From an uncultured Rhodoferax sp. (GTDB lineage Bacteria; Pseudomonadota; Gammaproteobacteria; Burkholderiales; Burkholderiaceae_C), in NCBI RefSeq assembly GCF_946221635.1, contig NZ_CAMIHB010000006.1, positions 3,522 through 67,521 on the forward strand: 64,000 bases of DNA. Reading direction: 5' to 3'. The translations under genes were made by a program, and so were the position numbers. Each line of letters begins with the position of its first letter. Within the stretch, counting starts at the first letter, position 1. Shown piece after piece: positions 1 through 64,000 of the stretch. A model generated the notes under the pieces. It did not search any database. It was not told the origin of the DNA and saw nothing but the letters and a program-made list of their open reading frames with translations.

Positions 1-90
1 CACCTCCACAATGCGCCCGGCCTGCACGGCCACCGACATGTTCTTGCGCCCATCGGGTAGGGTGGCATTGTGGATGAGCAGATCGAGCAT
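1..90 (-). CDS. 5' end of an amidohydrolase-family gene that runs off the window (N-terminus MLDLLIHNATLPDGRKNMSVAVQAGRIVEV)
   Basis: Reverse-complement translation from the ATG at ~88-90 gives an N-terminus typical of metal-dependent amidohydrolases/deaminases. Only 30 codons are in the window. Confidence 0.4.
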   Translation of the reverse strand, partial: MLDLLIHNATLPDGRKNMSVAVQAGRIVEV

Positions 91-166
91 GATGGGCCTT
101 CAATTTCGTTACTATGGATTTGATAGCTGCTTGCGCAATAAATACGGGGGCTAGAGGCTGATTCGA

Positions 167-1144
167 CTAGGTATTGCCGGCCTCAGGAGCTGCAAGCAAA
201 AAGTGTGGCAAGTATTCTTCCACCAGCTCGGTAACAATGAGCGATTGCAACGCGTCCCTGCCACTCTTGTTGGGGTCACGCCCCAGTTGCCGGGACAGCC
301 CCAGTTTGATGCGCGCAAAGTCCAGTGGGTGGATGGTGCGCATCAACGCCATCTCGCCCGAGGTGGCCACCACCATCTGGTCCACGCGCCGGGCAGACTG
401 CAGGCGCTCGCCCATGGACACCTGCACGGCCCAGAAGTCGTCGTCCTCGTCGCTCATGCGCAGCGGGTGCGGGTCGGCGTCTTTGGCAGCGCGGCGAATG
501 ATGTCGACCTCGAAGCCGTCCTGGTTGCGGGCGGTATAGAGCTGGTCTTCCACGACTTCAAAGCTGGGATCCACCTTGCGCAGCACGCCAATCAGGGAGC
601 TGTCGAGCTTCTTCATGGTGGTGAAAAAGGAAATGTGTTTTCGGGTGTCAAACAGCATGTCCACATCGCGCGTGGCCATGGCTTCCTCGGTGATGCGCAC
701 GCCGGCGGCCGATTCATAGGCATACAGGGCATGAGTACCGACCACCAAAAAGTGTTCCTGCACGCCGATGCTCTCCAGGGCATTGATGACTCCAACAACC
801 ACATTGGGTACGCGGCCCACGCGCAGGGCACGGTTCAGTCGCTGCTGGGTGGCAAGTTGGGTCTTGAGGGCTTTGAGGCGCGCTTCTGCGGCAGATTTGC
901 GCGCCACAAAACTGTCGTACATGGCCTGGGTGTCATCACCATGGGGCCCAAGTGACTTCTGGGCACCGCTGGCCGAGGTACGTATCAGCGTGCGCTTGCC
1001 GCGCAGTTCACGCCAGAGCATGCTGCCGCGCACTTCTGCGGCGGCCTTCTTGGCCTTGGCCAGCGCGAGGAACACCGTTTCTGCGTCAATGTATTGGCGC
1101 TTCTGGCTCTCGGACTGGTCGAGAAAAAAGGTGCTCTCGGGCAT
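167..1144 (-). CDS. Nucleotidyltransferase-fold protein, AbiEii/GSU2403-like
   Basis: The 325-327 aa ORF carries the motif VVGTHALYAY...ATRDVDMLFD, resembling the GGTAL...R-S-D-D-F signature of AbiEii-type nucleotidyltransferases. The likely start is the ATG at 1144; the track's TTG at 1150 is an upstream alternative. Confidence 0.45.
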   Translation of the reverse strand: MPESTFFLDQSESQKRQYIDAETVFLALAKAKKAAAEVRGSMLWRELRGKRTLIRTSASGAQKSLGPHGDDTQAMYDSFVARKSAAEARLKALKTQLATQQRLNRALRVGRVPNVVVGVINALESIGVQEHFLVVGTHALYAYESAAGVRITEEAMATRDVDMLFDTRKHISFFTTMKKLDSSLIGVLRKVDPSFEVVEDQLYTARNQDGFEVDIIRRAAKDADPHPLRMSDEDDDFWAVQVSMGERLQSARRVDQMVVATSGEMALMRTIHPLDFARIKLGLSRQLGRDPNKSGRDALQSLIVTELVEEYLPHFLLAAPEAGNT

Positions 1145-1183
1145 GTTCAATGTATTTTTTGATTTTCAAATAATACATTGAAC
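1145..1183. promoter_or_regulatory. Perfect 12 bp inverted repeat GTTCAATGTATT-N15-AATACATTGAAC in an AT-rich intergenic region, overlapping the start of the nucleotidyltransferase gene
   Basis: Read directly from the sequence. It lies between the upp stop (1210) and the 5' end of the nucleotidyltransferase gene. It is not followed by a U-run on either strand, so it looks more like an operator than a terminator. Confidence 0.4.
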
Positions 1184-1209
1184 ATTTAATAAATTCAAAG
1201 ACTTATGAA

Positions 1210-1863
1210 TTATTGAGTGCCAAAAATCCGGTCCCCCGCATCCCCCAGGCCCGGCATGATGTAGCCGTGGTCGTTCAGCTCGCGGTCGATGGCGGCGGTG
1301 AAGATGCGCACGTCCGGGTGTTCGCGGTACATGGTGTTGATGCCCTCGGGGCAGGTCAGCAGGCACAGGAACTTGATGGACTTGGGATTGCAGGCCTTCA
1401 GGCGCGTCACGGCGGCGGCGGCCGAGTTGCCGGTGGCCAGCATGGGGTCGACCACGACCACGTCGCGTTCTTCCATGTTGCTGGGCATCTTGAAGTAGTA
1501 CTCCACGGCCTGCAGGGTCTTGGGGTCGCGGTACAGGCCCACATGGCCCACGCGGGCGCCGGGCACCACGCTGAGCACGCCGTCCAGAATGCCGTTGCCC
1601 GCCCGCAGCACGCTGGCAAACACCAGCTTCTTGCCGTCGATGACTTTGCCGGTCATGGTTTCCAGCGGGGTTTCGACCTGCACGTCCTGCAAGGGCATGT
1701 CGCGGCAGACTTCGTAAATCATCAGGCCGGCCAGCTCGTTAAGCAGGCGGCGGAAGCTGCTGGTGCTGGCTTCTTTCTTGCGCATCAGGGTGAGCTTGTG
1801 CTGCACCAGGGGGTGGTCGATCAGCGTGACGTTGGCACGGGCTGCGGGGTCGATGGCAATCAT
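1210..1863 (-). CDS. upp: Uracil phosphoribosyltransferase
   Basis: The translation ([31 protein letters not shown]...[13 protein letters not shown]) is a full-length UPRTase. The start was chosen at the internal Met, giving ~217 aa. Confidence 0.9.
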
Positions 1864-1949
1864 GGTTTTTTCCTTGTAATGGTTATGGGGGACGATGGTG
1901 CGATTGTCGCAAAGCAAGCAGGTTTCGCGCCCGTCTCCAGTCAGAGTGT

Positions 1950-3533
<1,584 letters not shown>

Positions 3534-3591
3534 GGATGTCCCGAAAAGTACAATTGAGGGAGTAGCGTAACGAATTTTTGAAGGATTTCGC

Positions 3592-4311
3592 GTGGCAGGA
3601 CACAGCAAATGGGCCAATATTCAGCACCGCAAGGGGCGCCAGGACGAGAAGCGCGGCAAGATCTGGACCCGCATCGTCCGTGAAATCACGGTGGCGGCCC
3701 GCCAGGGTGGCGGAGACCCCGCCATGAACCCGCGCCTGCGCCTGGCGATTGAAAAGGCCAAGGCCGCCAACATGCCCGCCGACCGTGTGAAGTACAACGT
3801 GGACAAGGCCACCGGCTCGCTCGACGGCATCAGCTATGAGGAAATCCGCTACGAAGGCTATGGCATCGGCGGCGCGGCCATCATCGTCGACACCATGACC
3901 GACAACAAGGTGCGCACCGTGGCCGAAGTGCGCCACGCCTTCAGCAAGCACGGTGGCAACATGGGCACCGAAGGCTCGGTGGCCTTCCAGTTCAAGCATG
4001 TGGGCCAACTGATTTTTGCCCCCGGTACCAGTGAAGACAAGGTCATGGAAGTGGCGCTGGAAGCTGGCGCCGAGGACGTGATTACCGATGACGATGGCGC
4101 CATTGAGGTGCTGACCGCCTACACGGACTTTGAAGCGGTGAAGGCTGCGCTGGAAGCCGCGGGCCTGACGGCGGAAATCGCTGGCGTCACCATGCGCGCC
4201 GAAAACACCATTGAGCTGAGCGGCGAAGACGCCGAACGCATGCAAAAACTGCTGGACGTTCTGGAGGACTTGGATGACACCCAGGACATCTTCCACAACG
4301 CCGCCCTTTAA
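3592..4311 (+). CDS. yebC: YebC/PmpR family DNA-binding transcriptional regulator
   Basis: [32 protein letters not shown]... is the canonical YebC N-terminus, and the protein is 239 aa. Confidence 0.92.
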
Positions 4312-4337
4312 TTTCTCCGCAGCCTCTCTATCTCACT

Positions 4338-5630
4338 ATGAACGTACTCGTTATTGGCGGCGGTGGTCGCGAGCATGCCCTGGCCTGGAAGTTGGCCCAG
4401 TCTCCCAAGATCCAGAAGGTCTATGTGGCCCCCGGCAACGGCGGCACCGCGACCGACCCACACCTGGAAAACATTGCCGTGACGGATGTGGTAGCGCTGC
4501 GCGAATGGGCGCAGAACAACAAGATCGCGCTGACCGTGGTGGGCCCCGAAGTGCCGTTGGCCGCCGGTGTGGTGGATGAATTCCGCGCCCACGGCCTGCG
4601 CATCTTCGGCCCGACCAAGGCCGCCGCCCAGTTGGAAAGCTCCAAGGCTTTCAGCAAGGCCTTCATGCGCCGCCACAACATTCCCACGGCCGAATACGCC
4701 ACTTTCTCCGACCCCGCCGCCGCCCACGCCTATGTGGACAAGATGGGGGCGCCCACCGTGGTCAAGGCCGACGGCCTGGCCGCCGGCAAGGGCGTGGTGG
4801 TGGCCATGACCGTGGCAGAAGCGCACGAAGCCATCGATTTCATGCTGGTGGATAACACCCTGGGCGTGGCGCATAACGACGGTGGTGCCCGTGTGGTTAT
4901 CGAAGAATTCCTGGAAGGCGAGGAGGCCAGCTTCATCGTCATGGTGGACGGTAAGAACGTGCTGCCCCTGGCCACCAGCCAGGACCACAAGCGCCTGCAG
5001 GATGGCGACCAGGGCCCCAACACCGGCGGTATGGGCGCCTATTCGCCCGCACCCGTGGTCACGCCTGACATCCATGCCAAGGCCATGCGCGAGATCATCC
5101 TGCCCACCGTCAAGGGCATGGAAGCCGACGGCATTCCGTTCAGCGGCTTTCTCTACGCCGGCCTGATGATCGACAAGAATGGCCAGCCGCGCACGCTGGA
5201 GTTCAACTGCCGCATGGGCGACCCCGAAACTCAGCCCATCATGATGCGCCTCAAGACCGATCTGGTGGACGTGCTGATGGCCGCCACCGAACCCGGCCCG
5301 CATGGCAAGCTCGACGAGGTGGAGCTGCAGTGGGACCGCCGCACCGCGTTGGGCGTGGTGCTGGCAGCGCACGGCTACCCCTCAAGCCCGCGCAAGGGCG
5401 ATGCCATCACCGGCATCCCCAAGGACAGCGAAGACGCCGCCGTGTTCCACGCTGGCACGACCATCAAAGACGGCCAGTTGCAAACCTCTGGCGGGCGCGT
5501 GCTCTGCGTGACGGCGCTGGCCGACAGCGTGAAGCAGGCGCAGCAGCGCGCCTACCAGGTGGTCAGCGAGATCCAGTTTGAGGGCATGCAGTACCGCAGC
5601 GACATCGGTTACCGCGCCGTCAAGGGCTGA
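4338..5630 (+). CDS. purD: Phosphoribosylamine--glycine ligase
   Basis: The 430 aa ATP-grasp protein MNVLVIGGGGREHALAWKLAQSP... matches PurD. Confidence 0.95.
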   Translation: MNVLVIGGGGREHALAWKLAQSPKIQKVYVAPGNGGTATDPHLENIAVTDVVALREWAQNNKIALTVVGPEVPLAAGVVDEFRAHGLRIFGPTKAAAQLESSKAFSKAFMRRHNIPTAEYATFSDPAAAHAYVDKMGAPTVVKADGLAAGKGVVVAMTVAEAHEAIDFMLVDNTLGVAHNDGGARVVIEEFLEGEEASFIVMVDGKNVLPLATSQDHKRLQDGDQGPNTGGMGAYSPAPVVTPDIHAKAMREIILPTVKGMEADGIPFSGFLYAGLMIDKNGQPRTLEFNCRMGDPETQPIMMRLKTDLVDVLMAATEPGPHGKLDEVELQWDRRTALGVVLAAHGYPSSPRKGDAITGIPKDSEDAAVFHAGTTIKDGQLQTSGGRVLCVTALADSVKQAQQRAYQVVSEIQFEGMQYRSDIGYRAVKG

Positions 5631-5634
5631 GCGG

Positions 5635-6276
5635 GTGCCACTGGCAGAAAAGCCCCCGCAGCCTGTGCAGCTGCGGGGCAGCCCGCTGGCGCGCTGGGTG
5701 TTGCGCCGCTTGGGCTGGGAGCTGCGCTTTGAGGGCCTGCCGGCCTTGCAGGGCGTGTTTGCCGTTTATCCGCACACCAGCAACTGGGACTTTGTACTGG
5801 CGATGACGGCCAAATGGGCCTTGGGCTTGCAGGTGAGCTTCTGGGGCAAGGACACCCTGTTTCGCATCCCGATGTTCGGGCGCTGGCTGCGTTGGGTGGG
5901 CGGCGTTCCGGTGCTGCGCCATGCACCGCAAGGTGTGGTGGGCCAGATGGTGGCGCGCATGCACCAGGCCCGCGAGAACGCCGAGCTGTTCTGGCTGGGC
6001 CTGTCGCCCGAAGGCACCCGGCGCTGGACACCGGGCTGGCGCAGCGGTTTCTACCAGGTGACGCTGGGTGCAGGCGTGCCTCTGGGCGTGGTGAGCCTGG
6101 ACTATGGTCGCAAGGTGGTGGATGCCACCCGTTTCATGACCCTGAGCGGCGATGTCCAAGCGGACTTTGCCCGCATTGCCGAATTGTTGGCCGGTGTGCA
6201 GGGCAAGAACCCTGCGCTGGCCGCCCCCATACAAACGCTGCCTGCGCCTGCGCAAGCTGCTACAAAGACGGAATGA
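5635..6276 (+). CDS. Lysophospholipid (1-acyl-sn-glycerol-3-phosphate) acyltransferase-like protein
   Basis: It carries the HTSNWDF (HXXXXD) acyltransferase motif. The likely start is the GTG at 5635, just after the purD stop; the longer track ORF overlaps purD. Confidence 0.6.
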
Positions 6277-7205
6277 TTGCCATGGCCGAAAACCTTGCCA
6301 CTCCTGAACTGGTGCGTGCCTATCTGATGGGCCTGCAGAGCCGCATTACCGCAGCGATCGCCGAAATAGATGGTGGCCGGTTCCTGGTCGACCCCTGGGA
6401 GAAAGCGGCCCACGAGCCGCTGCAGGGCAATGGCATCACGCAGATCCTGGAAGGCGGGGCGGTGTTTGAGCGCGCGGGCTGCGGTTTCTCGCATGTGCGC
6501 GGTCCCAAGCTGCCGCCCAGTGCCACCCAGCACCGGCCCGAGCTGGCCGGCGCGCCGTTCGAGGCCATGGGCGTGTCGCTGGTTTTCCATCCGCGCAACC
6601 CCTATGTGCCCACGGTGCACATGAATGTGCGCATGCTCGCCGCCAAGAACCCGCAGGGCGAGGAAGTCTGCTGGTTTGGCGGTGGCATGGACCTCACGCC
6701 GTACTACGGCTTTGACGAGGACGCGGTGCACTTCCACCAGACCTGCAAGGACGCGCTGGACCCCTTCGGCACTGACAAGTACCCGCACTTCAAGAAATGG
6801 TGCGATGCGTACTTTTTCCTCAAGCACCGCAACGAGCCGCGCGGTGTGGGCGGTGTGTTCTTTGACGACTTCTCCGAGCTGGGCCAGGACCGCAGCTTTG
6901 CCTTGCTGCAGGCGGTGGGGGACGCCTTTTTGACGGCCTACCTGCCCATTGTGCAGCGCCGTAAGGACATGGCGTACACCGAGCGCGAGCGCGACTTCCA
7001 GCTCTACCGCCGCGGCCGCTACGTGGAGTTCAACCTGGTCTGGGACCGCGGTACGCACTTCGGCCTGCAGTCCGGTGGGCGCACCGAATCCATCCTGCTA
7101 TCCATGCCGCCGCTGGTGAGCTGGGCCTACCAGCAGCAGCCTGAGCCGGGCTCGCCCGAAGCGCGCCTGACGGAGCACTTCCTGACGGCGAGGGATTGGG
7201 TGTGA
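6273..7205 (+). CDS. hemF: Oxygen-dependent coproporphyrinogen-III oxidase
   Basis: The 310 aa protein contains ...[21 protein letters not shown]...[12 protein letters not shown]..., typical of HemF. Its start ATG overlaps the upstream stop as ATGA. Confidence 0.92.
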
Positions 7206-7822
7206 CCCAGTCCGCCGCAGTGCAGCCGCGCCGTATTGGTGTGTTTGGCGGGGCGTTTGACCCACCGCACGTGGGTCACCACGCCTTGGCTTCCACGGCG
7301 ATTGCCCAGCTGCAACTCGATGCCCTGCACATCATCCCCACGGGCCATGCCTGGCACAAGAGCCGCACGCTGAGCGAAGCTTCGCACCGCTTGGCTATGG
7401 TGCGGCTGGCCTTTGCCGATCTGCCGCAGGTGGTGGTGGACGGGCGCGAAATCGCACGTCCCGGCCCGACCTACACGGTGGACACGCTGGAAGAGTTGCA
7501 GGGGGAAAACCCTGGCGCGCAGCTCTTCCTGCTCATCGGCGAGGACCAGGCCCGCGCACTGCCCAGCTGGAGCCGTTGGGAGCGCCTGCCTGCACTTGCT
7601 ATAATTTGTGTAGCTGCTCGCGCAGATTCAACGGGGGCCAAGGGCCAATTTGATGCCCTGAAAGCACATGCGGCCGATTTGACGGTGCTGAACATGCCCC
7701 CCGTGGCCCTCAGTGCCACCGACATCCGACACCGCGCCACCACGGGCCAGAGCCTGGTCCCACTGGTTTTTGAACCGGTTGCGCGTTATATTGACCAACA
7801 CCAGCTTTACCGACCTGCCTGA
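7196..7822 (+). CDS. nadD: Nicotinate-nucleotide adenylyltransferase
   Basis: It has the [17 protein letters not shown] motif. Repeat copy A (7596-7665) lies inside it. Confidence 0.88.
7596..7665 (+). repeat. Dispersed in-frame mini-element copy A, inside nadD
   Basis: TTGCTATAATTTGTGTAGCTGCTCGCGCAGATTCAACGGGGGCCAAGGGCCAATTTGATGCC. It is AT-richer than its flanks and is translated as ...[16 protein letters not shown]... Confidence 0.7.
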
Positions 7823-8523
7823 TGACCACTTCCACTGTTGCCAAAAAAGACACCCAAAAACTCCAGCGCGCCATCGTGGATGGCCTGGAAGATGTGAAAG
7901 CACAGGACATCGTCGTATTTGACACCGAGCACCTCTCGGCCCTGTTTGAACGCGTGATCATTGCCTCGGGCACCAGCAACCGCCAGACCAAGGCGCTGGC
8001 CGCCAGTGTGCGCGACGCTGTGCGCGAAGCCGGCTTCCCCAAGCCCCGTATCGAAGGCGAGGACAACGGCGAATGGATCATTGTGGACTGCGCGCAGGCG
8101 GTGGTGCACATCATGCAACCCACCTTCCGCCAGTACTACCACCTCGAAGAGCTGTGGGGCGAAAAGCCGGTGCGCCTGAAGCTGGGTGCGGCCAAACCGG
8201 CCCAGTCCGAAGCGACCAAAGCCGCCGCCAAGGCCCCGGCCAAGAAGGTGGCAGGCGAGAGCAGCGTGCGCCGATCCAGCGCCGCCAAGAAGGGTGTGGA
8301 AGAAGCCTTCCCTTCCAAAGCTGCACTGAAGAAAGCTGCGGCCAAGGCTGCGCCGGCCGAAGCCCCCGCGAAGAAGGCTGCGGCCAAGAAGGCGGCGCCC
8401 GCCAAGGCGCCCGTGAAAACCGTGGTGGTCAAACCCGCAGTGAAGCCTGCCGCCAAGAAGGTGGCTGCCAAGGCGCCGGCCAAAAAGGCCCCCGCCAAGA
8501 AAGCGGCTTCCCGTAAAGCCTGA
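7822..8523 (+). CDS. rsfS: Ribosome silencing factor RsfS (Iojap) with a ~110 aa Lys/Ala/Pro-rich histone-H1-like C-terminal extension
   Basis: Residues 1-115 align to RsfS (DIVVFDT...[10 protein letters not shown]...[16 protein letters not shown]). Residues ~120-233 are [12 protein letters not shown]-type repeats. Confidence 0.85.
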
Positions 8524-8531
8524 GGCCGGCC

Positions 8532-8999
8532 GTGCGGCTGCTCATTGTCGCTGTGGGGCAGCGGGTACCGGACTGGGCGCAAACCGCCTGGGACGACTAC
8601 GCCAAGCGCTTTCCCCATGAGCTCAAGGTCGAACTCAAGGCCATCAAGACCGAGCCCCGCGGCTCCAAGACCGTGGAGCAGTTGTATGCGGCCGAGCGCA
8701 AGCGCATTGAGGAGGCCATCCCCAAAGGGACACGCATCGTCGCGTTGGACGAGCGCGGTACCAGCCTGCGCACCACGGCGCTGGCCGAGCGGCTCAAGGA
8801 ATGGCAGTTGGGGGGCAGCGACGTGGCCCTGGTGATCGGTGGCCCCGATGGCCTGGACCCCGAATTCCGCCATGCTGCCCACGAACGCATCCGCCTTTCC
8901 GACCTGACCCTGCCGCACGCCATGGTGCGGGTGCTGCTGATCGAGCAGCTCTACCGCGCCTGGTCTGTCAATGCCAACCACCCTTACCACCGCGAATGA
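8532..8999 (+). CDS. rlmH: 23S rRNA (pseudouridine1915-N3)-methyltransferase
   Basis: The 155 aa protein [27 protein letters not shown]... is of SPOUT family RlmH. Confidence 0.93.
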
Positions 9000-9610
9000 C
9001 TGATTTCATTTATCTGGCCTCCCAAAGCCCGCGCCGCCGTGAGTTGCTGGGGCAGATCGGCGTGGCCCACGAATTGTTGCTGCCCACGCCTGACGAGGAT
9101 GCGGAGAGCCTGGAGGTGGTTCTGGCCGGGGAGGCGCCCGATGCGTATGTGCAGCGTGTAACTGCTCTTAAATTGATAGCTGCTCGCGCACGTTGGACAA
9201 GGGCTAAGGGGCAAAACAAGCCTGTTTTGTGTGCCGATACGACAGTGGCGCTGGGGGCGCAGATTCTGGGCAAACCCGAGGATGCGGAGGATGCCAAGCG
9301 CATGCTGCGCGCGCTGTCTGGTCAGACGCACCGCGTGTTCACCGCGATTGCCATTGGATGGGGCGACAAGACGGTGCAGCGCCTGTGCGAATCCCAGGTG
9401 GTGTTTGCCGATCTGAGCGATGCCGAGATTGACGGCTACGTGGCCAGCGGCGAACCCATGGGCAAGGCCGGTGCCTATGGTGTGCAGGGCCGGGCGGCGG
9501 CATTTATCGCGCGCATCGAGGGCTCGTACTCTGGCATCATGGGCCTCCCTTTGTTTGAGACTGCGCAGGCCTTGCGCGAGCTGGGTTTCCCATGCAACAA
9601 GACATTCTGA
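8996..9610 (+). CDS. maf: Maf-like septum formation/nucleotide pyrophosphatase protein
   Basis: [23 protein letters not shown]...ADTTVAL...[10 protein letters not shown] matches Maf. The start overlaps the rlmH stop as ATGA. Repeat copy B lies inside it. Confidence 0.9.
9161..9232 (+). repeat. Mini-element copy B, inside maf
   Basis: ACTGCTCTTAAATTGATAGCTGCTCGCGCACGTTGGACAAGGGCTAAGGGGCAAAACAAGCCTGTTTTGTG. It is translated as [16 protein letters not shown]. Confidence 0.65.
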
Positions 9611-11067
9611 TCAACTGGTCGCCGCAGGAGACGCGCGTCGCCATCGTCGAGCACGGTGCCGTGCAGGAGCTGCACGTGGAGCGCACGCTGGAGCGCGGCT
9701 TGGTGGGCAATGTCTACTTGGGCAAGGTGGCGCGGGTGCTGCCGGGTATGCAGTCGGCCTTCATCGACATTGGTCTGGAGCGTGCAGCGTTTTTGCATGT
9801 GGCGGATGTCTGGCATCCTCCGGCGCCGGGTGAGTCGCTGAGCGAGTCGCGCGCCAACCAGCCTCAGGTGCCGATCGAGAAGCAGGTGTTCGAGGGGCAG
9901 TCGCTCATGGTGCAGGTCATCAAGGACCCCATAGGCACCAAGGGGGCACGCCTGTCGACCCAGATCAGCATTGCCGGCCGCCTGCTGGTGTTTCTGCCGC
10001 AGGATGACCATATCGGCGTGTCGCAAAAAATCCCCACGGCCCAGCGCGACGAGTTGCGCAGCCGCATGCAGGCCCTGGTGGGCAAGCAGGGTGGCGGTTT
10101 CATTCTCCGCACCAATGCCGAGGACGCCTCGGACACTGAGTTGGCAGAGGACATCGGCTATTTGCGCAAGGCTTGGGCGCGCATCAAGGAGGCATCGCTG
10201 CGCCTGCCCGCACAAAGCCTGCTACACCAGGATCTGAGCCTGCTGCAGCGTGTGTTGCGCGACTTGGTGGGCGAGGGCACCCAGACCATCCGCGTGGATT
10301 CGCGCGAGCAGTTCGAGGCGCTCAAGGCCTTTGGCTCGGAGTTCATGCCGGCGGCGGCAGAAAAGCTGCAGCACTACAAGGGGGAACGCCCGATCTTCGA
10401 TCTGTTCTCCATCGACGAGGAAGTGGCCAAGGCCTTGGGGCGGCGCGTGGAGCTCAAGTCGGGCGGTTACCTCATCGTGGACCAGACCGAGGCGCTGACC
10501 ACGGTGGACGTCAATACGGGCGGTTTCGTCGGTGCGCGCAATTTTGACGACACCATCTTCAAGACCAATCTGGAAGCGGCGCAGGCGATTGCGCGCCAAC
10601 TGCGTCTGCGCAATCTGGGTGGCATCATCATTGTCGATTTCATCGACATGGCGCGCGAAGACCACCGCGAGGCTGTTCTGAGCGAGTTCCGCAAGCAGCT
10701 CGCCCGCGACCGCGTCAAGACCATGGCTGGCGGTTTCTCGCAGCTGGGCCTGGTGGAGATGACGCGCAAGCGCACGCGTGAATCCTTGGCCCATATGCTG
10801 TGCGAGCCTTGCCCGACGTGTGAGGGCAAAGGGATTGTGAAAACGCCGCGCAGCGTGGCCTACGACATCCTGCGCGAGATTCTGCGCGAAGCACGCCAGT
10901 TCAACCCGCGCGAGTTCCGTGTGGTGGCGTCGCCCAAAGTTATCGAACTGTTTCTGGACGAAGAAAGCCAGCATCTGGCCGGTCTCTCGGAGTTCATCGG
11001 CAAGCCGGTCTCGCTGCAAAGCGAAGCGGCCATGGCGCAAGAACAGTACGACATCGTGCTTTTGTGA
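9592..11067 (+). CDS. rng: Ribonuclease G
   Basis: The 491 aa protein has an S1 domain plus the RNase E/G catalytic domain ([31 protein letters not shown]...). Confidence 0.93.
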
Positions 11068-11076
11068 GGGGAATGC

Positions 11077-13518
11077 GTGTCTGAGCGTTTGCGCATTGCC
11101 GTGTTGAGCCGCAATTTCTCCACCACCGGCGGTGGGGCGGAGCGCTATTCCATCGCGCTGGTGGAGCAGTTGGCGGTCCGTCACGAAGTGCATGTGTTTG
11201 CGCAAGCCATTGCCCACGACTTTCCTGGTGTGAATTACCACCGGATTCCCATGCCGATGGAGCGGCCACGCTGGATCAACCAACTCTACTTCGGGTGGAA
11301 GACTTGGCGTGCAACACGCACGGGCTTTGACATCGTGCATTCCCATGAAAACAGCTGGCATGGCAATGTACAAACCGTGCATGTGCTACCCGTGAAGCAC
11401 ACGCTGTTTGCGGGTAAGCGGGGCTTGGCGCTGGCCTTACGCTGGCTCAAGGTCGTCACGAGTCCGCGTCTATTGGCCTACTTGTGGCTGGAAAAGCGCC
11501 GCTATGCCTGGGGTCTGCGCAAGCAGATCGTTGCGGCTTCGGAATCCCTGCGGGACGTGGTGGCCCAGACATTTCCCCGTGCACAGTCGATGTTGTCCGT
11601 GGTGGCGCCTGGGGTGGAAGCGGCTCCTGGCAGAGGTAAACCGGAAGTGCGCGATGCGGCGCGCCGGAGTTTGGGCCTGTCATCCGGAGCCGGTTCCTGG
11701 TTGTTGTTCGTCGGCAATGACGTGGTTCGCAAGGGTTTACCTGCTTTGTTGGAGGCATTGCGCCAGTTGCCTTCCGACGTGGGGTTGCTGGTGGTTGGAC
11801 AGGGCGACGGACAGGCACAGGCCATGGCCCAAGCGCAGGAATTGGGCTTGGCGTCGCGGGTCAGATTCCTGGGCGCGTTGCGCGACATGGAACCGGTCTA
11901 CAAAGCGGCCGATGTCTTGGTGCACCCTACGCTGGAAGACGCTTATGGCATGGTGGTGCTGGAAGCCATGGCGCACGGCTTGCCCGTTGTCGTGAGCCAA
12001 GCGCGTTACTGCGGCATCGCCCGAGAGTTGCGGGATGGCGTCGATGCCTTGCTGTTGCAGGATCCCCGTGATGCAGCGGCGATGACAAGTGCCATCGCGA
12101 AGGTATTGCAGGATTCCCAGGTGGTTTTGACCATGTCGCACGCGGCAGTGGCCTTTGCCCGGGAGCGCTCCTGGGCGCACGCCGCTGCGGCGTATGAGGA
12201 CCTGTACAAGCGTGCTGCACCGCGTTACCGTCAACGTTGGCTGGTGCTGGCCCACGCCTTCAATATGGATGGCCGCGCTGCCAGCCAGACGATTACCGAC
12301 AAGCTGCCGCATTTGGAGGCGGCGGGCATCGAGCTGGTGGTGCTCAGCGGAGTCTCTGGCAAACGGGATGCGCACTATGAGCACTACCAGCTCTGGCCAT
12401 CGGGGCCAGCGGGCATCCGTTTTGAGCTGCGTCACGTGTTGCGCAAGTGCCTGGGCCACCCCAAGGGGTATCGCCTAGTCATGGTGCTGCTGTCCATTCC
12501 CTTGCTGCCGTTCATGTTCGTCGAAAAACTGCTGCGGCCCGTGGAAAGCTCTTGGTCGTGGTGGCTCAGCGCTTATTGCAAAGGGCGGTTGCTGGCCCGG
12601 CAACGCAAGTTCGACCTCATCTATTCCACTGGCGGGGCTTTTGCGGCCCATGTGGCTGGACGCGCCTTGAAACGGGCGCTGGGTGTGCGCTGGCTGGCGG
12701 AGGTGCATGACCCTCTGGTGATGCCGGGCAGCACGCCCGGGACTGCGCAGGAGCGCATGCAGGCCGACGTGGAGCGTTTGATTTGTACCGATGCGGATGT
12801 CGCCATCTGGTTTACCGAACAGGCACTGGCCAGTGCCAGACGCCGTCATCCTCAGTTGGGCGAGCGTGGCAAGATGCTGTTACCGGGTATTGACGCACCC
12901 TTCAAGGAGCTGCCGCCTTACGTGCCGGGACCCAAGATGGTCATCGGTCACTTCGGGTCCTTGTCTGCCACCCGCAACCTGACTCCTGTCATTTCGGCGC
13001 TGGAAACCCTGATCGCCCAACGCCCCGAGCTGCGGGACAGGCTGGAACTGCAACTCACCGGCGGCCCGCTGGACACTGTCTCTCAAGCCGCCCTGGCCCA
13101 TTCCCCTGTGCGGGATCTGGTGCGGCACCTGGGGCGTATCGAAGCGGACCCTGTGACCGGCATGTCCGGCCGGGAGCAAATCTTGCGCCGCATGCGCAGT
13201 GCTGACGTGCTGCTGCTGCTGCATGGCACCGAGCCCATTTGTGCGGAGTACATTCCGTCCAAGCTCTACGAATACCTCTGGATGCAGAGGCCGATTCTGG
13301 CGACGGTGCACGGGAATGCGCAGATGGCGGAGTTGTTGCGGGGGCAGGGGCATTGCGTGGTCGAAACCAACGATGGTGATGCCCTGCCGGCTCTGACCTG
13401 GGAGCTGGAGCAACTGTTGACGCGCTGGAGCGGAGGGGGGCTGACCGACTGTGGGCGGTCTAGCTCTTACACGACAGAGGCTGCGGTTTCCCAGTTGCTG
13501 TTGGGAGTTGGGTCTTGA
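11077..13518 (+). CDS. Tandem (double) family-4 glycosyltransferase fusion protein
   Basis: The 813 aa protein has two GT4/GT-B-like halves (aa ~1-375 and ~385-813), each with the EX7E-type region. It is the first gene of the polysaccharide cluster. Confidence 0.7.
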   Translation: MSERLRIAVLSRNFSTTGGGAERYSIALVEQLAVRHEVHVFAQAIAHDFPGVNYHRIPMPMERPRWINQLYFGWKTWRATRTGFDIVHSHENSWHGNVQTVHVLPVKHTLFAGKRGLALALRWLKVVTSPRLLAYLWLEKRRYAWGLRKQIVAASESLRDVVAQTFPRAQSMLSVVAPGVEAAPGRGKPEVRDAARRSLGLSSGAGSWLLFVGNDVVRKGLPALLEALRQLPSDVGLLVVGQGDGQAQAMAQAQELGLASRVRFLGALRDMEPVYKAADVLVHPTLEDAYGMVVLEAMAHGLPVVVSQARYCGIARELRDGVDALLLQDPRDAAAMTSAIAKVLQDSQVVLTMSHAAVAFARERSWAHAAAAYEDLYKRAAPRYRQRWLVLAHAFNMDGRAASQTITDKLPHLEAAGIELVVLSGVSGKRDAHYEHYQLWPSGPAGIRFELRHVLRKCLGHPKGYRLVMVLLSIPLLPFMFVEKLLRPVESSWSWWLSAYCKGRLLARQRKFDLIYSTGGAFAAHVAGRALKRALGVRWLAEVHDPLVMPGSTPGTAQERMQADVERLICTDADVAIWFTEQALASARRRHPQLGERGKMLLPGIDAPFKELPPYVPGPKMVIGHFGSLSATRNLTPVISALETLIAQRPELRDRLELQLTGGPLDTVSQAALAHSPVRDLVRHLGRIEADPVTGMSGREQILRRMRSADVLLLLHGTEPICAEYIPSKLYEYLWMQRPILATVHGNAQMAELLRGQGHCVVETNDGDALPALTWELEQLLTRWSGGGLTDCGRSSSYTTEAAVSQLLLGVGS

Positions 13519-15422
13519 GCATTGCCTACCGTTCCGATATTGATGGTTTGCGGGCTGTGGCCATTCTTACCGTGGTGGCGTTCCACGCGTTCCCGGAGTG
13601 GTTCCCTGGTGGCTTCATAGGCGTCGATGTTTTTTTTGTGATTTCCGGCTACTTGATCACCTGCATCCTGCGGCAGGAAATGCAAAGTGGCCGTTGGAGT
13701 TTGGCATCCTTCTACGCGCGCCGCATTGTCCGCATCTTTCCTGCGCTGGTGCTGGTGCTGCTGGCCTGCTTGGTTGCCGGCTGGCATACCTTGCTAGCGC
13801 AGGAGTACATGCAACTCGGCAAGCATTTGGGTTTGGGTGCCGCCTTCCTCTCGAACATTGGGCTGTGGTGGGAAGCCGGCTACTTTGACAAGGCATCTGA
13901 GGTCAAACCCTTGTTGCATCTATGGTCGCTGGCCATCGAGGAGCAGTTCTACATTGCGTGGCCGCCGCTGCTTTGGCTGATCCTTCGCAGCCGCCGCCAA
14001 GCAGCGGGATGGGTGGTCACCTTGGCCGCTTTGTCATTCATGCTATCGGTTTGGTGGGTCTGGGGCGACCGCACCCAGGCCTTTTATTCGCCGTTGAGCC
14101 GGGCCTGGGAACTTTTGGCTGGCGCCTGGTTGGCCTTGCAGGCGCCCCAACGATTACAGTCGCTGGGTTCCAAGGGGCGCGGCCTTGCCGCCGTTGTGTT
14201 GCTGTTGGCGACCGTACTGCTCAATGCCCGATGGCCGTTCCCCGGCTTGTTGGCCTTGCTGCCGGTGTTGGCGGCTTTGGTGCTGATCGGGGTTCCATCC
14301 TCTGTTGACTGGAGCGGGCGGCTGCTCAGCCATCCTGCCATGGTGGCGCTGGGCAAGGTGAGCTACCCTTGGTACTTATGGCACTGGCCGTTGTTGAGCT
14401 TTGCCTACATCATTGACAGCGGCCAAGCCCCGGCCGGACTGCGCTTGGCTTTGGTGTTGGCCAGTCTGCTGCTGGCGTTTCTGACCTACCGGTTGTGGGA
14501 ACTGCCTCTGCGAAAACTGCCGCGCCGTTGGGTAATTGGTCTGCTGGTGCTGGCCATGGGCATCCTGGGCTTATTGGGCAAAAATATATTTGACCGCCAC
14601 GGCTTGGAGCGCATACGCCATAAGAACCTGATCCAGCTGGACCAAAGTGCGAGCCAGGATTTTCTGGATTTTGAGAAGCAGGGCCTGATCACCGAGGCCA
14701 AGTGCGAAAAACCTTTCAAATTCCCAGAGCGCGAGGTGTGTCTGCTGGCCCATCCGGACCAACCAGCCAGCGCGGTGGTACTGGGCGATAGTCACGCGGT
14801 CCATGCTTTTTGGGGCCTGGCCCGAGCGTTCGAGGCCCAAGGCCTCAACCTGGCCGTACGCGGTAAAGGCGCTTGTGTACCTGTCATGCCGGCGAAGCCA
14901 GGCGCTGCGAGTTCAGAGTGCGAGCGCCACATGGAGGCCACGCTGCGTGATATTGCGGCGGATACTCGGGTCCGTGCCGTGGCACTGGTGTTTCGCGGCC
15001 GTTATCTCTCGGTGTCCTCCACGCCTCAGCAGCGGCAAGATTTCGAGATTCAGCTCGATGCCACCTTGTCACTGCTGCAAGCTGCTGGTAAACAGGTGTA
15101 TTACTTCCTGCCGGTAGTAGAGCCGGGCTTCGACCCGCGCTTATGCCTAGGGGCGCTGCCGCTAGGGCGCAAGCCGCCGTTTTCTTGTGTCATTGACAAG
15201 GCAGGCGACGACGTCAAATCCGAAGCGTTGCGCTCCGGTGCTGCACGTGTGCTTGCGCGGCGGCCCCAGGTCCATGTGGTAGACCCGAATACCCAGCTGT
15301 GCCGCGATGGCCTATGCCCTATCCTGCAAGATGGGCATAGCATGTTCAAAGATGAGAATCATCTCTCCCAGGCTGGTTCGCTCAGGCTGAGCGAGAGCTT
15401 GGGAACAACAGCCAAACATTGA
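13515..15422 (+). CDS. Acyltransferase-3 family membrane protein with a C-terminal SGNH domain (OafA/YrhL-like O-acetyltransferase)
   Basis: The 635 aa protein has the N-terminal motif RSDIDGLRAVAILTVVAFHAF...VDVFFVISGY, a multi-TM region, then a soluble domain. It uses a TTG start overlapping the upstream stop. Confidence 0.8.
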   Translation: MSIAYRSDIDGLRAVAILTVVAFHAFPEWFPGGFIGVDVFFVISGYLITCILRQEMQSGRWSLASFYARRIVRIFPALVLVLLACLVAGWHTLLAQEYMQLGKHLGLGAAFLSNIGLWWEAGYFDKASEVKPLLHLWSLAIEEQFYIAWPPLLWLILRSRRQAAGWVVTLAALSFMLSVWWVWGDRTQAFYSPLSRAWELLAGAWLALQAPQRLQSLGSKGRGLAAVVLLLATVLLNARWPFPGLLALLPVLAALVLIGVPSSVDWSGRLLSHPAMVALGKVSYPWYLWHWPLLSFAYIIDSGQAPAGLRLALVLASLLLAFLTYRLWELPLRKLPRRWVIGLLVLAMGILGLLGKNIFDRHGLERIRHKNLIQLDQSASQDFLDFEKQGLITEAKCEKPFKFPEREVCLLAHPDQPASAVVLGDSHAVHAFWGLARAFEAQGLNLAVRGKGACVPVMPAKPGAASSECERHMEATLRDIAADTRVRAVALVFRGRYLSVSSTPQQRQDFEIQLDATLSLLQAAGKQVYYFLPVVEPGFDPRLCLGALPLGRKPPFSCVIDKAGDDVKSEALRSGAARVLARRPQVHVVDPNTQLCRDGLCPILQDGHSMFKDENHLSQAGSLRLSESLGTTAKH

Positions 15423-15429
15423 GAGATCC

Positions 15430-16908
15430 ATGACATTGAAACGATTTCAGGCGCTCTATCTCGCACTGCTGCTGGGCTTTGCCGGCGTGTTGTCCGTGTC
15501 GGGTACGATTGCCCTGCGCAATGTGCTGCACTTGGGGTTACTGCTACTGCTGCTGGGCTATCTGGTGTTGCGTTGGCGTATGGACCGGCCACTTGTGGTC
15601 GCGCTGACTGCTGCCGTGCCCTTGCCAGTCTGGCTCTGGTGTGCCTACTTGCTTTTGTTTCCGTTGATTGCCCCCGAGAGTGGTGGTGCCTGGTCCAATC
15701 TGTTGGGCAAGGGCATGTGGGGCGAATCGATCCTGACCTGGCTGCTCGCTTGGGGGGCTTTTCTGATTCTGACTCCCGCACGCCTCTCTCTTTGGGCGTT
15801 GGCGCTGGTCAGCGCGGTGCCGGTCTTCATCCATCTAGTTCTGACGGTGTTGGCCTGGGGTGGGGTGCTACAGCCTGCTTTTTTTGAAGATCCGTCGCTG
15901 CAGGCGGCGGGGCGCTCTGTTCTGGTTGTGTTGCGTGACTTTTCCCTGCTGCAAAGTCCTTTTTCTGTGTTCCCATTGGGGTTCAGAGGCATTGAACCCA
16001 TGCATGGTAATTTGGGCTATCCCGCTTCACAGACGATGTGCCTGGGTCTCGCCGTGATGTTTGCCGCGTGGCGCCAGGCGGACCGCCGCATGGCCTTTAA
16101 GTCAGGGAGCTTGGTGGCCCTGTGCTTTGTCAGCGTGGTGATTGCACAATCACGCGCAGCCGCCTACTTCGGACTGCTGATTGTTGTGCTGGCCTGCGCC
16201 ATCTATATGGTGGGGGGGCGTGTCCAGCGTTCGTCGTTGCGCTTGGGGCGCGGTGCCCTTCTCAGTGGCTTGGGGGGCACTGCTCTGTGCTTGGTGTTTT
16301 TTTATCAAGTGGTGGCGCACAACCCGGTCTGGTACTCCATGGGAGACAAGATGGCGATGGGTTTCCAAGTGAAAACCCCCAAAGATTTGCTGTGCGAGGG
16401 CTTCACTCCTGCCACCTCCGAGTTCGTGCGCCAAAAGCATGCCGACAAGGACGATGTATATATCGAATCCCTCATCGATGGACTGCGCGGTGATGGTGGC
16501 CGTGTGCTACTGGCCCGCGTAGGCGCAGAACTCAGCGTTAACAATCCCTGGGGTTGGAACGGTGGGCGTGATGCCTACCAGTACCGTATAGAGCAGCTTT
16601 GCGGTCATGTACCGGCCATGAACTTTTCCCATGCTCACAATGCCTGGATCAATCTCATTTTGGCGCTGGGTTGGGTGGGGGCGCTTCTCTATGCCTGGGT
16701 CTTGTTGTACTTCGCCAAGACGGGATGGGGCGCGCTCGGCCAGGAACAGATCTGGCCGGTGGGCATGGCGCTGCTGCTGCTGTCAATCTTTTGGCTGTTG
16801 CGTGGCTTGGTGGACGCCGTCTACCAGGAGCACTATCTGGAGATGCAGGCCCTGTTTCTGCTGACCCTATTCCTGCTCCTGCGCTCAGGCAAACCAGTGT
16901 CGGAATAG
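15430..16908 (+). CDS. O-antigen ligase (WaaL)/polymerase-like membrane protein
   Basis: The 492 aa polytopic protein has a large periplasmic loop carrying the SHAHNAWINLILALGWVG motif (Wzy_C signature H-N-x-x-L). Confidence 0.7.
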   Translation: MTLKRFQALYLALLLGFAGVLSVSGTIALRNVLHLGLLLLLLGYLVLRWRMDRPLVVALTAAVPLPVWLWCAYLLLFPLIAPESGGAWSNLLGKGMWGESILTWLLAWGAFLILTPARLSLWALALVSAVPVFIHLVLTVLAWGGVLQPAFFEDPSLQAAGRSVLVVLRDFSLLQSPFSVFPLGFRGIEPMHGNLGYPASQTMCLGLAVMFAAWRQADRRMAFKSGSLVALCFVSVVIAQSRAAAYFGLLIVVLACAIYMVGGRVQRSSLRLGRGALLSGLGGTALCLVFFYQVVAHNPVWYSMGDKMAMGFQVKTPKDLLCEGFTPATSEFVRQKHADKDDVYIESLIDGLRGDGGRVLLARVGAELSVNNPWGWNGGRDAYQYRIEQLCGHVPAMNFSHAHNAWINLILALGWVGALLYAWVLLYFAKTGWGALGQEQIWPVGMALLLLSIFWLLRGLVDAVYQEHYLEMQALFLLTLFLLLRSGKPVSE

Positions 16909-17640
16909 CGGATTGCGCTTGGTGCGCTGGTAGCGCCATTTTTCCTTGTACTGGCGCAGCCAGCTGTTCTTGTAGTAGACCCCGGTGCCGCCGCCTACAC
17001 CGCAGATGACGGGCGGCGGGTTCATGAGGCAGCCCTGCAACTGCTCCCTCAGAAAAATGTCGCAAAAGCTTTCTTCCAGTCCATAGCCCGCATCGGTGCG
17101 TATGGCCTCGTGGGCGTGCAAAAAGTGCTGGCAGTAGGTAACGACATCCATGGCGTAGAAGCGGGTGTCGATATAGGCCAAGGTTGCGGGTTTGCGCAGC
17201 GAAAACACGTTGTTGAACACCGCTTTCATAAGCAGGCGTCCATTCCACGCCTGCATGCAGGCTGCAAAGTTCTGCACCCATAGTTTGGACGTACATTTTG
17301 CAAAGCAGTTAGCTGCCTGGATCAGTCTGGAGTGCTCAAGCGCGTGGCGTACGATCTCGCCCTCACCGTAGCCGCGACCTTGCAGTTGAACACGTTGCAC
17401 GTCGTTCTGGAAATGCAGGCACTCCACCGGGCCGCTGCCGGGCAAAGTGGTCACATGGGTCTGGAAATCGAAGCCCGAACCATCGCAAAGTACCAGGGGA
17501 TTCAGCGGCGCAATGCGGCGCCATGCTTGAATGGACTCCAGTGCTAGGCGTTCGCGTTCGCCGGGATCCTGCAGGCGCACGCCTTTATCGTGGGCAATCA
17601 CACTGGAGGTCAGCAAGATGGGAATCTGGGTGTGGTTCAT
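16885..17640 (-). CDS. Hypothetical protein of the polysaccharide cluster (possible sugar-modifying enzyme)
   Basis: This is a 251 aa intact ORF with GC (~58%) lower than the background. It has no recognisable catalytic motif. Confidence 0.5.
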   Translation of the reverse strand: MNHTQIPILLTSSVIAHDKGVRLQDPGERERLALESIQAWRRIAPLNPLVLCDGSGFDFQTHVTTLPGSGPVECLHFQNDVQRVQLQGRGYGEGEIVRHALEHSRLIQAANCFAKCTSKLWVQNFAACMQAWNGRLLMKAVFNNVFSLRKPATLAYIDTRFYAMDVVTYCQHFLHAHEAIRTDAGYGLEESFCDIFLREQLQGCLMNPPPVICGVGGGTGVYYKNSWLRQYKEKWRYQRTKRNPLFRHWFA

Positions 17641-18524
17641 ATGCGCCCCAGTTTGCGGCGTAGCCGTCGGCCCAGGCGCGACAGCAAGCTGCCACCTTCA
17701 CCGGGCCAGTCCAGCTCGCGCTCCCAGGCGGATTGGTAGATCACGCCGCAATACAGCGGGGCGAGCTGGGTCGGGGTGATACCCAAGCGTGTTTCCTGGT
17801 CGAGCTGCCAGGCGTAGTGATAGACCTTGAACAACGCCTGACAGGGATGTAGGGGAATGGCTTTGTAGGCCAGCAGCGCCTCGCCATACCAACGCGACTC
17901 TACAGGGGCCTCTGTTATTGCATCAGCGAAGCTCATGCCGCGGGGTTGCAGATAACGCTGATCCAGTGAATCCCAGACGGCACGGTGCCAGACCAGAGGG
18001 AAGGGGCCAAAGCTGTAGCGCCGCCCCTGGCGACCAAACTTCTGTTGCACCTGGGCGGCTTCGCGAACAAAAGCCTCCAAGATGCGACCGCGTCCATGCT
18101 GTAACGCGCCTTCGAGCAAGTCATGGGCTTCGTCGAGTACGGTGTAGGGGTAGCCGTCTGGCGCGAGAAAGTCCTGGGCGTCAAAAGGGCGGATGAAGAC
18201 CGCGTCCGAGTCCAGACAGACATAGGCTTGCGACAGCCCCAGGCGCCAGAACTCCGACTTCACGACCTGCTGGGCCACGGCGCCGTGCATGCGCGCGACC
18301 TGTGCGGCGTCTATGCGCGGCGAGGCTTGCAAAATGCTCTCGTCGCTGAGCAACTGTGCTGGGGTGCCGCTCAGGTGCTCGCGGAACAGCGCCAGGTCTG
18401 CCTCGGGCACAGAGATGTAGACGGGGATGTGGCTGGTATTGAAGCGTGCAATCGACGCCATGAGGCGCACGACGCGGCGCAGATCGGTGCTGTAGCTTTT
18501 GCAATACAGGGTCAGCGGGCTCAT
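17637..18524 (-). CDS. Putative DXD-motif nucleotide-sugar glycosyltransferase
   Basis: The 295 aa protein contains YVCLDSDAVFIRPF (DXD). It overlaps its neighbours by 4 nt, which is operon-like. Confidence 0.45.
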   Translation of the reverse strand: MSPLTLYCKSYSTDLRRVVRLMASIARFNTSHIPVYISVPEADLALFREHLSGTPAQLLSDESILQASPRIDAAQVARMHGAVAQQVVKSEFWRLGLSQAYVCLDSDAVFIRPFDAQDFLAPDGYPYTVLDEAHDLLEGALQHGRGRILEAFVREAAQVQQKFGRQGRRYSFGPFPLVWHRAVWDSLDQRYLQPRGMSFADAITEAPVESRWYGEALLAYKAIPLHPCQALFKVYHYAWQLDQETRLGITPTQLAPLYCGVIYQSAWERELDWPGEGGSLLSRLGRRLRRKLGRI

Positions 18525-19237
18525 GCGCGCTTGTCCTCATAGGCCGTGGCCACCTTCATGAAAAACTGCAGGGGATGCGTGGCGCGTGCCACCATGATAC
18601 GTTGGAGTGCGTATGGGTTGCAGGCAGGCTGGACACGGCCCCGGCGCGTGCTGGTAGCCGTCACATAGCCAGCCGTGCGCACCATCTCCTCGTGTTCGGG
18701 TCGGAACCAGCCATAGGGGTAGCAGAAGTGCCGCACTTCGGCCCCAAGCATCTGTTCGAGTTCTGCCTTGGACTGGGCAATTTGCTGTCGTGCGTCGTCG
18801 TCGGATAGTTCCTTGAGGTTGGCATGGGTCTGGGTGTGTGAGCCCACGTCCATGCCAGCGCTATGCCAGGCCAGCCAGTCTTGTCGCGTCATCAACTGCT
18901 TCTGCGCCACTTTGCCGGCGTCCCAGGCATTGGTGCCGCCCACCAGGCTGCTGACGCCGTAGCAGGTGGCGGTGAAGCCATTGGCTTTCAACGCGGGCAG
19001 GGCGTGGACCAGATTGTTCTGGTAGCCGTCATCAAAGGTAATGCCCACTACCTTGTCCTGTTGCTCGCCACGCAGATAGGGTTCCAGATCACGCATGGAT
19101 AGTCCTTTGTAGCCCATCAGGCGCAGCATACGCATCTGCCAGGCAAACGAGGAGGGCGCCACGATGAGGCCGCGCAGCGCCGTACCGCGCGGCGGCGGTG
19201 CGTCGATCTGGTGGTACATCAGTATCGGTATCTTCAT
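18521..19237 (-). CDS. Polysaccharide deacetylase (NodB-homology) family protein
   Basis: MKIPILMYHQI...ITFDDGYQNN...HTQTHANL is the NodB-domain signature. Confidence 0.85.
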   Translation of the reverse strand: MKIPILMYHQIDAPPPRGTALRGLIVAPSSFAWQMRMLRLMGYKGLSMRDLEPYLRGEQQDKVVGITFDDGYQNNLVHALPALKANGFTATCYGVSSLVGGTNAWDAGKVAQKQLMTRQDWLAWHSAGMDVGSHTQTHANLKELSDDDARQQIAQSKAELEQMLGAEVRHFCYPYGWFRPEHEEMVRTAGYVTATSTRRGRVQPACNPYALQRIMVARATHPLQFFMKVATAYEDKRA

Positions 19238-20967
19238 GTCTGCAACCTCTGCAGGTTGGCGTAATAGCCGTTGCACTGAAGCAGCGTGGTGTGGTCGCCA
19301 GATTCCACGATACGCCCTTGGTCCAGCACCACGATCAGGTCTGCGCGCTCAATAGTACTGAGGCGGTGGGCGATGACCAGGGTGGTGCGGTTGCGCATCA
19401 GTGTGGCCAGCGCTTCCTGCACCACGCGCTCCGACTCCGTGTCCAGTGCCGAAGTGGCCTCATCGAGAATGAGGATCGGCGCGTTCTTGAGCAAGGCTCG
19501 CGCAATCGCTATGCGTTGTCGCTGGCCACCTGACAGGGTGGCACCGTTCTCCCCCGTCAGGGTGTCTAACCCCGCCGGCAGTTGGGCAATGAACTCCCAG
19601 GCGTGGGCCGCCACGGCGGCCTCCTTGATCCTGGCGTCGTCGGCAACACGCGATTGACCAAAGGCAATATTGGCACGGATGCTGTCATTGAGCAGCACAA
19701 TGTCCTGGCTCACCAGGGCAATCTGGTCGCGCAGGCTGGACAGGGTCAGGGACTGTATGTCGATACCATCGATCGTGATGCGGCCGGACTCGGGCGCGTA
19801 GAAGCGTGGAATCAGCGCAGCCAGCGTGCTCTTGCCGCCGCCCGAGGCACCCACCAGCGCAACGGTCTGGCCGGATTTCACATTCAGGTCAATCCTGTTC
19901 AAGGCCAGCTTGTCGCTATCTGGATAGCGGAAGGACACGTTATCGAAGCGGATGTCGCCCTTGCAATGGGCAAGCCGTGCCTGTCCGGCATCGGCCTCCA
20001 CGGGCGCGTCCAGCACGCCAAAAACACTCTCGCAGGCGGCGAGGCCGCGCTGCAAGATGGGGCTGATGGTGGTGAGTTGCTTGATGGGCGAGATCAGCAG
20101 CAGCATGGCGGTGATGAAGGAGACAAAGCCGCCCGCCGTATCCCCGGCTTGGCCCATGGAGCGGCTCAGGGCCATGTAGATGATGAAGGCAATGGCGAGG
20201 GAGGCCGTCATGTGCGTGATGGGCGTGAGCGCCGAGGCCGGTACCGCCTCCTTCATCATGCTGCGCCGGAAGCTCTCGGTGACGGCATAGAAGCGCTGCT
20301 TCTGTTGCGCCTGGCCGCCATAGATCTTGATCACCTTGTTGGCCGCCGTTGTCTCTTCCACGGTGTGGGCTACGGCGCGCAGCGACTCCAGGCTGGCCTT
20401 GCTAGCTTTGCGGATGCGCCGGCCAAAGCTCTGGATGAGCGTGGCAATCACCGGCCCAACGGTGAGCGTGATCAGGGTTAACTTCCAGTCCAGATAAAGC
20501 AGGTAGGACAACAGCGCCACGGCGGTCAGGGATTCGCGCACTGCGGTCACGAGCACATTGGTCGCAGCTTGGTTGATGTTATCCACGTCATAGAGCAGGC
20601 GCGCGATCCATTGAGAGGCGGGCTGGCCGTGAAAGACCTGGGTTGGGGCGCCCACCAGCTTGTCGAACATGGCACGCCTCAGGTCCACTACAAGACGTGT
20701 GGAGACCCAAGTCATGAGGTAATTGGTGACAAAGGACAGCACGCCGCGTGCCAGAAACAGCAGCACGATGCTCGCGGGAATCAGCCACACCATGCGCGCG
20801 TCGGAGGTGCGAAAGCCGCTATCGAGCAGGTGTTTCATGATGGCCGGAAACACCGGCTCCGTTGCCGCCGTGCAGACCATGCAGAGTACTGCGATGGAAA
20901 AAGCTCTCCAGTAGGGGCGCAGAAAACCCAGCAGCCGCAGGTAGAGCGCGCGGTCTGCCTTAGTCAT
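19234..20967 (-). CDS. msbA: Lipid A export ABC transporter permease/ATPase
   Basis: The 577 aa protein has a 6-TM domain plus an ABC domain (GASGGGKST, LSGGQRQR, ILILDEATSALD). Confidence 0.9.
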   Translation of the reverse strand: MTKADRALYLRLLGFLRPYWRAFSIAVLCMVCTAATEPVFPAIMKHLLDSGFRTSDARMVWLIPASIVLLFLARGVLSFVTNYLMTWVSTRLVVDLRRAMFDKLVGAPTQVFHGQPASQWIARLLYDVDNINQAATNVLVTAVRESLTAVALLSYLLYLDWKLTLITLTVGPVIATLIQSFGRRIRKASKASLESLRAVAHTVEETTAANKVIKIYGGQAQQKQRFYAVTESFRRSMMKEAVPASALTPITHMTASLAIAFIIYMALSRSMGQAGDTAGGFVSFITAMLLLISPIKQLTTISPILQRGLAACESVFGVLDAPVEADAGQARLAHCKGDIRFDNVSFRYPDSDKLALNRIDLNVKSGQTVALVGASGGGKSTLAALIPRFYAPESGRITIDGIDIQSLTLSSLRDQIALVSQDIVLLNDSIRANIAFGQSRVADDARIKEAAVAAHAWEFIAQLPAGLDTLTGENGATLSGGQRQRIAIARALLKNAPILILDEATSALDTESERVVQEALATLMRNRTTLVIAHRLSTIERADLIVVLDQGRIVESGDHTTLLQCNGYYANLQRLQT

Positions 20968-21754
20968 GCCGGGACAGCGTGGGCTGGCTCGGAGAGCGCC
21001 AAGCGTCTCCCTGTTGAAGCTCCAGCGCCTTCACATAGCGGTAGAAGGTGCCCTCAAAGTTGCCTACGGCTATGACGAAGCCAGCCCAACCGTCAAGGAA
21101 CCCTAGTTTGAAGAGGTAGTGTTTCCAGAAGGCCCACTTGGCATGCAGCAGGGCGGATAGCATGGTGATGCGTTTGTGCTTGATCTTTTCCGCGCCGAGT
21201 GAGGAATAGCGGTTCGCCTTGTGCATTACCTCGGCCATGTTCTTGAAAGGGAATTGCCAGATCGCCTGCTGCATATGCCCCAGGGATTTTCCTGGCTCCA
21301 GGAGATAGCCCTCGTGCACCGGCTTCTGGTCATAGTGCATGGCGCCCTTGCGGAACAGCTGCGGCTGGCGGTAGTTGGGGTACCAGCCGGAATGCTTGAT
21401 CCAGCGGCCCATAAAGAAGTTGCGCCTCGGCGTGTGGTAAGCGTCCAGTGCGTTTGGGGCTTGCGTCAGTGCACGAATTTCTGCGGCTGCTTCCGGTGTG
21501 CAGCGCTCGTCGGCGTCCAGGCTGAAAATCCAGGGATGGGTACAGGCTTCAATAGCCTGGTTGCGCAGATCGCCAAAGCCCTTGAACTCGACCTGCACGA
21601 CACGCGCCCCTAATTGGGTAGCAAGTTCGGCAGTGTCGTCCGTGCTCCAAGAGTCCACCACCACAATTTCGTCGGCCCAGCGCACGCTCTCAATGGCGGC
21701 GCGGACTTTTTCCGCTTCGTTGTAGGCAATGATGTAGACAGAAATCAAGGGCAT
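20960..21754 (-). CDS. Family-2 glycosyltransferase (LPS core, WaaE/KdtX-like)
   Basis: ISVYIIAYNEAEKV...VVDSWSTDDT...SLDADE is a GT-A fold with a DXD motif. Confidence 0.8.
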   Translation of the reverse strand: MPLISVYIIAYNEAEKVRAAIESVRWADEIVVVDSWSTDDTAELATQLGARVVQVEFKGFGDLRNQAIEACTHPWIFSLDADERCTPEAAAEIRALTQAPNALDAYHTPRRNFFMGRWIKHSGWYPNYRQPQLFRKGAMHYDQKPVHEGYLLEPGKSLGHMQQAIWQFPFKNMAEVMHKANRYSSLGAEKIKHKRITMLSALLHAKWAFWKHYLFKLGFLDGWAGFVIAVGNFEGTFYRYVKALELQQGDAWRSPSQPTLSRHD

Positions 21755-21836
21755 GGGTGATAACATTCCACGGTGTTGTGAACTTTTCGCGTAGCGCAAC
21801 GTCTACGCCTGTCGCAGGTGCTCCAACACCCTCCGC

Positions 21837-22715
21837 GTGAGCGCCTTAGTCTATTCCAAAATGCCTTCTTCTGACCTGATATCGGTGGTCATCACCACCT
21901 ATAACCGCAGCGACGCGCTTGCGCTCGTACTGCGGGGGCTCATGCAGCAGACGGATCGGAACTTTGAGGTCATCGTCGCCGACGACGGTTCCACCGAGAC
22001 CCACAGGCAGAAAATCGAAGAGATGGCCCGCGCCAGTGGTTTGCATGTCATCCATGTCTGGCACCCTGATGTAGGTTTCACGGCGTCGCAAGCACGCAAC
22101 CTGGGGGTGGCCGCCGCCAGTGGGGGTTATCTCATTCTGATGGACGGCGATTGTGTACCCGAGGTGGACTTCATCGCCCGTCATCGCCAGCTGGCCCAGC
22201 CGGGCTGCTTCGTCAACGGCAGTCGTGTACTGCTCAATGCCGCATTCACCCAGCGCGCGCTCGCACAGAATCTGGCGATTGCAGGTCGTTCTGTCGGTTT
22301 CTGGCTGCGCCGCCGCCTGTCGGGAGAGGCCAGCAAGCTTACGGGACTGTTCCGCCTGCCCGATGGGCGCCGACGCCTGCAGCCGCGCTTTGTCTGGAAG
22401 GGCATACGCAGCGCCAATATGTCGCTTTGGCGCAAGGACTATGAGGCGGTCAATGGTTTCGATGAAACCTTTGTTGGCTGGGGCCATGAAGATGCAGACT
22501 TCGTGTTGAGGCTGCACAATGCGGGCTTGGTGCGCAAGAACGGTTTCTGCGCCACCGAGGTCTATCATCTCTGGCATCCCGAAGCCAGCCGCACGCGCGA
22601 AGGTGTCAACGCCGACACTGTGCGCCAGCGGGAAAAAAGTGGACAAGTCCGCTCTACCATTGGTTACGAAGAAAGCAAAAACGCGTCCGGTGTGGTGATG
22701 CGCAGTTGGGGATAA
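21837..22715 (+). CDS. Family-2 glycosyltransferase
   Basis: ISVVITTYNRSDAL...IVADDGS...LMDGDCVP is a GT2 signature. Confidence 0.8.
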   Translation: MSALVYSKMPSSDLISVVITTYNRSDALALVLRGLMQQTDRNFEVIVADDGSTETHRQKIEEMARASGLHVIHVWHPDVGFTASQARNLGVAAASGGYLILMDGDCVPEVDFIARHRQLAQPGCFVNGSRVLLNAAFTQRALAQNLAIAGRSVGFWLRRRLSGEASKLTGLFRLPDGRRRLQPRFVWKGIRSANMSLWRKDYEAVNGFDETFVGWGHEDADFVLRLHNAGLVRKNGFCATEVYHLWHPEASRTREGVNADTVRQREKSGQVRSTIGYEESKNASGVVMRSWG

Positions 22716-22722
22716 TCGCTGA

Positions 22723-23988
22723 ATGATCAAGAAATTGTTGCTCGCCGTCGCCGCTTGCGCGCTGAGTTTGCAGGCCGCGGCACAGTTCCGTGTAGAGGTT
22801 TCCGGAATCGGTCTGACGCAAGTCCCGGTGGCCATCCCGGCCTTCAAGGGCGAAGAAGCCGCACCGCAAAAGCTGGCTTCGATTGTCATGGCCGACCTGG
22901 AGCGCAGTGGCCAGTTTCGTGGGACCGAGAATCTGGCAGGTCTGTGGGACGAAACCTCCAGACCCGATATGTCAGGCTGGCGCCAGAAGGGCGCAGATGC
23001 TCTGGTGACCGGTAGCGTCACGCGTCTGGCTGACGGTCGCTACGACGTGCGCTTCCGGCTGTGGGATGTCGTCCGCAGCCAGGACCTGGGTGGACAAAGT
23101 CACGCGGTGGTCGCTGCGGACTTGCGCCTGGCCGCCCATCGCATTGCCGACTTCGTGTACGAAAAACTCACGGGCGACAAGGGCGTGTTCTCCACCCGTG
23201 TGGCCTATGTCACCAAGAACGGCAGCAATTACAACCTCTGGGTTGCCGATGCGGATGGCGAGAACGCCCAGAGCGCGCTCAACAGCCCTGAGCCCGTGAT
23301 TTCCCCCTCGTGGGCACCCAACGGCAGTCAACTCGCCTACGTGTCTTTCGAGTCGCGCAAACCCGTGGTCTATGTGCATGATGTTTCCACCGGGAAACGC
23401 CGGCTGGTGGCCAACTTCAAGGGCTCCAACAGTGCGCCTTCCTGGTCGCCCGACGGTCGCACGCTGGCGCTGACCTTGAGCCGTGATGGAGGCTCCCAGC
23501 TCTACCTGATGGATTCCAATGGCGGTGAGCCGCGTCGCTTGGCGCAGTCCAGCGCGATTGATACGGAGCCAGTGTTTACGGCAGACGGTAGATTTATTTA
23601 CTTCGTCAGCGACCGTGGAGGCTCTCCACAAATCTATAAAATCCCGACCTCCGGCGGTAGCCCTGAGCGAGTGACCTTTACGGGAACCTACAACATTTCT
23701 CCGACTCTGAGTCCTGACGGAAAGTGGATGGCCTATGTGTCGCGTGTCAGCGGGGCCTTCAAGTTGCATGTGATGGAGCTTGCGACAGGTACCGCCAATG
23801 CGATCACTGATACGCAGGCCGATGAAAACCCCAGCTTCTCGCCCAATGGCAAACTCATCATTTACGCGACCTTGCAACAGGGGCGCGAAGCACTCATGAC
23901 CACCACGTTGGACGGAAAAATCAAGGCTCGACTGGCGGGCCAAGGTGGAGATATCCGGGAGCCCGATTGGGGCCCGTTCCAGAAGTAA
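22723..23988 (+). CDS. tolB: Tol-Pal system beta-propeller protein TolB
   Basis: The 421 aa protein has a signal peptide and repeated SP(S/D)G...L(A/V)(Y/F)VS propeller motifs. Confidence 0.93.
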
Positions 23989-24037
23989 TCCAGTCCCAGT
24001 TATTTAGCCATTTAGCAGCAATCAAGGAGTTTGAAGA

Positions 24038-24580
24038 ATGAAGCGCATCGTTTTGTCCGTAGCCGTCGCATTGGTTCTCAGTGCCTGTGGTTCATCCGTC
24101 AAGCTGGACGACACCAAGGTCGAAGACCGCAAGGGTACCGAGGTGGGCACTTTGGCGACCACCAATGCGGGGAATACCGGTGGTGTGGGAGAGTCCACGG
24201 TGAAGACCGTGAACCTGACCGATGCGGAGCGTGAGGCTGCCTTCCTCAAGTCCACCACACGTGTCGTGTACTTTGACTACGACAGCTTTGTCATTCGCCC
24301 GGAGTTCCAGTCGGTGATCGAAGCCCACGCCAAATACCTCAATGCGAACAAGGGGCGCAAAGTGACCTTGGAAGGCAATACCGACGAGCGCGGTGGCCGG
24401 GAATACAACTTGGCCCTGGGTCAGAAGCGAGCCGAAGCGGTGCGCAAGGCATTGTTGTTGTTGGGGGTCTCTGACAATCAGCTGGAGGCTGTGAGCTTCG
24501 GCAAGGAAAAGCTCGCTGCGCAAGGCGGCAGCGAAGAGGCGATGGCCAAGAATCGTCGCACTGAAATCAGCTACCGCTAA
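24038..24580 (+). CDS. pal: Peptidoglycan-associated lipoprotein
   Basis: It has a lipobox (LSAC) and an OmpA-like domain (NTDERGGREYNLALGQKRAEAV). An RBS (AAGGAG) sits upstream. Confidence 0.93.
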   Translation: MKRIVLSVAVALVLSACGSSVKLDDTKVEDRKGTEVGTLATTNAGNTGGVGESTVKTVNLTDAEREAAFLKSTTRVVYFDYDSFVIRPEFQSVIEAHAKYLNANKGRKVTLEGNTDERGGREYNLALGQKRAEAVRKALLLLGVSDNQLEAVSFGKEKLAAQGGSEEAMAKNRRTEISYR

Positions 24581-24583
24581 GCC

Positions 24584-25378
24584 ATGGCTGTGCGCACGGT
24601 TTGGGCAGGGCTCCGCAGCGGGCTGATCGCGTTGACGTTACCGCTGTGCGCTGGCGCCGCACATGCGGGTCTGTTTGACGACGAGGAGGCGCGACGCGCC
24701 ATCCTCGACCTGCGCCAGCGCATCGAGCAGCTCAAGCAGGAGTCCGAGCAAAAGCTCTCCGAAGAAGCCCGCCGGGCGTCCGAGGAGTCCGCACAATTGC
24801 GCCGCGCGCTGGTGGATCTGCAAAACCAATTGGAAGCCAGCCGCGCCGAGATTGCCAAGCTTCGCGGGCAGGATGAGCAATTGGCTCGGGACGTGGCCGA
24901 CCTGCAGCGCAAGCAGAAGGACGGGGCACAGCAACTGGACGAGCGCTTGCGCAAGCTGGAGCCGGTCCGTGTGAGCGTGGACGGTCGGGAGTTCGCTGCC
25001 GATCCGAATGAGAAACGGGACTTCGAGGCGGCTCTTGCGGTGTTTCGGCGTGGCGAGTTTGCCCCTGCCCAAAATGCTTTTGTGGACTTCCTCAATCGTT
25101 ACGGTTCCAGCGGCTATCGGCCCTCGGCGCTGTTCTGGTTGGGGAATGCGCAATACGCGACCAAGGACTACAAAGAGGCGCAGGCCAATTTCCGCAGCCT
25201 GGTCCAACAGGCTGGAGACCACCTGCGCGTGCCTGAAGCCCTGCTGGCCATTGCGAATTGCCAACAGGAAATGAAAGACTCCAAGGCTGCGAAGAAGACC
25301 CTGGAAGAACTCGTGGCCAAGTACCCCGGTAACGAAGCCGCGGTGGTTGCCAAGGAACGCCTGGCGCGCCTGAAGTAG
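24584..25378 (+). CDS. cpoB: Tol-Pal system protein CpoB/YbgF
   Basis: It has a coiled-coil N-terminus and C-terminal TPR repeats, and sits immediately after pal. Confidence 0.85.
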   Translation: MAVRTVWAGLRSGLIALTLPLCAGAAHAGLFDDEEARRAILDLRQRIEQLKQESEQKLSEEARRASEESAQLRRALVDLQNQLEASRAEIAKLRGQDEQLARDVADLQRKQKDGAQQLDERLRKLEPVRVSVDGREFAADPNEKRDFEAALAVFRRGEFAPAQNAFVDFLNRYGSSGYRPSALFWLGNAQYATKDYKEAQANFRSLVQQAGDHLRVPEALLAIANCQQEMKDSKAAKKTLEELVAKYPGNEAAVVAKERLARLK

Positions 25379-25383
25379 GCGCC

Positions 25384-26166
25384 ATGACGGAGTCCGTCCA
25401 GTTTGCCAATGAGTCCCACGATCTGGGGCGCCGCTTTTCTGGCATGGACCGTCTCTTTGGCATGGGCCCAGCCGCCCGTGTGCGGCAAGCCCATGTGATG
25501 GTGGTCGGCATAGGCGGCGTGGGTTCCTGGGCCGCCGAGGCCCTGGCACGCAGCGGCGTAAGCCAATTGACGCTGGTCGATATGGACCATGTCTCTGAAT
25601 CCAATATCAACCGCCAGTTGCATGCCTTGTCGTCCACACTGGGCATGGCCAAGATAGAGGCCATGCGCGAGCGCATTGCCCTCATCAACCCAACATGTAA
25701 GGTGCGCTGTCTGGACACCTTTGCCGATGCCGACAACTGGCTGGAGCTGGTAGGCGATGGTGTAGACGCTGTGATCGACGCCTGCGACCAGGTGCGCGCC
25801 AAGACTGCCATGGCGGCCTGGGCCGTCAAAACCCGGCCCCCTTTCATCAGCGTGGGGGCGGCAGGTGGCAAGCGCTGGGCGCATGCTGTGGACATTGCGG
25901 ATTTGAGCCAAACCACCCACGACCCCTTGCTCGCCCAATTGCGGTACCGCTTGCGGCGTGAACACGGTGCGCCCAAACAGGGAAAGACCATGCATGTGGC
26001 CTGTGTGTTCAGCCGCGAAGCAGTCGCCGGTCCTGATGCGTCCTGCGCCATCGACGGTGATGGTTCGCTGAATTGCCATGGTTATGGCTCACTGGTCAGC
26101 GTGACCGCCACCTTCGGAATGTGTGCTGCAGGATGGATCTTGGATAAATTATCGCGACGAACGTGA
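25384..26166 (+). CDS. tcdA: tRNA threonylcarbamoyladenosine dehydratase (ThiF/MoeB-family E1-like)
   Basis: VMVVGIGGVGSWAAEALARSGVSQLTLVDMDHVSESNINRQ is a Rossmann E1-like motif. Confidence 0.85.
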   Translation: MTESVQFANESHDLGRRFSGMDRLFGMGPAARVRQAHVMVVGIGGVGSWAAEALARSGVSQLTLVDMDHVSESNINRQLHALSSTLGMAKIEAMRERIALINPTCKVRCLDTFADADNWLELVGDGVDAVIDACDQVRAKTAMAAWAVKTRPPFISVGAAGGKRWAHAVDIADLSQTTHDPLLAQLRYRLRREHGAPKQGKTMHVACVFSREAVAGPDASCAIDGDGSLNCHGYGSLVSVTATFGMCAAGWILDKLSRRT

Positions 26167-26257
26167 ACAGGATGAAAAACCACGCTATAATTTGAGGCTT
26201 AGCGGGAGACGCAAAAAGAAATTAGCAGCAAGCTGCGGTTTCAGCGGATTTTCGTCG

Positions 26258-26332
26258 GGACCATAGCTCAGTTGGTAGAGCAGCGGACTTTTAATCCGTT
26301 TGTCGTGGGTTCGACCCCCGCTGGTCCCACCA
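26258..26332 (+). tRNA. tRNA-Lys (anticodon UUU)
   Basis: GGGACCATAGCTCAGTTGGTAGAGCAGCGGACTTTTAATCCG...TGGTCCCACCA. It has a 7 bp acceptor stem, the anticodon loop CT-TTT-AA, and an encoded CCA. Confidence 0.9.
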
Positions 26333-26338
26333 GTTTTA

Positions 26339-26414
26339 GGGAATTTAGCTCAGTTGGTAGAGCAGCGGACTCTTAATCCGTAGGTCCAGGGTTCGAATCC
26401 CTGAGTTCCCACCA
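26339..26414 (+). tRNA. tRNA-Lys (anticodon CUU)
   Basis: GGGAATTTAGCTCAGTTGGTAGAGCAGCGGACTCTTAATCCG...AGTTCCCACCA. The anticodon loop is CT-CTT-AA. Confidence 0.9.
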
Positions 26415-26431
26415 CTATCAGTGGAAATAAA

Positions 26432-26468
26432 AAAGCCCACCATCGCAAGATGGTGGGCTTTTTCTTTG
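26432..26468. terminator. Bidirectional rho-independent terminator (AAAAAAGCCCACCATCGCAAGATGGTGGGCTTTTTCTTT)
   Basis: A GC-rich hairpin is flanked by an A-run and a T-run. It lies between the convergent tRNA-Lys genes and the ABC-F gene. Confidence 0.85.
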
Positions 26469-26516
26469 CCTGCTTGATGCAGCCACCCGGCCGGAGCCGG
26501 GGATGTGGCAAGAGGA

Positions 26517-28466
26517 TCAGCCCTCCAGCTGACTGCTCAATGTCAGCCATTGCTCTTCCAGCGTCTGCAATTCCTCGTTGACCAGCTTGAGCCGTTTGCC
26601 AGCCTCTGCGATTTCCGAAGGATGTGGGTTGCTGGCCAATTTCGCTTCCAGTGCGGCACCCTCGGCCTGCAATGGGGTCATGCGTGCTTCCACCTGGGCC
26701 AGTTCCTTCTTCCACTTACGCAGCAATTCCGGCGCAGGGCCGGTTTTGACCGGTGCAGGTGGCGGTGCGGTGGGTGCAGGTTTTGCAGCGGCTTCGGCCT
26801 TGGCTGCATCCTTGGCCAATTCGCGTTGGCGCTTGGCTTCGTCCAGGAGGTAGCGCTGGTAATCATCCAAATCACCATCGAAGGGTTCAACCCCACCACG
26901 CGACACCATCCAGAATTCATCGCACACCGCACGCAGCAAGGCACGGTCGTGGCTGACCAGCATCACGGTACCTTCGAATTCGTTGAGCGCCATGGAGAGC
27001 GCTTCGCGGGTGGCCAGATCCAGATGGTTGGTCGGTTCGTCCATCAGCAGCAGGTTGGGGCGCTGCCACACCAGCATGCACAGCACCAGGCGGGCCTTCT
27101 CGCCACCACTCATGCTGCCCACGGCCTGCTTGACCATGTCACCGCTGAAGTTGAAGGTGCCCAGGAAGCTGCGCAGATCCTGCTCGCGGGTCGACTGGTT
27201 GGTGAGCTTGCCCGCTGCTGCCATGTCCTTGGCCAGGCGGATCATGTGCTCCAACGGTGACTCGTCAGGTCGCAGCACATCGAGTTCCTGCTGCGCGAAG
27301 TAGCCAATGTTCAGCCCCTTGCCTTCGGTCATCTCTCCGCTCAGGGGGGCCAGGTCGCGCGCAATGGTTTTCACCAGCGTCGACTTGCCCTGGCCGTTGG
27401 CACCCAGAATGCCGATGCGCTGGCCGGCCAGCACCGACTTGCTGATGTGGTTCACGATGGTGGTGGGTGGCGTACCGGCTGCGGCATCGTCGGGCGGCGG
27501 GTAGCCCACACTCACGCCCTGCATGGCCAGCATGGGGTTGGGCAGGTTGGCTGGTTCCTTGAATTCAAAGGTGAATTCGGCATCCGCCATCAGGGGCGCA
27601 ATCTTCTCCATGCGGTCCAAGGCCTTCACGCGGCTCTGGGCCTGCTTGGCTTTGCTGGCCTTGGCCTTGAATCGGGCGATGAACTTCTGCAGGTGGGCAA
27701 TCTTGTCCTGCTGCTTGGCAAAGGCCGCTTGCTGCTGCTCCATCTGCTCGGCGCGCATGTCCTCGAATTTGCTGTAGTTGCCACCGTAGCGCACCAGCTT
27801 GCCAGCGTCGATATGCAGGGTCACATTGGTCACCGCATCCAGGAACTCGCGGTCGTGGCTGATGACGACCATGGTGCCTTCGTATTTGCGCAACCAGGCT
27901 TCCAGCCAGACCAGGGCGTCCAGGTCCAAGTGGTTGGTGGGTTCGTCGAGCAGCAGCAGATCGCTGGGGCACATGAGGGCGCGGGCCAGTTGCAGGCGCA
28001 TGCGCCAACCGCCGGAAAAGCTGTTCACGGGCTTGTCCAACTCCGTGGTCTTGAAACCCAGACCCAGAATCAGGGCCTGGGCGCGTGCGGGGGCGTCGTA
28101 CTCACCGGCGTCCTGCAGGGCGGTGTAAGCGTGGGCCATGCGCTCGTAGTCTTCGGCGGCTTCGGCAGCCGTGACCTCCGCGCGGGCGGCGCCCAATACG
28201 GTATCGCCTTCCACCACAAAGTCCGTGGCGCCCATGTCGGTCTCGGGCATGTCCTGGGCCACCTGGCCCATGCGCCATTGGGCGGGGATGTAGTACTCAC
28301 CGGCATCCTCGTGCAGGTTGCCGTTAAGCAGGGCAAACAGTGATGACTTGCCAGCGCCGTTGCGTCCTACCAGACCGACCTTTTCGCCGGGGTTGAGGGT
28401 GACGGAGGCACCTTCGAGAAGCACCTTGGCGCTGCGGCGCAGGGTGACGTTTTTCAGGGTAATCAT
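26517..28466 (-). CDS. ABC-F family translation-associated ATPase (YheS/Uup-like)
   Basis: The 649 aa protein has two ABC domains with an inter-domain linker and a C-terminal coiled coil, and aligns closely with E. coli YheS from memory. Confidence 0.85.
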   Translation of the reverse strand: MITLKNVTLRRSAKVLLEGASVTLNPGEKVGLVGRNGAGKSSLFALLNGNLHEDAGEYYIPAQWRMGQVAQDMPETDMGATDFVVEGDTVLGAARAEVTAAEAAEDYERMAHAYTALQDAGEYDAPARAQALILGLGFKTTELDKPVNSFSGGWRMRLQLARALMCPSDLLLLDEPTNHLDLDALVWLEAWLRKYEGTMVVISHDREFLDAVTNVTLHIDAGKLVRYGGNYSKFEDMRAEQMEQQQAAFAKQQDKIAHLQKFIARFKAKASKAKQAQSRVKALDRMEKIAPLMADAEFTFEFKEPANLPNPMLAMQGVSVGYPPPDDAAAGTPPTTIVNHISKSVLAGQRIGILGANGQGKSTLVKTIARDLAPLSGEMTEGKGLNIGYFAQQELDVLRPDESPLEHMIRLAKDMAAAGKLTNQSTREQDLRSFLGTFNFSGDMVKQAVGSMSGGEKARLVLCMLVWQRPNLLLMDEPTNHLDLATREALSMALNEFEGTVMLVSHDRALLRAVCDEFWMVSRGGVEPFDGDLDDYQRYLLDEAKRQRELAKDAAKAEAAAKPAPTAPPPAPVKTGPAPELLRKWKKELAQVEARMTPLQAEGAALEAKLASNPHPSEIAEAGKRLKLVNEELQTLEEQWLTLSSQLEG

Positions 28467-28838
28467 TGACTTGGCTCAGTTTTCAATTCATTCAGGCATT
28501 TCGAGCCTGCTGGGTTGGCGCGGGCTGGTGGACGGGGTATCCGTTCTCCGGCGCATCTCGCGGGCGAACACGGTTGGTTCGCTTCTGTTATTTCGTAAAT
28601 GCCTTGGTTGGTCAGGTCACTCTGTGGCAACCGCGAACAGCGCCTGCGACCGGACACCCCATCCACCATCCCAAATGTTGCGTTGCCTGCGTCAGGAGAA
28701 AAACACGTTCGTAGCAGCAGGGTAGGGGCGGAGAACGCAGTGAGGTAAAGGAGGAGGCCATCGGCCGGGGGACACGAACGGAGTTCTCTGCCCCTGGCCT
28801 GTTGCGGGCCCCAGCACAAAGGCTGGGCAAGCAGAAAG

Positions 28839-32085
<3,247 letters not shown>

Positions 32086-32115
32086 GGCGTACCTTTCGGT
32101 GGGCAGTGGGTTTGC

Positions 32116-32940
32116 TTAGTCGCGCAGCAGATCGTTCAGCGACGTCTTGGAACGCGTTTGCGCGTCCACGCGCTTGACGATGATGGCGGCGTACAGGCTG
32201 TACTTGCCGTCGTTCTTGGGCAGGCTGCCGCTGATCACCACGGAGCCGGCAGGCACACGGCCGTAGCTCACGGTGTCGCTGGCGCGGTCGTAGATGGGGG
32301 TGCTCTGACCGATGTACACGCCCATGGAGATCACGGAGTTTTCTTCCACGATCACGCCTTCGACGATTTCGGAGCGCGCGCCGATGAAGCAGTTGTCTTC
32401 AATGATGGTGGGGCCGGCTTGCATGGGTTCCAGCACGCCGCCAATGCCTACGCCGCCAGACAAGTGCACGTGCTTGCCGATCTGGGCGCAGGAGCCCACG
32501 GTGGCCCAGGTGTCCACCATGGTGCCTTCGTCCACGTAGGAGCCGATGTTGCAGTACGAGGGCATCAGGATCACGCCCTTGCCCTGGAAGCTGCCACGGC
32601 GCGCCACAGCGGGCGGCACCACGCGCACGCCGCTGGCCTTGAGGTCCGCTTCGGACATGCCGGAGAACTTGGTGCCCACCTTGTCGTAGAAGCCCAGGTC
32701 GCCGGATTGCACGATGGCGTTGTCCTTGAGGCGGAAGCTCAGCAGCACGGCCTTCTTGATCCACTGGTGCGTGGTCCACTGGCCCACGGCCTCACGGGTT
32801 GCCACACGCAGGCGGCCGGCGTCCAGTTCGTTCAGCACATGCTCCACGGCGTCGCGCACTTCGGCAGGGGCGGAGGCCACGGAGATGTTGGCGCGGTCTT
32901 CCCACGCAGCGTCGATCACGGATTGCAGTTGTTGGCTCAT
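32116..32940 (-). CDS. dapD: 2,3,4,5-tetrahydropyridine-2,6-dicarboxylate N-succinyltransferase
   Basis: The 274 aa protein has hexapeptide repeats and a canonical DapD N-terminus. Confidence 0.93.
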
Positions 32941-32989
32941 AAAGTGTCTTGAAAAGAACAGGAGTGGGTAAACAAAAAATCAGTCCGGA

Positions 32990-34204
32990 TCAGCGCCGGG
33001 ACTGGACAAACTGGACGATGCGCTGCGCGGCCTCCACGCATTCCGCCGCTTCGGCCACCAGGGCCATGCGGATGCGGCCCGCGCCGGGGTTGCTGCCATG
33101 GGCCTCGCGGGCCAGGTAGCTGCCGGGCAGCACGGTCACATTGTATTGAGCCAGCAGATCGCGCGCGAAGTCGGTGTCGCTGCCCTGGACCTTGGCCCAG
33201 AGGTAGAAGCCGGCATCGGGCAGGGCCACGTCCAGCACCTCGGCCAGCATGGGCGTGACCTGGGCGAACTTGGCGCGGTACTGCGCGCGGTTTTCCACCA
33301 CATGGGCCTCGTCGTCCCATGCGGCGGCGCTGGCGGTCTGCACCACCATGCTCATGGCGCTGCCGTGGTAGGTGCGGTAGAGCAGGAACTGCTTGACCAA
33401 GGTGGCGTCGCCGGCGCAAAAGCCGCTGCGCATGCCCGGCACATTGCTGCGCTTGGACAGGCTGGTGAAGATCACCAGGTTCTTGAAATCCGTGCGGCCC
33501 AGCTTGGCGGCGGCTTCCAGCCCGCCCAGCGGCGGTTCGTCGCGGAAGTAAATCTCGCTGTAGCACTCGTCGGACGCGATCACAAAGCCGTACTGGTCGC
33601 TCAGGGCAAACAGCTTCTCCCATTCGGAGAGCGGCATCACTGCACCGGCCGGGTTGCCGGGGGAGCAGACATAGAGCAGCTGGGTACGCGCCCAGACCTC
33701 GGCCGGCACGCTGTCCCAGTCTTGCGCAAAGTTGCGTTCGGGCACCGAGGGCACGAAGTAGGGCTGGGCGCCGCTGAGCAGGGCCGCGCCTTCATAGATT
33801 TGGTAGAACGGGTTGGGACAGACCACCTGCACAGGCCCGCGCGCATCGGCTTTTTCGGGGTTGATGACGGTCTGGGCAAAGGCAAACAGGGCCTCACGCG
33901 AGCCGTTGATGGGCAGGATTTGCGTGGCAGCATCCAGTTGCAGGCCGTAGCGCCGCTCCACCCAGCGCGCCATGGACGCGCGCAGCTTGGGGTCACCCGC
34001 CGTGGCCGGGTAGACCGACAGCCCACCGTCGGCGCTGCGGATGGCATCGCAATAGGCGTCCTTGATCAGGTCGGGCGTGGGGTGGCGGGGTTCGCCAATC
34101 CCCAGGCTGATCGGGCGGTAGGCGGGGTTGGGTGTGACGCTGGAGAACAGCTGGCGCAGGCGTTCAAAAGGGTAGGCCTGCAGGCGCGACAAATTCGGAT
34201 TCAT
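32990..34204 (-). CDS. dapC: Succinyldiaminopimelate aminotransferase
   Basis: The 404 aa protein is a PLP fold-type I aminotransferase (SLSKRSNVPGMRSG), in dap operon context. Confidence 0.85.
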   Translation of the reverse strand: MNPNLSRLQAYPFERLRQLFSSVTPNPAYRPISLGIGEPRHPTPDLIKDAYCDAIRSADGGLSVYPATAGDPKLRASMARWVERRYGLQLDAATQILPINGSREALFAFAQTVINPEKADARGPVQVVCPNPFYQIYEGAALLSGAQPYFVPSVPERNFAQDWDSVPAEVWARTQLLYVCSPGNPAGAVMPLSEWEKLFALSDQYGFVIASDECYSEIYFRDEPPLGGLEAAAKLGRTDFKNLVIFTSLSKRSNVPGMRSGFCAGDATLVKQFLLYRTYHGSAMSMVVQTASAAAWDDEAHVVENRAQYRAKFAQVTPMLAEVLDVALPDAGFYLWAKVQGSDTDFARDLLAQYNVTVLPGSYLAREAHGSNPGAGRIRMALVAEAAECVEAAQRIVQFVQSRR

Positions 34205-34372
34205 GGGGCGGCATTATCCCCCGTGGCCCGTGGTTTTCAGGCTGTAACGTTTGTCTGCCCGGCCTACGGGTGGAGCGGCTTGGCTACACAGTATCATCGG
34301 GGGCCGTTCCTCAGTCAGACTTGACTGATAAACCCAATGAAATCAACTGCTTAGAGCAGACTACACCCGTCC

Positions 34373-37300
34373 GTGCGCCTCAATTCCATCAAGTTATCCG
34401 GCTTCAAGTCCTTTGCGGAGCCCACCAACTTCCTGCTGCCGGGCCAGTTGGTCGGTGTGGTGGGGCCCAACGGCTGCGGCAAATCCAACATCATGGATGC
34501 AGTGCGCTGGGTGCTGGGTGAGAGCAAGGCCAGCGAGCTGCGCGGCGAGTCCATGCAGGACGTGATCTTCAACGGTACCACCAGCCGCAAACCGGCCAGC
34601 CGCTCCAGCGTGGAACTGGTGTTTGACAATGCCGACCACCGCGCCGGCGGCCAGTGGGGCCAGTTTGGCGAGATTGCCGTCAAGCGCGTGCTGACCCGCG
34701 ATGGCACCAGCAGCTACTTCATCAATAACCAGCCCGTGCGCCGCCGCGACGTGCAGGACGTGTTTCTGGGTACCGGTCTGGGCCCGCGCGCCTACGCCAT
34801 CATCGGCCAGGGCACGATCAGCCGCATCATCGAGTCCAAGCCCGAGGAGTTGCGCCTGTTCCTCGAAGAAGCTGCTGGCGTGTCCAAATACAAGGAACGC
34901 CGCCGCGAGACCGAAAACCGCCTCTCCGATACCCGTGAGAACCTGACCCGGGTGGACGACATCCTGCGCGAGCTGGGGACCAATCTGGAACGCCTGGAAA
35001 AGCAGGCCGAGGTGGCCCAGAAGTACAACGGCCTGCAGGCCGAGGTGACGCAAAAGCAGCATCAGCAGTGGTTCCTCAAACGCGCCGAGGCCCAGGCCGA
35101 CCAGGCCAAGGTGCAGGCCGAAGGCCTGGCCGCTGTCAACGCACTCGAATCGCGCATGGCCGATCTGCGCCACGTGGAGGCCGATCTCGAAACCGTGCGC
35201 CAGGCCCACTACGCGGCGGGCGACCAGGTCAACCAGGCTCAGGGCCTGTTGTATGAGGCCAGCACGGATGTGGGCCGACTGGAAGCCGAAATCCGCTTTG
35301 TGGTGGAAGGCCGCCAGCGGGTCGAGCAACGCCTGGCCACCTTGAAAGAGCAGGTGGGCGAATGGGCGGTGCGCCGCGACGACGCGCAGGCCGAGATCGA
35401 ACGCCTGGCCGAGCTGGCTGCACTGGGAGAGGAGCAGGCCGAGTTGCTGGCTGCCCAGGTCGAAGAGCAGGCCACGCAGCTGCCCGACATGGAAGAGGCC
35501 GTGGCCAAGGCCCAAACCGAAGCCAATGACCAGCGCAGCAGCGTGACGCAGGTGCAGCAGCAAATCCAGGTGCTGGCCGCCGAGCAGCGCAGCATTGAAG
35601 AGCAAAGCCGCCAGTTGGCCACGCGCCGCGACCGCCTGCTCGCCGACCGCAATGCGTTGTCCGCCCCGGACGAAGCCCGCTTGGTCAATCTGCAGGAGCA
35701 ACTGGAGGCTGCGCAGGAGGCCAATGAAGTAGCCGATGCCCGCCTGCAGGAGTTGCAGGACGCTGTGCCCCAGCTGGACGAAGCCCGTCGCAACCAGCAA
35801 CAGGCCGTCAACGATGAATCCGCCAAGCAGGCTGATTTGTCGGCACGCCTGGAAGCCCTCAAGGCCCTGCAGGAGAAGGTCAAGACCGACGGCAAGCTGC
35901 AGCCCTGGCTCGCCAAGCACGGGCTCGACCACCTGCAAGGCCTGTGGACCCGCATCCATATCGAGCAAGGCTGGGAAAACGCCCTGGAAAGTGCCCTGCG
36001 TGAACGCATGGGTGCGCTGGAGGTCTCTCGCCTGGAGATGCTGCGGGCCTTTGCCAACGACACGCCGCCAGCCAAGCTGGCCTTCTACAGCCCGCCGGCC
36101 GCAGCCCTGCCCGAGCGCACCGGCAGCCTGCCGCGCCTGGCCGACCTGCTGCGGGTGAACGACGCTGGCCAGAAGGCCGTGCTGACCGAATGGCTGCAGG
36201 GCTGCTACACCGCCGGCAGCTTTGAGGACGCGCTGGCCCAGCGCGACAAGCTGCAGGCTGGCGAGAGCATTTACGTCAAGTCCGGCCACGTGGTGACGGC
36301 GCACAGCGTAAGTTTCTACGCGCAAGACAGCGAGCAGGCCGGTTTGCTGGCGCGTGCGCAGGAAATCGAGAACCTGGAAAAGCAGCTGCGCGCCCAGCAA
36401 CTCATCGCGGACGAATCCCGTGTGAGCCTGGCCCGTGCCGAGAGTGCCTATGCCGAAAGCGCACAGCGTCTGGTGAGCGCCCGCCGCGAAGCCGCCGAAA
36501 CCCAGAGCCGCGCCCACGAGCTGCAGGTCGAAACCCTGCGCCTCACCCAGATCCTGGAGCAGACCCGCGCCCGCAGTGCGCAGATTGAGTCCGACATGGC
36601 CGAGGTGGAAGCCCAACTGGGCGACCTGCAGGAGCGTCGCGTGGAAGCCGAAGGCCGCTTCGAATCCCTGGACATGCAGTTGGCCGACAGCCAGGAGCGC
36701 CATGCCCAGCTTGAAGAGCGCGTGATCGACGGGCAGCGCAAGCTGGCCCAGTGCCGCGAGCAGCAACGCAGCCTGGAACGCCAGGCCCAGGAAGCCCAGT
36801 TTGCCCAACGCAGCCTGCAAGCCCGCAATGCCGAACTGTCCCGTGCCATTGAAACCGCAGCCCAGCAAACCCAAAGCATCGCCGCCGAAGAGCAGCGCGC
36901 GTTGGACGAACTCGCACGCCTGACCGACGCTGCGGCCCAGGCCGGCCTGCAGAATGCCCTGGCCCTGAAGCTGGAGCGCGAGCAGGCCCTGGGCGCCAAG
37001 CGCAGCGAGTACGACGACCTGACCGCCAAGTTGCGCGCCAGCGACGAGCGCCGTATGCAGCTGGAGCGTGAACTCGACCCGCTGCGCCAACGCATCACCG
37101 AATTCCAGCTCAAGGAGCAGGCCGCGCGCCTGGGCTTTGAGCAGTATGAAACCCAGCTTGCCGATGCCCAGGCCGACCTGGCCGCCATCGAGCAGAGCAT
37201 CAAGGACGGCAATGTGCGCCTCTTCGGCATGCAGGGCGACATTGACCGCCTGCACCGCGAGATTGCCGCCTTGGGCGCCGTCAACCTCGCCGCGCTGGAC

Positions 37301-37888
37301 GAACTGGCCGCAGCGCGGGAGCGCAAGCAGTTCCTGGACATGCAGAACGTGGACCTGACCCAGGCCATGAACACGCTGGAAGACGCCATCCGCAAGATCG
37401 ACGCCGAAACGCGCGAGCTGCTGTCCGGCACCTTCGACCAGGTGAATTCGCACTTTGGCCGCATGTTCCCCGAGCTGTTCGGTGGCGGCAATGCGCGCCT
37501 GGTCATCACCGGTGACGAAATCCTGGACTCCGGCGTGCAGGTGATCGCCCAGCCGCCCGGCAAGAAGAACCAGACCATCCACCTGCTCTCCGGTGGCGAA
37601 AAGGCGCTCACCGCGATTGCGCTGGTGTTTGCCATCTTCCAGCTCAACCCCGCGCCGTTCTGCCTGCTGGACGAGGTGGATGCGCCGCTGGACGACGCCA
37701 ACACCGAGCGTTACGCCAAGCTGGTGGCCAGCATGAGCAAGGGCACGCAGTTCCTGTTCATCAGCCACAACAAGATCGCCATGGAAATGGCCGAACAGCT
37801 GATCGGCGTGACCATGCAGGAGCAGGGTGTGTCCCGTATCGTGGCCGTGGACATGGAGTCCGCCGTCCATATGGCGGAACTGAACTGA
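34373..37888 (+). CDS. smc: Chromosome partition protein Smc
   Basis: The 1171 aa protein has an N-terminal Walker A (GPNGCGKSN), long coiled coils, a hinge, and the C-terminal LSGGEKALTAIALVFAIF motif. It uses a GTG start. Confidence 0.95.
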   Translation: MRLNSIKLSGFKSFAEPTNFLLPGQLVGVVGPNGCGKSNIMDAVRWVLGESKASELRGESMQDVIFNGTTSRKPASRSSVELVFDNADHRAGGQWGQFGEIAVKRVLTRDGTSSYFINNQPVRRRDVQDVFLGTGLGPRAYAIIGQGTISRIIESKPEELRLFLEEAAGVSKYKERRRETENRLSDTRENLTRVDDILRELGTNLERLEKQAEVAQKYNGLQAEVTQKQHQQWFLKRAEAQADQAKVQAEGLAAVNALESRMADLRHVEADLETVRQAHYAAGDQVNQAQGLLYEASTDVGRLEAEIRFVVEGRQRVEQRLATLKEQVGEWAVRRDDAQAEIERLAELAALGEEQAELLAAQVEEQATQLPDMEEAVAKAQTEANDQRSSVTQVQQQIQVLAAEQRSIEEQSRQLATRRDRLLADRNALSAPDEARLVNLQEQLEAAQEANEVADARLQELQDAVPQLDEARRNQQQAVNDESAKQADLSARLEALKALQEKVKTDGKLQPWLAKHGLDHLQGLWTRIHIEQGWENALESALRERMGALEVSRLEMLRAFANDTPPAKLAFYSPPAAALPERTGSLPRLADLLRVNDAGQKAVLTEWLQGCYTAGSFEDALAQRDKLQAGESIYVKSGHVVTAHSVSFYAQDSEQAGLLARAQEIENLEKQLRAQQLIADESRVSLARAESAYAESAQRLVSARREAAETQSRAHELQVETLRLTQILEQTRARSAQIESDMAEVEAQLGDLQERRVEAEGRFESLDMQLADSQERHAQLEERVIDGQRKLAQCREQQRSLERQAQEAQFAQRSLQARNAELSRAIETAAQQTQSIAAEEQRALDELARLTDAAAQAGLQNALALKLEREQALGAKRSEYDDLTAKLRASDERRMQLERELDPLRQRITEFQLKEQAARLGFEQYETQLADAQADLAAIEQSIKDGNVRLFGMQGDIDRLHREIAALGAVNLAALDELAAARERKQFLDMQNVDLTQAMNTLEDAIRKIDAETRELLSGTFDQVNSHFGRMFPELFGGGNARLVITGDEILDSGVQVIAQPPGKKNQTIHLLSGGEKALTAIALVFAIFQLNPAPFCLLDEVDAPLDDANTERYAKLVASMSKGTQFLFISHNKIAMEMAEQLIGVTMQEQGVSRIVAVDMESAVHMAELN

Positions 37889-37933
37889 GCGTGTCAGAGT
37901 CATTCCGCCAAACCCATTGAACCGAACCCGACG

Positions 37934-42136
<4,203 letters not shown>

Positions 42137-42140
<4 letters not shown>

Positions 42141-42580
42141 GCTGTGGGCTCCGCGACTTGGCCGGGCGGTGTCTCCGGCCGCCGCCATAGCCACACCAGC
42201 ACCGTGGCCATGCAGGCTATCGCACCCCCTGCGGCCCAGAGCTTGGAGACGGTGAGCAGCAGGAAGACCGCGCTGGCCGACATGACACTGGTGGCGCCCC
42301 ATTTGGCCTTGCGGCTGACGACGCCGCCCCGGCGCCAGTCGCGCAGCATCCCGCCGAAGAGGCGGTGCTGCTCCAGCCAGGCCAGCAGACGTGGTGAGCT
42401 GCGTGCCGCGGCCCAGGCCGCCAGCAAAATAAACGGGGTGGTGGGCAGCAGGGGCAGGAACACGCCCAGAAACCCCAGCGCCAGACTCAGCAGCGCCAAC
42501 CCGCGCAGCAACCACTGCAGCCATGGCGCCAGCGGCGACGGCGTGCGGTTCGGGGGGGCGGAAGGTAGGGGCGCGGACAT
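42137..42580 (-). CDS. DUF454/YbaN-family inner membrane protein
   Basis: The start is the internal MSAPLPSAP...; the protein is ~147 aa with two hydrophobic segments, consistent with the YbaN family. Confidence 0.6.
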
Positions 42581-42616
42581 GCCCCGGATTGTGCCGTGTG
42601 AGAGGAACAGAGAACC

Positions 42617-43156
42617 ATGACCGTACGTGAAATCCTGAAGATGGGAGACCCGCGTCTCCTGCGCGTGGCCCAGCCGGTGGCTGCGTTTGACACCGACGCC
42701 TTGCACCTGCTCATTACCGACCTGCTTGACACCATGCGCGCGGCTAACGGGGCCGGCTTGGCCGCGCCGCAGATTGGCGTGGACCTGCAGGTGGTGATCT
42801 TTGGCTCCAATGAGCGCAATCCCCGTTACCCGGACCGCCCCATCGTGCCGCCCACGGTGCTGTGCAACCCGGTTATCACCCCCCTGGGGGATGCGGAGGA
42901 GAGCGATTGGGAGGGCTGCCTGTCCGTGCCCGGCCTGCGGGGCCAGGTGCCGCGCTGGTCACGCATCCGCTACACAGGCTTTGACCAGTACGGTGATGCC
43001 ATCGACCGCACGGTGGAGGGCTTCCACGCCCGCGTGGTGCAACACGAATGCGACCACCTCTGGGGCAAGCTCTACCCCATGCGCATGCGCGACTTCAGCC
43101 AGTTTGGCTACACCGAGGTGCTGTTCCCCGGCATTGCGGCGTCCGAAGACGATTGA
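42617..43156 (+). CDS. def: Peptide deformylase
   Basis: The GCLSVPG, EGCLS and QHECDHL motifs are present; the protein is 179 aa. Confidence 0.93.
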
Positions 43157-43164
43157 GGGATTCC

Positions 43165-43233
43165 TTTTGCTACTGAAATAGTAGCTGCCCGCGCACCATC
43201 GACGCGGGCTGGACGCCATAAACATTGAAAAAT
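43165..43233 (+). repeat. Mini-element copy F, intergenic (between def and the GGDEF gene)
   Basis: TTTTGCTACTGAAATAGTAGCTGCCCGCGCACCATCGACGCGGGCTGGACGCCATAAACATTGAAAAATGG. Its closest relative is copy E. Confidence 0.65.
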
Positions 43234-43309
43234 GGCGCGGGCGCGTGCCTATGGCGTGGCAGGCGCTTTGGCGCTAAGCTGGGGCTCTGTTCAAGGCCCT
43301 TCTGCATCC

Positions 43310-44932
43310 ATGTACATGCCCGCTCGCCCCTGGTTGGCCCGTCTGGGAATAGGTCCCCGTATCGTCCTTGTCTTTGCCCTGGTCTTTGGTGGCATGGGCA
43401 GCCTGGGCTTGCTGTTGCTGCGCAACAGCCTGCTGCCTACTTTTGACGAGATGGAGCGCAGTTTTGCGCTGCAAAGTGCCAAGCGGGTGATTCGGGGGTT
43501 TGACGAGCAGATGAACCTGGTGGGCGCGTTCAGCCATGACTGGGCGCAGTGGGATGAGCTGTACGCCCATATACAGCGCCCCGATCCTGTGTTCGAGCGC
43601 AGCAACATCGGCCCCGAGGCCATGGCCGCGTCCACGTTGCACGCCATTCTGATGCTGGACACGGAAGGCCGCGTGGTGGGCTATGGCGCGCGCGCTTTCA
43701 GCGGCGGTGCCCAGGCGCAGGCCACGGACCTCGCGGCCCCGGTGCTGGCACGCTGGGCCACCCGCCCGCAGTCGGCCCGCACGGAATGCGGGCTGGCGCG
43801 GGTGGGGCAAGCCCTGTGCACCGTTTGCTGGGCCCGCATTGTGCAAAGCAATGGCCAGGGTCCCTCGGTGGGGACGGTGGTGATGGCGCGTGAACTCGAT
43901 GCCAGGGCCCTGGAGGCCATGGCCCAGTACGCCGGCGCGGTGTTCACGCTGGAGCAACTGGGTGCGGGCTACACGCCCCCGGCGCCGCTTCTGACCTGGC
44001 CCATGCCGGCGCTGCAGTACCTCTCTACGGCGGCTCTGCATGTGCAATTTGCGCCCGGCACGATCAGCATGCGCTACCTGCTGCGGGACCTGGAGGAGCA
44101 ACCCCTGTCCTGGGTGCATATCCAGATGGACCGCAAGCTGATGCTGCAGGCACAGGATGTGATTCGCGATGTGTTGTTGCAGCTGACCATGGTGGCGCTG
44201 GCGACGGGGTTGGTGCTGCTGTTCACGGTGCACCGCTGGCTGGTGCGCCCCATTGCCCGTTTGCGGGTCGATGTGGCGGAACTCAGCGCCAAGCGGCAAT
44301 GGGAGCGGACACTGCGATCTGACCGGCCTGACGAGATCGGTGCCCTGACCCAGGGGATCAACAGCCTGCTGGCCGTGCTGCGCGAGCAGGTGGGTGCATT
44401 GGAAACCCTCTCCAATACCGATGCCCTGACAGGCATTGCCAACCGCCGCCAGTTCGATGAGCGCCTGGCCCACGAACTGGCGCGCCTGGGCCGGCGCAGC
44501 GGGCCCTTGTCGCTGCTGTTGGTGGATGTGGACCACTTCAAGCTCTACAACGACCACTACGGCCACCCCGAGGGGGATGCCGTGCTGCGCCAGCTGGGGG
44601 CCTTGCTGCGGGCCAGTTGCCGGCAGCAGGACTTGCCGGCTCGCCTGGGGGGCGAGGAGTTCGCCCTGCTGTTGCCCGATACCGATGCGGCGGGTGGGGT
44701 GGCCATGGCCGAGAAGGTGATGAAGGCCCTGGCGGCGTTGGCGATGGCGCATGAACGTTCGCCGACCGCCCCTGTGGTCACGGTCAGCATCGGCATTGCC
44801 ACCTGGTCCGCGGTGCTGGAGGGCGGTGCGGACGAACTGCTTGCCCAGGCCGACAAGGCCTTGTACGCGGCCAAACACGGTGGGCGCCAGCGTGCCTGTG
44901 TGTACGGCACGCCGGCGGTGCCTAGGCCTTGA
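43310..44932 (+). CDS. Diguanylate cyclase with a periplasmic CHASE4-like sensor domain
   Basis: Two TM helices flank a ~250 aa periplasmic domain, followed by an HAMP-like linker and a GGDEF domain with an intact GGEEF motif. The start is probably the Met at aa 27 of the track ORF (43232). Confidence 0.8.
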
Positions 44933-47531
44933 GCGCGTCCAGCAGCTCGGTTTCGATATCGATCTGCGCGCGGTTGTGCTGCAGCTGGGCGCCGTGGATG
45001 AGGAAGGTGTCTTCCACCCGTTCGCCCAGCGTGGCGACCTTGGCCAGCTGCACCACGATCTGGTGGCGCGCCAACACGCGGGCTACGCTGTAAAGCAGGC
45101 CCAGCCGGTCGCTGGCAGAGATATTGAGCAACCAGCGCTGCGCCTTCTCATCGGGCTTGAGGCTGACGCGCGGGGCAATGGGGAAACTCTTGACCCGGCG
45201 CGACACCCGGCCGCGGCTGGGGGCGGGCAGGGGGCCGGCTTCGGCAATGGCCTGGGCCAGGCCGTTTTCCAGCAGGCTGGTGGTTTCGCGGTAGTGCTCG
45301 TCCATGTCGGCGCTGGTGACGATTTGGAAGGTGTCCAGCGCGTAGCCCTTGTTCGTGGTGTGGATGCGCGCATCCAGGATGCTGAAGCCGCCCTGGTCGA
45401 AATAGCCACAGATGCGGGCGAACAGGTCGGACTGGTCCTGCGTGTAGACCAGCACCTGCAGGCCCTCACCCACGGGCGAGCGGCGGGCGCGGACGATGGG
45501 CTGCTCCGTCGCCACATGGCGTGAGAGCTGCTTGGTGTGCCAGGCGATGTCGGCCGCGTCGTGGCGCATGAAGTAGCTCACGTCCAGCGTGTCCCACAAG
45601 GGCTTGTGCGCCTCGAAGGGCATGGCGTACAGGGCCACCATCACCAGGGCTTCGCGCTTGCGCAGCTCGACCTCGGCATCGGCATCCGGCAAGCGGCCAC
45701 CCAGGGCGCGTGCGGTGTACCGGTACAGGTCTTCCAGCAGCTTGCCCTTCCAGGCGTTCCAGACCTTGGGACTGGTGCCGCGGATGTCGGCCACGGTGAG
45801 CAGGTAGAGCGCGGTGAGGTAACGCTCGTTGCCCACGCGCTTGGCAAAGTCGGCTATCACCGAGGGATCGGACAGGTCGGACTTCTGCGCGATGCGACTC
45901 ATGGTGAGGTGCTCGCCCACCAGGAACTCGATGAGCTTGGCGTCGTCGGCCGCAATGCCGTGCTGCTTGCAGAAACGGCGCACCTCCACCATGCCCAGGT
46001 CCGAGTGGTCGCCACCGCGGCCCTTGGCGATGTCGTGAAACAGCGCAGCCACGTAAAGAATCCAGGGCTTGTCCCAGCCGGAGGCGAGCTGCGAGCAGAA
46101 GGGGTATTCGTGCGCATGCTCCACCAGGAAGAAGCGGCGCACATTGCGCAGCACCATCAGGATGTGCTGGTCCACGGTGTAGACGTGGAACAGGTCGTGC
46201 TGCATCTGGCCCACGATCTTGCGGAACACCCAAAGGTAGCGACCCAGCACCGAGGTCTGGTTCATGAGGCGCAAGGCGTGGGTGATGCCATCGGGCGCCT
46301 GCATGATTTGCAGGAACAGCGCGCGGTTGACCGGGTCACTGCGAAACTTGCCGTCCATCAGGTCGCGTGCGTTGTAGAGCGCACGCAGCGTGCGCGCCGA
46401 CAGGCCCTTCACGCCCACGGTGGTCTGGTAGACCAGAAAGGTCTCCAGGATCGCGTAGGGATTGCGGCGGTACAGATCGTCGCTGGCCACGTCGATCATC
46501 CCGGCCTTGTCGTTGAAATGGTCGTTGATGCGGCGCGGCGCGTGGGTGGAGGGGTTGAGCCGTTCCTCGATATTGAGCAGCAGGATCTGGTTGAGCTGCG
46601 TCACTGCCTTGGCGGCCCAGTAGTAGCGCTTCATCAGCGCTTCGCTGGCGCGTACCAGCAGGGGCTTGGTGGATTTGCCGCTGCCTTCCAGCGTCTGGCT
46701 GGTGTAGCCAAAGGACTCGGCCACGGCGGTCTGCAGGTCAAAGATGAGGCGGTCTTCGCGCCGGTTGGCAATCAGGTGCAGGCGCGCGCGAATCAGCAGC
46801 AGCAGGGTCTCGTTGCGCTGGATCTGTTTGACCTCGAAATCCGTGGCCAGTCCGCTGGCCGCCAATGCGGCCCAGTCATTGCCGTAGCCCGCTGCCTTGG
46901 CGACCCAGAGGATGACCTGCAGGTCGCGCAGGCCGCCTGGGGATTCCTTGCAGTTGGGTTCCAGGGAGTAGGGCGTGTCTTCAAACTTGGTGTGGCGCTG
47001 GCGCATTTCCAGCGTCTTGGCCACAAAGAAGGCCTTGGGGTCCATGGCCGCAAAAAAGGCCTGCTGGAACTGCTCCACCAGGGGCGCGTTGCCCGTGATG
47101 AGGCGGCACTCCAGCAGCGCGGTTTGCACGGTCACATCCTTGGCCGCTTCGGCCAGGCAATCGGCCAAGGTGCGCACGCTGGAGCCGATTTCCAGGCCCA
47201 CATCCCAGCAGCTGCCGATAAAGGATTCAATCTTCTTCTGCAGTGCCGGGTCGAACTCGGGCGACTGGCCATCGGGCAGCAGCACCAGCACGTCCACGTC
47301 CGAATGCGGAAACAACTCGCCGCGGCCGAAGCCGCCCACGGCCAAGAGCGCACAGGGCTCGCCCAGACCGGCCTGCTGCCACAGGCGCACCAGCACGCTG
47401 TCGGTGAGCCCGGCCATGCGCTGCAGGACCTTGCGCACGGCGCGGCCGGTGGTCTCTGGCGCTGCAATGGTCTGCAGCAACTGGGCTTTGTGGGTGCGGT
47501 ACTCCGCGCGCAGGGCCTGCAGCTCGGTCAT
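44922..47531 (-). CDS. glnD: Bifunctional [protein-PII] uridylyltransferase/uridylyl-removing enzyme
   Basis: The 869 aa protein has a nucleotidyltransferase domain, an HD domain and two ACT domains. Confidence 0.93.
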
Positions 47532-47544
47532 CGGTGTGGCCGAC

Positions 47545-48354
47545 TCAGGCCGTGACGAATGCAGGGGTGGCCGGGCTGCCGGCCGACAGGGTCAGCACCT
47601 CGTAGCCCGTGGGCGTGACCAGCACCGTGTGTTCCCACTGGGCCGAGAGCGAACGGTCCTTGGTCACGATGCTCCAGCCGTCCTTCTCGGGGCCTTCCTT
47701 GATGTCCTTGCCGCCGGCGTTGATCATGGGCTCGATGGTGAAGGTCATGCCTTCGACGAGTTTTTCCAGGGTGCCGGGGCGGCCATAGTGCAGTACCTGG
47801 GGCTCCTCGTGGAAAACCTGGCCGATGCCATGGCCGCAAAACTCGCGCACCACGCTGAAACCATGGCCTTCGGCGAATTTCTGGATCGCGTGGCCGATGT
47901 CGCCCAGGTGGATGCCGGGCTTGACCATCTTGATGCCGTGCCACATGGCATCGTAGGTGATGGCGCACAGGCGCTTGGCCGCGATGGAGGCCTCGCCCAC
48001 CAGGAACATGCGGCTGGTGTCGCCGTGCCAGCCGTCCTTGATGACGGTCACGTCGATGTTGACGATGTCGCCTTTCTTGAGCTGCTTGTCGTTGGGGATA
48101 CCGTGGCAGACCTGGTGGTTGACCGAGGTGCAGATGGACTTGGGGTAGGGGATGTTGCCGCCGCCGGTGTAGTTCAGCGGGGCCGGAATGCCGCCCTGTA
48201 CCTGGGTGATGTAGTCGTGGGCGAGCTTGTCGAGTTCGTTGGTGGTGACACCCGGTTTGACAAAGGGCGTGAGGTAGTCCAGGACTTCGGAGGCCAGACG
48301 GCCCGCCACGCGCATGCCGGCAATGCCCTGGGCGTCTTTGTAGGTGATGGTCAT
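47545..48354 (-). CDS. map: Type I methionine aminopeptidase
   Basis: The 269 aa protein has the pita-bread fold and metal ligands in canonical positions. Confidence 0.93.
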
Positions 48355-48398
48355 GGGGCGGGATTATCCCAGACCTGCCCGGCTCTTGCCGGGCGGTG

Positions 48399-48815
48399 TC
48401 AATGGCCCAGCGGTGCGGGCTGGGTCAGGGGGGCGCGACGGCGGGGGATGTGCTGCTCGTCCAGCAGGTGTTCCATGCGACTGAACACTTCCAGACGGGA
48501 AAAAGGCTTCTTCATGAAGTCGTCTGCGCCAATGGCACTGCCGAAGAATTGCTCGGTGGCTTGCTCGTTGCCGCTGATCATGATGACCGGGATGTCCTTG
48601 GTCAGCGGATTGCGGCGCAACACCCGCAGTGCCGAGAAGCCGTTCATCTTGGGCAGCACAATGTCCAGGAAGATCAGGTCCGGGCGGTCCGCCAGGATCA
48701 TTTCCAGACCGTCTTCGGCACTGGCGGCCACCCGCACGTTCAGGCCTATGGACTGCAGGATCTTGCGCAGTGCGGCGCAGACGGTGGCGGAGTCGTCGAT
48801 GACGACGATGCGCAT
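48399..48815 (-). CDS. Single-domain CheY-like response regulator
   Basis: MRIVVIDDSATV...DLIFLDIVLPKMNGF...IPVIMISG is a receiver domain only. The start is trimmed to the internal Met. Confidence 0.7.
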   Translation of the reverse strand: MRIVVIDDSATVCAALRKILQSIGLNVRVAASAEDGLEMILADRPDLIFLDIVLPKMNGFSALRVLRRNPLTKDIPVIMISGNEQATEQFFGSAIGADDFMKKPFSRLEVFSRMEHLLDEQHIPRRRAPLTQPAPLGH

Positions 48816-49112
48816 GTCGCCTCGCGCGTTCAGGCGCGGGCGCAGCCGACGCTCGGGCAGGTGGCCCGTGGGGTCGACGATGGGCAGCGGCGCGGCGGGG
48901 GCCGCTTCGGGCGTGGCTGCGAAAAGACCACGGAATTTGCTCAAAAGATCCACCAACTGCGCTCCCGGATACAAAGACCTGCAGACTGTTCCCCGAATTG
49001 TCCGCTTTTTGTCATTGGGGGAGCGGACCGGCGAGACCGTCCGGCCAGTTAAAATCGCCGCTCACCCATCCAGCCCCTCGGGCGACGCTTCATTCTTTCC
49101 TAGGCCACCACC

Positions 49113-52100
49113 GTGACCCTGCACCTGACCTCTTTCGAAGGCGGCAACGCCCTGAGCAACTTCCGTGTTCAACAGCTTTTGCCGCAATTGCAGGGCATCC
49201 ACGACAAGATTTCGGGCATTTCGGCCCGATTTGTCCATCTGGTGGCGACCGAATCCGCACTGGAGCCACCGCTGGCCGACAAACTGGCGGCCCTGCTGAC
49301 CTACGGCGACCCCTACGCCGGCCCCGCGGACGGCCCGACCATCGTGGTCAGCCCGCGTTTTGGCACCGTGAGCCCCTGGGCCTCCAAGGCCACCGACATT
49401 GCCCACAACTGCGGCTTTGCCGTCAAGCGCATCGAACGCCTGGTGGAGTACCGCCTGACGCTCAAGAGCAGCCTGCTGTCCAAGGGCGCGCTGAGCGCCG
49501 AAGAGCTGCAGAAGATCGCTGCGCTGCTGCACGACCGCATGACCGAAAGCGCCATGCTGGACCGCAGCCAGGCGCAGGAGCTGTTCAACGCCCTGCAGCC
49601 CGCGCCCATGGACCATGTGGACGTGCTGGGCGGCGGCAAGGATGCGCTGGTCAAGGCCAATACCCAGTTCGGCCTGGCGCTGGCTGCCGATGAAATCGAC
49701 TACCTGGTCAACGCCTTCACCACGCTGGGCCGCAACCCCACCGACGTGGAGCTGATGATGTTCGCCCAGGCCAACAGCGAGCACTGCCGCCACAAGATCT
49801 TCAACGCCCAGTTCACCATCGACGGCGTGGCGCAGGACAAGAGCATGTTCGGCATGATCCGCAACACGCACCAGTTGCACCCCCAGTACATGCTGGTGGC
49901 CTATTCGGACAATGCTTCGGTGATGGAAGGCGTGCAGGTCGAACGCTTTGTGGCCAAATCAGCCTCTGGCCCTCGTGAAATATGCGCGGCAAGCTATGAA
50001 AAGCATAGCGAAACCAACCACATCCTGATGAAGGTGGAGACCCACAACCACCCCACAGCCATCTCTCCCTTCCCCGGTGCCTCCACCGGCGCGGGTGGCG
50101 AGATCCGCGACGAGGGCGCAACCGGCCGCGGCTCCAAGCCCAAGGCCGGCCTGACCGGTTTTACCGTGTCCAAGCTCTGGGGCAGCACCATGGGCAAGCC
50201 CGAGCACATCGCCAGCCCGCTGCAGATCATGGTCGAAGGCCCGCTGGGCGGCGCGGCCTTCAACAACGAGTTCGGCCGGCCCAACCTGCTGGGCTACTTC
50301 CGTGAGTACGAGCAGACCGTGACCAGCGATGTGGACACCGTAGCGCGCGGCTACCACAAGCCCATCATGATCGCCGGCGGCCTGGGTGTCATCGACGCGG
50401 GCCAGACCCACAAGATCGAGTTTCCCGTGGGCTCTTTGCTGATCCAGTTGGGCGGCCCCGGCATGCGCATCGGCATGGGCGGCAGTGCGGCCAGCTCCAT
50501 GGCCACGGGTGCGAACGCCGCCGAGCTGGACTTTGATTCCGTGCAGCGCGGCAACCCCGAGATCGAACGCCGTGCGCAAGAGGTCATCAACCAGTGCTGG
50601 GTGCAGGGCGACCAGAACCCCATCCTCGCCATCCACGACGTGGGCGCGGGCGGGCTGTCCAACGCCTTCCCCGAGCTGACCAATGACGCCGGCCGTGGCG
50701 CGCGCTTCGACCTGCGCGCTGTGAAGCTGGAAGAGTCCGGCATGGCGCCCAAGGAAATCTGGTGCAACGAGAGCCAGGAACGCTATGTGCTGGCCATTGC
50801 GCCCGAATCGCTGGACCAGTTCAAGGCCTTGTGCGAGCGCGAGCGCTGCCCGTTTGCGGTGATCGGTGTGGCCACCGAAGAGCGGCAGCTGCAACTGGTT
50901 GATACATCCGTTGGCGGCACTAGCTCCGTTCGGGCTGAGCCCGTCGAAGCCCTCGCGAGCCCTTCGACAAGCTCAGGGCGAACGGAAGTGGATGGTATGC
51001 CGGTGAACATGCCCATGAACGTGCTGCTGGGCAAGCCGCCCAAGATGCACCGCGATGTGAAGACCGTCGCCCGCACCTTCAAACCGCTGGACCTGACCGG
51101 CGTGGACATCCAGAAGGCCGTCATCGACGTGCTGGCGCACCCCACCGTCGCCTCCAAGCGCTTTCTCATCACCATTGGCGACCGCACCGTGGGTGGCTTG
51201 ACGCACCGCGACCAGATGGTCGGCCCCTGGCAGGTGCCGGTGGCGGACTGCGCCGTCACACTGGCCGACTTCAAAGGTTTTGCGGGTGAAGCCATGTCCA
51301 TGGGCGAGCGCACGCCGCTGGCTGCATTGGATGCGCCAGCCTCCGGCCGCATGGCTGTGGCGGAGGCCATCACCAACCTGCTGGCCGCGCCCATCGAGCT
51401 GCCGCGCGTGAAGCTGTCCGCCAACTGGATGGCTGCCTGCGGCGAAGCGGGTGAAGATGCGGCGCTGTACGCCACCGTCAAGGCCGTGGGCATGGAGCTG
51501 TGCCCGGCGCTGGGCATTTCCATCCCCGTGGGCAAGGACAGCTTGTCCATGCGCACGCAGTGGAAGGACGAGGGCCAAGACAAGAAGGTGACATCCCCCG
51601 TGTCCCTGATCGTGAGCGGTTTTGCCACGCTGCAGGACGTGCGCGGAACGCTGACGCCGCAACTCAACGCCACCGACGACACCACGCTGGTGTTGATCGA
51701 CTTGGGCAAGGGCCAGCACCGCATGGCTGCCAGCATCCTGGCGCAGACGCTGGACCAGGTGGGCGACAAGGTGCCCGACCTGGACGACGCGAAAGACCTG
51801 ATCAACCTGGTGAATGCCGTGAACGCCTTGCGCGCCAAGGGCCAAGTGCTGGCCTACCACGACCGTGGCGACGGCGGCCTGCTGGCGACTGTGGCCGAAA
51901 TGGCCTTTGCCGGCCGCGTGGGCGTGGCGCTGAATGTGGACATGCTGGTCACCGAGGGCGACGGCATTTCCGACAGCCGCATGGATGTGGGCGACAGCAA
52001 GAACTGGGCAGGGCAGGTGGGCGCACGCCGCCAGGAGCTCACGCTCAAGGCCCTGTTCAACGAAGAACTGGGCGTGGTGCTGCAGGTGCGCACCGCCGAC

Positions 52101-53219
52101 CGTGCCGAAGTCATGGCCACCCTGCGTGCGCATGGCCTGTCCACCATCAGCCATGTGATCGGCAAGACCCGCCCAGCCACCGACGCGGTGGACGCCGGCA
52201 AGGGCGAGCTGCAGATCTGGCGCGACGCCAAGAGCATCTTCAGCGCCAAACTGGCCGACCTGCACCAGGTGTGGGACGCCGTGAGCTGGAAGATTGCCCA
52301 GCAGCGCGACAACCCCGCCTGCGCCGATGCGGAACACGCCGCGGCTGGCGCCGATACCGACCCTGGTTTGCACGTTTATTTGCCAAATACGGCCCTAGCC
52401 CTCGTGGAATCTGCGCAAGCAGCTAGCAAATCTGTAGCACATGAGATCCTGAAGAACCGCCCCAAGGTGGCGGTGCTGCGCGAGCAGGGCGTCAACTCCC
52501 ATGTGGAAATGGCCTATGCGTTTACCGAGGCCGGTTTCGAAGCCTTTGACGTGCACATGACCGACCTGCAGACCGGCCGCGCCAAGCTGGCCGACTTCCA
52601 GGGCGTGGTGGCCTGCGGTGGGTTCAGCTACGGCGACACACTGGGCGCCGGCATTGGCTGGGCACGCAGCATCACCTTCAACGACGGCCTCTCGGAGCAG
52701 TTCAAGACCTTCTTTGCCCGCCAGGACACCTTTGGCCTGGGCGTGTGCAACGGCTGCCAGATGTTTGCCGAGCTGGCCGACATCATCCCCGGCGCGCAGG
52801 ACTGGCCCCGCTTCACCACCAACCAGAGCGAACGCTTTGAGGCCCGCCTGTCGATGGTGGAAGTGCTGGAATCCCCGTCGCTGTTCTTCAAAGACCTGGC
52901 CGGCATGCGCCTGCCCATTGCCGTGGCCCACGGCGAGGGTTATGCCAACTTCAAGTACCGCGGCAATGCTGATAAAGCCATCGCCGCCATGCGCTATGTG
53001 GACAACAGCGGCGCGCCTACCGAGGCCTACCCCTACAACCCCAACGGCAGCCCCGGCGGCCTGACGGCGGTGACCACGGCCGACGGCCGCTTCACGGCCA
53101 TGATGCCGCACCCCGAGCGCGTGTTCCGCAACGTGCAGATGAGCTGGACCAGCCTGGACAAGAGCACGTTCAGCCCGTGGATGCAACTCTGGCGCAACGC
53201 GCGCAAGTGGGTGGGCTAA
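49113..53219 (+). CDS. purL: Phosphoribosylformylglycinamidine synthase (large single-chain form)
   Basis: The 1368 aa protein uses a GTG start and has the conserved [21 protein letters not shown] and C-terminal glutaminase (GVCNGCQM) motifs. It contains repeat copies H and G and a 60 bp palindromic in-frame insert. Confidence 0.95.
49950..50010 (-). repeat. Mini-element copy H, reverse orientation, inside purL
   Basis: The reverse complement reads TTCATAGCTTGCCGCGCATATTTCACGAGGGCCAGAGGCTGATTTGGCCAC. It is diverged, with 1 nt indels relative to the other copies. Confidence 0.55.
50926..50985. repeat. 60 bp imperfect palindrome inserted in-frame in the purL linker region
   Basis: CCGTTCGGGCTGAGCCCGTCGAAGCCCTCGCGAGCCCTTCGACAAGCTCAGGGCGAACGG. 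The arms match at 24 of 30 positions and the centre is CTCGCGAG. It encodes the S/T/A/P-rich segment [21 protein letters not shown], which is absent from E. coli PurL. Confidence 0.6.
52372..52430 (-). repeat. Mini-element copy G, reverse orientation, inside purL
   Basis: The reverse complement reads ATTTGCTAGCTGCTTGCGCAGATTCCACGAGGGCTAGGGCCGTATTTGGCAAATAAAC. It encodes [15 protein letters not shown], in the same frame usage as copy D. Confidence 0.65.
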
Positions 53220-53238
53220 GCCGGTAGCTGCGGGCGCA

Positions 53239-55233
53239 TCACTGCGCCTGCACTGCGCCGTCGCGTACCACCCATTGGGCGTTCCAGTGTTTGGACCACT
53301 GCTCTGCCAGGCGGGTGAAGCTGCCATCGCGCTTCATGGCGTCCAGCGCCTCCTGCCAGCTGCGCACCACGGACGGGTCGGTGCGCTTGGACATGCCGAT
53401 GTAGAGGCGGTTGACGAAGAGTTCGTAGACCGGTTCGAAGTCGGCCGGATTCAGCCCCGCATCGCGCGCGGTGATGGGCAAGTCCATGTCCGTCATCACC
53501 AGCGCGCTGACCTTGCCATCCAGCAGCTTTTTGAACGCAGTGGCCCAGTCGGGTGAGTAGTCCAGGTTGTGGAAGTCCTTGCCTTTGAGGAATTCTTCCT
53601 TGGAGTCACCCTTGAGCACGGCAATGCTGGGCAGCTTGCGGGCCTCGTACAGGCTCTTGACACTGATGCCGCTGCCTTTTTTCACAAACAGCACGGCGTT
53701 GCTGTGCACCAGCGGGCCGACCCAGGAAAACTGGTTCTCGCGGCTGGGCGTGCGCGCCATGGTGAACAGCACGGCATTGGGTTCGGTCTGCAGCGCCGTA
53801 TAGCTGCGCTCCCAAGAGGTGATGCGGACCTCGGCTTGGTGCCCGGTGCGGGCCAGGATCTCGCGCACCACATCGGGGGAAAAGCCTTTCACATCGGCAC
53901 CACTGGCATCGTTCTTGTTGGCGGCATCGGTGTAGTTCAGCGGAGGCTCATGTGCGGTGCCCACGATGAGCTGCACGCTGTGGGTCAACTGTGCGCTGGA
54001 GGCCTGGGGACCTTGCAGATTGCGCAGGGACGGGGCCGGGCGGGCGACCGGCCTCTGCGTGGCCCGGGCAATGGGCAGTTCCGGCAGGGCGTTGGCTTGG
54101 GGCAGGCCCTCGACGTGGAACGCCGCCGCCGTGTGGCGCAGCCGGTCGGCCCGGGTCTGCAGGGTCTCCGCGTTGGCGCTGGCCTCGTGCAGCAGGCCGG
54201 CGTAGCGTTCGGTCACGGCATCGAGGTAGTCCAGCGAGCCGCTGAGTTGGGCAATGTCGCTCTCCTGCTGCTCGGTGACCGCGGCTATCTCCTCCATGAT
54301 GTGGGTGACCTGCTGCGAGCTGGCGGTGATCTCGTCCATGGAGTTCGCCACCTGGTCGGCCAGCTTGGCCGATTGCGCAATCTTTTCCACCGAGCCGGTG
54401 ATGAGGGTCTTGATCTCCTTGGCCGCACTGGCGGAGCGCTGGGCCAGCGTGCGCACCTCGGAGGCCACGACGGCGAAGCCCTTGCCCTGTTCGCCTGCGC
54501 GGGCAGCTTCCACCGCTGCGTTGAGCGCCAGGATGTTGGTCTGGAAGGCGATGCCGTCGATGACGCCGATGATCTCGCCGATCTTGCCCGAGGACTCGCT
54601 CAAGGTGTCCATGGTGCTGGTCATCTGGCTCACCACTTGATTGCCCTTGACCGCGATGTCGGAGGCGTAGCGCACGCTTTTCTGGGCGTCCGTGGTCTTG
54701 CTGCGGGCCTGCTTGACCGTGTCGAGCAGGCTGCCAATGCTGGTGGTGCTCTGGCGCAGCAGCTCGGTTTGCTGGGCCATATTCGCCGACAGGTCCAGGT
54801 TGTTGGCCGAGAAGGTGACGGATTCCGTGGCCACGGCATCGGCCTCGTGCCGGAGGTGGCGCAGCTTGTCGGCCCATGTGGCGCGCAGGGACTGGATGCG
54901 CGACAAGGTGCTGGACTCGGTGGCCGGCCCTGCCGGGGCCGCTGCGGCGAGGTCGCCGCGCCCCAGCAAGGCCAGCTGCGCGTGCAGGGTGGCGGGGGCC
55001 GCGCCGAGTTGCTGGGTGACAGATCGGTGCAGGCGGTACAAGGCGGCGACCACCAGGGTGGCGGCGGCGAGCAGCAGCCACATCAGCCGCTCCCATGCGG
55101 CGTCCACATGGGCCGGCGGCGCCTGTAGGCCGCTGTGCAAGCTCCAGGTGCACAGGGCCAGCACCACAAAGCTGCCCGCACAGGCGAGGCCCCAGAGGAA
55201 GAAGTGAGAACCAAGGGAGGCGGGTCGTTTCAT
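53239..55233 (-). CDS. Methyl-accepting chemotaxis protein with a C-terminal family-3 solute-binding-protein domain
   Basis: It has 2 TM helices with a ~15 aa periplasmic loop, an HAMP-like GDL connector, an MCP signalling domain ([35 protein letters not shown]), and then an ~230 aa SBP_bac_3-like domain at the C-terminus. Confidence 0.8.
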
Positions 55234-55461
55234 GCAGAGTCCATCGACAGGAGTGAGCCTGGCACACCCTTAGCAAGCTTGATGCCCGCTTGTATGGCCG
55301 GGCGCCATGTACCACCTGGCGCGCGAATAGCACATTCCGCATGGCTTGGCTTGATGCTCTGGAATGGGGGGCGCTGGCTCGGTGAATTCGGGGCACAGCC
55401 CTTGCAATCGGCCGCAGGCACCCAAAATGCGCCACCTTAGCAATCAATTTTCGGATTTCCC

Positions 55462-56103
55462 ATGTCCTCTGACCTGATCAACAAACTGCAATGGCGCTAT
55501 GCCACCAAGAAGTTCAACCCCGCCAAGTCCGTGCCCCAGGACAAGGTGGATCGCATTCTGGAAGCTGTGCGCCTGACTGCCACCTCCAGTGGTCTGCAGC
55601 CCTATGAGGTGATCGTCGTCACCAACAAGGACGTGCGCGAGCAGATCAAGCCCATCGCCTGGAACCAGGGCCAGATCACCGATGCCTCCCATCTGCTGGT
55701 GTTCGCGGCCTGGGACAACTACACCGCAGAGCGCATCAACATGATGTTCGACCTGGTGAATGAACAACGCGGCTTCAAGAACGAAGGCTGGGAAAACTAC
55801 CGCCAGATGCTGCTGGGCATGTACCCCCAGCGCGATGCCGAAGTGAACTACCAACACGCTGCCCGCCAGGCCTACATCGGACTGGGCACCGCGCTGATCG
55901 CCGCCGCCGAAGAGCAGGTGGACGCCACGCCGATGGAAGGTTTTGATCCCAATGCGCTGGACGAGATCCTGAAGCTGCGCGAGCGCGGCCTGCGCAGCGT
56001 CGCCATCCTGCCCATCGGCTACCGTGCCGACGAAGGCGACTGGCTGGTGAACCTGAAGAAAGTGCGCCGCCCGCGCGAGCAGTTCATCTCCGAAGTGGCC
56101 TGA
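55462..56103 (+). CDS. NAD(P)H-dependent nitroreductase family oxidoreductase
   Basis: The 213 aa protein has the nitroreductase fold (RYATKKFNP...VPQDKVDRILEAVRLTATSSGLQPY). Confidence 0.8.
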   Translation: MSSDLINKLQWRYATKKFNPAKSVPQDKVDRILEAVRLTATSSGLQPYEVIVVTNKDVREQIKPIAWNQGQITDASHLLVFAAWDNYTAERINMMFDLVNEQRGFKNEGWENYRQMLLGMYPQRDAEVNYQHAARQAYIGLGTALIAAAEEQVDATPMEGFDPNALDEILKLRERGLRSVAILPIGYRADEGDWLVNLKKVRRPREQFISEVA

Positions 56104-56117
56104 CCCCTTCGATGGTT

Positions 56118-56152
56118 GAACCTGAAAAAGGGCTGGTTTTGACCAGCCCTTT
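56118..56152 (+). terminator. Rho-independent terminator (AAAAAGGGCTGGTTTTGACCAGCCCTTTTTTAT)
   Basis: A perfect GC-rich stem followed by a T-run, directly downstream of the nitroreductase stop. Confidence 0.85.
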
Positions 56153-56316
56153 TTTATGTCTGGGATCTAGGGGCATTTCCCGAATGCTACAAACGCTGCG
56201 AGTCTGGCGTTGCAAAGCGCTGCTTGTTGAACGGTACCGCGCAAGCAAAAACTGCACTTTTGATTCGGAGTGAATGCCATGGTCCTTTTTTGTAACCCTT
56301 CTTGGGCTGAACGCAC

Positions 56317-56538
56317 GTGATCAAGTTGCGCCGCCTGTTCCAGCCCCGCAAGCCCGCGTTCTGGCTCATGCTGGTGCTCAACGGTCTGTCCACAGCCCTG
56401 ATGTGGATCGTCCAGAACTACCGGTTGACGCCGCTGGCCAGCGTAGTGATCGCCCTGTTTGCGTTGGGCAATGCGTGGATGGGTCTGCGTCTGGCGTGGC
56501 GTCTGCTGTCCACGCCAGACGAGCCTCCTGCTGGCTGA
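56317..56538 (+). CDS. Hypothetical small 2-TM membrane protein (73 aa)
   Basis: An ORF with two hydrophobic helices in an otherwise empty intergenic region, between the terminator and a convergent gene. It uses a GTG start and has no clear RBS. Confidence 0.3.
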   Translation: MIKLRRLFQPRKPAFWLMLVLNGLSTALMWIVQNYRLTPLASVVIALFALGNAWMGLRLAWRLLSTPDEPPAG

Positions 56539-56546
56539 GCCGCTGA

Positions 56547-57602
56547 TCAGGAAAACACTTCGCCGAACAGCAGTTCCCAAGCGTTACCGTAGGCCACTTG
56601 ATGCTGCACTTCTCGGGGCAACTGCGCCAGGAAATTACGCAGACCCTGGTCGTAGCGCTCCAGCCGGTCCATGCGGTCACCGCCGAGATCCAACGCCGAG
56701 ACGAAACGACGGGGGTAGGCAGCAAGTAGGTCTCTCCATTCAGGCGCAATGGAACCGGAACTGCCCCAGATGCGTGCATGACGCTGGCCATTGACCGGGT
56801 AGACCGATTTGGGGCCACCAAATGCCGTGTCCCAGTAAAGATGTGGGAAGCGCTTGATCAGGCCTTCCACATAGGCCGGGCCGTACTGCGGTGCGCGCTC
56901 GAGGTAGCGCACCTGAGCCAAGTGGCACCAGATCACGCGGGCCTTGGGATATTGCGCCAGCATGCGTTCCAGAGCGGGGAGCAGCGCGTCCTCGATTTCA
57001 TAGTGAATCTGGAAGGCCATGCCGGTCTTTTCGCTGAGCGCGAACAATCGGTGCCCTGTGGGGCCGTCTATCGGCACATGGACGTCGCGCTCTTCGGACT
57101 CCTCTGCGCCGCGGCGGGCCTGGCGCGGTGAAGGGTAGTGGCGGAATTCGTACTCGCCCAACAAAAGAATCTTGCGCTGTGCAATGGCGGCTTCCTGTGC
57201 CGCGAGGAACTCGTCAGGAGCCTCCAGCAAGCTGGGACCTTGGCCACCATTGCCAACAGGGATGAAGTGGCTGGGGTAGCGTGCCTGAAGCCGTTGCGAG
57301 AGATCGTCGTAGCGCACGCCCTGGCCGAAAGGCCCCTTCTTGATGTCCGCTGACATGGCCACCATGCCGATACCCAGGGAATCCATCTGGGCGGCAAAAC
57401 TGTCCATGTCGAATTGGCGGGAATCGCAGGAGCTTTCAATGTCGACATAGGGCAGTACACCACGGCTCAAAAGGCCTTTGAGCCGCTGCGCATAACCGCG
57501 TTTGAGCGCATCAATGTCAAGAGCGTCCTGTGCCGATGCCGGAAGCGCGGCCATCAATGGCAGGGCGCCGACATGTTGTAGCAGTTGGCGACGATTCTGC
57601 AT
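56547..57602 (-). CDS. TAT-exported amidohydrolase-2 family protein (paralogue of 41070-42140)
   Basis: It has an RR signal (NRRQLLQHVGALPLMAALPASA) and the same EFRHYPSP, AFQIHYEIEDALLP and VIWCHLA blocks. Confidence 0.7.
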   Translation of the reverse strand: MQNRRQLLQHVGALPLMAALPASAQDALDIDALKRGYAQRLKGLLSRGVLPYVDIESSCDSRQFDMDSFAAQMDSLGIGMVAMSADIKKGPFGQGVRYDDLSQRLQARYPSHFIPVGNGGQGPSLLEAPDEFLAAQEAAIAQRKILLLGEYEFRHYPSPRQARRGAEESEERDVHVPIDGPTGHRLFALSEKTGMAFQIHYEIEDALLPALERMLAQYPKARVIWCHLAQVRYLERAPQYGPAYVEGLIKRFPHLYWDTAFGGPKSVYPVNGQRHARIWGSSGSIAPEWRDLLAAYPRRFVSALDLGGDRMDRLERYDQGLRNFLAQLPREVQHQVAYGNAWELLFGEVFS

Positions 57603-57606
57603 ACGG

Positions 57607-59634
57607 CTAGTGTCCGAATTCCTGTTTAGGCCGTGTCTTGTGGAAGGTCATGGGCACGCCTTGTGCCGCTTCCAGCAACTCCTTGCGGCTCTGGTTGGCC
57701 ACGCTGGTTTTCATCTTGCCGACCACATGCATCTCGCACGGTTTGCAGTCAAAGCGCAGGGTCAGTTTTTCCTTGCCGTTGATGAGCTGGAGCGGTTCGG
57801 CCTTGACCTGGCCCTGTACGCCCGTCACACCCTTGGCCTGCTTGGGGCACAGGCTCAGTGAGAAGCGCACGCAGTGCTTGGTGATCATGAGGCTGACCTC
57901 GCCCATCTCCTCGATGGCCTCGTAGGCCGGCGCGATAACCTTCACGCCATGCTTGGCATAGAAGCCGTGGGCGGCCTGGTTGAACACATTGGCCAGGTAG
58001 CTCAGCGTGTCTTCGGGGTAGGCCACGGGCGGCTCCACGGCCACGCCGGGGGCCAGGCGCGCAAAGCCTTTTTCCCGCGCGCGCTCCAGCGCTTCCACCG
58101 CCTCACGCCGCAGTGGATTCAGCACCGAGGCCGGCACAAACCACGGCTGGCTGAACTGCACCTGCACATCCAGCGCGGCAAAGATGGTGGCGCCCATCTT
58201 GCTCACGTTAGCCTGCAGCGTGTCCAGCGCTGTTGCGGCGTCTTTGGCCAGGTCGCGGGGCAGGGGGGTGCGGGCCGTGGCGGTGAAGCCATCTTCATCG
58301 GTCAGCGTCAGGGCTATGCCATCGCCCGTTTCGGCCAGCACGGCCCAGACGCCGATGCGCCGGTCGCTGCTCTTCTTTTCCAGCACCCGGGTCCAGTTCA
58401 CGTCGCGGTTGCGGTTCACCTCCACACCCTTGCGCAGGTCTTTCAGACCGGCAATGGGGTCCTTGGGGAACACGCGCCACAGGCCCTTGGCCGCATGGAT
58501 GGCTTCGGCCCGGTTGATGGCCAGGCCCACCAGTTCCTTCTGCAGGTCGTAGTAGCACAGGCCGTCGCCATTGCTCAGCGCCTTGCCGTGGTCGTTCAGC
58601 TCCAGCTCCACGCTGTCGGCGTTCACCTTGGTCACCCAGCCAATCGGCTGGCCGGGGTTCTTGGGGCTGTCGAAGGCGCCAATGTCGATCTGCCGGCCCT
58701 GCACGAAGTAGTCCGTGAACTCGCGGTTGAAGTTCTGGTTGGGGTCGGGTTCAAAGGTGAAGCTGGTGGTGCCGCTGCTGCTGCGCGCCAGCGGCCGGTC
58801 CGAGTCCTGGCGGTCTTCGATCAGGCGGTCCAGCAGCTTGCGGTAGTGGGCGGTGATGTTCTTCACATAGCCCATGTCCTTGTAGCGGCCCTCGATCTTG
58901 AAGCTGCGGATGCCTGCGTCCACCAGCGCAGCCAGGTTTTCGCTCTGGTTGTTGTCCTTCATGGACAGCACATGCTTGTCGTGCGCGACAAAGCGGCCCT
59001 TGTCGTCCACCACCTGGTAGGGCAGGCGGCAGGCCTGGCTGCACTCGCCGCGGTTGGCACTGCGCCCGGTGTGGGCGGCACTGATGTAGCACTGGCCGCT
59101 GTAGGCCACGCACAGCGCACCGTGGATGAAGAACTCCAGCGTGCACTTTTCGGGATCGGTGGCGGCGCGGATGGCCGCAATCTGCTGGGTGGTGAGCTCG
59201 CGCGCCAGCACGATCTGGGAGAGCCCTACGTCCTGCAGAAAGCGCGCTTTTTCGGGCGTGCGGATATCGGTCTGGGTGCTGGCGTGCAGCTGGATGGGCG
59301 GCATGTCGATGGCCAGCAGGCCCATGTCCTGCACGATGAGGGCGTCCACCCCGGCTTCATAGAGCTGCCAGGCCTGCTGGCGGGCAGGCTCCAGTTCGTC
59401 AACCCGCAGGATGGTGTTCATGGTGACGAAGATGCGGCTGTTGAAGCGGTGCGCGTGCTGCACCAGCTGCGCGATATCGGCGATGCTGTTGTCGGCGCTG
59501 GAGCGGGCGCCAAAGCCGGGGCCGCCAATGTAGACGGCATCGGCACCGTGGTTGACGGCTTCAATACCGATCTCGGCGGTGCGTGCGGGGGCCAGGAGTT
59601 CGAGCTGGAAATCTTGCAGGGACATAGGCGCCAA
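57607..59634 (-). CDS. Peptidase U32 family protein, long form (RlhA/YdcP-like, candidate 23S rRNA 5-hydroxycytidine synthase)
   Basis: The 675 aa protein has an N-terminal U32 domain (GADAVYIGGPGFGAR...E..GVDALIVQDMG) and a C-terminal DUF3656-like extension. Confidence 0.7.
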   Translation of the reverse strand: MAPMSLQDFQLELLAPARTAEIGIEAVNHGADAVYIGGPGFGARSSADNSIADIAQLVQHAHRFNSRIFVTMNTILRVDELEPARQQAWQLYEAGVDALIVQDMGLLAIDMPPIQLHASTQTDIRTPEKARFLQDVGLSQIVLARELTTQQIAAIRAATDPEKCTLEFFIHGALCVAYSGQCYISAAHTGRSANRGECSQACRLPYQVVDDKGRFVAHDKHVLSMKDNNQSENLAALVDAGIRSFKIEGRYKDMGYVKNITAHYRKLLDRLIEDRQDSDRPLARSSSGTTSFTFEPDPNQNFNREFTDYFVQGRQIDIGAFDSPKNPGQPIGWVTKVNADSVELELNDHGKALSNGDGLCYYDLQKELVGLAINRAEAIHAAKGLWRVFPKDPIAGLKDLRKGVEVNRNRDVNWTRVLEKKSSDRRIGVWAVLAETGDGIALTLTDEDGFTATARTPLPRDLAKDAATALDTLQANVSKMGATIFAALDVQVQFSQPWFVPASVLNPLRREAVEALERAREKGFARLAPGVAVEPPVAYPEDTLSYLANVFNQAAHGFYAKHGVKVIAPAYEAIEEMGEVSLMITKHCVRFSLSLCPKQAKGVTGVQGQVKAEPLQLINGKEKLTLRFDCKPCEMHVVGKMKTSVANQSRKELLEAAQGVPMTFHKTRPKQEFGH

Positions 59635-59677
59635 TTATCCCAGCCTCCACCCCAAACGGTACACTGCGGCGCTTCCC

Positions 59678-60856
59678 ATGCCCCAAGTCCCCTCCACCCA
59701 TTGGCCACGCGTTCTCGTGCTGTGGCTGTGCGGCATCCTCGCCGCCCTGCAATTCGCCAAGATCGCCGTCGCGTTTGGCGAGCTGCAAGCCCATTACGCC
59801 ACCAGCGCTGCCAGCGTGGGCTGGGTGCTGTCCACCGTGGGCCTGGTGGGGCTGTTGCTGGGCGTGACCATGGGGCTGTTGGCGCCCCTGTTGGGGTACC
59901 GGCGCCTGCTGCTGGCGGGCTTGCTGCTTGGAGCCGGCGTGGCCCTGCTGCAAAGCCGTTTGCTGCCGCTGCCCTGGTTCTGGGCCAGCCGGGTCCTGGA
60001 AGGGGCCTCCCATCTGGCGGTGGTGGTGGCCGCGCCTACCTTGATGGCTGCGAGCGCCGCGCCGCAGCAGCGTTCCATCGTCATGGGCCTGTGGAGTACC
60101 TTTGTGGGCGTCGCTTTTGCGCTTGCGGGGGCTTTCGGGCCCCTCTTTATCCAGTCCTTGGGACTCGCTGCGCTGTTTACCGTCCATGGGATCGGACTGT
60201 TTGCGGCCGCGCTGGCCGTGGCCACGCTCTTGCCTGCAGACGCGCCGAGTGTGCTGGGCAAGATGTCCGGCCCGGCCCTGTTGCGCAAGCATGTGCAGAT
60301 CTACACCCAGGGCACCACGGCCTTGCCCGGCCTGTGCTTCTTCTGCTACACGGCCATGGCCGTTGCCCTGATGACCTTCTTGCCCCGTCAGGCCGGGGCA
60401 GACCGTGCCTGGTTGGCCAGCACGCTGCCGCTGCTGGGGGTGTGCGGCACCTTTTGCGCAGGCTGGTTGGCCCAGGCCTGGCTGGCCCCACTGCGCCTGG
60501 CCCGCCTGGCCTACGGCCTGGTGGCCCTCTGTGCACTGGGCTGGGGCCTGGGCCAGTGGGCCGGCATGGCGATCGCGCCGTTGTCACTGGCGCTGATGCT
60601 GGCGGCAGGCCTGGCCGGCGGCAGCTCTTTTGCGCTGATTCCGGCGCTGAATGAGGTCGTGGCCCAGCAGGCGCGGGCCAATGGTGCGGTGGCCCAGATG
60701 GGCAACCTGGGCTCGACCCTGGGCCCCCCGTGCTTTGCCGCCGCACTGAGCCAATGGGGGCCGCCGGGCCTGGTGCTGGGCGTCTTGCTGTGCGCCGGCC
60801 TGGGTACGGCATTGAGTTTCTGGGGTACGGCCCTGCAGCGGCGGGGCCAGGCATGA
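59678..60856 (+). CDS. MFS transporter
   Basis: The ~392 aa protein has 12 predicted TM segments. The start is the internal MPQVPSTHWPRV...; the upstream part of the track ORF overlaps the U32 peptidase gene on the other strand. Confidence 0.7.
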   Translation: MPQVPSTHWPRVLVLWLCGILAALQFAKIAVAFGELQAHYATSAASVGWVLSTVGLVGLLLGVTMGLLAPLLGYRRLLLAGLLLGAGVALLQSRLLPLPWFWASRVLEGASHLAVVVAAPTLMAASAAPQQRSIVMGLWSTFVGVAFALAGAFGPLFIQSLGLAALFTVHGIGLFAAALAVATLLPADAPSVLGKMSGPALLRKHVQIYTQGTTALPGLCFFCYTAMAVALMTFLPRQAGADRAWLASTLPLLGVCGTFCAGWLAQAWLAPLRLARLAYGLVALCALGWGLGQWAGMAIAPLSLALMLAAGLAGGSSFALIPALNEVVAQQARANGAVAQMGNLGSTLGPPCFAAALSQWGPPGLVLGVLLCAGLGTALSFWGTALQRRGQA

Positions 60857-61575
60857 GCAGCCGACGCCATACCGGGGTGGACGCATTGCGTGGCACGGCC
60901 ATGCTCTGGATGACGGCCTACCATTTCGCGTTCGACCTGAACCAGGCGGGCCTCATCCGGCAGGACTTTTACCGGGATCCGGTCTGGACCTGGCAGCGCA
61001 CCTGCATCCTCAGCCTCTTCCTGCTCTGTGCCGGTGCGGGGCAGGCACTGGCGGCGGTGCAGGGCCAGAGCTGGCCCCAGTTCTGGCGGCGCTGGGGCCA
61101 GATTGCGGGCTGCGCCCTGCTGGTGAGCGCCGGGTCGGCGCTGATGTTCCCCAAAAGCTATATCTACTTCGGGGTGCTGCATGGCATGGCGGTCATGCTG
61201 CTGATCGCCCGCCTGACCAGCCATTGGGGCGCCTGGCTCTGGCCTGCGGGTGGATTGGTGATTGCTACCAAATTCATAGCTGCTCGCGCAATGGATGCGG
61301 GGGCTATCAGCACTTTTTTCAATGAAAAACCGCTGAACTGGCTGGGGCTGGTCAACACCAAGCCCATCACCGAGGACTATGTGCCCCTGGTGCCCTGGCT
61401 GGGGGTGCTCTGGTGGGGCATGGCAGGCATGCAGTGGTGGCTGCGCCGGGCGCCAAGCTGGCAGCATGGGGAAGGGCGGTTGTGGCGGGCCTTGGCGGTG
61501 CTGGGGCGCTGGAGCCTGAGCTATTACATGCTGCACCAGCCGGTGCTGCTCGGCCTGCTCTGGTTGTTGGCCTAG
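60853..61575 (+). CDS. DUF1624 / heparan-alpha-glucosaminide N-acetyltransferase-like membrane protein
   Basis: The start MSSRRHTGVDALRGTAMLWMTAYHFAFDL overlaps the MFS stop as ATGA. Repeat copy E lies inside it. Confidence 0.6.
   Translation: MSSRRHTGVDALRGTAMLWMTAYHFAFDLNQAGLIRQDFYRDPVWTWQRTCILSLFLLCAGAGQALAAVQGQSWPQFWRRWGQIAGCALLVSAGSALMFPKSYIYFGVLHGMAVMLLIARLTSHWGAWLWPAGGLVIATKFIAARAMDAGAISTFFNEKPLNWLGLVNTKPITEDYVPLVPWLGVLWWGMAGMQWWLRRAPSWQHGEGRLWRALAVLGRWSLSYYMLHQPVLLGLLWLLA
61261..61329 (+). repeat. Mini-element copy E, inside the DUF1624 membrane protein gene
   Basis: ATTGCTACCAAATTCATAGCTGCTCGCGCAATGGATGCGGGGGCTATCAGCACTTTTTTCAATGAAAAACC. It is translated as FIAARAMDAGAISTFFNEKP. 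Confidence 0.7.
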
Positions 61576-62355
61576 TCAGCGCGGCGCGCGGCGCGGCTGC
61601 AGCAGGGTGCGGGCCTGTTCTTCATCGAGCAAGCGGGCCCGCAGTGCGGCAATGGCGCTGGCATGCAGCTGCGAGACCCGGGCCTCGCTCAGGCCGAGCT
61701 GGGCGCCGATCTCCCGCATCTTCTGCTCTTCCACGTAGTAGAGATTGAGCAGTTCCTGCACCTGAACACTCAGCGTGCGCAGGTTCTCTGCCAGAGCCTT
61801 GCGGAAGGCTGCCCGCTCCAGCAAGGCCAGTGGATCGGTGTCGGTGCCGGCGCACTGGTCCAGGTATTCCGCCAGGTCATCGCTGTGCTCCAGGTCATCC
61901 AGGGACACCAGCCAGTAGCCGTGGGCCTGTTGCAGCAGGCGGCGGTATTCGGCGATGGGCATGTCCATTGCCGAGGCCACCTCACCTTCGGACGGCGTGC
62001 GCCCCAGGCGGTGCCCCAGCTGCTGGATGGCCGATTCCACGCGCCGCATGGCATGGCGCACCTGCCGGGTGGCGGGGTCCATGGCGCGCAGACCGTCCAG
62101 CATGGCACCGCGGGCACGCTGGGCCAGGTAGGACTCGAACTCCACGCCGGAGGTCTCGCGCGTGGTGCGGATGATGGCATCGATGAGGCCCAGCAAACCG
62201 TCCTGCACCAGGTCATCGGTCAGCACATGTGGTGGAAGACCGTGGGCCATGGAGCGCGCGATCTTTCCCACCAGCGGGGCGTGCTGGGTCACCAGCCGCT
62301 GCTTGGCGGGATGGCTGATGTCCTCTTTGGTGGTCATGGCCCTTAGCGTAAGCAA
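61576..62355 (-). CDS. fliA: RNA polymerase sigma factor, FliA/sigma-28 family
   Basis: It has sigma-70 region 2 (DLVQDGLLGLIDAI), region 3 and region 4 (LNLYYVEEQKMREIGAQLGLSEARVSQL). The protein is ~250 aa. Confidence 0.7.
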   Translation of the reverse strand: MLTLRAMTTKEDISHPAKQRLVTQHAPLVGKIARSMAHGLPPHVLTDDLVQDGLLGLIDAIIRTTRETSGVEFESYLAQRARGAMLDGLRAMDPATRQVRHAMRRVESAIQQLGHRLGRTPSEGEVASAMDMPIAEYRRLLQQAHGYWLVSLDDLEHSDDLAEYLDQCAGTDTDPLALLERAAFRKALAENLRTLSVQVQELLNLYYVEEQKMREIGAQLGLSEARVSQLHASAIAALRARLLDEEQARTLLQPRRAPR

Positions 62356-62392
62356 AAAAAACGCGGCCTAAGCCGCGTTTTGTGCTGCGAAA
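62352..62392 (-). terminator. Rho-independent terminator downstream of the ppiC-like gene (hairpin AACGCGGCCTAAGCCGCGTT followed by a U-run on the minus strand)
   Basis: The plus strand reads GCAAAAAAAACGCGGCCTAAGCCGCGTTTTGTG. It lies between the ppiC stop (62431) and the fliA start. Confidence 0.8.
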
Positions 62393-62430
62393 CCCTGCCT
62401 ATTTTCATCAGTGCAGGGGCTCCAGTCTGT

Positions 62431-63213
62431 TTACTCCACCTTGGCCTTGGCGCGCAGGTCTTCCTGGAACTTGCCCAGCTTCTGCTGTTGCAGTTGCTGT
62501 GCGATCTGCGGCTTGACTTCCTCCAGCTTGGGGAACTGGGGCTCGCGCACGTCTTCCAGGCGGATGACGTGGTAACCGAACTGGGTCTTCACCGGTGTTT
62601 CGGTGGTCTTGCCCTTGGACAGGGCGACCAACGCGTCGGAGAATTCCTTCACGTAGTTGCTGGGGTTGGCCCAATCCAGGTCACCGCCATTGGCACCGGA
62701 GCCGGGGTCCTTGGACTGCTTCTTGGCGATGTCCTCGAACTTGGCGCCCTTCTTCAGGGAGGCGATGATGGCCTTGGCCTGGGCTTCGGTTTCCACCAGG
62801 ATGTGGCGGGCGCGGTATTCCTTGCCGGCGTTGGCAGAGGTGAACTTGTCGTACTCGGCCTTGATTTCCTCGTCGGTGACGGGGTTCTTCTTCTGGTAGT
62901 CGTTGAACAGCTCGCGGATCAGGATGGACTGGCGGGTCAACTCGACCTGGTTCTTGTAGTCGTCGGTAGCGTCCAGGCCGCGGGCCTGGGCTTCCTGGAC
63001 AAAGATCTCACGGGCAATGATCTCGTCCTTGAGCTGGGCCTGCATCTCGGGGGTGACAGGGCGGCCGGAACGCTTGATCTGTTCTGCCAGCGCATCCACA
63101 CGCGCCTTGGGGACGGCCTTGCCATTGACGATGGCGATGTTCTGGGCCATGGTGGCCGAGGCGGCGGACAGCAATGCGGCTGCGGCCAGGGCGCTCAAAA
63201 TGTGCTTCTTCAT
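62431..63213 (-). CDS. Periplasmic parvulin-type peptidyl-prolyl cis-trans isomerase
   Basis: It has a signal peptide (MKKHILSALAAAALLSAASATMA) and a PpiC domain (ARHILVETEAQAKAI...GGDLDW...FGYHVIRLEDV). Confidence 0.85.
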   Translation of the reverse strand: MKKHILSALAAAALLSAASATMAQNIAIVNGKAVPKARVDALAEQIKRSGRPVTPEMQAQLKDEIIAREIFVQEAQARGLDATDDYKNQVELTRQSILIRELFNDYQKKNPVTDEEIKAEYDKFTSANAGKEYRARHILVETEAQAKAIIASLKKGAKFEDIAKKQSKDPGSGANGGDLDWANPSNYVKEFSDALVALSKGKTTETPVKTQFGYHVIRLEDVREPQFPKLEEVKPQIAQQLQQQKLGKFQEDLRAKAKVE

Positions 63214-63239
63214 ACCGGTTCCTTGAGGGATGCTTGTAT

Positions 63240-63536
63240 TCATTGGGTGGGGGTGCTGCCAGAGGGCGCGTCTTCGGCCTCAATAGCCAGGGCATGGAGG
63301 CCCTGATCCATGAAATCTTGCAGCGCATCATACACAAGGCGATGGCGTGCCACGCGGCTCCTGGCTGTAAACAATTGTGAAGCGATGCGCACCCGGAAAT
63401 GGGTGCCGAAACCTGTGCCATTGGCACCGGCATGCCCCGCGTGCTGGTAGCTTTCGTCGATCACTTCCAACCGGCTGGGCGCCAGGCGCTCCCGCAGACG
63501 GGCCTCCAGTTGGGCGGCGGTGGGGCCCTGGCTCAT
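63240..63536 (-). CDS. BolA family protein
   Basis: The 98 aa protein from the internal Met ([18 protein letters not shown]...HFRVRIAS...) is BolA-like. The long upstream extension in the track is not coding. My coordinates near 63480 may be off by one nucleotide. Confidence 0.8.
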
Positions 63537-64000
63537 GGACTGTCCTTGCTGGCTTCGTCGGCTTTGAGGTGGGGGGCAATATAGATACCTTGGGCCACCA
63601 GAAAGGTCAGCGGGAACACATAGCCCCAGAGCTTGAAGTTCACCCAGTCTTCGGTGCTGTAGTACAGCACCACGTAGGCGTTGATGGCCGCCATGAACAA
63701 GGTGTAGAGCACCCAGGCCACGTTGAGGCGCTGCCAGACAGCGTCGGGCAGCTCCAGCTGGCTGCCCAGCAGCAGCTTGAGGAAGTTCTTCTTCATACCC
63801 CAGACCGCCACAGCCAGGGCAATGCCCATGAACGCGTACAGCACCGTGGGCTTCCATTTGATGAAGCGTTCATCGTGCAGGGCCAGCGTCAGCGCGCCAA
63901 AACCCAGAATCAGCGCCAGCGTGATCTTGTGCATGGTCTGCAGCTTGCGGTCCATGGCATAGATCACCGCCATCTGCAGCACCGTGGCGCCCATCAGCAC
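63533..64000 (-). CDS. yciB: Intracellular septation protein A (YciB/IspZ), 3' portion; the gene continues beyond the window
   Basis: The 155 aa visible part is a polytopic membrane protein with the typical YciB C-terminus. The start codon is outside the window. Confidence 0.8.

Follow-up and report, generated by a model that had tools for sequence, protein, structure and literature searches.

Repeats that sit in frame within essential genes may have been inserted there, or may have been written over codons that already existed. We addressed this question for a 64,000-nucleotide stretch of DNA from an uncultured Rhodoferax sp. (the window), for which a reading of the letters alone had proposed eight copies of a hairpin-bracketed mini-element, most of them in housekeeping genes, and had likened these to Rickettsia palindromic elements (RPEs), Correia elements and MITEs.

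Copies, consensus and distribution of the repeat

All eight proposed copies were indeed present. A profile built from the copies recovered nine in the window at E <= 4e-13, and an improved profile ten at E <= 4e-7. Two of these had been overlooked, an intergenic copy matched at 109-172, directly beyond the NTP_transf_8 stop codon, and a degenerate copy in ligA matched at 39817-39871 (Table 1). In simpler searches of the window, the shared 14-mer with up to two mismatches matched 14 times versus 1.2 expected, and a 35-nt bipartite pattern with up to three mismatches matched seven times versus none in 100 shuffles. The host genes nadD, maf, prmB, dapE, purL (two copies) and a PF07786/DUF1624 gene were confirmed, as was the claim that many copies lie in frame within essential genes: the host frame stays open in all genic copies, and the three sense copies are read in one common frame. 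The peptide pattern described for antisense copies is correct only in part: dapE, prmB and the second purL copy share a frame, while the first purL copy is read in another.

Table 1. Copies of the element in the window
Position	Strand	Context	Encoded residues	Support
107..176	+	intergenic; 3' end overlaps the stop codon of an NTP_transf_8 gene (Pfam; 167..1150, minus)		profile, E = 1.4e-16; missed by the sequence-only reading
7594..7663	+	nadD, sense	20 aa	pattern and profile
9160..9229	+	maf, sense	24 aa	pattern and profile
29508..29577	+	prmB, antisense	17 aa	pattern and profile
30692..30761	+	dapE, antisense	19 aa	pattern and profile
39804..39873	-	ligA, antisense, degenerate		profile, E = 4e-7; missed by the sequence-only reading
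43165..43234	+	intergenic, begins 9 bp past the def stop codon		profile
49944..50013	-	purL copy 1, antisense	20 aa	profile
52373..52442	-	purL copy 2, antisense, directly before the glutaminase domain	20 aa	pattern and profile
61260..61329	+	HGSNAT_cat (PF07786, DUF1624) gene, sense	VIATKFIAARAMDAGAISTFFNEK	pattern and profile

The consensus reads TTGCTAT-nn-ATTT-nA-TAGCTGCTTGCGCA-nATTCC-ACGGGGGCTAGAGGCC-nATTTG. The element measures about 60 bp (~57-65 bp) and its geometry is fixed, with identical length in 191 of 192 copies, invariant spacing and three A/T tracts about two helical turns apart. Conservation is uneven, some columns being ~99% conserved and adjacent ones random. Flanks outside the search pattern contribute ~26 bits at fixed spacing, which contradicts the alternative of a mere over-represented oligomer, and copies that do not match the search pattern yield the same profile (~55 bits in total). 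With a mean GC of 0.51 versus 0.635, the copies bear out the higher AT content relative to the background that the sequence-only reading had noted.

The motif was found in at least 115 genomic stretches, every one of which with a genus-level assignment belongs to the Comamonadaceae, and in its fixed-length form it is widespread in Rhodoferax, Polaromonas and Curvibacter. It occurs on both strands, in intergenic and genic DNA, at about one copy per 5-8 kb; the 29 copies in ~160 kb (the window plus relatives' loci) are compatible with the several hundred per genome that had been extrapolated. The data support a genuine dispersed repeat family, clade-specific, AT-rich relative to the genome and apparently undescribed so far.

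Pairing, folding and a possible role in RNA

The hairpins said to bracket the core were not confirmed as structures, and eight of the nine window copies folded did no better than shuffled sequence. GCTA-N9-TAGC is a conserved 4-bp inverted repeat with fixed spacing, and the variable pairs flanking it (8:18, 9:17 and 10:16) are Watson-Crick at exactly the frequency that independence predicts. Covariation was sought in every proposed stem and none was found, the Watson-Crick counts equalling the independence expectation; correlations between columns involved neighbours only (A-runs against T-runs). A 3' stem of at least 4 bp was present in 89 of 191 copies versus 61 of 191 shuffles, an excess for which the A/T runs would account. 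Single-strand folding gave z values between -0.5 and +0.7 in seven of the nine window copies folded, the exceptions being those at 61260 (z = -2.0) and at 43165 (z = -4.5), the latter being the sole window copy with hairpins clearly better than random; z was near 0 for eight of the ten sequences folded. The motif is defined by its sequence, not by secondary structure.

We accordingly disfavour, as very improbable, a structured RNA element that acts in transcripts as a processing, stability or regulatory signal. A candidate 7-bp stem with two G-U pairs, the many copies at 3' untranslated positions and the good folding at 43165 would fit such an element. However, its stems do not covary, most copies fold no better than shuffled sequence, and Rfam returned no match at the gathering threshold and none at E <= 10 in the single copy region scanned. 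Moreover, genic copies face either way relative to the host gene in about equal numbers (16-18 sense versus 21-22 antisense), a near-balance that argues against a role at the RNA level.

Overwriting of codons in the host proteins

Within genes the motif overwrites existing codons, through the use of rare synonymous codons that end in A/T and through amino-acid changes that the protein tolerates. Protein length is unchanged at four of seven genic sites (NadD, Maf, PrmB and a U32 peptidase), and the loop lengthening in DapE and PurL is only modest. NadD has no indel relative to Mycobacterium NadD (5db4), and its element region of 32 residues equals the mode among 124 representatives; the left half of the element coincides with the native strand motif (L/I)A(T/I)IC(V)AxR and encodes the conserved native peptide LAIICVAxR with rare A/T-ending codons. 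The element peptide of Maf aligns without gaps to Burkholderia Maf VTVAKAEAARARLVASGKPAAPVL, AARAR being native, and PrmB is as long as in relatives without a detected element, with no indel. In U32, a copy is present in Curvibacter sp. APW13 and absent from the window and from Rhodoferax sp. TH121, and the proteins align without an internal gap.

The 4-8 extra residues estimated earlier for Maf, PrmB and PurL were borne out in PurL alone (+7 aa at copy 1 and +8 aa at copy 2 versus Salmonella PurL), while Maf and PrmB, like NadD, have essentially no surplus. In DapE a surplus does lie at the element, but it measures 13 aa versus Neisseria DapE and not the ~15 aa proposed. Here a loop between two beta strands is longer by 11-13 residues, and residues 59-76 of the AlphaFold model are coil (pLDDT about 54). 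The 3' A/T part of this copy is the native NLWAK recoded as AAT TTG TGG GCA AAA, which reads AAC CTG TGG GCC AAG where the element is partly deleted. Even these surpluses, of 7-13 aa, fall short of the 19-23 aa that an insertion should add, a gain seen at no site. As an internal control, the same purL carries a true in-frame palindromic insertion (window 50925-50986), whose 27 aa are a clean gain and whose presence varies among close relatives. The element copies have no terminal inverted repeats and no detectable target-site duplications, and no presence/absence polymorphism with length change was found at orthologous sites or at strain level. Together with the missing covariation and the four unlengthened proteins, this speaks against the proposed insertion in the manner of RPEs, Correia elements or MITEs.

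Across Rhodoferax and Curvibacter, copies occupy orthologous sites and have long been inherited vertically. The age of genic copies follows from DapE and PurL, where the element occupies the same site in all 120 best homologues of each. Orthologues were also found for the 61260 copy, in TH121 and Curvibacter sp. APW13, and for the ligA copy, in TH121 (L119 1142-1204) and R. saidenbachensis (L120 400-452); downstream of def, the TH121 orthologue (L119) is present but much diverged, and the arrangement at 43165 is identical across 10 strain-level contigs. The possibility that orthologues simply share equivalent sequence with normal codons thus holds for the position, which is ancestral, but not for the codons. 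Codons ending in A/T make up 59% within elements versus 16% outside (p = 6e-32), and GCA/GCT account for 62% versus 13% of Ala codons. This abnormal composition indicates that the sequence is constrained at the DNA level. The bias also persists from genus to genus to a greater extent than in the rest of the same gene: among five purL genomes, an A/T third base is present in all five at 23% of element codon columns versus 1.8% elsewhere (p = 6e-9), and A/T third bases of the window are kept in relatives at 72% of codons inside elements versus 45% outside (p = 5e-7).

Explanations for the motif and comparison with known repeats

A motif written over codons, and not inserted, points to a factor that reads this sequence in DNA. 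The best reading, which we hold tentatively, is a sequence-defined recognition motif in double-stranded DNA, superimposed on coding sequence by substitution under DNA-level selection or an uptake-sequence-like drive. A putative sequence-specific, DNA-bending factor would read it as double-stranded DNA, and selection at the DNA level or molecular drive would maintain it site by site; the same forces probably also created it site by site. Uptake sequences, the DUS of Neisseria and the USS of Pasteurellaceae, resemble the element in several respects. They occur genome-wide on both strands, in genic and intergenic DNA; substitution without indels places them in coding sequence, in protein segments that tolerate them and in particular frames; and they are kept at orthologous sites and across related genera. 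In USS, a GC-rich core likewise lies between helically phased A/T tracts. DUS and USS are also scarce in recently acquired DNA, and in the window a 20-kb lower-GC stretch with an LPS/O-antigen cluster (9.2-29.5 kb) contains zero copies. Of the well-understood processes known, only the uptake-bias drive of DUS/USS imprints a motif on coding sequence in such a manner. The element differs in being 4-5 times longer, with far more information, and about 5 times less dense; with at least 50 bits over about 57 bp, it far exceeds in length any uptake sequence, Chi or KOPS-type motif that we know of.

Several observations weigh against this recognition-motif reading. Build-up by point substitution takes many steps, each needing some advantage, and individual copies are only moderately conserved: purL copies in AJA081-3 and APW13 have lost parts of the core, and dapE and prmB copies are deleted or lost in some lineages. 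In addition, 138 of 177 near-consensus copies genome-wide (78%) are non-genic, unlike DUS/USS, and often lie just downstream of genes, past stop codons, a placement typical of REP elements. Accessory DNA carries copies as well: a 32-kb R. antarcticus record with abundant toxin-antitoxin and IS genes has 10, a 7.2-kb Polaromonas plasmid has one, and others lie in 11 phage contigs of IMG/VR. Mobility of the copies would make this distribution easier to understand. A serious rival, especially for the intergenic copies, is an ancient REP- or MITE-like non-autonomous element moved in trans by a RAYT/IS200-type or other enzyme without target duplication, even if we consider it rather unlikely. Old insertions would then be mostly intergenic and sometimes in frame, the conserved columns would reflect the requirement of the transposase, and genic copies would later have been trimmed by deletions to a tolerable protein length. 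The extra residues at the DapE and PurL sites and the strong folding at 43165 would fit, as would the absence of target duplications, which IS200/RAYT-type elements do not generate. REPs of the GTAG/CGTC type and REPIN-RAYT systems are likewise short, abundant, non-coding and lineage-specific; they lie mainly downstream of genes, have no target duplications and have persisted for a long time by vertical inheritance. They combine a TAG-containing tag with an imperfect GC-rich palindrome, much as (G/A)TAG in the element adjoins an imperfect 7-bp palindrome with G-T pairs, and intragenic REPs of this type, some in frame, are known, including in DNA ligase (Di Nocera et al. 2013, PMC3733652). Against such insertions stand the exactly zero length change at four genic sites, where residues encoded by the element have native homologues, and the absence of length polymorphism. 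In addition, the element spans ~60 bp and has a pair of conserved A/T-rich arms whose spacing is fixed, its tag is mostly ATAG, and no stem-loop is supported (at position 17, for instance, 133 of 191 copies have A and 51 have G). Window copies are singletons and not inverted doublets, copy pairs within one genome never look recent, all differing at variable columns, and a regular-expression search of about 0.9 Mb for RAYT motifs, a weak test, found nothing.

A selfish motif could also spread by conversion without insertion, single-stranded or short double-stranded fragments of a copy replacing equal or similar lengths at ectopic sites of microhomology, akin to short-patch illegitimate recombination, oligonucleotide-like annealing at forks or copy-templated break repair. 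Such short-patch templated replacement would account for filled and empty alleles of equal length and for the prior similarity at occupied sites (AARA in Maf, VAxR in NadD), and the variable small loop gains would be compatible with patches of unequal size. At U32, alleles fall into two discrete classes without intermediates among 120 homologues; this, with the uniformity of the native class, suggests a swapped block more than gradual change. Yet the diverged U32 block is longer than the element, running at least 25 residues beyond it, copies within a genome share none of the variable-column states that a donor should pass on, no donor-recipient pair was identified, and the mechanism is not known to act on this scale. 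We consider replacement improbable.

Other known repeats resemble the element in part. RPEs, palindromic insertions of 100-150 bp, each contribute a peptide module; like the element they leave the frame of housekeeping genes intact, are conserved in related species and lie in surface loops of some hosts (here DapE), whereas the element is not palindromic and overlies native residues in NadD, Maf, PrmB and U32. Correia/NEMIS MITEs are also small, non-coding, dispersed repeats, but the element lacks their terminal inverted repeats, target-site duplication and size-changing polymorphism. HIP1 (GCGATCGC) of cyanobacteria, similarly over-represented in coding and non-coding DNA and kept at orthologous sites, is in contrast an 8-bp palindrome. 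The beta-proteobacterial repeat element BRE (75-91 bp, about 69% GC, often tandem) has been reported from Polaromonas and Rhodoferax, mostly in intergenic and partly in coding sequence (Hot et al. 2011, PMC3110155). The element profile does not match BRE; BRE-like sequences do occur at other places in the same loci.

Copies in the window and anatomy of the motif

The 14-mer core TAGCTGCTCGCGCA matched the window 14 times when up to two mismatches were allowed, against 1.2 matches expected, and the 35-nt bipartite pattern matched it seven times with up to three mismatches, against none in 100 shuffles. A profile built from the aligned copies retrieved nine window copies at E ≤ 4e-13, and an improved profile retrieved ten at E ≤ 4e-7, eight of them genic. 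All eight copies of the earlier sequence-only reading were found again, together with two that it had not listed. The copies are indeed AT-rich, as that reading had stated, with a mean GC content of 0.51 against 0.635 in the window. The closest neighbouring copies in the profile search lie 1.2-2.4 kb apart in the same orientation, and between 9.2 and 29.5 kb of the window this search returned none.

Coordinates of motif copies and other features in the window and in fetched loci of relatives (L-numbers); host genes of the copies were assigned with NCBIfam and Pfam.
Feature	Location	Orientation	Remarks
Motif copy beside NTP_transf_8 gene	window 109-172	+	abuts the stop codon; not in the sequence-only reading
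Motif copies in nadD, maf, PF07786/DUF1624 gene		sense	
Motif copies in prmB, dapE, purL (2 copies)		antisense	
Motif copy in ligA	window 39817-39871	-; antisense	degenerate; not in the sequence-only reading
Intergenic motif copy	window 43165		9 bp past def
Low-GC cluster (0.59-0.62)	window 11077-21800		cell-envelope glycan genes: GT4 glycosyltransferase, acyltransferase-3/SGNH protein, Wzy-like protein, ABC exporter
tRNA-Lys pair	window 26257-26414		adjacent; anticodons TTT and CTT
GC-rich palindrome in purL	window 50925-50986		62 bp; in frame
U32 peptidase / 23S rRNA hydroxycytidine synthase-like gene	window 57607-59634; L122 20136-22154		~45-residue segment in two discrete allele classes
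Motif copy on Polaromonas plasmid pW9NP1	L134 (7.2 kb) 5350-5414		in a spacer, ~400 bp ahead of a recombinase-family gene
Direct repeats of hsdS end + motif, MAG loci	L105 4700-7300; L074 4900-6650		2-3 repeats
Exact 19-22-nt Bordetella BRE matches (CCCCCTCGGGGGGCAGCAAGCGC)	L120 23757-23778; L026 3496-3515; L114 1691-1709; L115 195-213		

Across genomes the consensus (~65 bp) reads TTGCTAT nn ATTT nA TAGCTGCTTGCGCA nATTCC ACGGGGGCTAGAGGCC nATTTG, and its length is identical in 191 of 192 copies. Positions C6, T7, A19, G20 and C21 are conserved in at least 99% of the copies, while 10, 16, 32, 54 and 62-65 are random. Since the flanks beyond the search pattern carry ~26 bits, and since 66 copies without a pattern match display the same conservation profile (~55 bits in total), the position-specific conservation was not imposed by the search pattern. 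Mutual information revealed correlated columns only between neighbours within the A/T tracts at 12-15, 33-35 and 55-58, which occur as A-runs or T-runs and are spaced ~21 bp apart.

The hairpins that had been proposed to bracket each copy were not confirmed. Mutual information with APC correction, combined with Watson-Crick counts for 19 candidate pairs, revealed no covariation in any proposed stem, and the counts for pairs 8:18, 9:17, 10:16 and 27:41 equalled the expectation under independence. A possible 7-bp stem (23-29/39-45) contains two G-T pairs and one mismatch, and its 27:41 pair is formed in only 17 of 191 copies. When folded as single-stranded DNA, seven of nine window copies were no better than shuffles and the consensus reached z = -1.5, so that z was near 0 for eight of these ten sequences; the outliers were the intergenic copy at 43165 (z = -4.5) and, marginally, the copy at 61260 (z = -2.0). 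Conservation ends at positions 3 and ~67 without matching arms, and no terminal inverted repeats were found, the ends TTGCTAT... and ...ATTTGAC being non-complementary. A search for target-site duplications over all boundary combinations (k = 3-8) found a common 3-mer in at most 12 of 191 copies, where 3.4 were expected, and gave no signal at k ≥ 4. These 191 copies thus speak against an inserted mini-MITE. Given the fixed geometry, the lack of covariation, the poor folding and the missing inverted repeats and duplications, the element appears to be a sequence motif with phased A/T tracts rather than a hairpin element.

Native codons under the genic copies

An insertion of 57-70 bp would add 19-23 residues per site. 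No length difference was found for Maf against the Burkholderia protein (4oo0) or for NadD against that of Mycobacterium (5db4), and PrmB differs by ~1 residue from a distant HemK and not at all from three relatives without a detectable element. The U32 peptidase likewise shows no internal gap (672 residues) when the window and Rhodoferax sp. TH121, which have no copy, are compared with Curvibacter sp. APW13, which has one. Surpluses exist in DapE (+13 against Neisseria, 4ppz) and at the first and second PurL sites (+7 and +8 against Salmonella, 1t3t), all of them short of the size of an insertion. Of the claim that mini-MITEs were inserted into housekeeping genes, the family and its genic copies are real, while a simple insertion is not supported, the full length gain, terminal inverted repeats and target-site duplications being absent.

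The residues encoded by the motif could be traced to native protein sequence. The 24-residue peptide of the Maf element aligns to VTVAKAEAARARLVASGKPAAPVL of Burkholderia Maf, so the AARA encoded by the core is native. The NadD segment has a length of 32, which is the mode among 124 cluster representatives, and the Burkholderiales-type NadD peptide (L/I)A(T/I)IC(V)AxR is the exact product of the left half of the element, written in rare A/T-ending codons (CTT GCT ATA ATT TGT GTA GCT GCT CGC GCA). Mapping the encoded peptides onto structures had been proposed as a check; in DapE the extra residues 59-76 form a low-confidence coil between two strands of the AlphaFold model (pLDDT ~54).

At the U32 locus, a 39-nt block reads EAIDADSTRASGL in APW13 versus AALDVQVQFSQPW, and both allele classes are widespread, independent of overall identity. 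The longer segment around it also falls into two classes, TALDTL...AALDVQVQFSQPWF and AADASN...EAIDADVTRASGLF, which do not follow protein identity in 120 homologues; to judge from these sequences, this pattern suggests recombination between lineages.

An internal control for a genuine insertion is provided by purL itself. Its palindrome has 31-nt arms with 81% complementarity and accounts for most of a clean 27-aa surplus (~residues 598-630), in place of the GAES found in most homologues. Only 3 of 121 PurL sequences contain it, and other inserts occupy the same spot in other genomes (VRPEPVEG...SSART; VRRAGPPQASTAPSGG). This palindrome is a true polymorphic in-frame REP/RPE-like insertion that marks an insertion hotspot, and the AT-rich motif never behaves like it.

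The sequence-only reading had also described a common reading frame. For the sense copies a single frame is indeed used, because TAG at 18-20 and 46-48 closes the other two sense frames of the consensus. CTA at 6-8 and 45-47 shuts one antisense frame, and the first purL copy is read in another antisense frame than the remaining antisense copies. Since stops in the consensus leave few frames open, frame use reflects survivorship.

Codon usage revealed constraint at the DNA level. Of the codons within the eight genic copies, 59% have A or T as third base, compared with 16% of those outside the copies in these genes (odds ratio 7.6, p = 6e-32), and alanine is encoded by GCA/GCT in 62% versus 13% of cases. 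In a comparison of five purL genes, with a third-position identity of 70-73% between the window and each relative, all five had an A/T third base at 23% of the codon columns within elements and at 1.8% of the others (p = 6e-9). Relatives kept 72% of the window's A/T third bases inside elements and 45% outside (p = 5e-7). Synonymous-codon identity in these five genes did not differ significantly (9/17 columns inside, 395/990 outside). In dapE the native NLWAK stretch, which forms the 3' A/T tract of the element, is written AAT TTG TGG GCA AAA where the element is intact and AAC CTG TGG GCC AAG in deletion derivatives. The constraint is moderate rather than absolute, because several orthologous copies have lost part of the core and the dapE and prmB copies are gone altogether in some lineages.

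Age, spread and genomic context

The window DapE is 100% identical to a protein of 'uncultured Rhodoferax sp.' and 94% identical to that of R. saidenbachensis. The dapE copy recurs at an unchanged position in each of the 120 closest DapE homologues (≥80% identity), and the 120 closest PurL homologues (≥84%) without exception carry both purL copies. An ancestral sequence of normal codon composition had been named as an alternative to insertion: the shared sites agree with the ancestry, and the excess of A/T-ending codons contradicts the normal composition. The few short-loop DapE variants are internal deletion derivatives that retain pieces of the element, one example being GCGCCCCCGCGAAC, the counterpart of GTAGCCCCCGTGAAT. 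Orthology among the window, TH121, R. saidenbachensis and APW13 extends to the copies in ligA, selO and the DUF1624 gene and to the one that follows def. The def site is uniform among 10 strain-level contigs, copies of one genome share no states at variable columns, and within the few loci sampled there was neither presence/absence polymorphism, which had been proposed as a check for insertion, nor any recent near-identical copy. Orthologous positions, uniform strains and unshared variable states thus give no sign of recent transposition.

Three relatives with short DapE loops (L116, the MAG GCA_029865845.1, as well as L117 and L118) have an internal deletion in the dapE copy and no detectable prmB copy, and 3.5-7 kb of their sequence contain no motif; whatever maintains the motif may have been lost throughout these lineages. 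Some PurL homologues carry an extra AVAANQSIAK-like stretch right before the first purL copy. It resembles the antisense motif peptide (…AA..SIA) and could be part of a second copy in tandem.

Scanning one genome per species with the exact pattern located the motif in at least 115 genomic stretches. Genera named among the matches listed are Rhodoferax, Polaromonas, Curvibacter, Ca. Aalborgicola, Ca. Egaibacter and Simplicispira, and profile search of the loci of these listed matches yielded 185 copies. Loci fetched via purL, and thus chosen without regard to the motif except in purL itself, contained 29 copies in ~160 kb. The motif was also found in 11 IMG/VR contigs. Genic copies were called by a local GC3-GC2 test that was correct on all verified cases; a first codon-model classifier (16 sense, 22 antisense) was discarded, as it under-called known genic copies on whole stop-to-stop ORFs. 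Among the matches listed, 138 of 177 near-consensus copies are non-genic and 39 (22%) sit inside genes with the frame open (18 in sense and 21 in antisense orientation); of the intergenic ones, 43 adjoin the 3' end of a gene and 23 the 5' end. In the window and in the purL neighbourhoods of its relatives, copies are mostly genic.

Accessory DNA holds copies as well. The R. antarcticus record NZ_CP019241 (L135, 31.9 kb) contains 10 (one per 3.2 kb), most of which lie in spacers amid toxin-antitoxin, Fic and IS1634 genes, and is denser than the housekeeping window. Two MAG loci show direct repeats composed of the terminal 40-45 bp of hsdS (type I restriction; KQGMMQELLTGRIRLL*) and the motif; unrelated inserted genes lie between these repeats, which looks like an addition of cassettes at this module.

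Known families and possible origins

The family belongs among dispersed short repeats and genome-wide motifs, and its ~57-bp non-insertional overprinting is its unusual feature. RPEs are described as insertions, and for a MITE, an RPE or an intragenic REP a site is expected to be lengthened by the size of the element, whereas the motif sites gain 0 to +13 aa. Unlike Correia/NEMIS-like MITEs, the motif has neither terminal inverted repeats nor target-site duplications, and it shows the defining features of neither RPEs nor MITEs. In-frame intragenic REPs have been documented as insertions (Di Nocera et al. 2013, PMC3733652). The clear likeness to REP/REPIN-RAYT systems is one of location, mostly extragenic and downstream of ORFs: in place of the GTAG/CGTC tag the motif mostly has ATAG (A at position 17 in 133 copies, G in 51), and the inverted doublets of REPINs are absent, neighbouring window copies being single and in the same orientation. 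The search for a cognate transposase, which the sequence-only reading had proposed, returned no RAYT motif in a weak regular-expression test that covered the window and 115 loci in all six reading frames (~0.9 Mb). With the uptake sequences (DUS/USS) the motif shares its seating in genes, namely both orientations, genic and intergenic sites, entry into genes without indels and occurrence in related genera. It differs in size and density, being ~57 bp long with at least 55 bits and less frequent, whereas uptake sequences have a short core of 9-12 bp at about one per kb.

Several other identities were tried and rejected. The beta-proteobacterial repeat element BRE is GC-rich and a different repeat (Hot et al. 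2011, PMC3110155); the element profile did not match four B. avium BRE sequences. BRE-like sequences occur at other places in the same loci and therefore represent a separate family in the same genomes. A polar motif of the KOPS/Chi type is not indicated, the bias against local GC skew being weak (68:104) and the window trend opposite. On inspection, the consensus has no properly spaced promoter or sigma-54 hexamers on either strand, and TTGCGCATA resembles a XerC arm of dif without a XerD arm. An Rfam scan of the whole window at gathering thresholds returned only the two tRNA-Lys genes, and a permissive scan (E ≤ 10) around the copy at 43165 nothing relevant. Literature searches on the 14-mer and its variants, and on an uptake sequence in Comamonadaceae, found no relevant paper, and the REP surveys do not mention these genera. 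The family thus appears to be undescribed.

The motif is a clade-wide, old DNA motif of fixed geometry that lacks the typical features of MITEs and of hairpin REPs; at several sites it overlies native codons, and it is kept against codon bias. Uptake-sequence drive in Neisseria and Pasteurellaceae is the best-understood precedent for a motif written by substitution. Our preferred reading, put forward tentatively at somewhat less than an even chance, is that the motif is recognised as double-stranded DNA by a putative sequence-specific factor, probably a DNA-bending one, and that selection or drive acting on substitutions would maintain it and, at least in genes, would also have created it. Our confidence is held down by a motif far longer than its precedents, a partner protein that is only putative, the REP-like genomic habit of most near-consensus copies, and copies on a plasmid, on phage contigs and in accessory regions that movement explains more easily.

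Rather doubtful is the further proposal that this ~57-bp motif of at least 50 bits spreads and persists without insertion, by substitution or same-length replacement, in non-coding DNA and essential-gene codons across a whole Comamonadaceae clade, driven by a putative sequence-specific system, either a separate uptake-sequence-like system of exceptional length or a novel type of conversion-driven selfish motif. A mobile origin from an ancient REP-like element, followed by trimming, would account for the mostly intergenic near-consensus copies, their more frequent position near gene 3' ends and those in mobile or accessory DNA; set against the unchanged lengths of Maf, NadD, PrmB and U32 and the lack of recent copies, we consider it unlikely. 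That same-length patches were replaced from other copies seems improbable to us, and an RNA element far more so, as the equal use of both orientations in genes argues against a function at the RNA level.

If the overprinting is true, hundreds of sites per genome, among them conserved secondary-structure elements of essential enzymes such as NadD, Maf, PrmB, DapE, PurL and LigA, would be shaped by a pressure on DNA sequence strong enough to override codon bias and change amino acids. To our knowledge, no examples of such pressure on genes have been described so far other than short uptake sequences and a few 8-mers. An overprinted motif of 57 bp would imply an abundant putative DNA-reading system, with a possible role in uptake or nucleoid organisation or as a conversion drive, in Rhodoferax, Polaromonas and Curvibacter, common bacteria of freshwater, glaciers and the subsurface. 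The finding offers a tractable model for the trade-off between genome-level signals and protein evolution, and the motif is in practice a sharp phylogenetic marker of the clade and cautions annotators that repeat peptides in proteins are not necessarily insertions. Finally, four loci with an identical def protein and the same gene order around def (L137, L139, L142 and L145) are contigs from human skin metagenomes, so that the organism could be a contaminant from reagents or water in those datasets.
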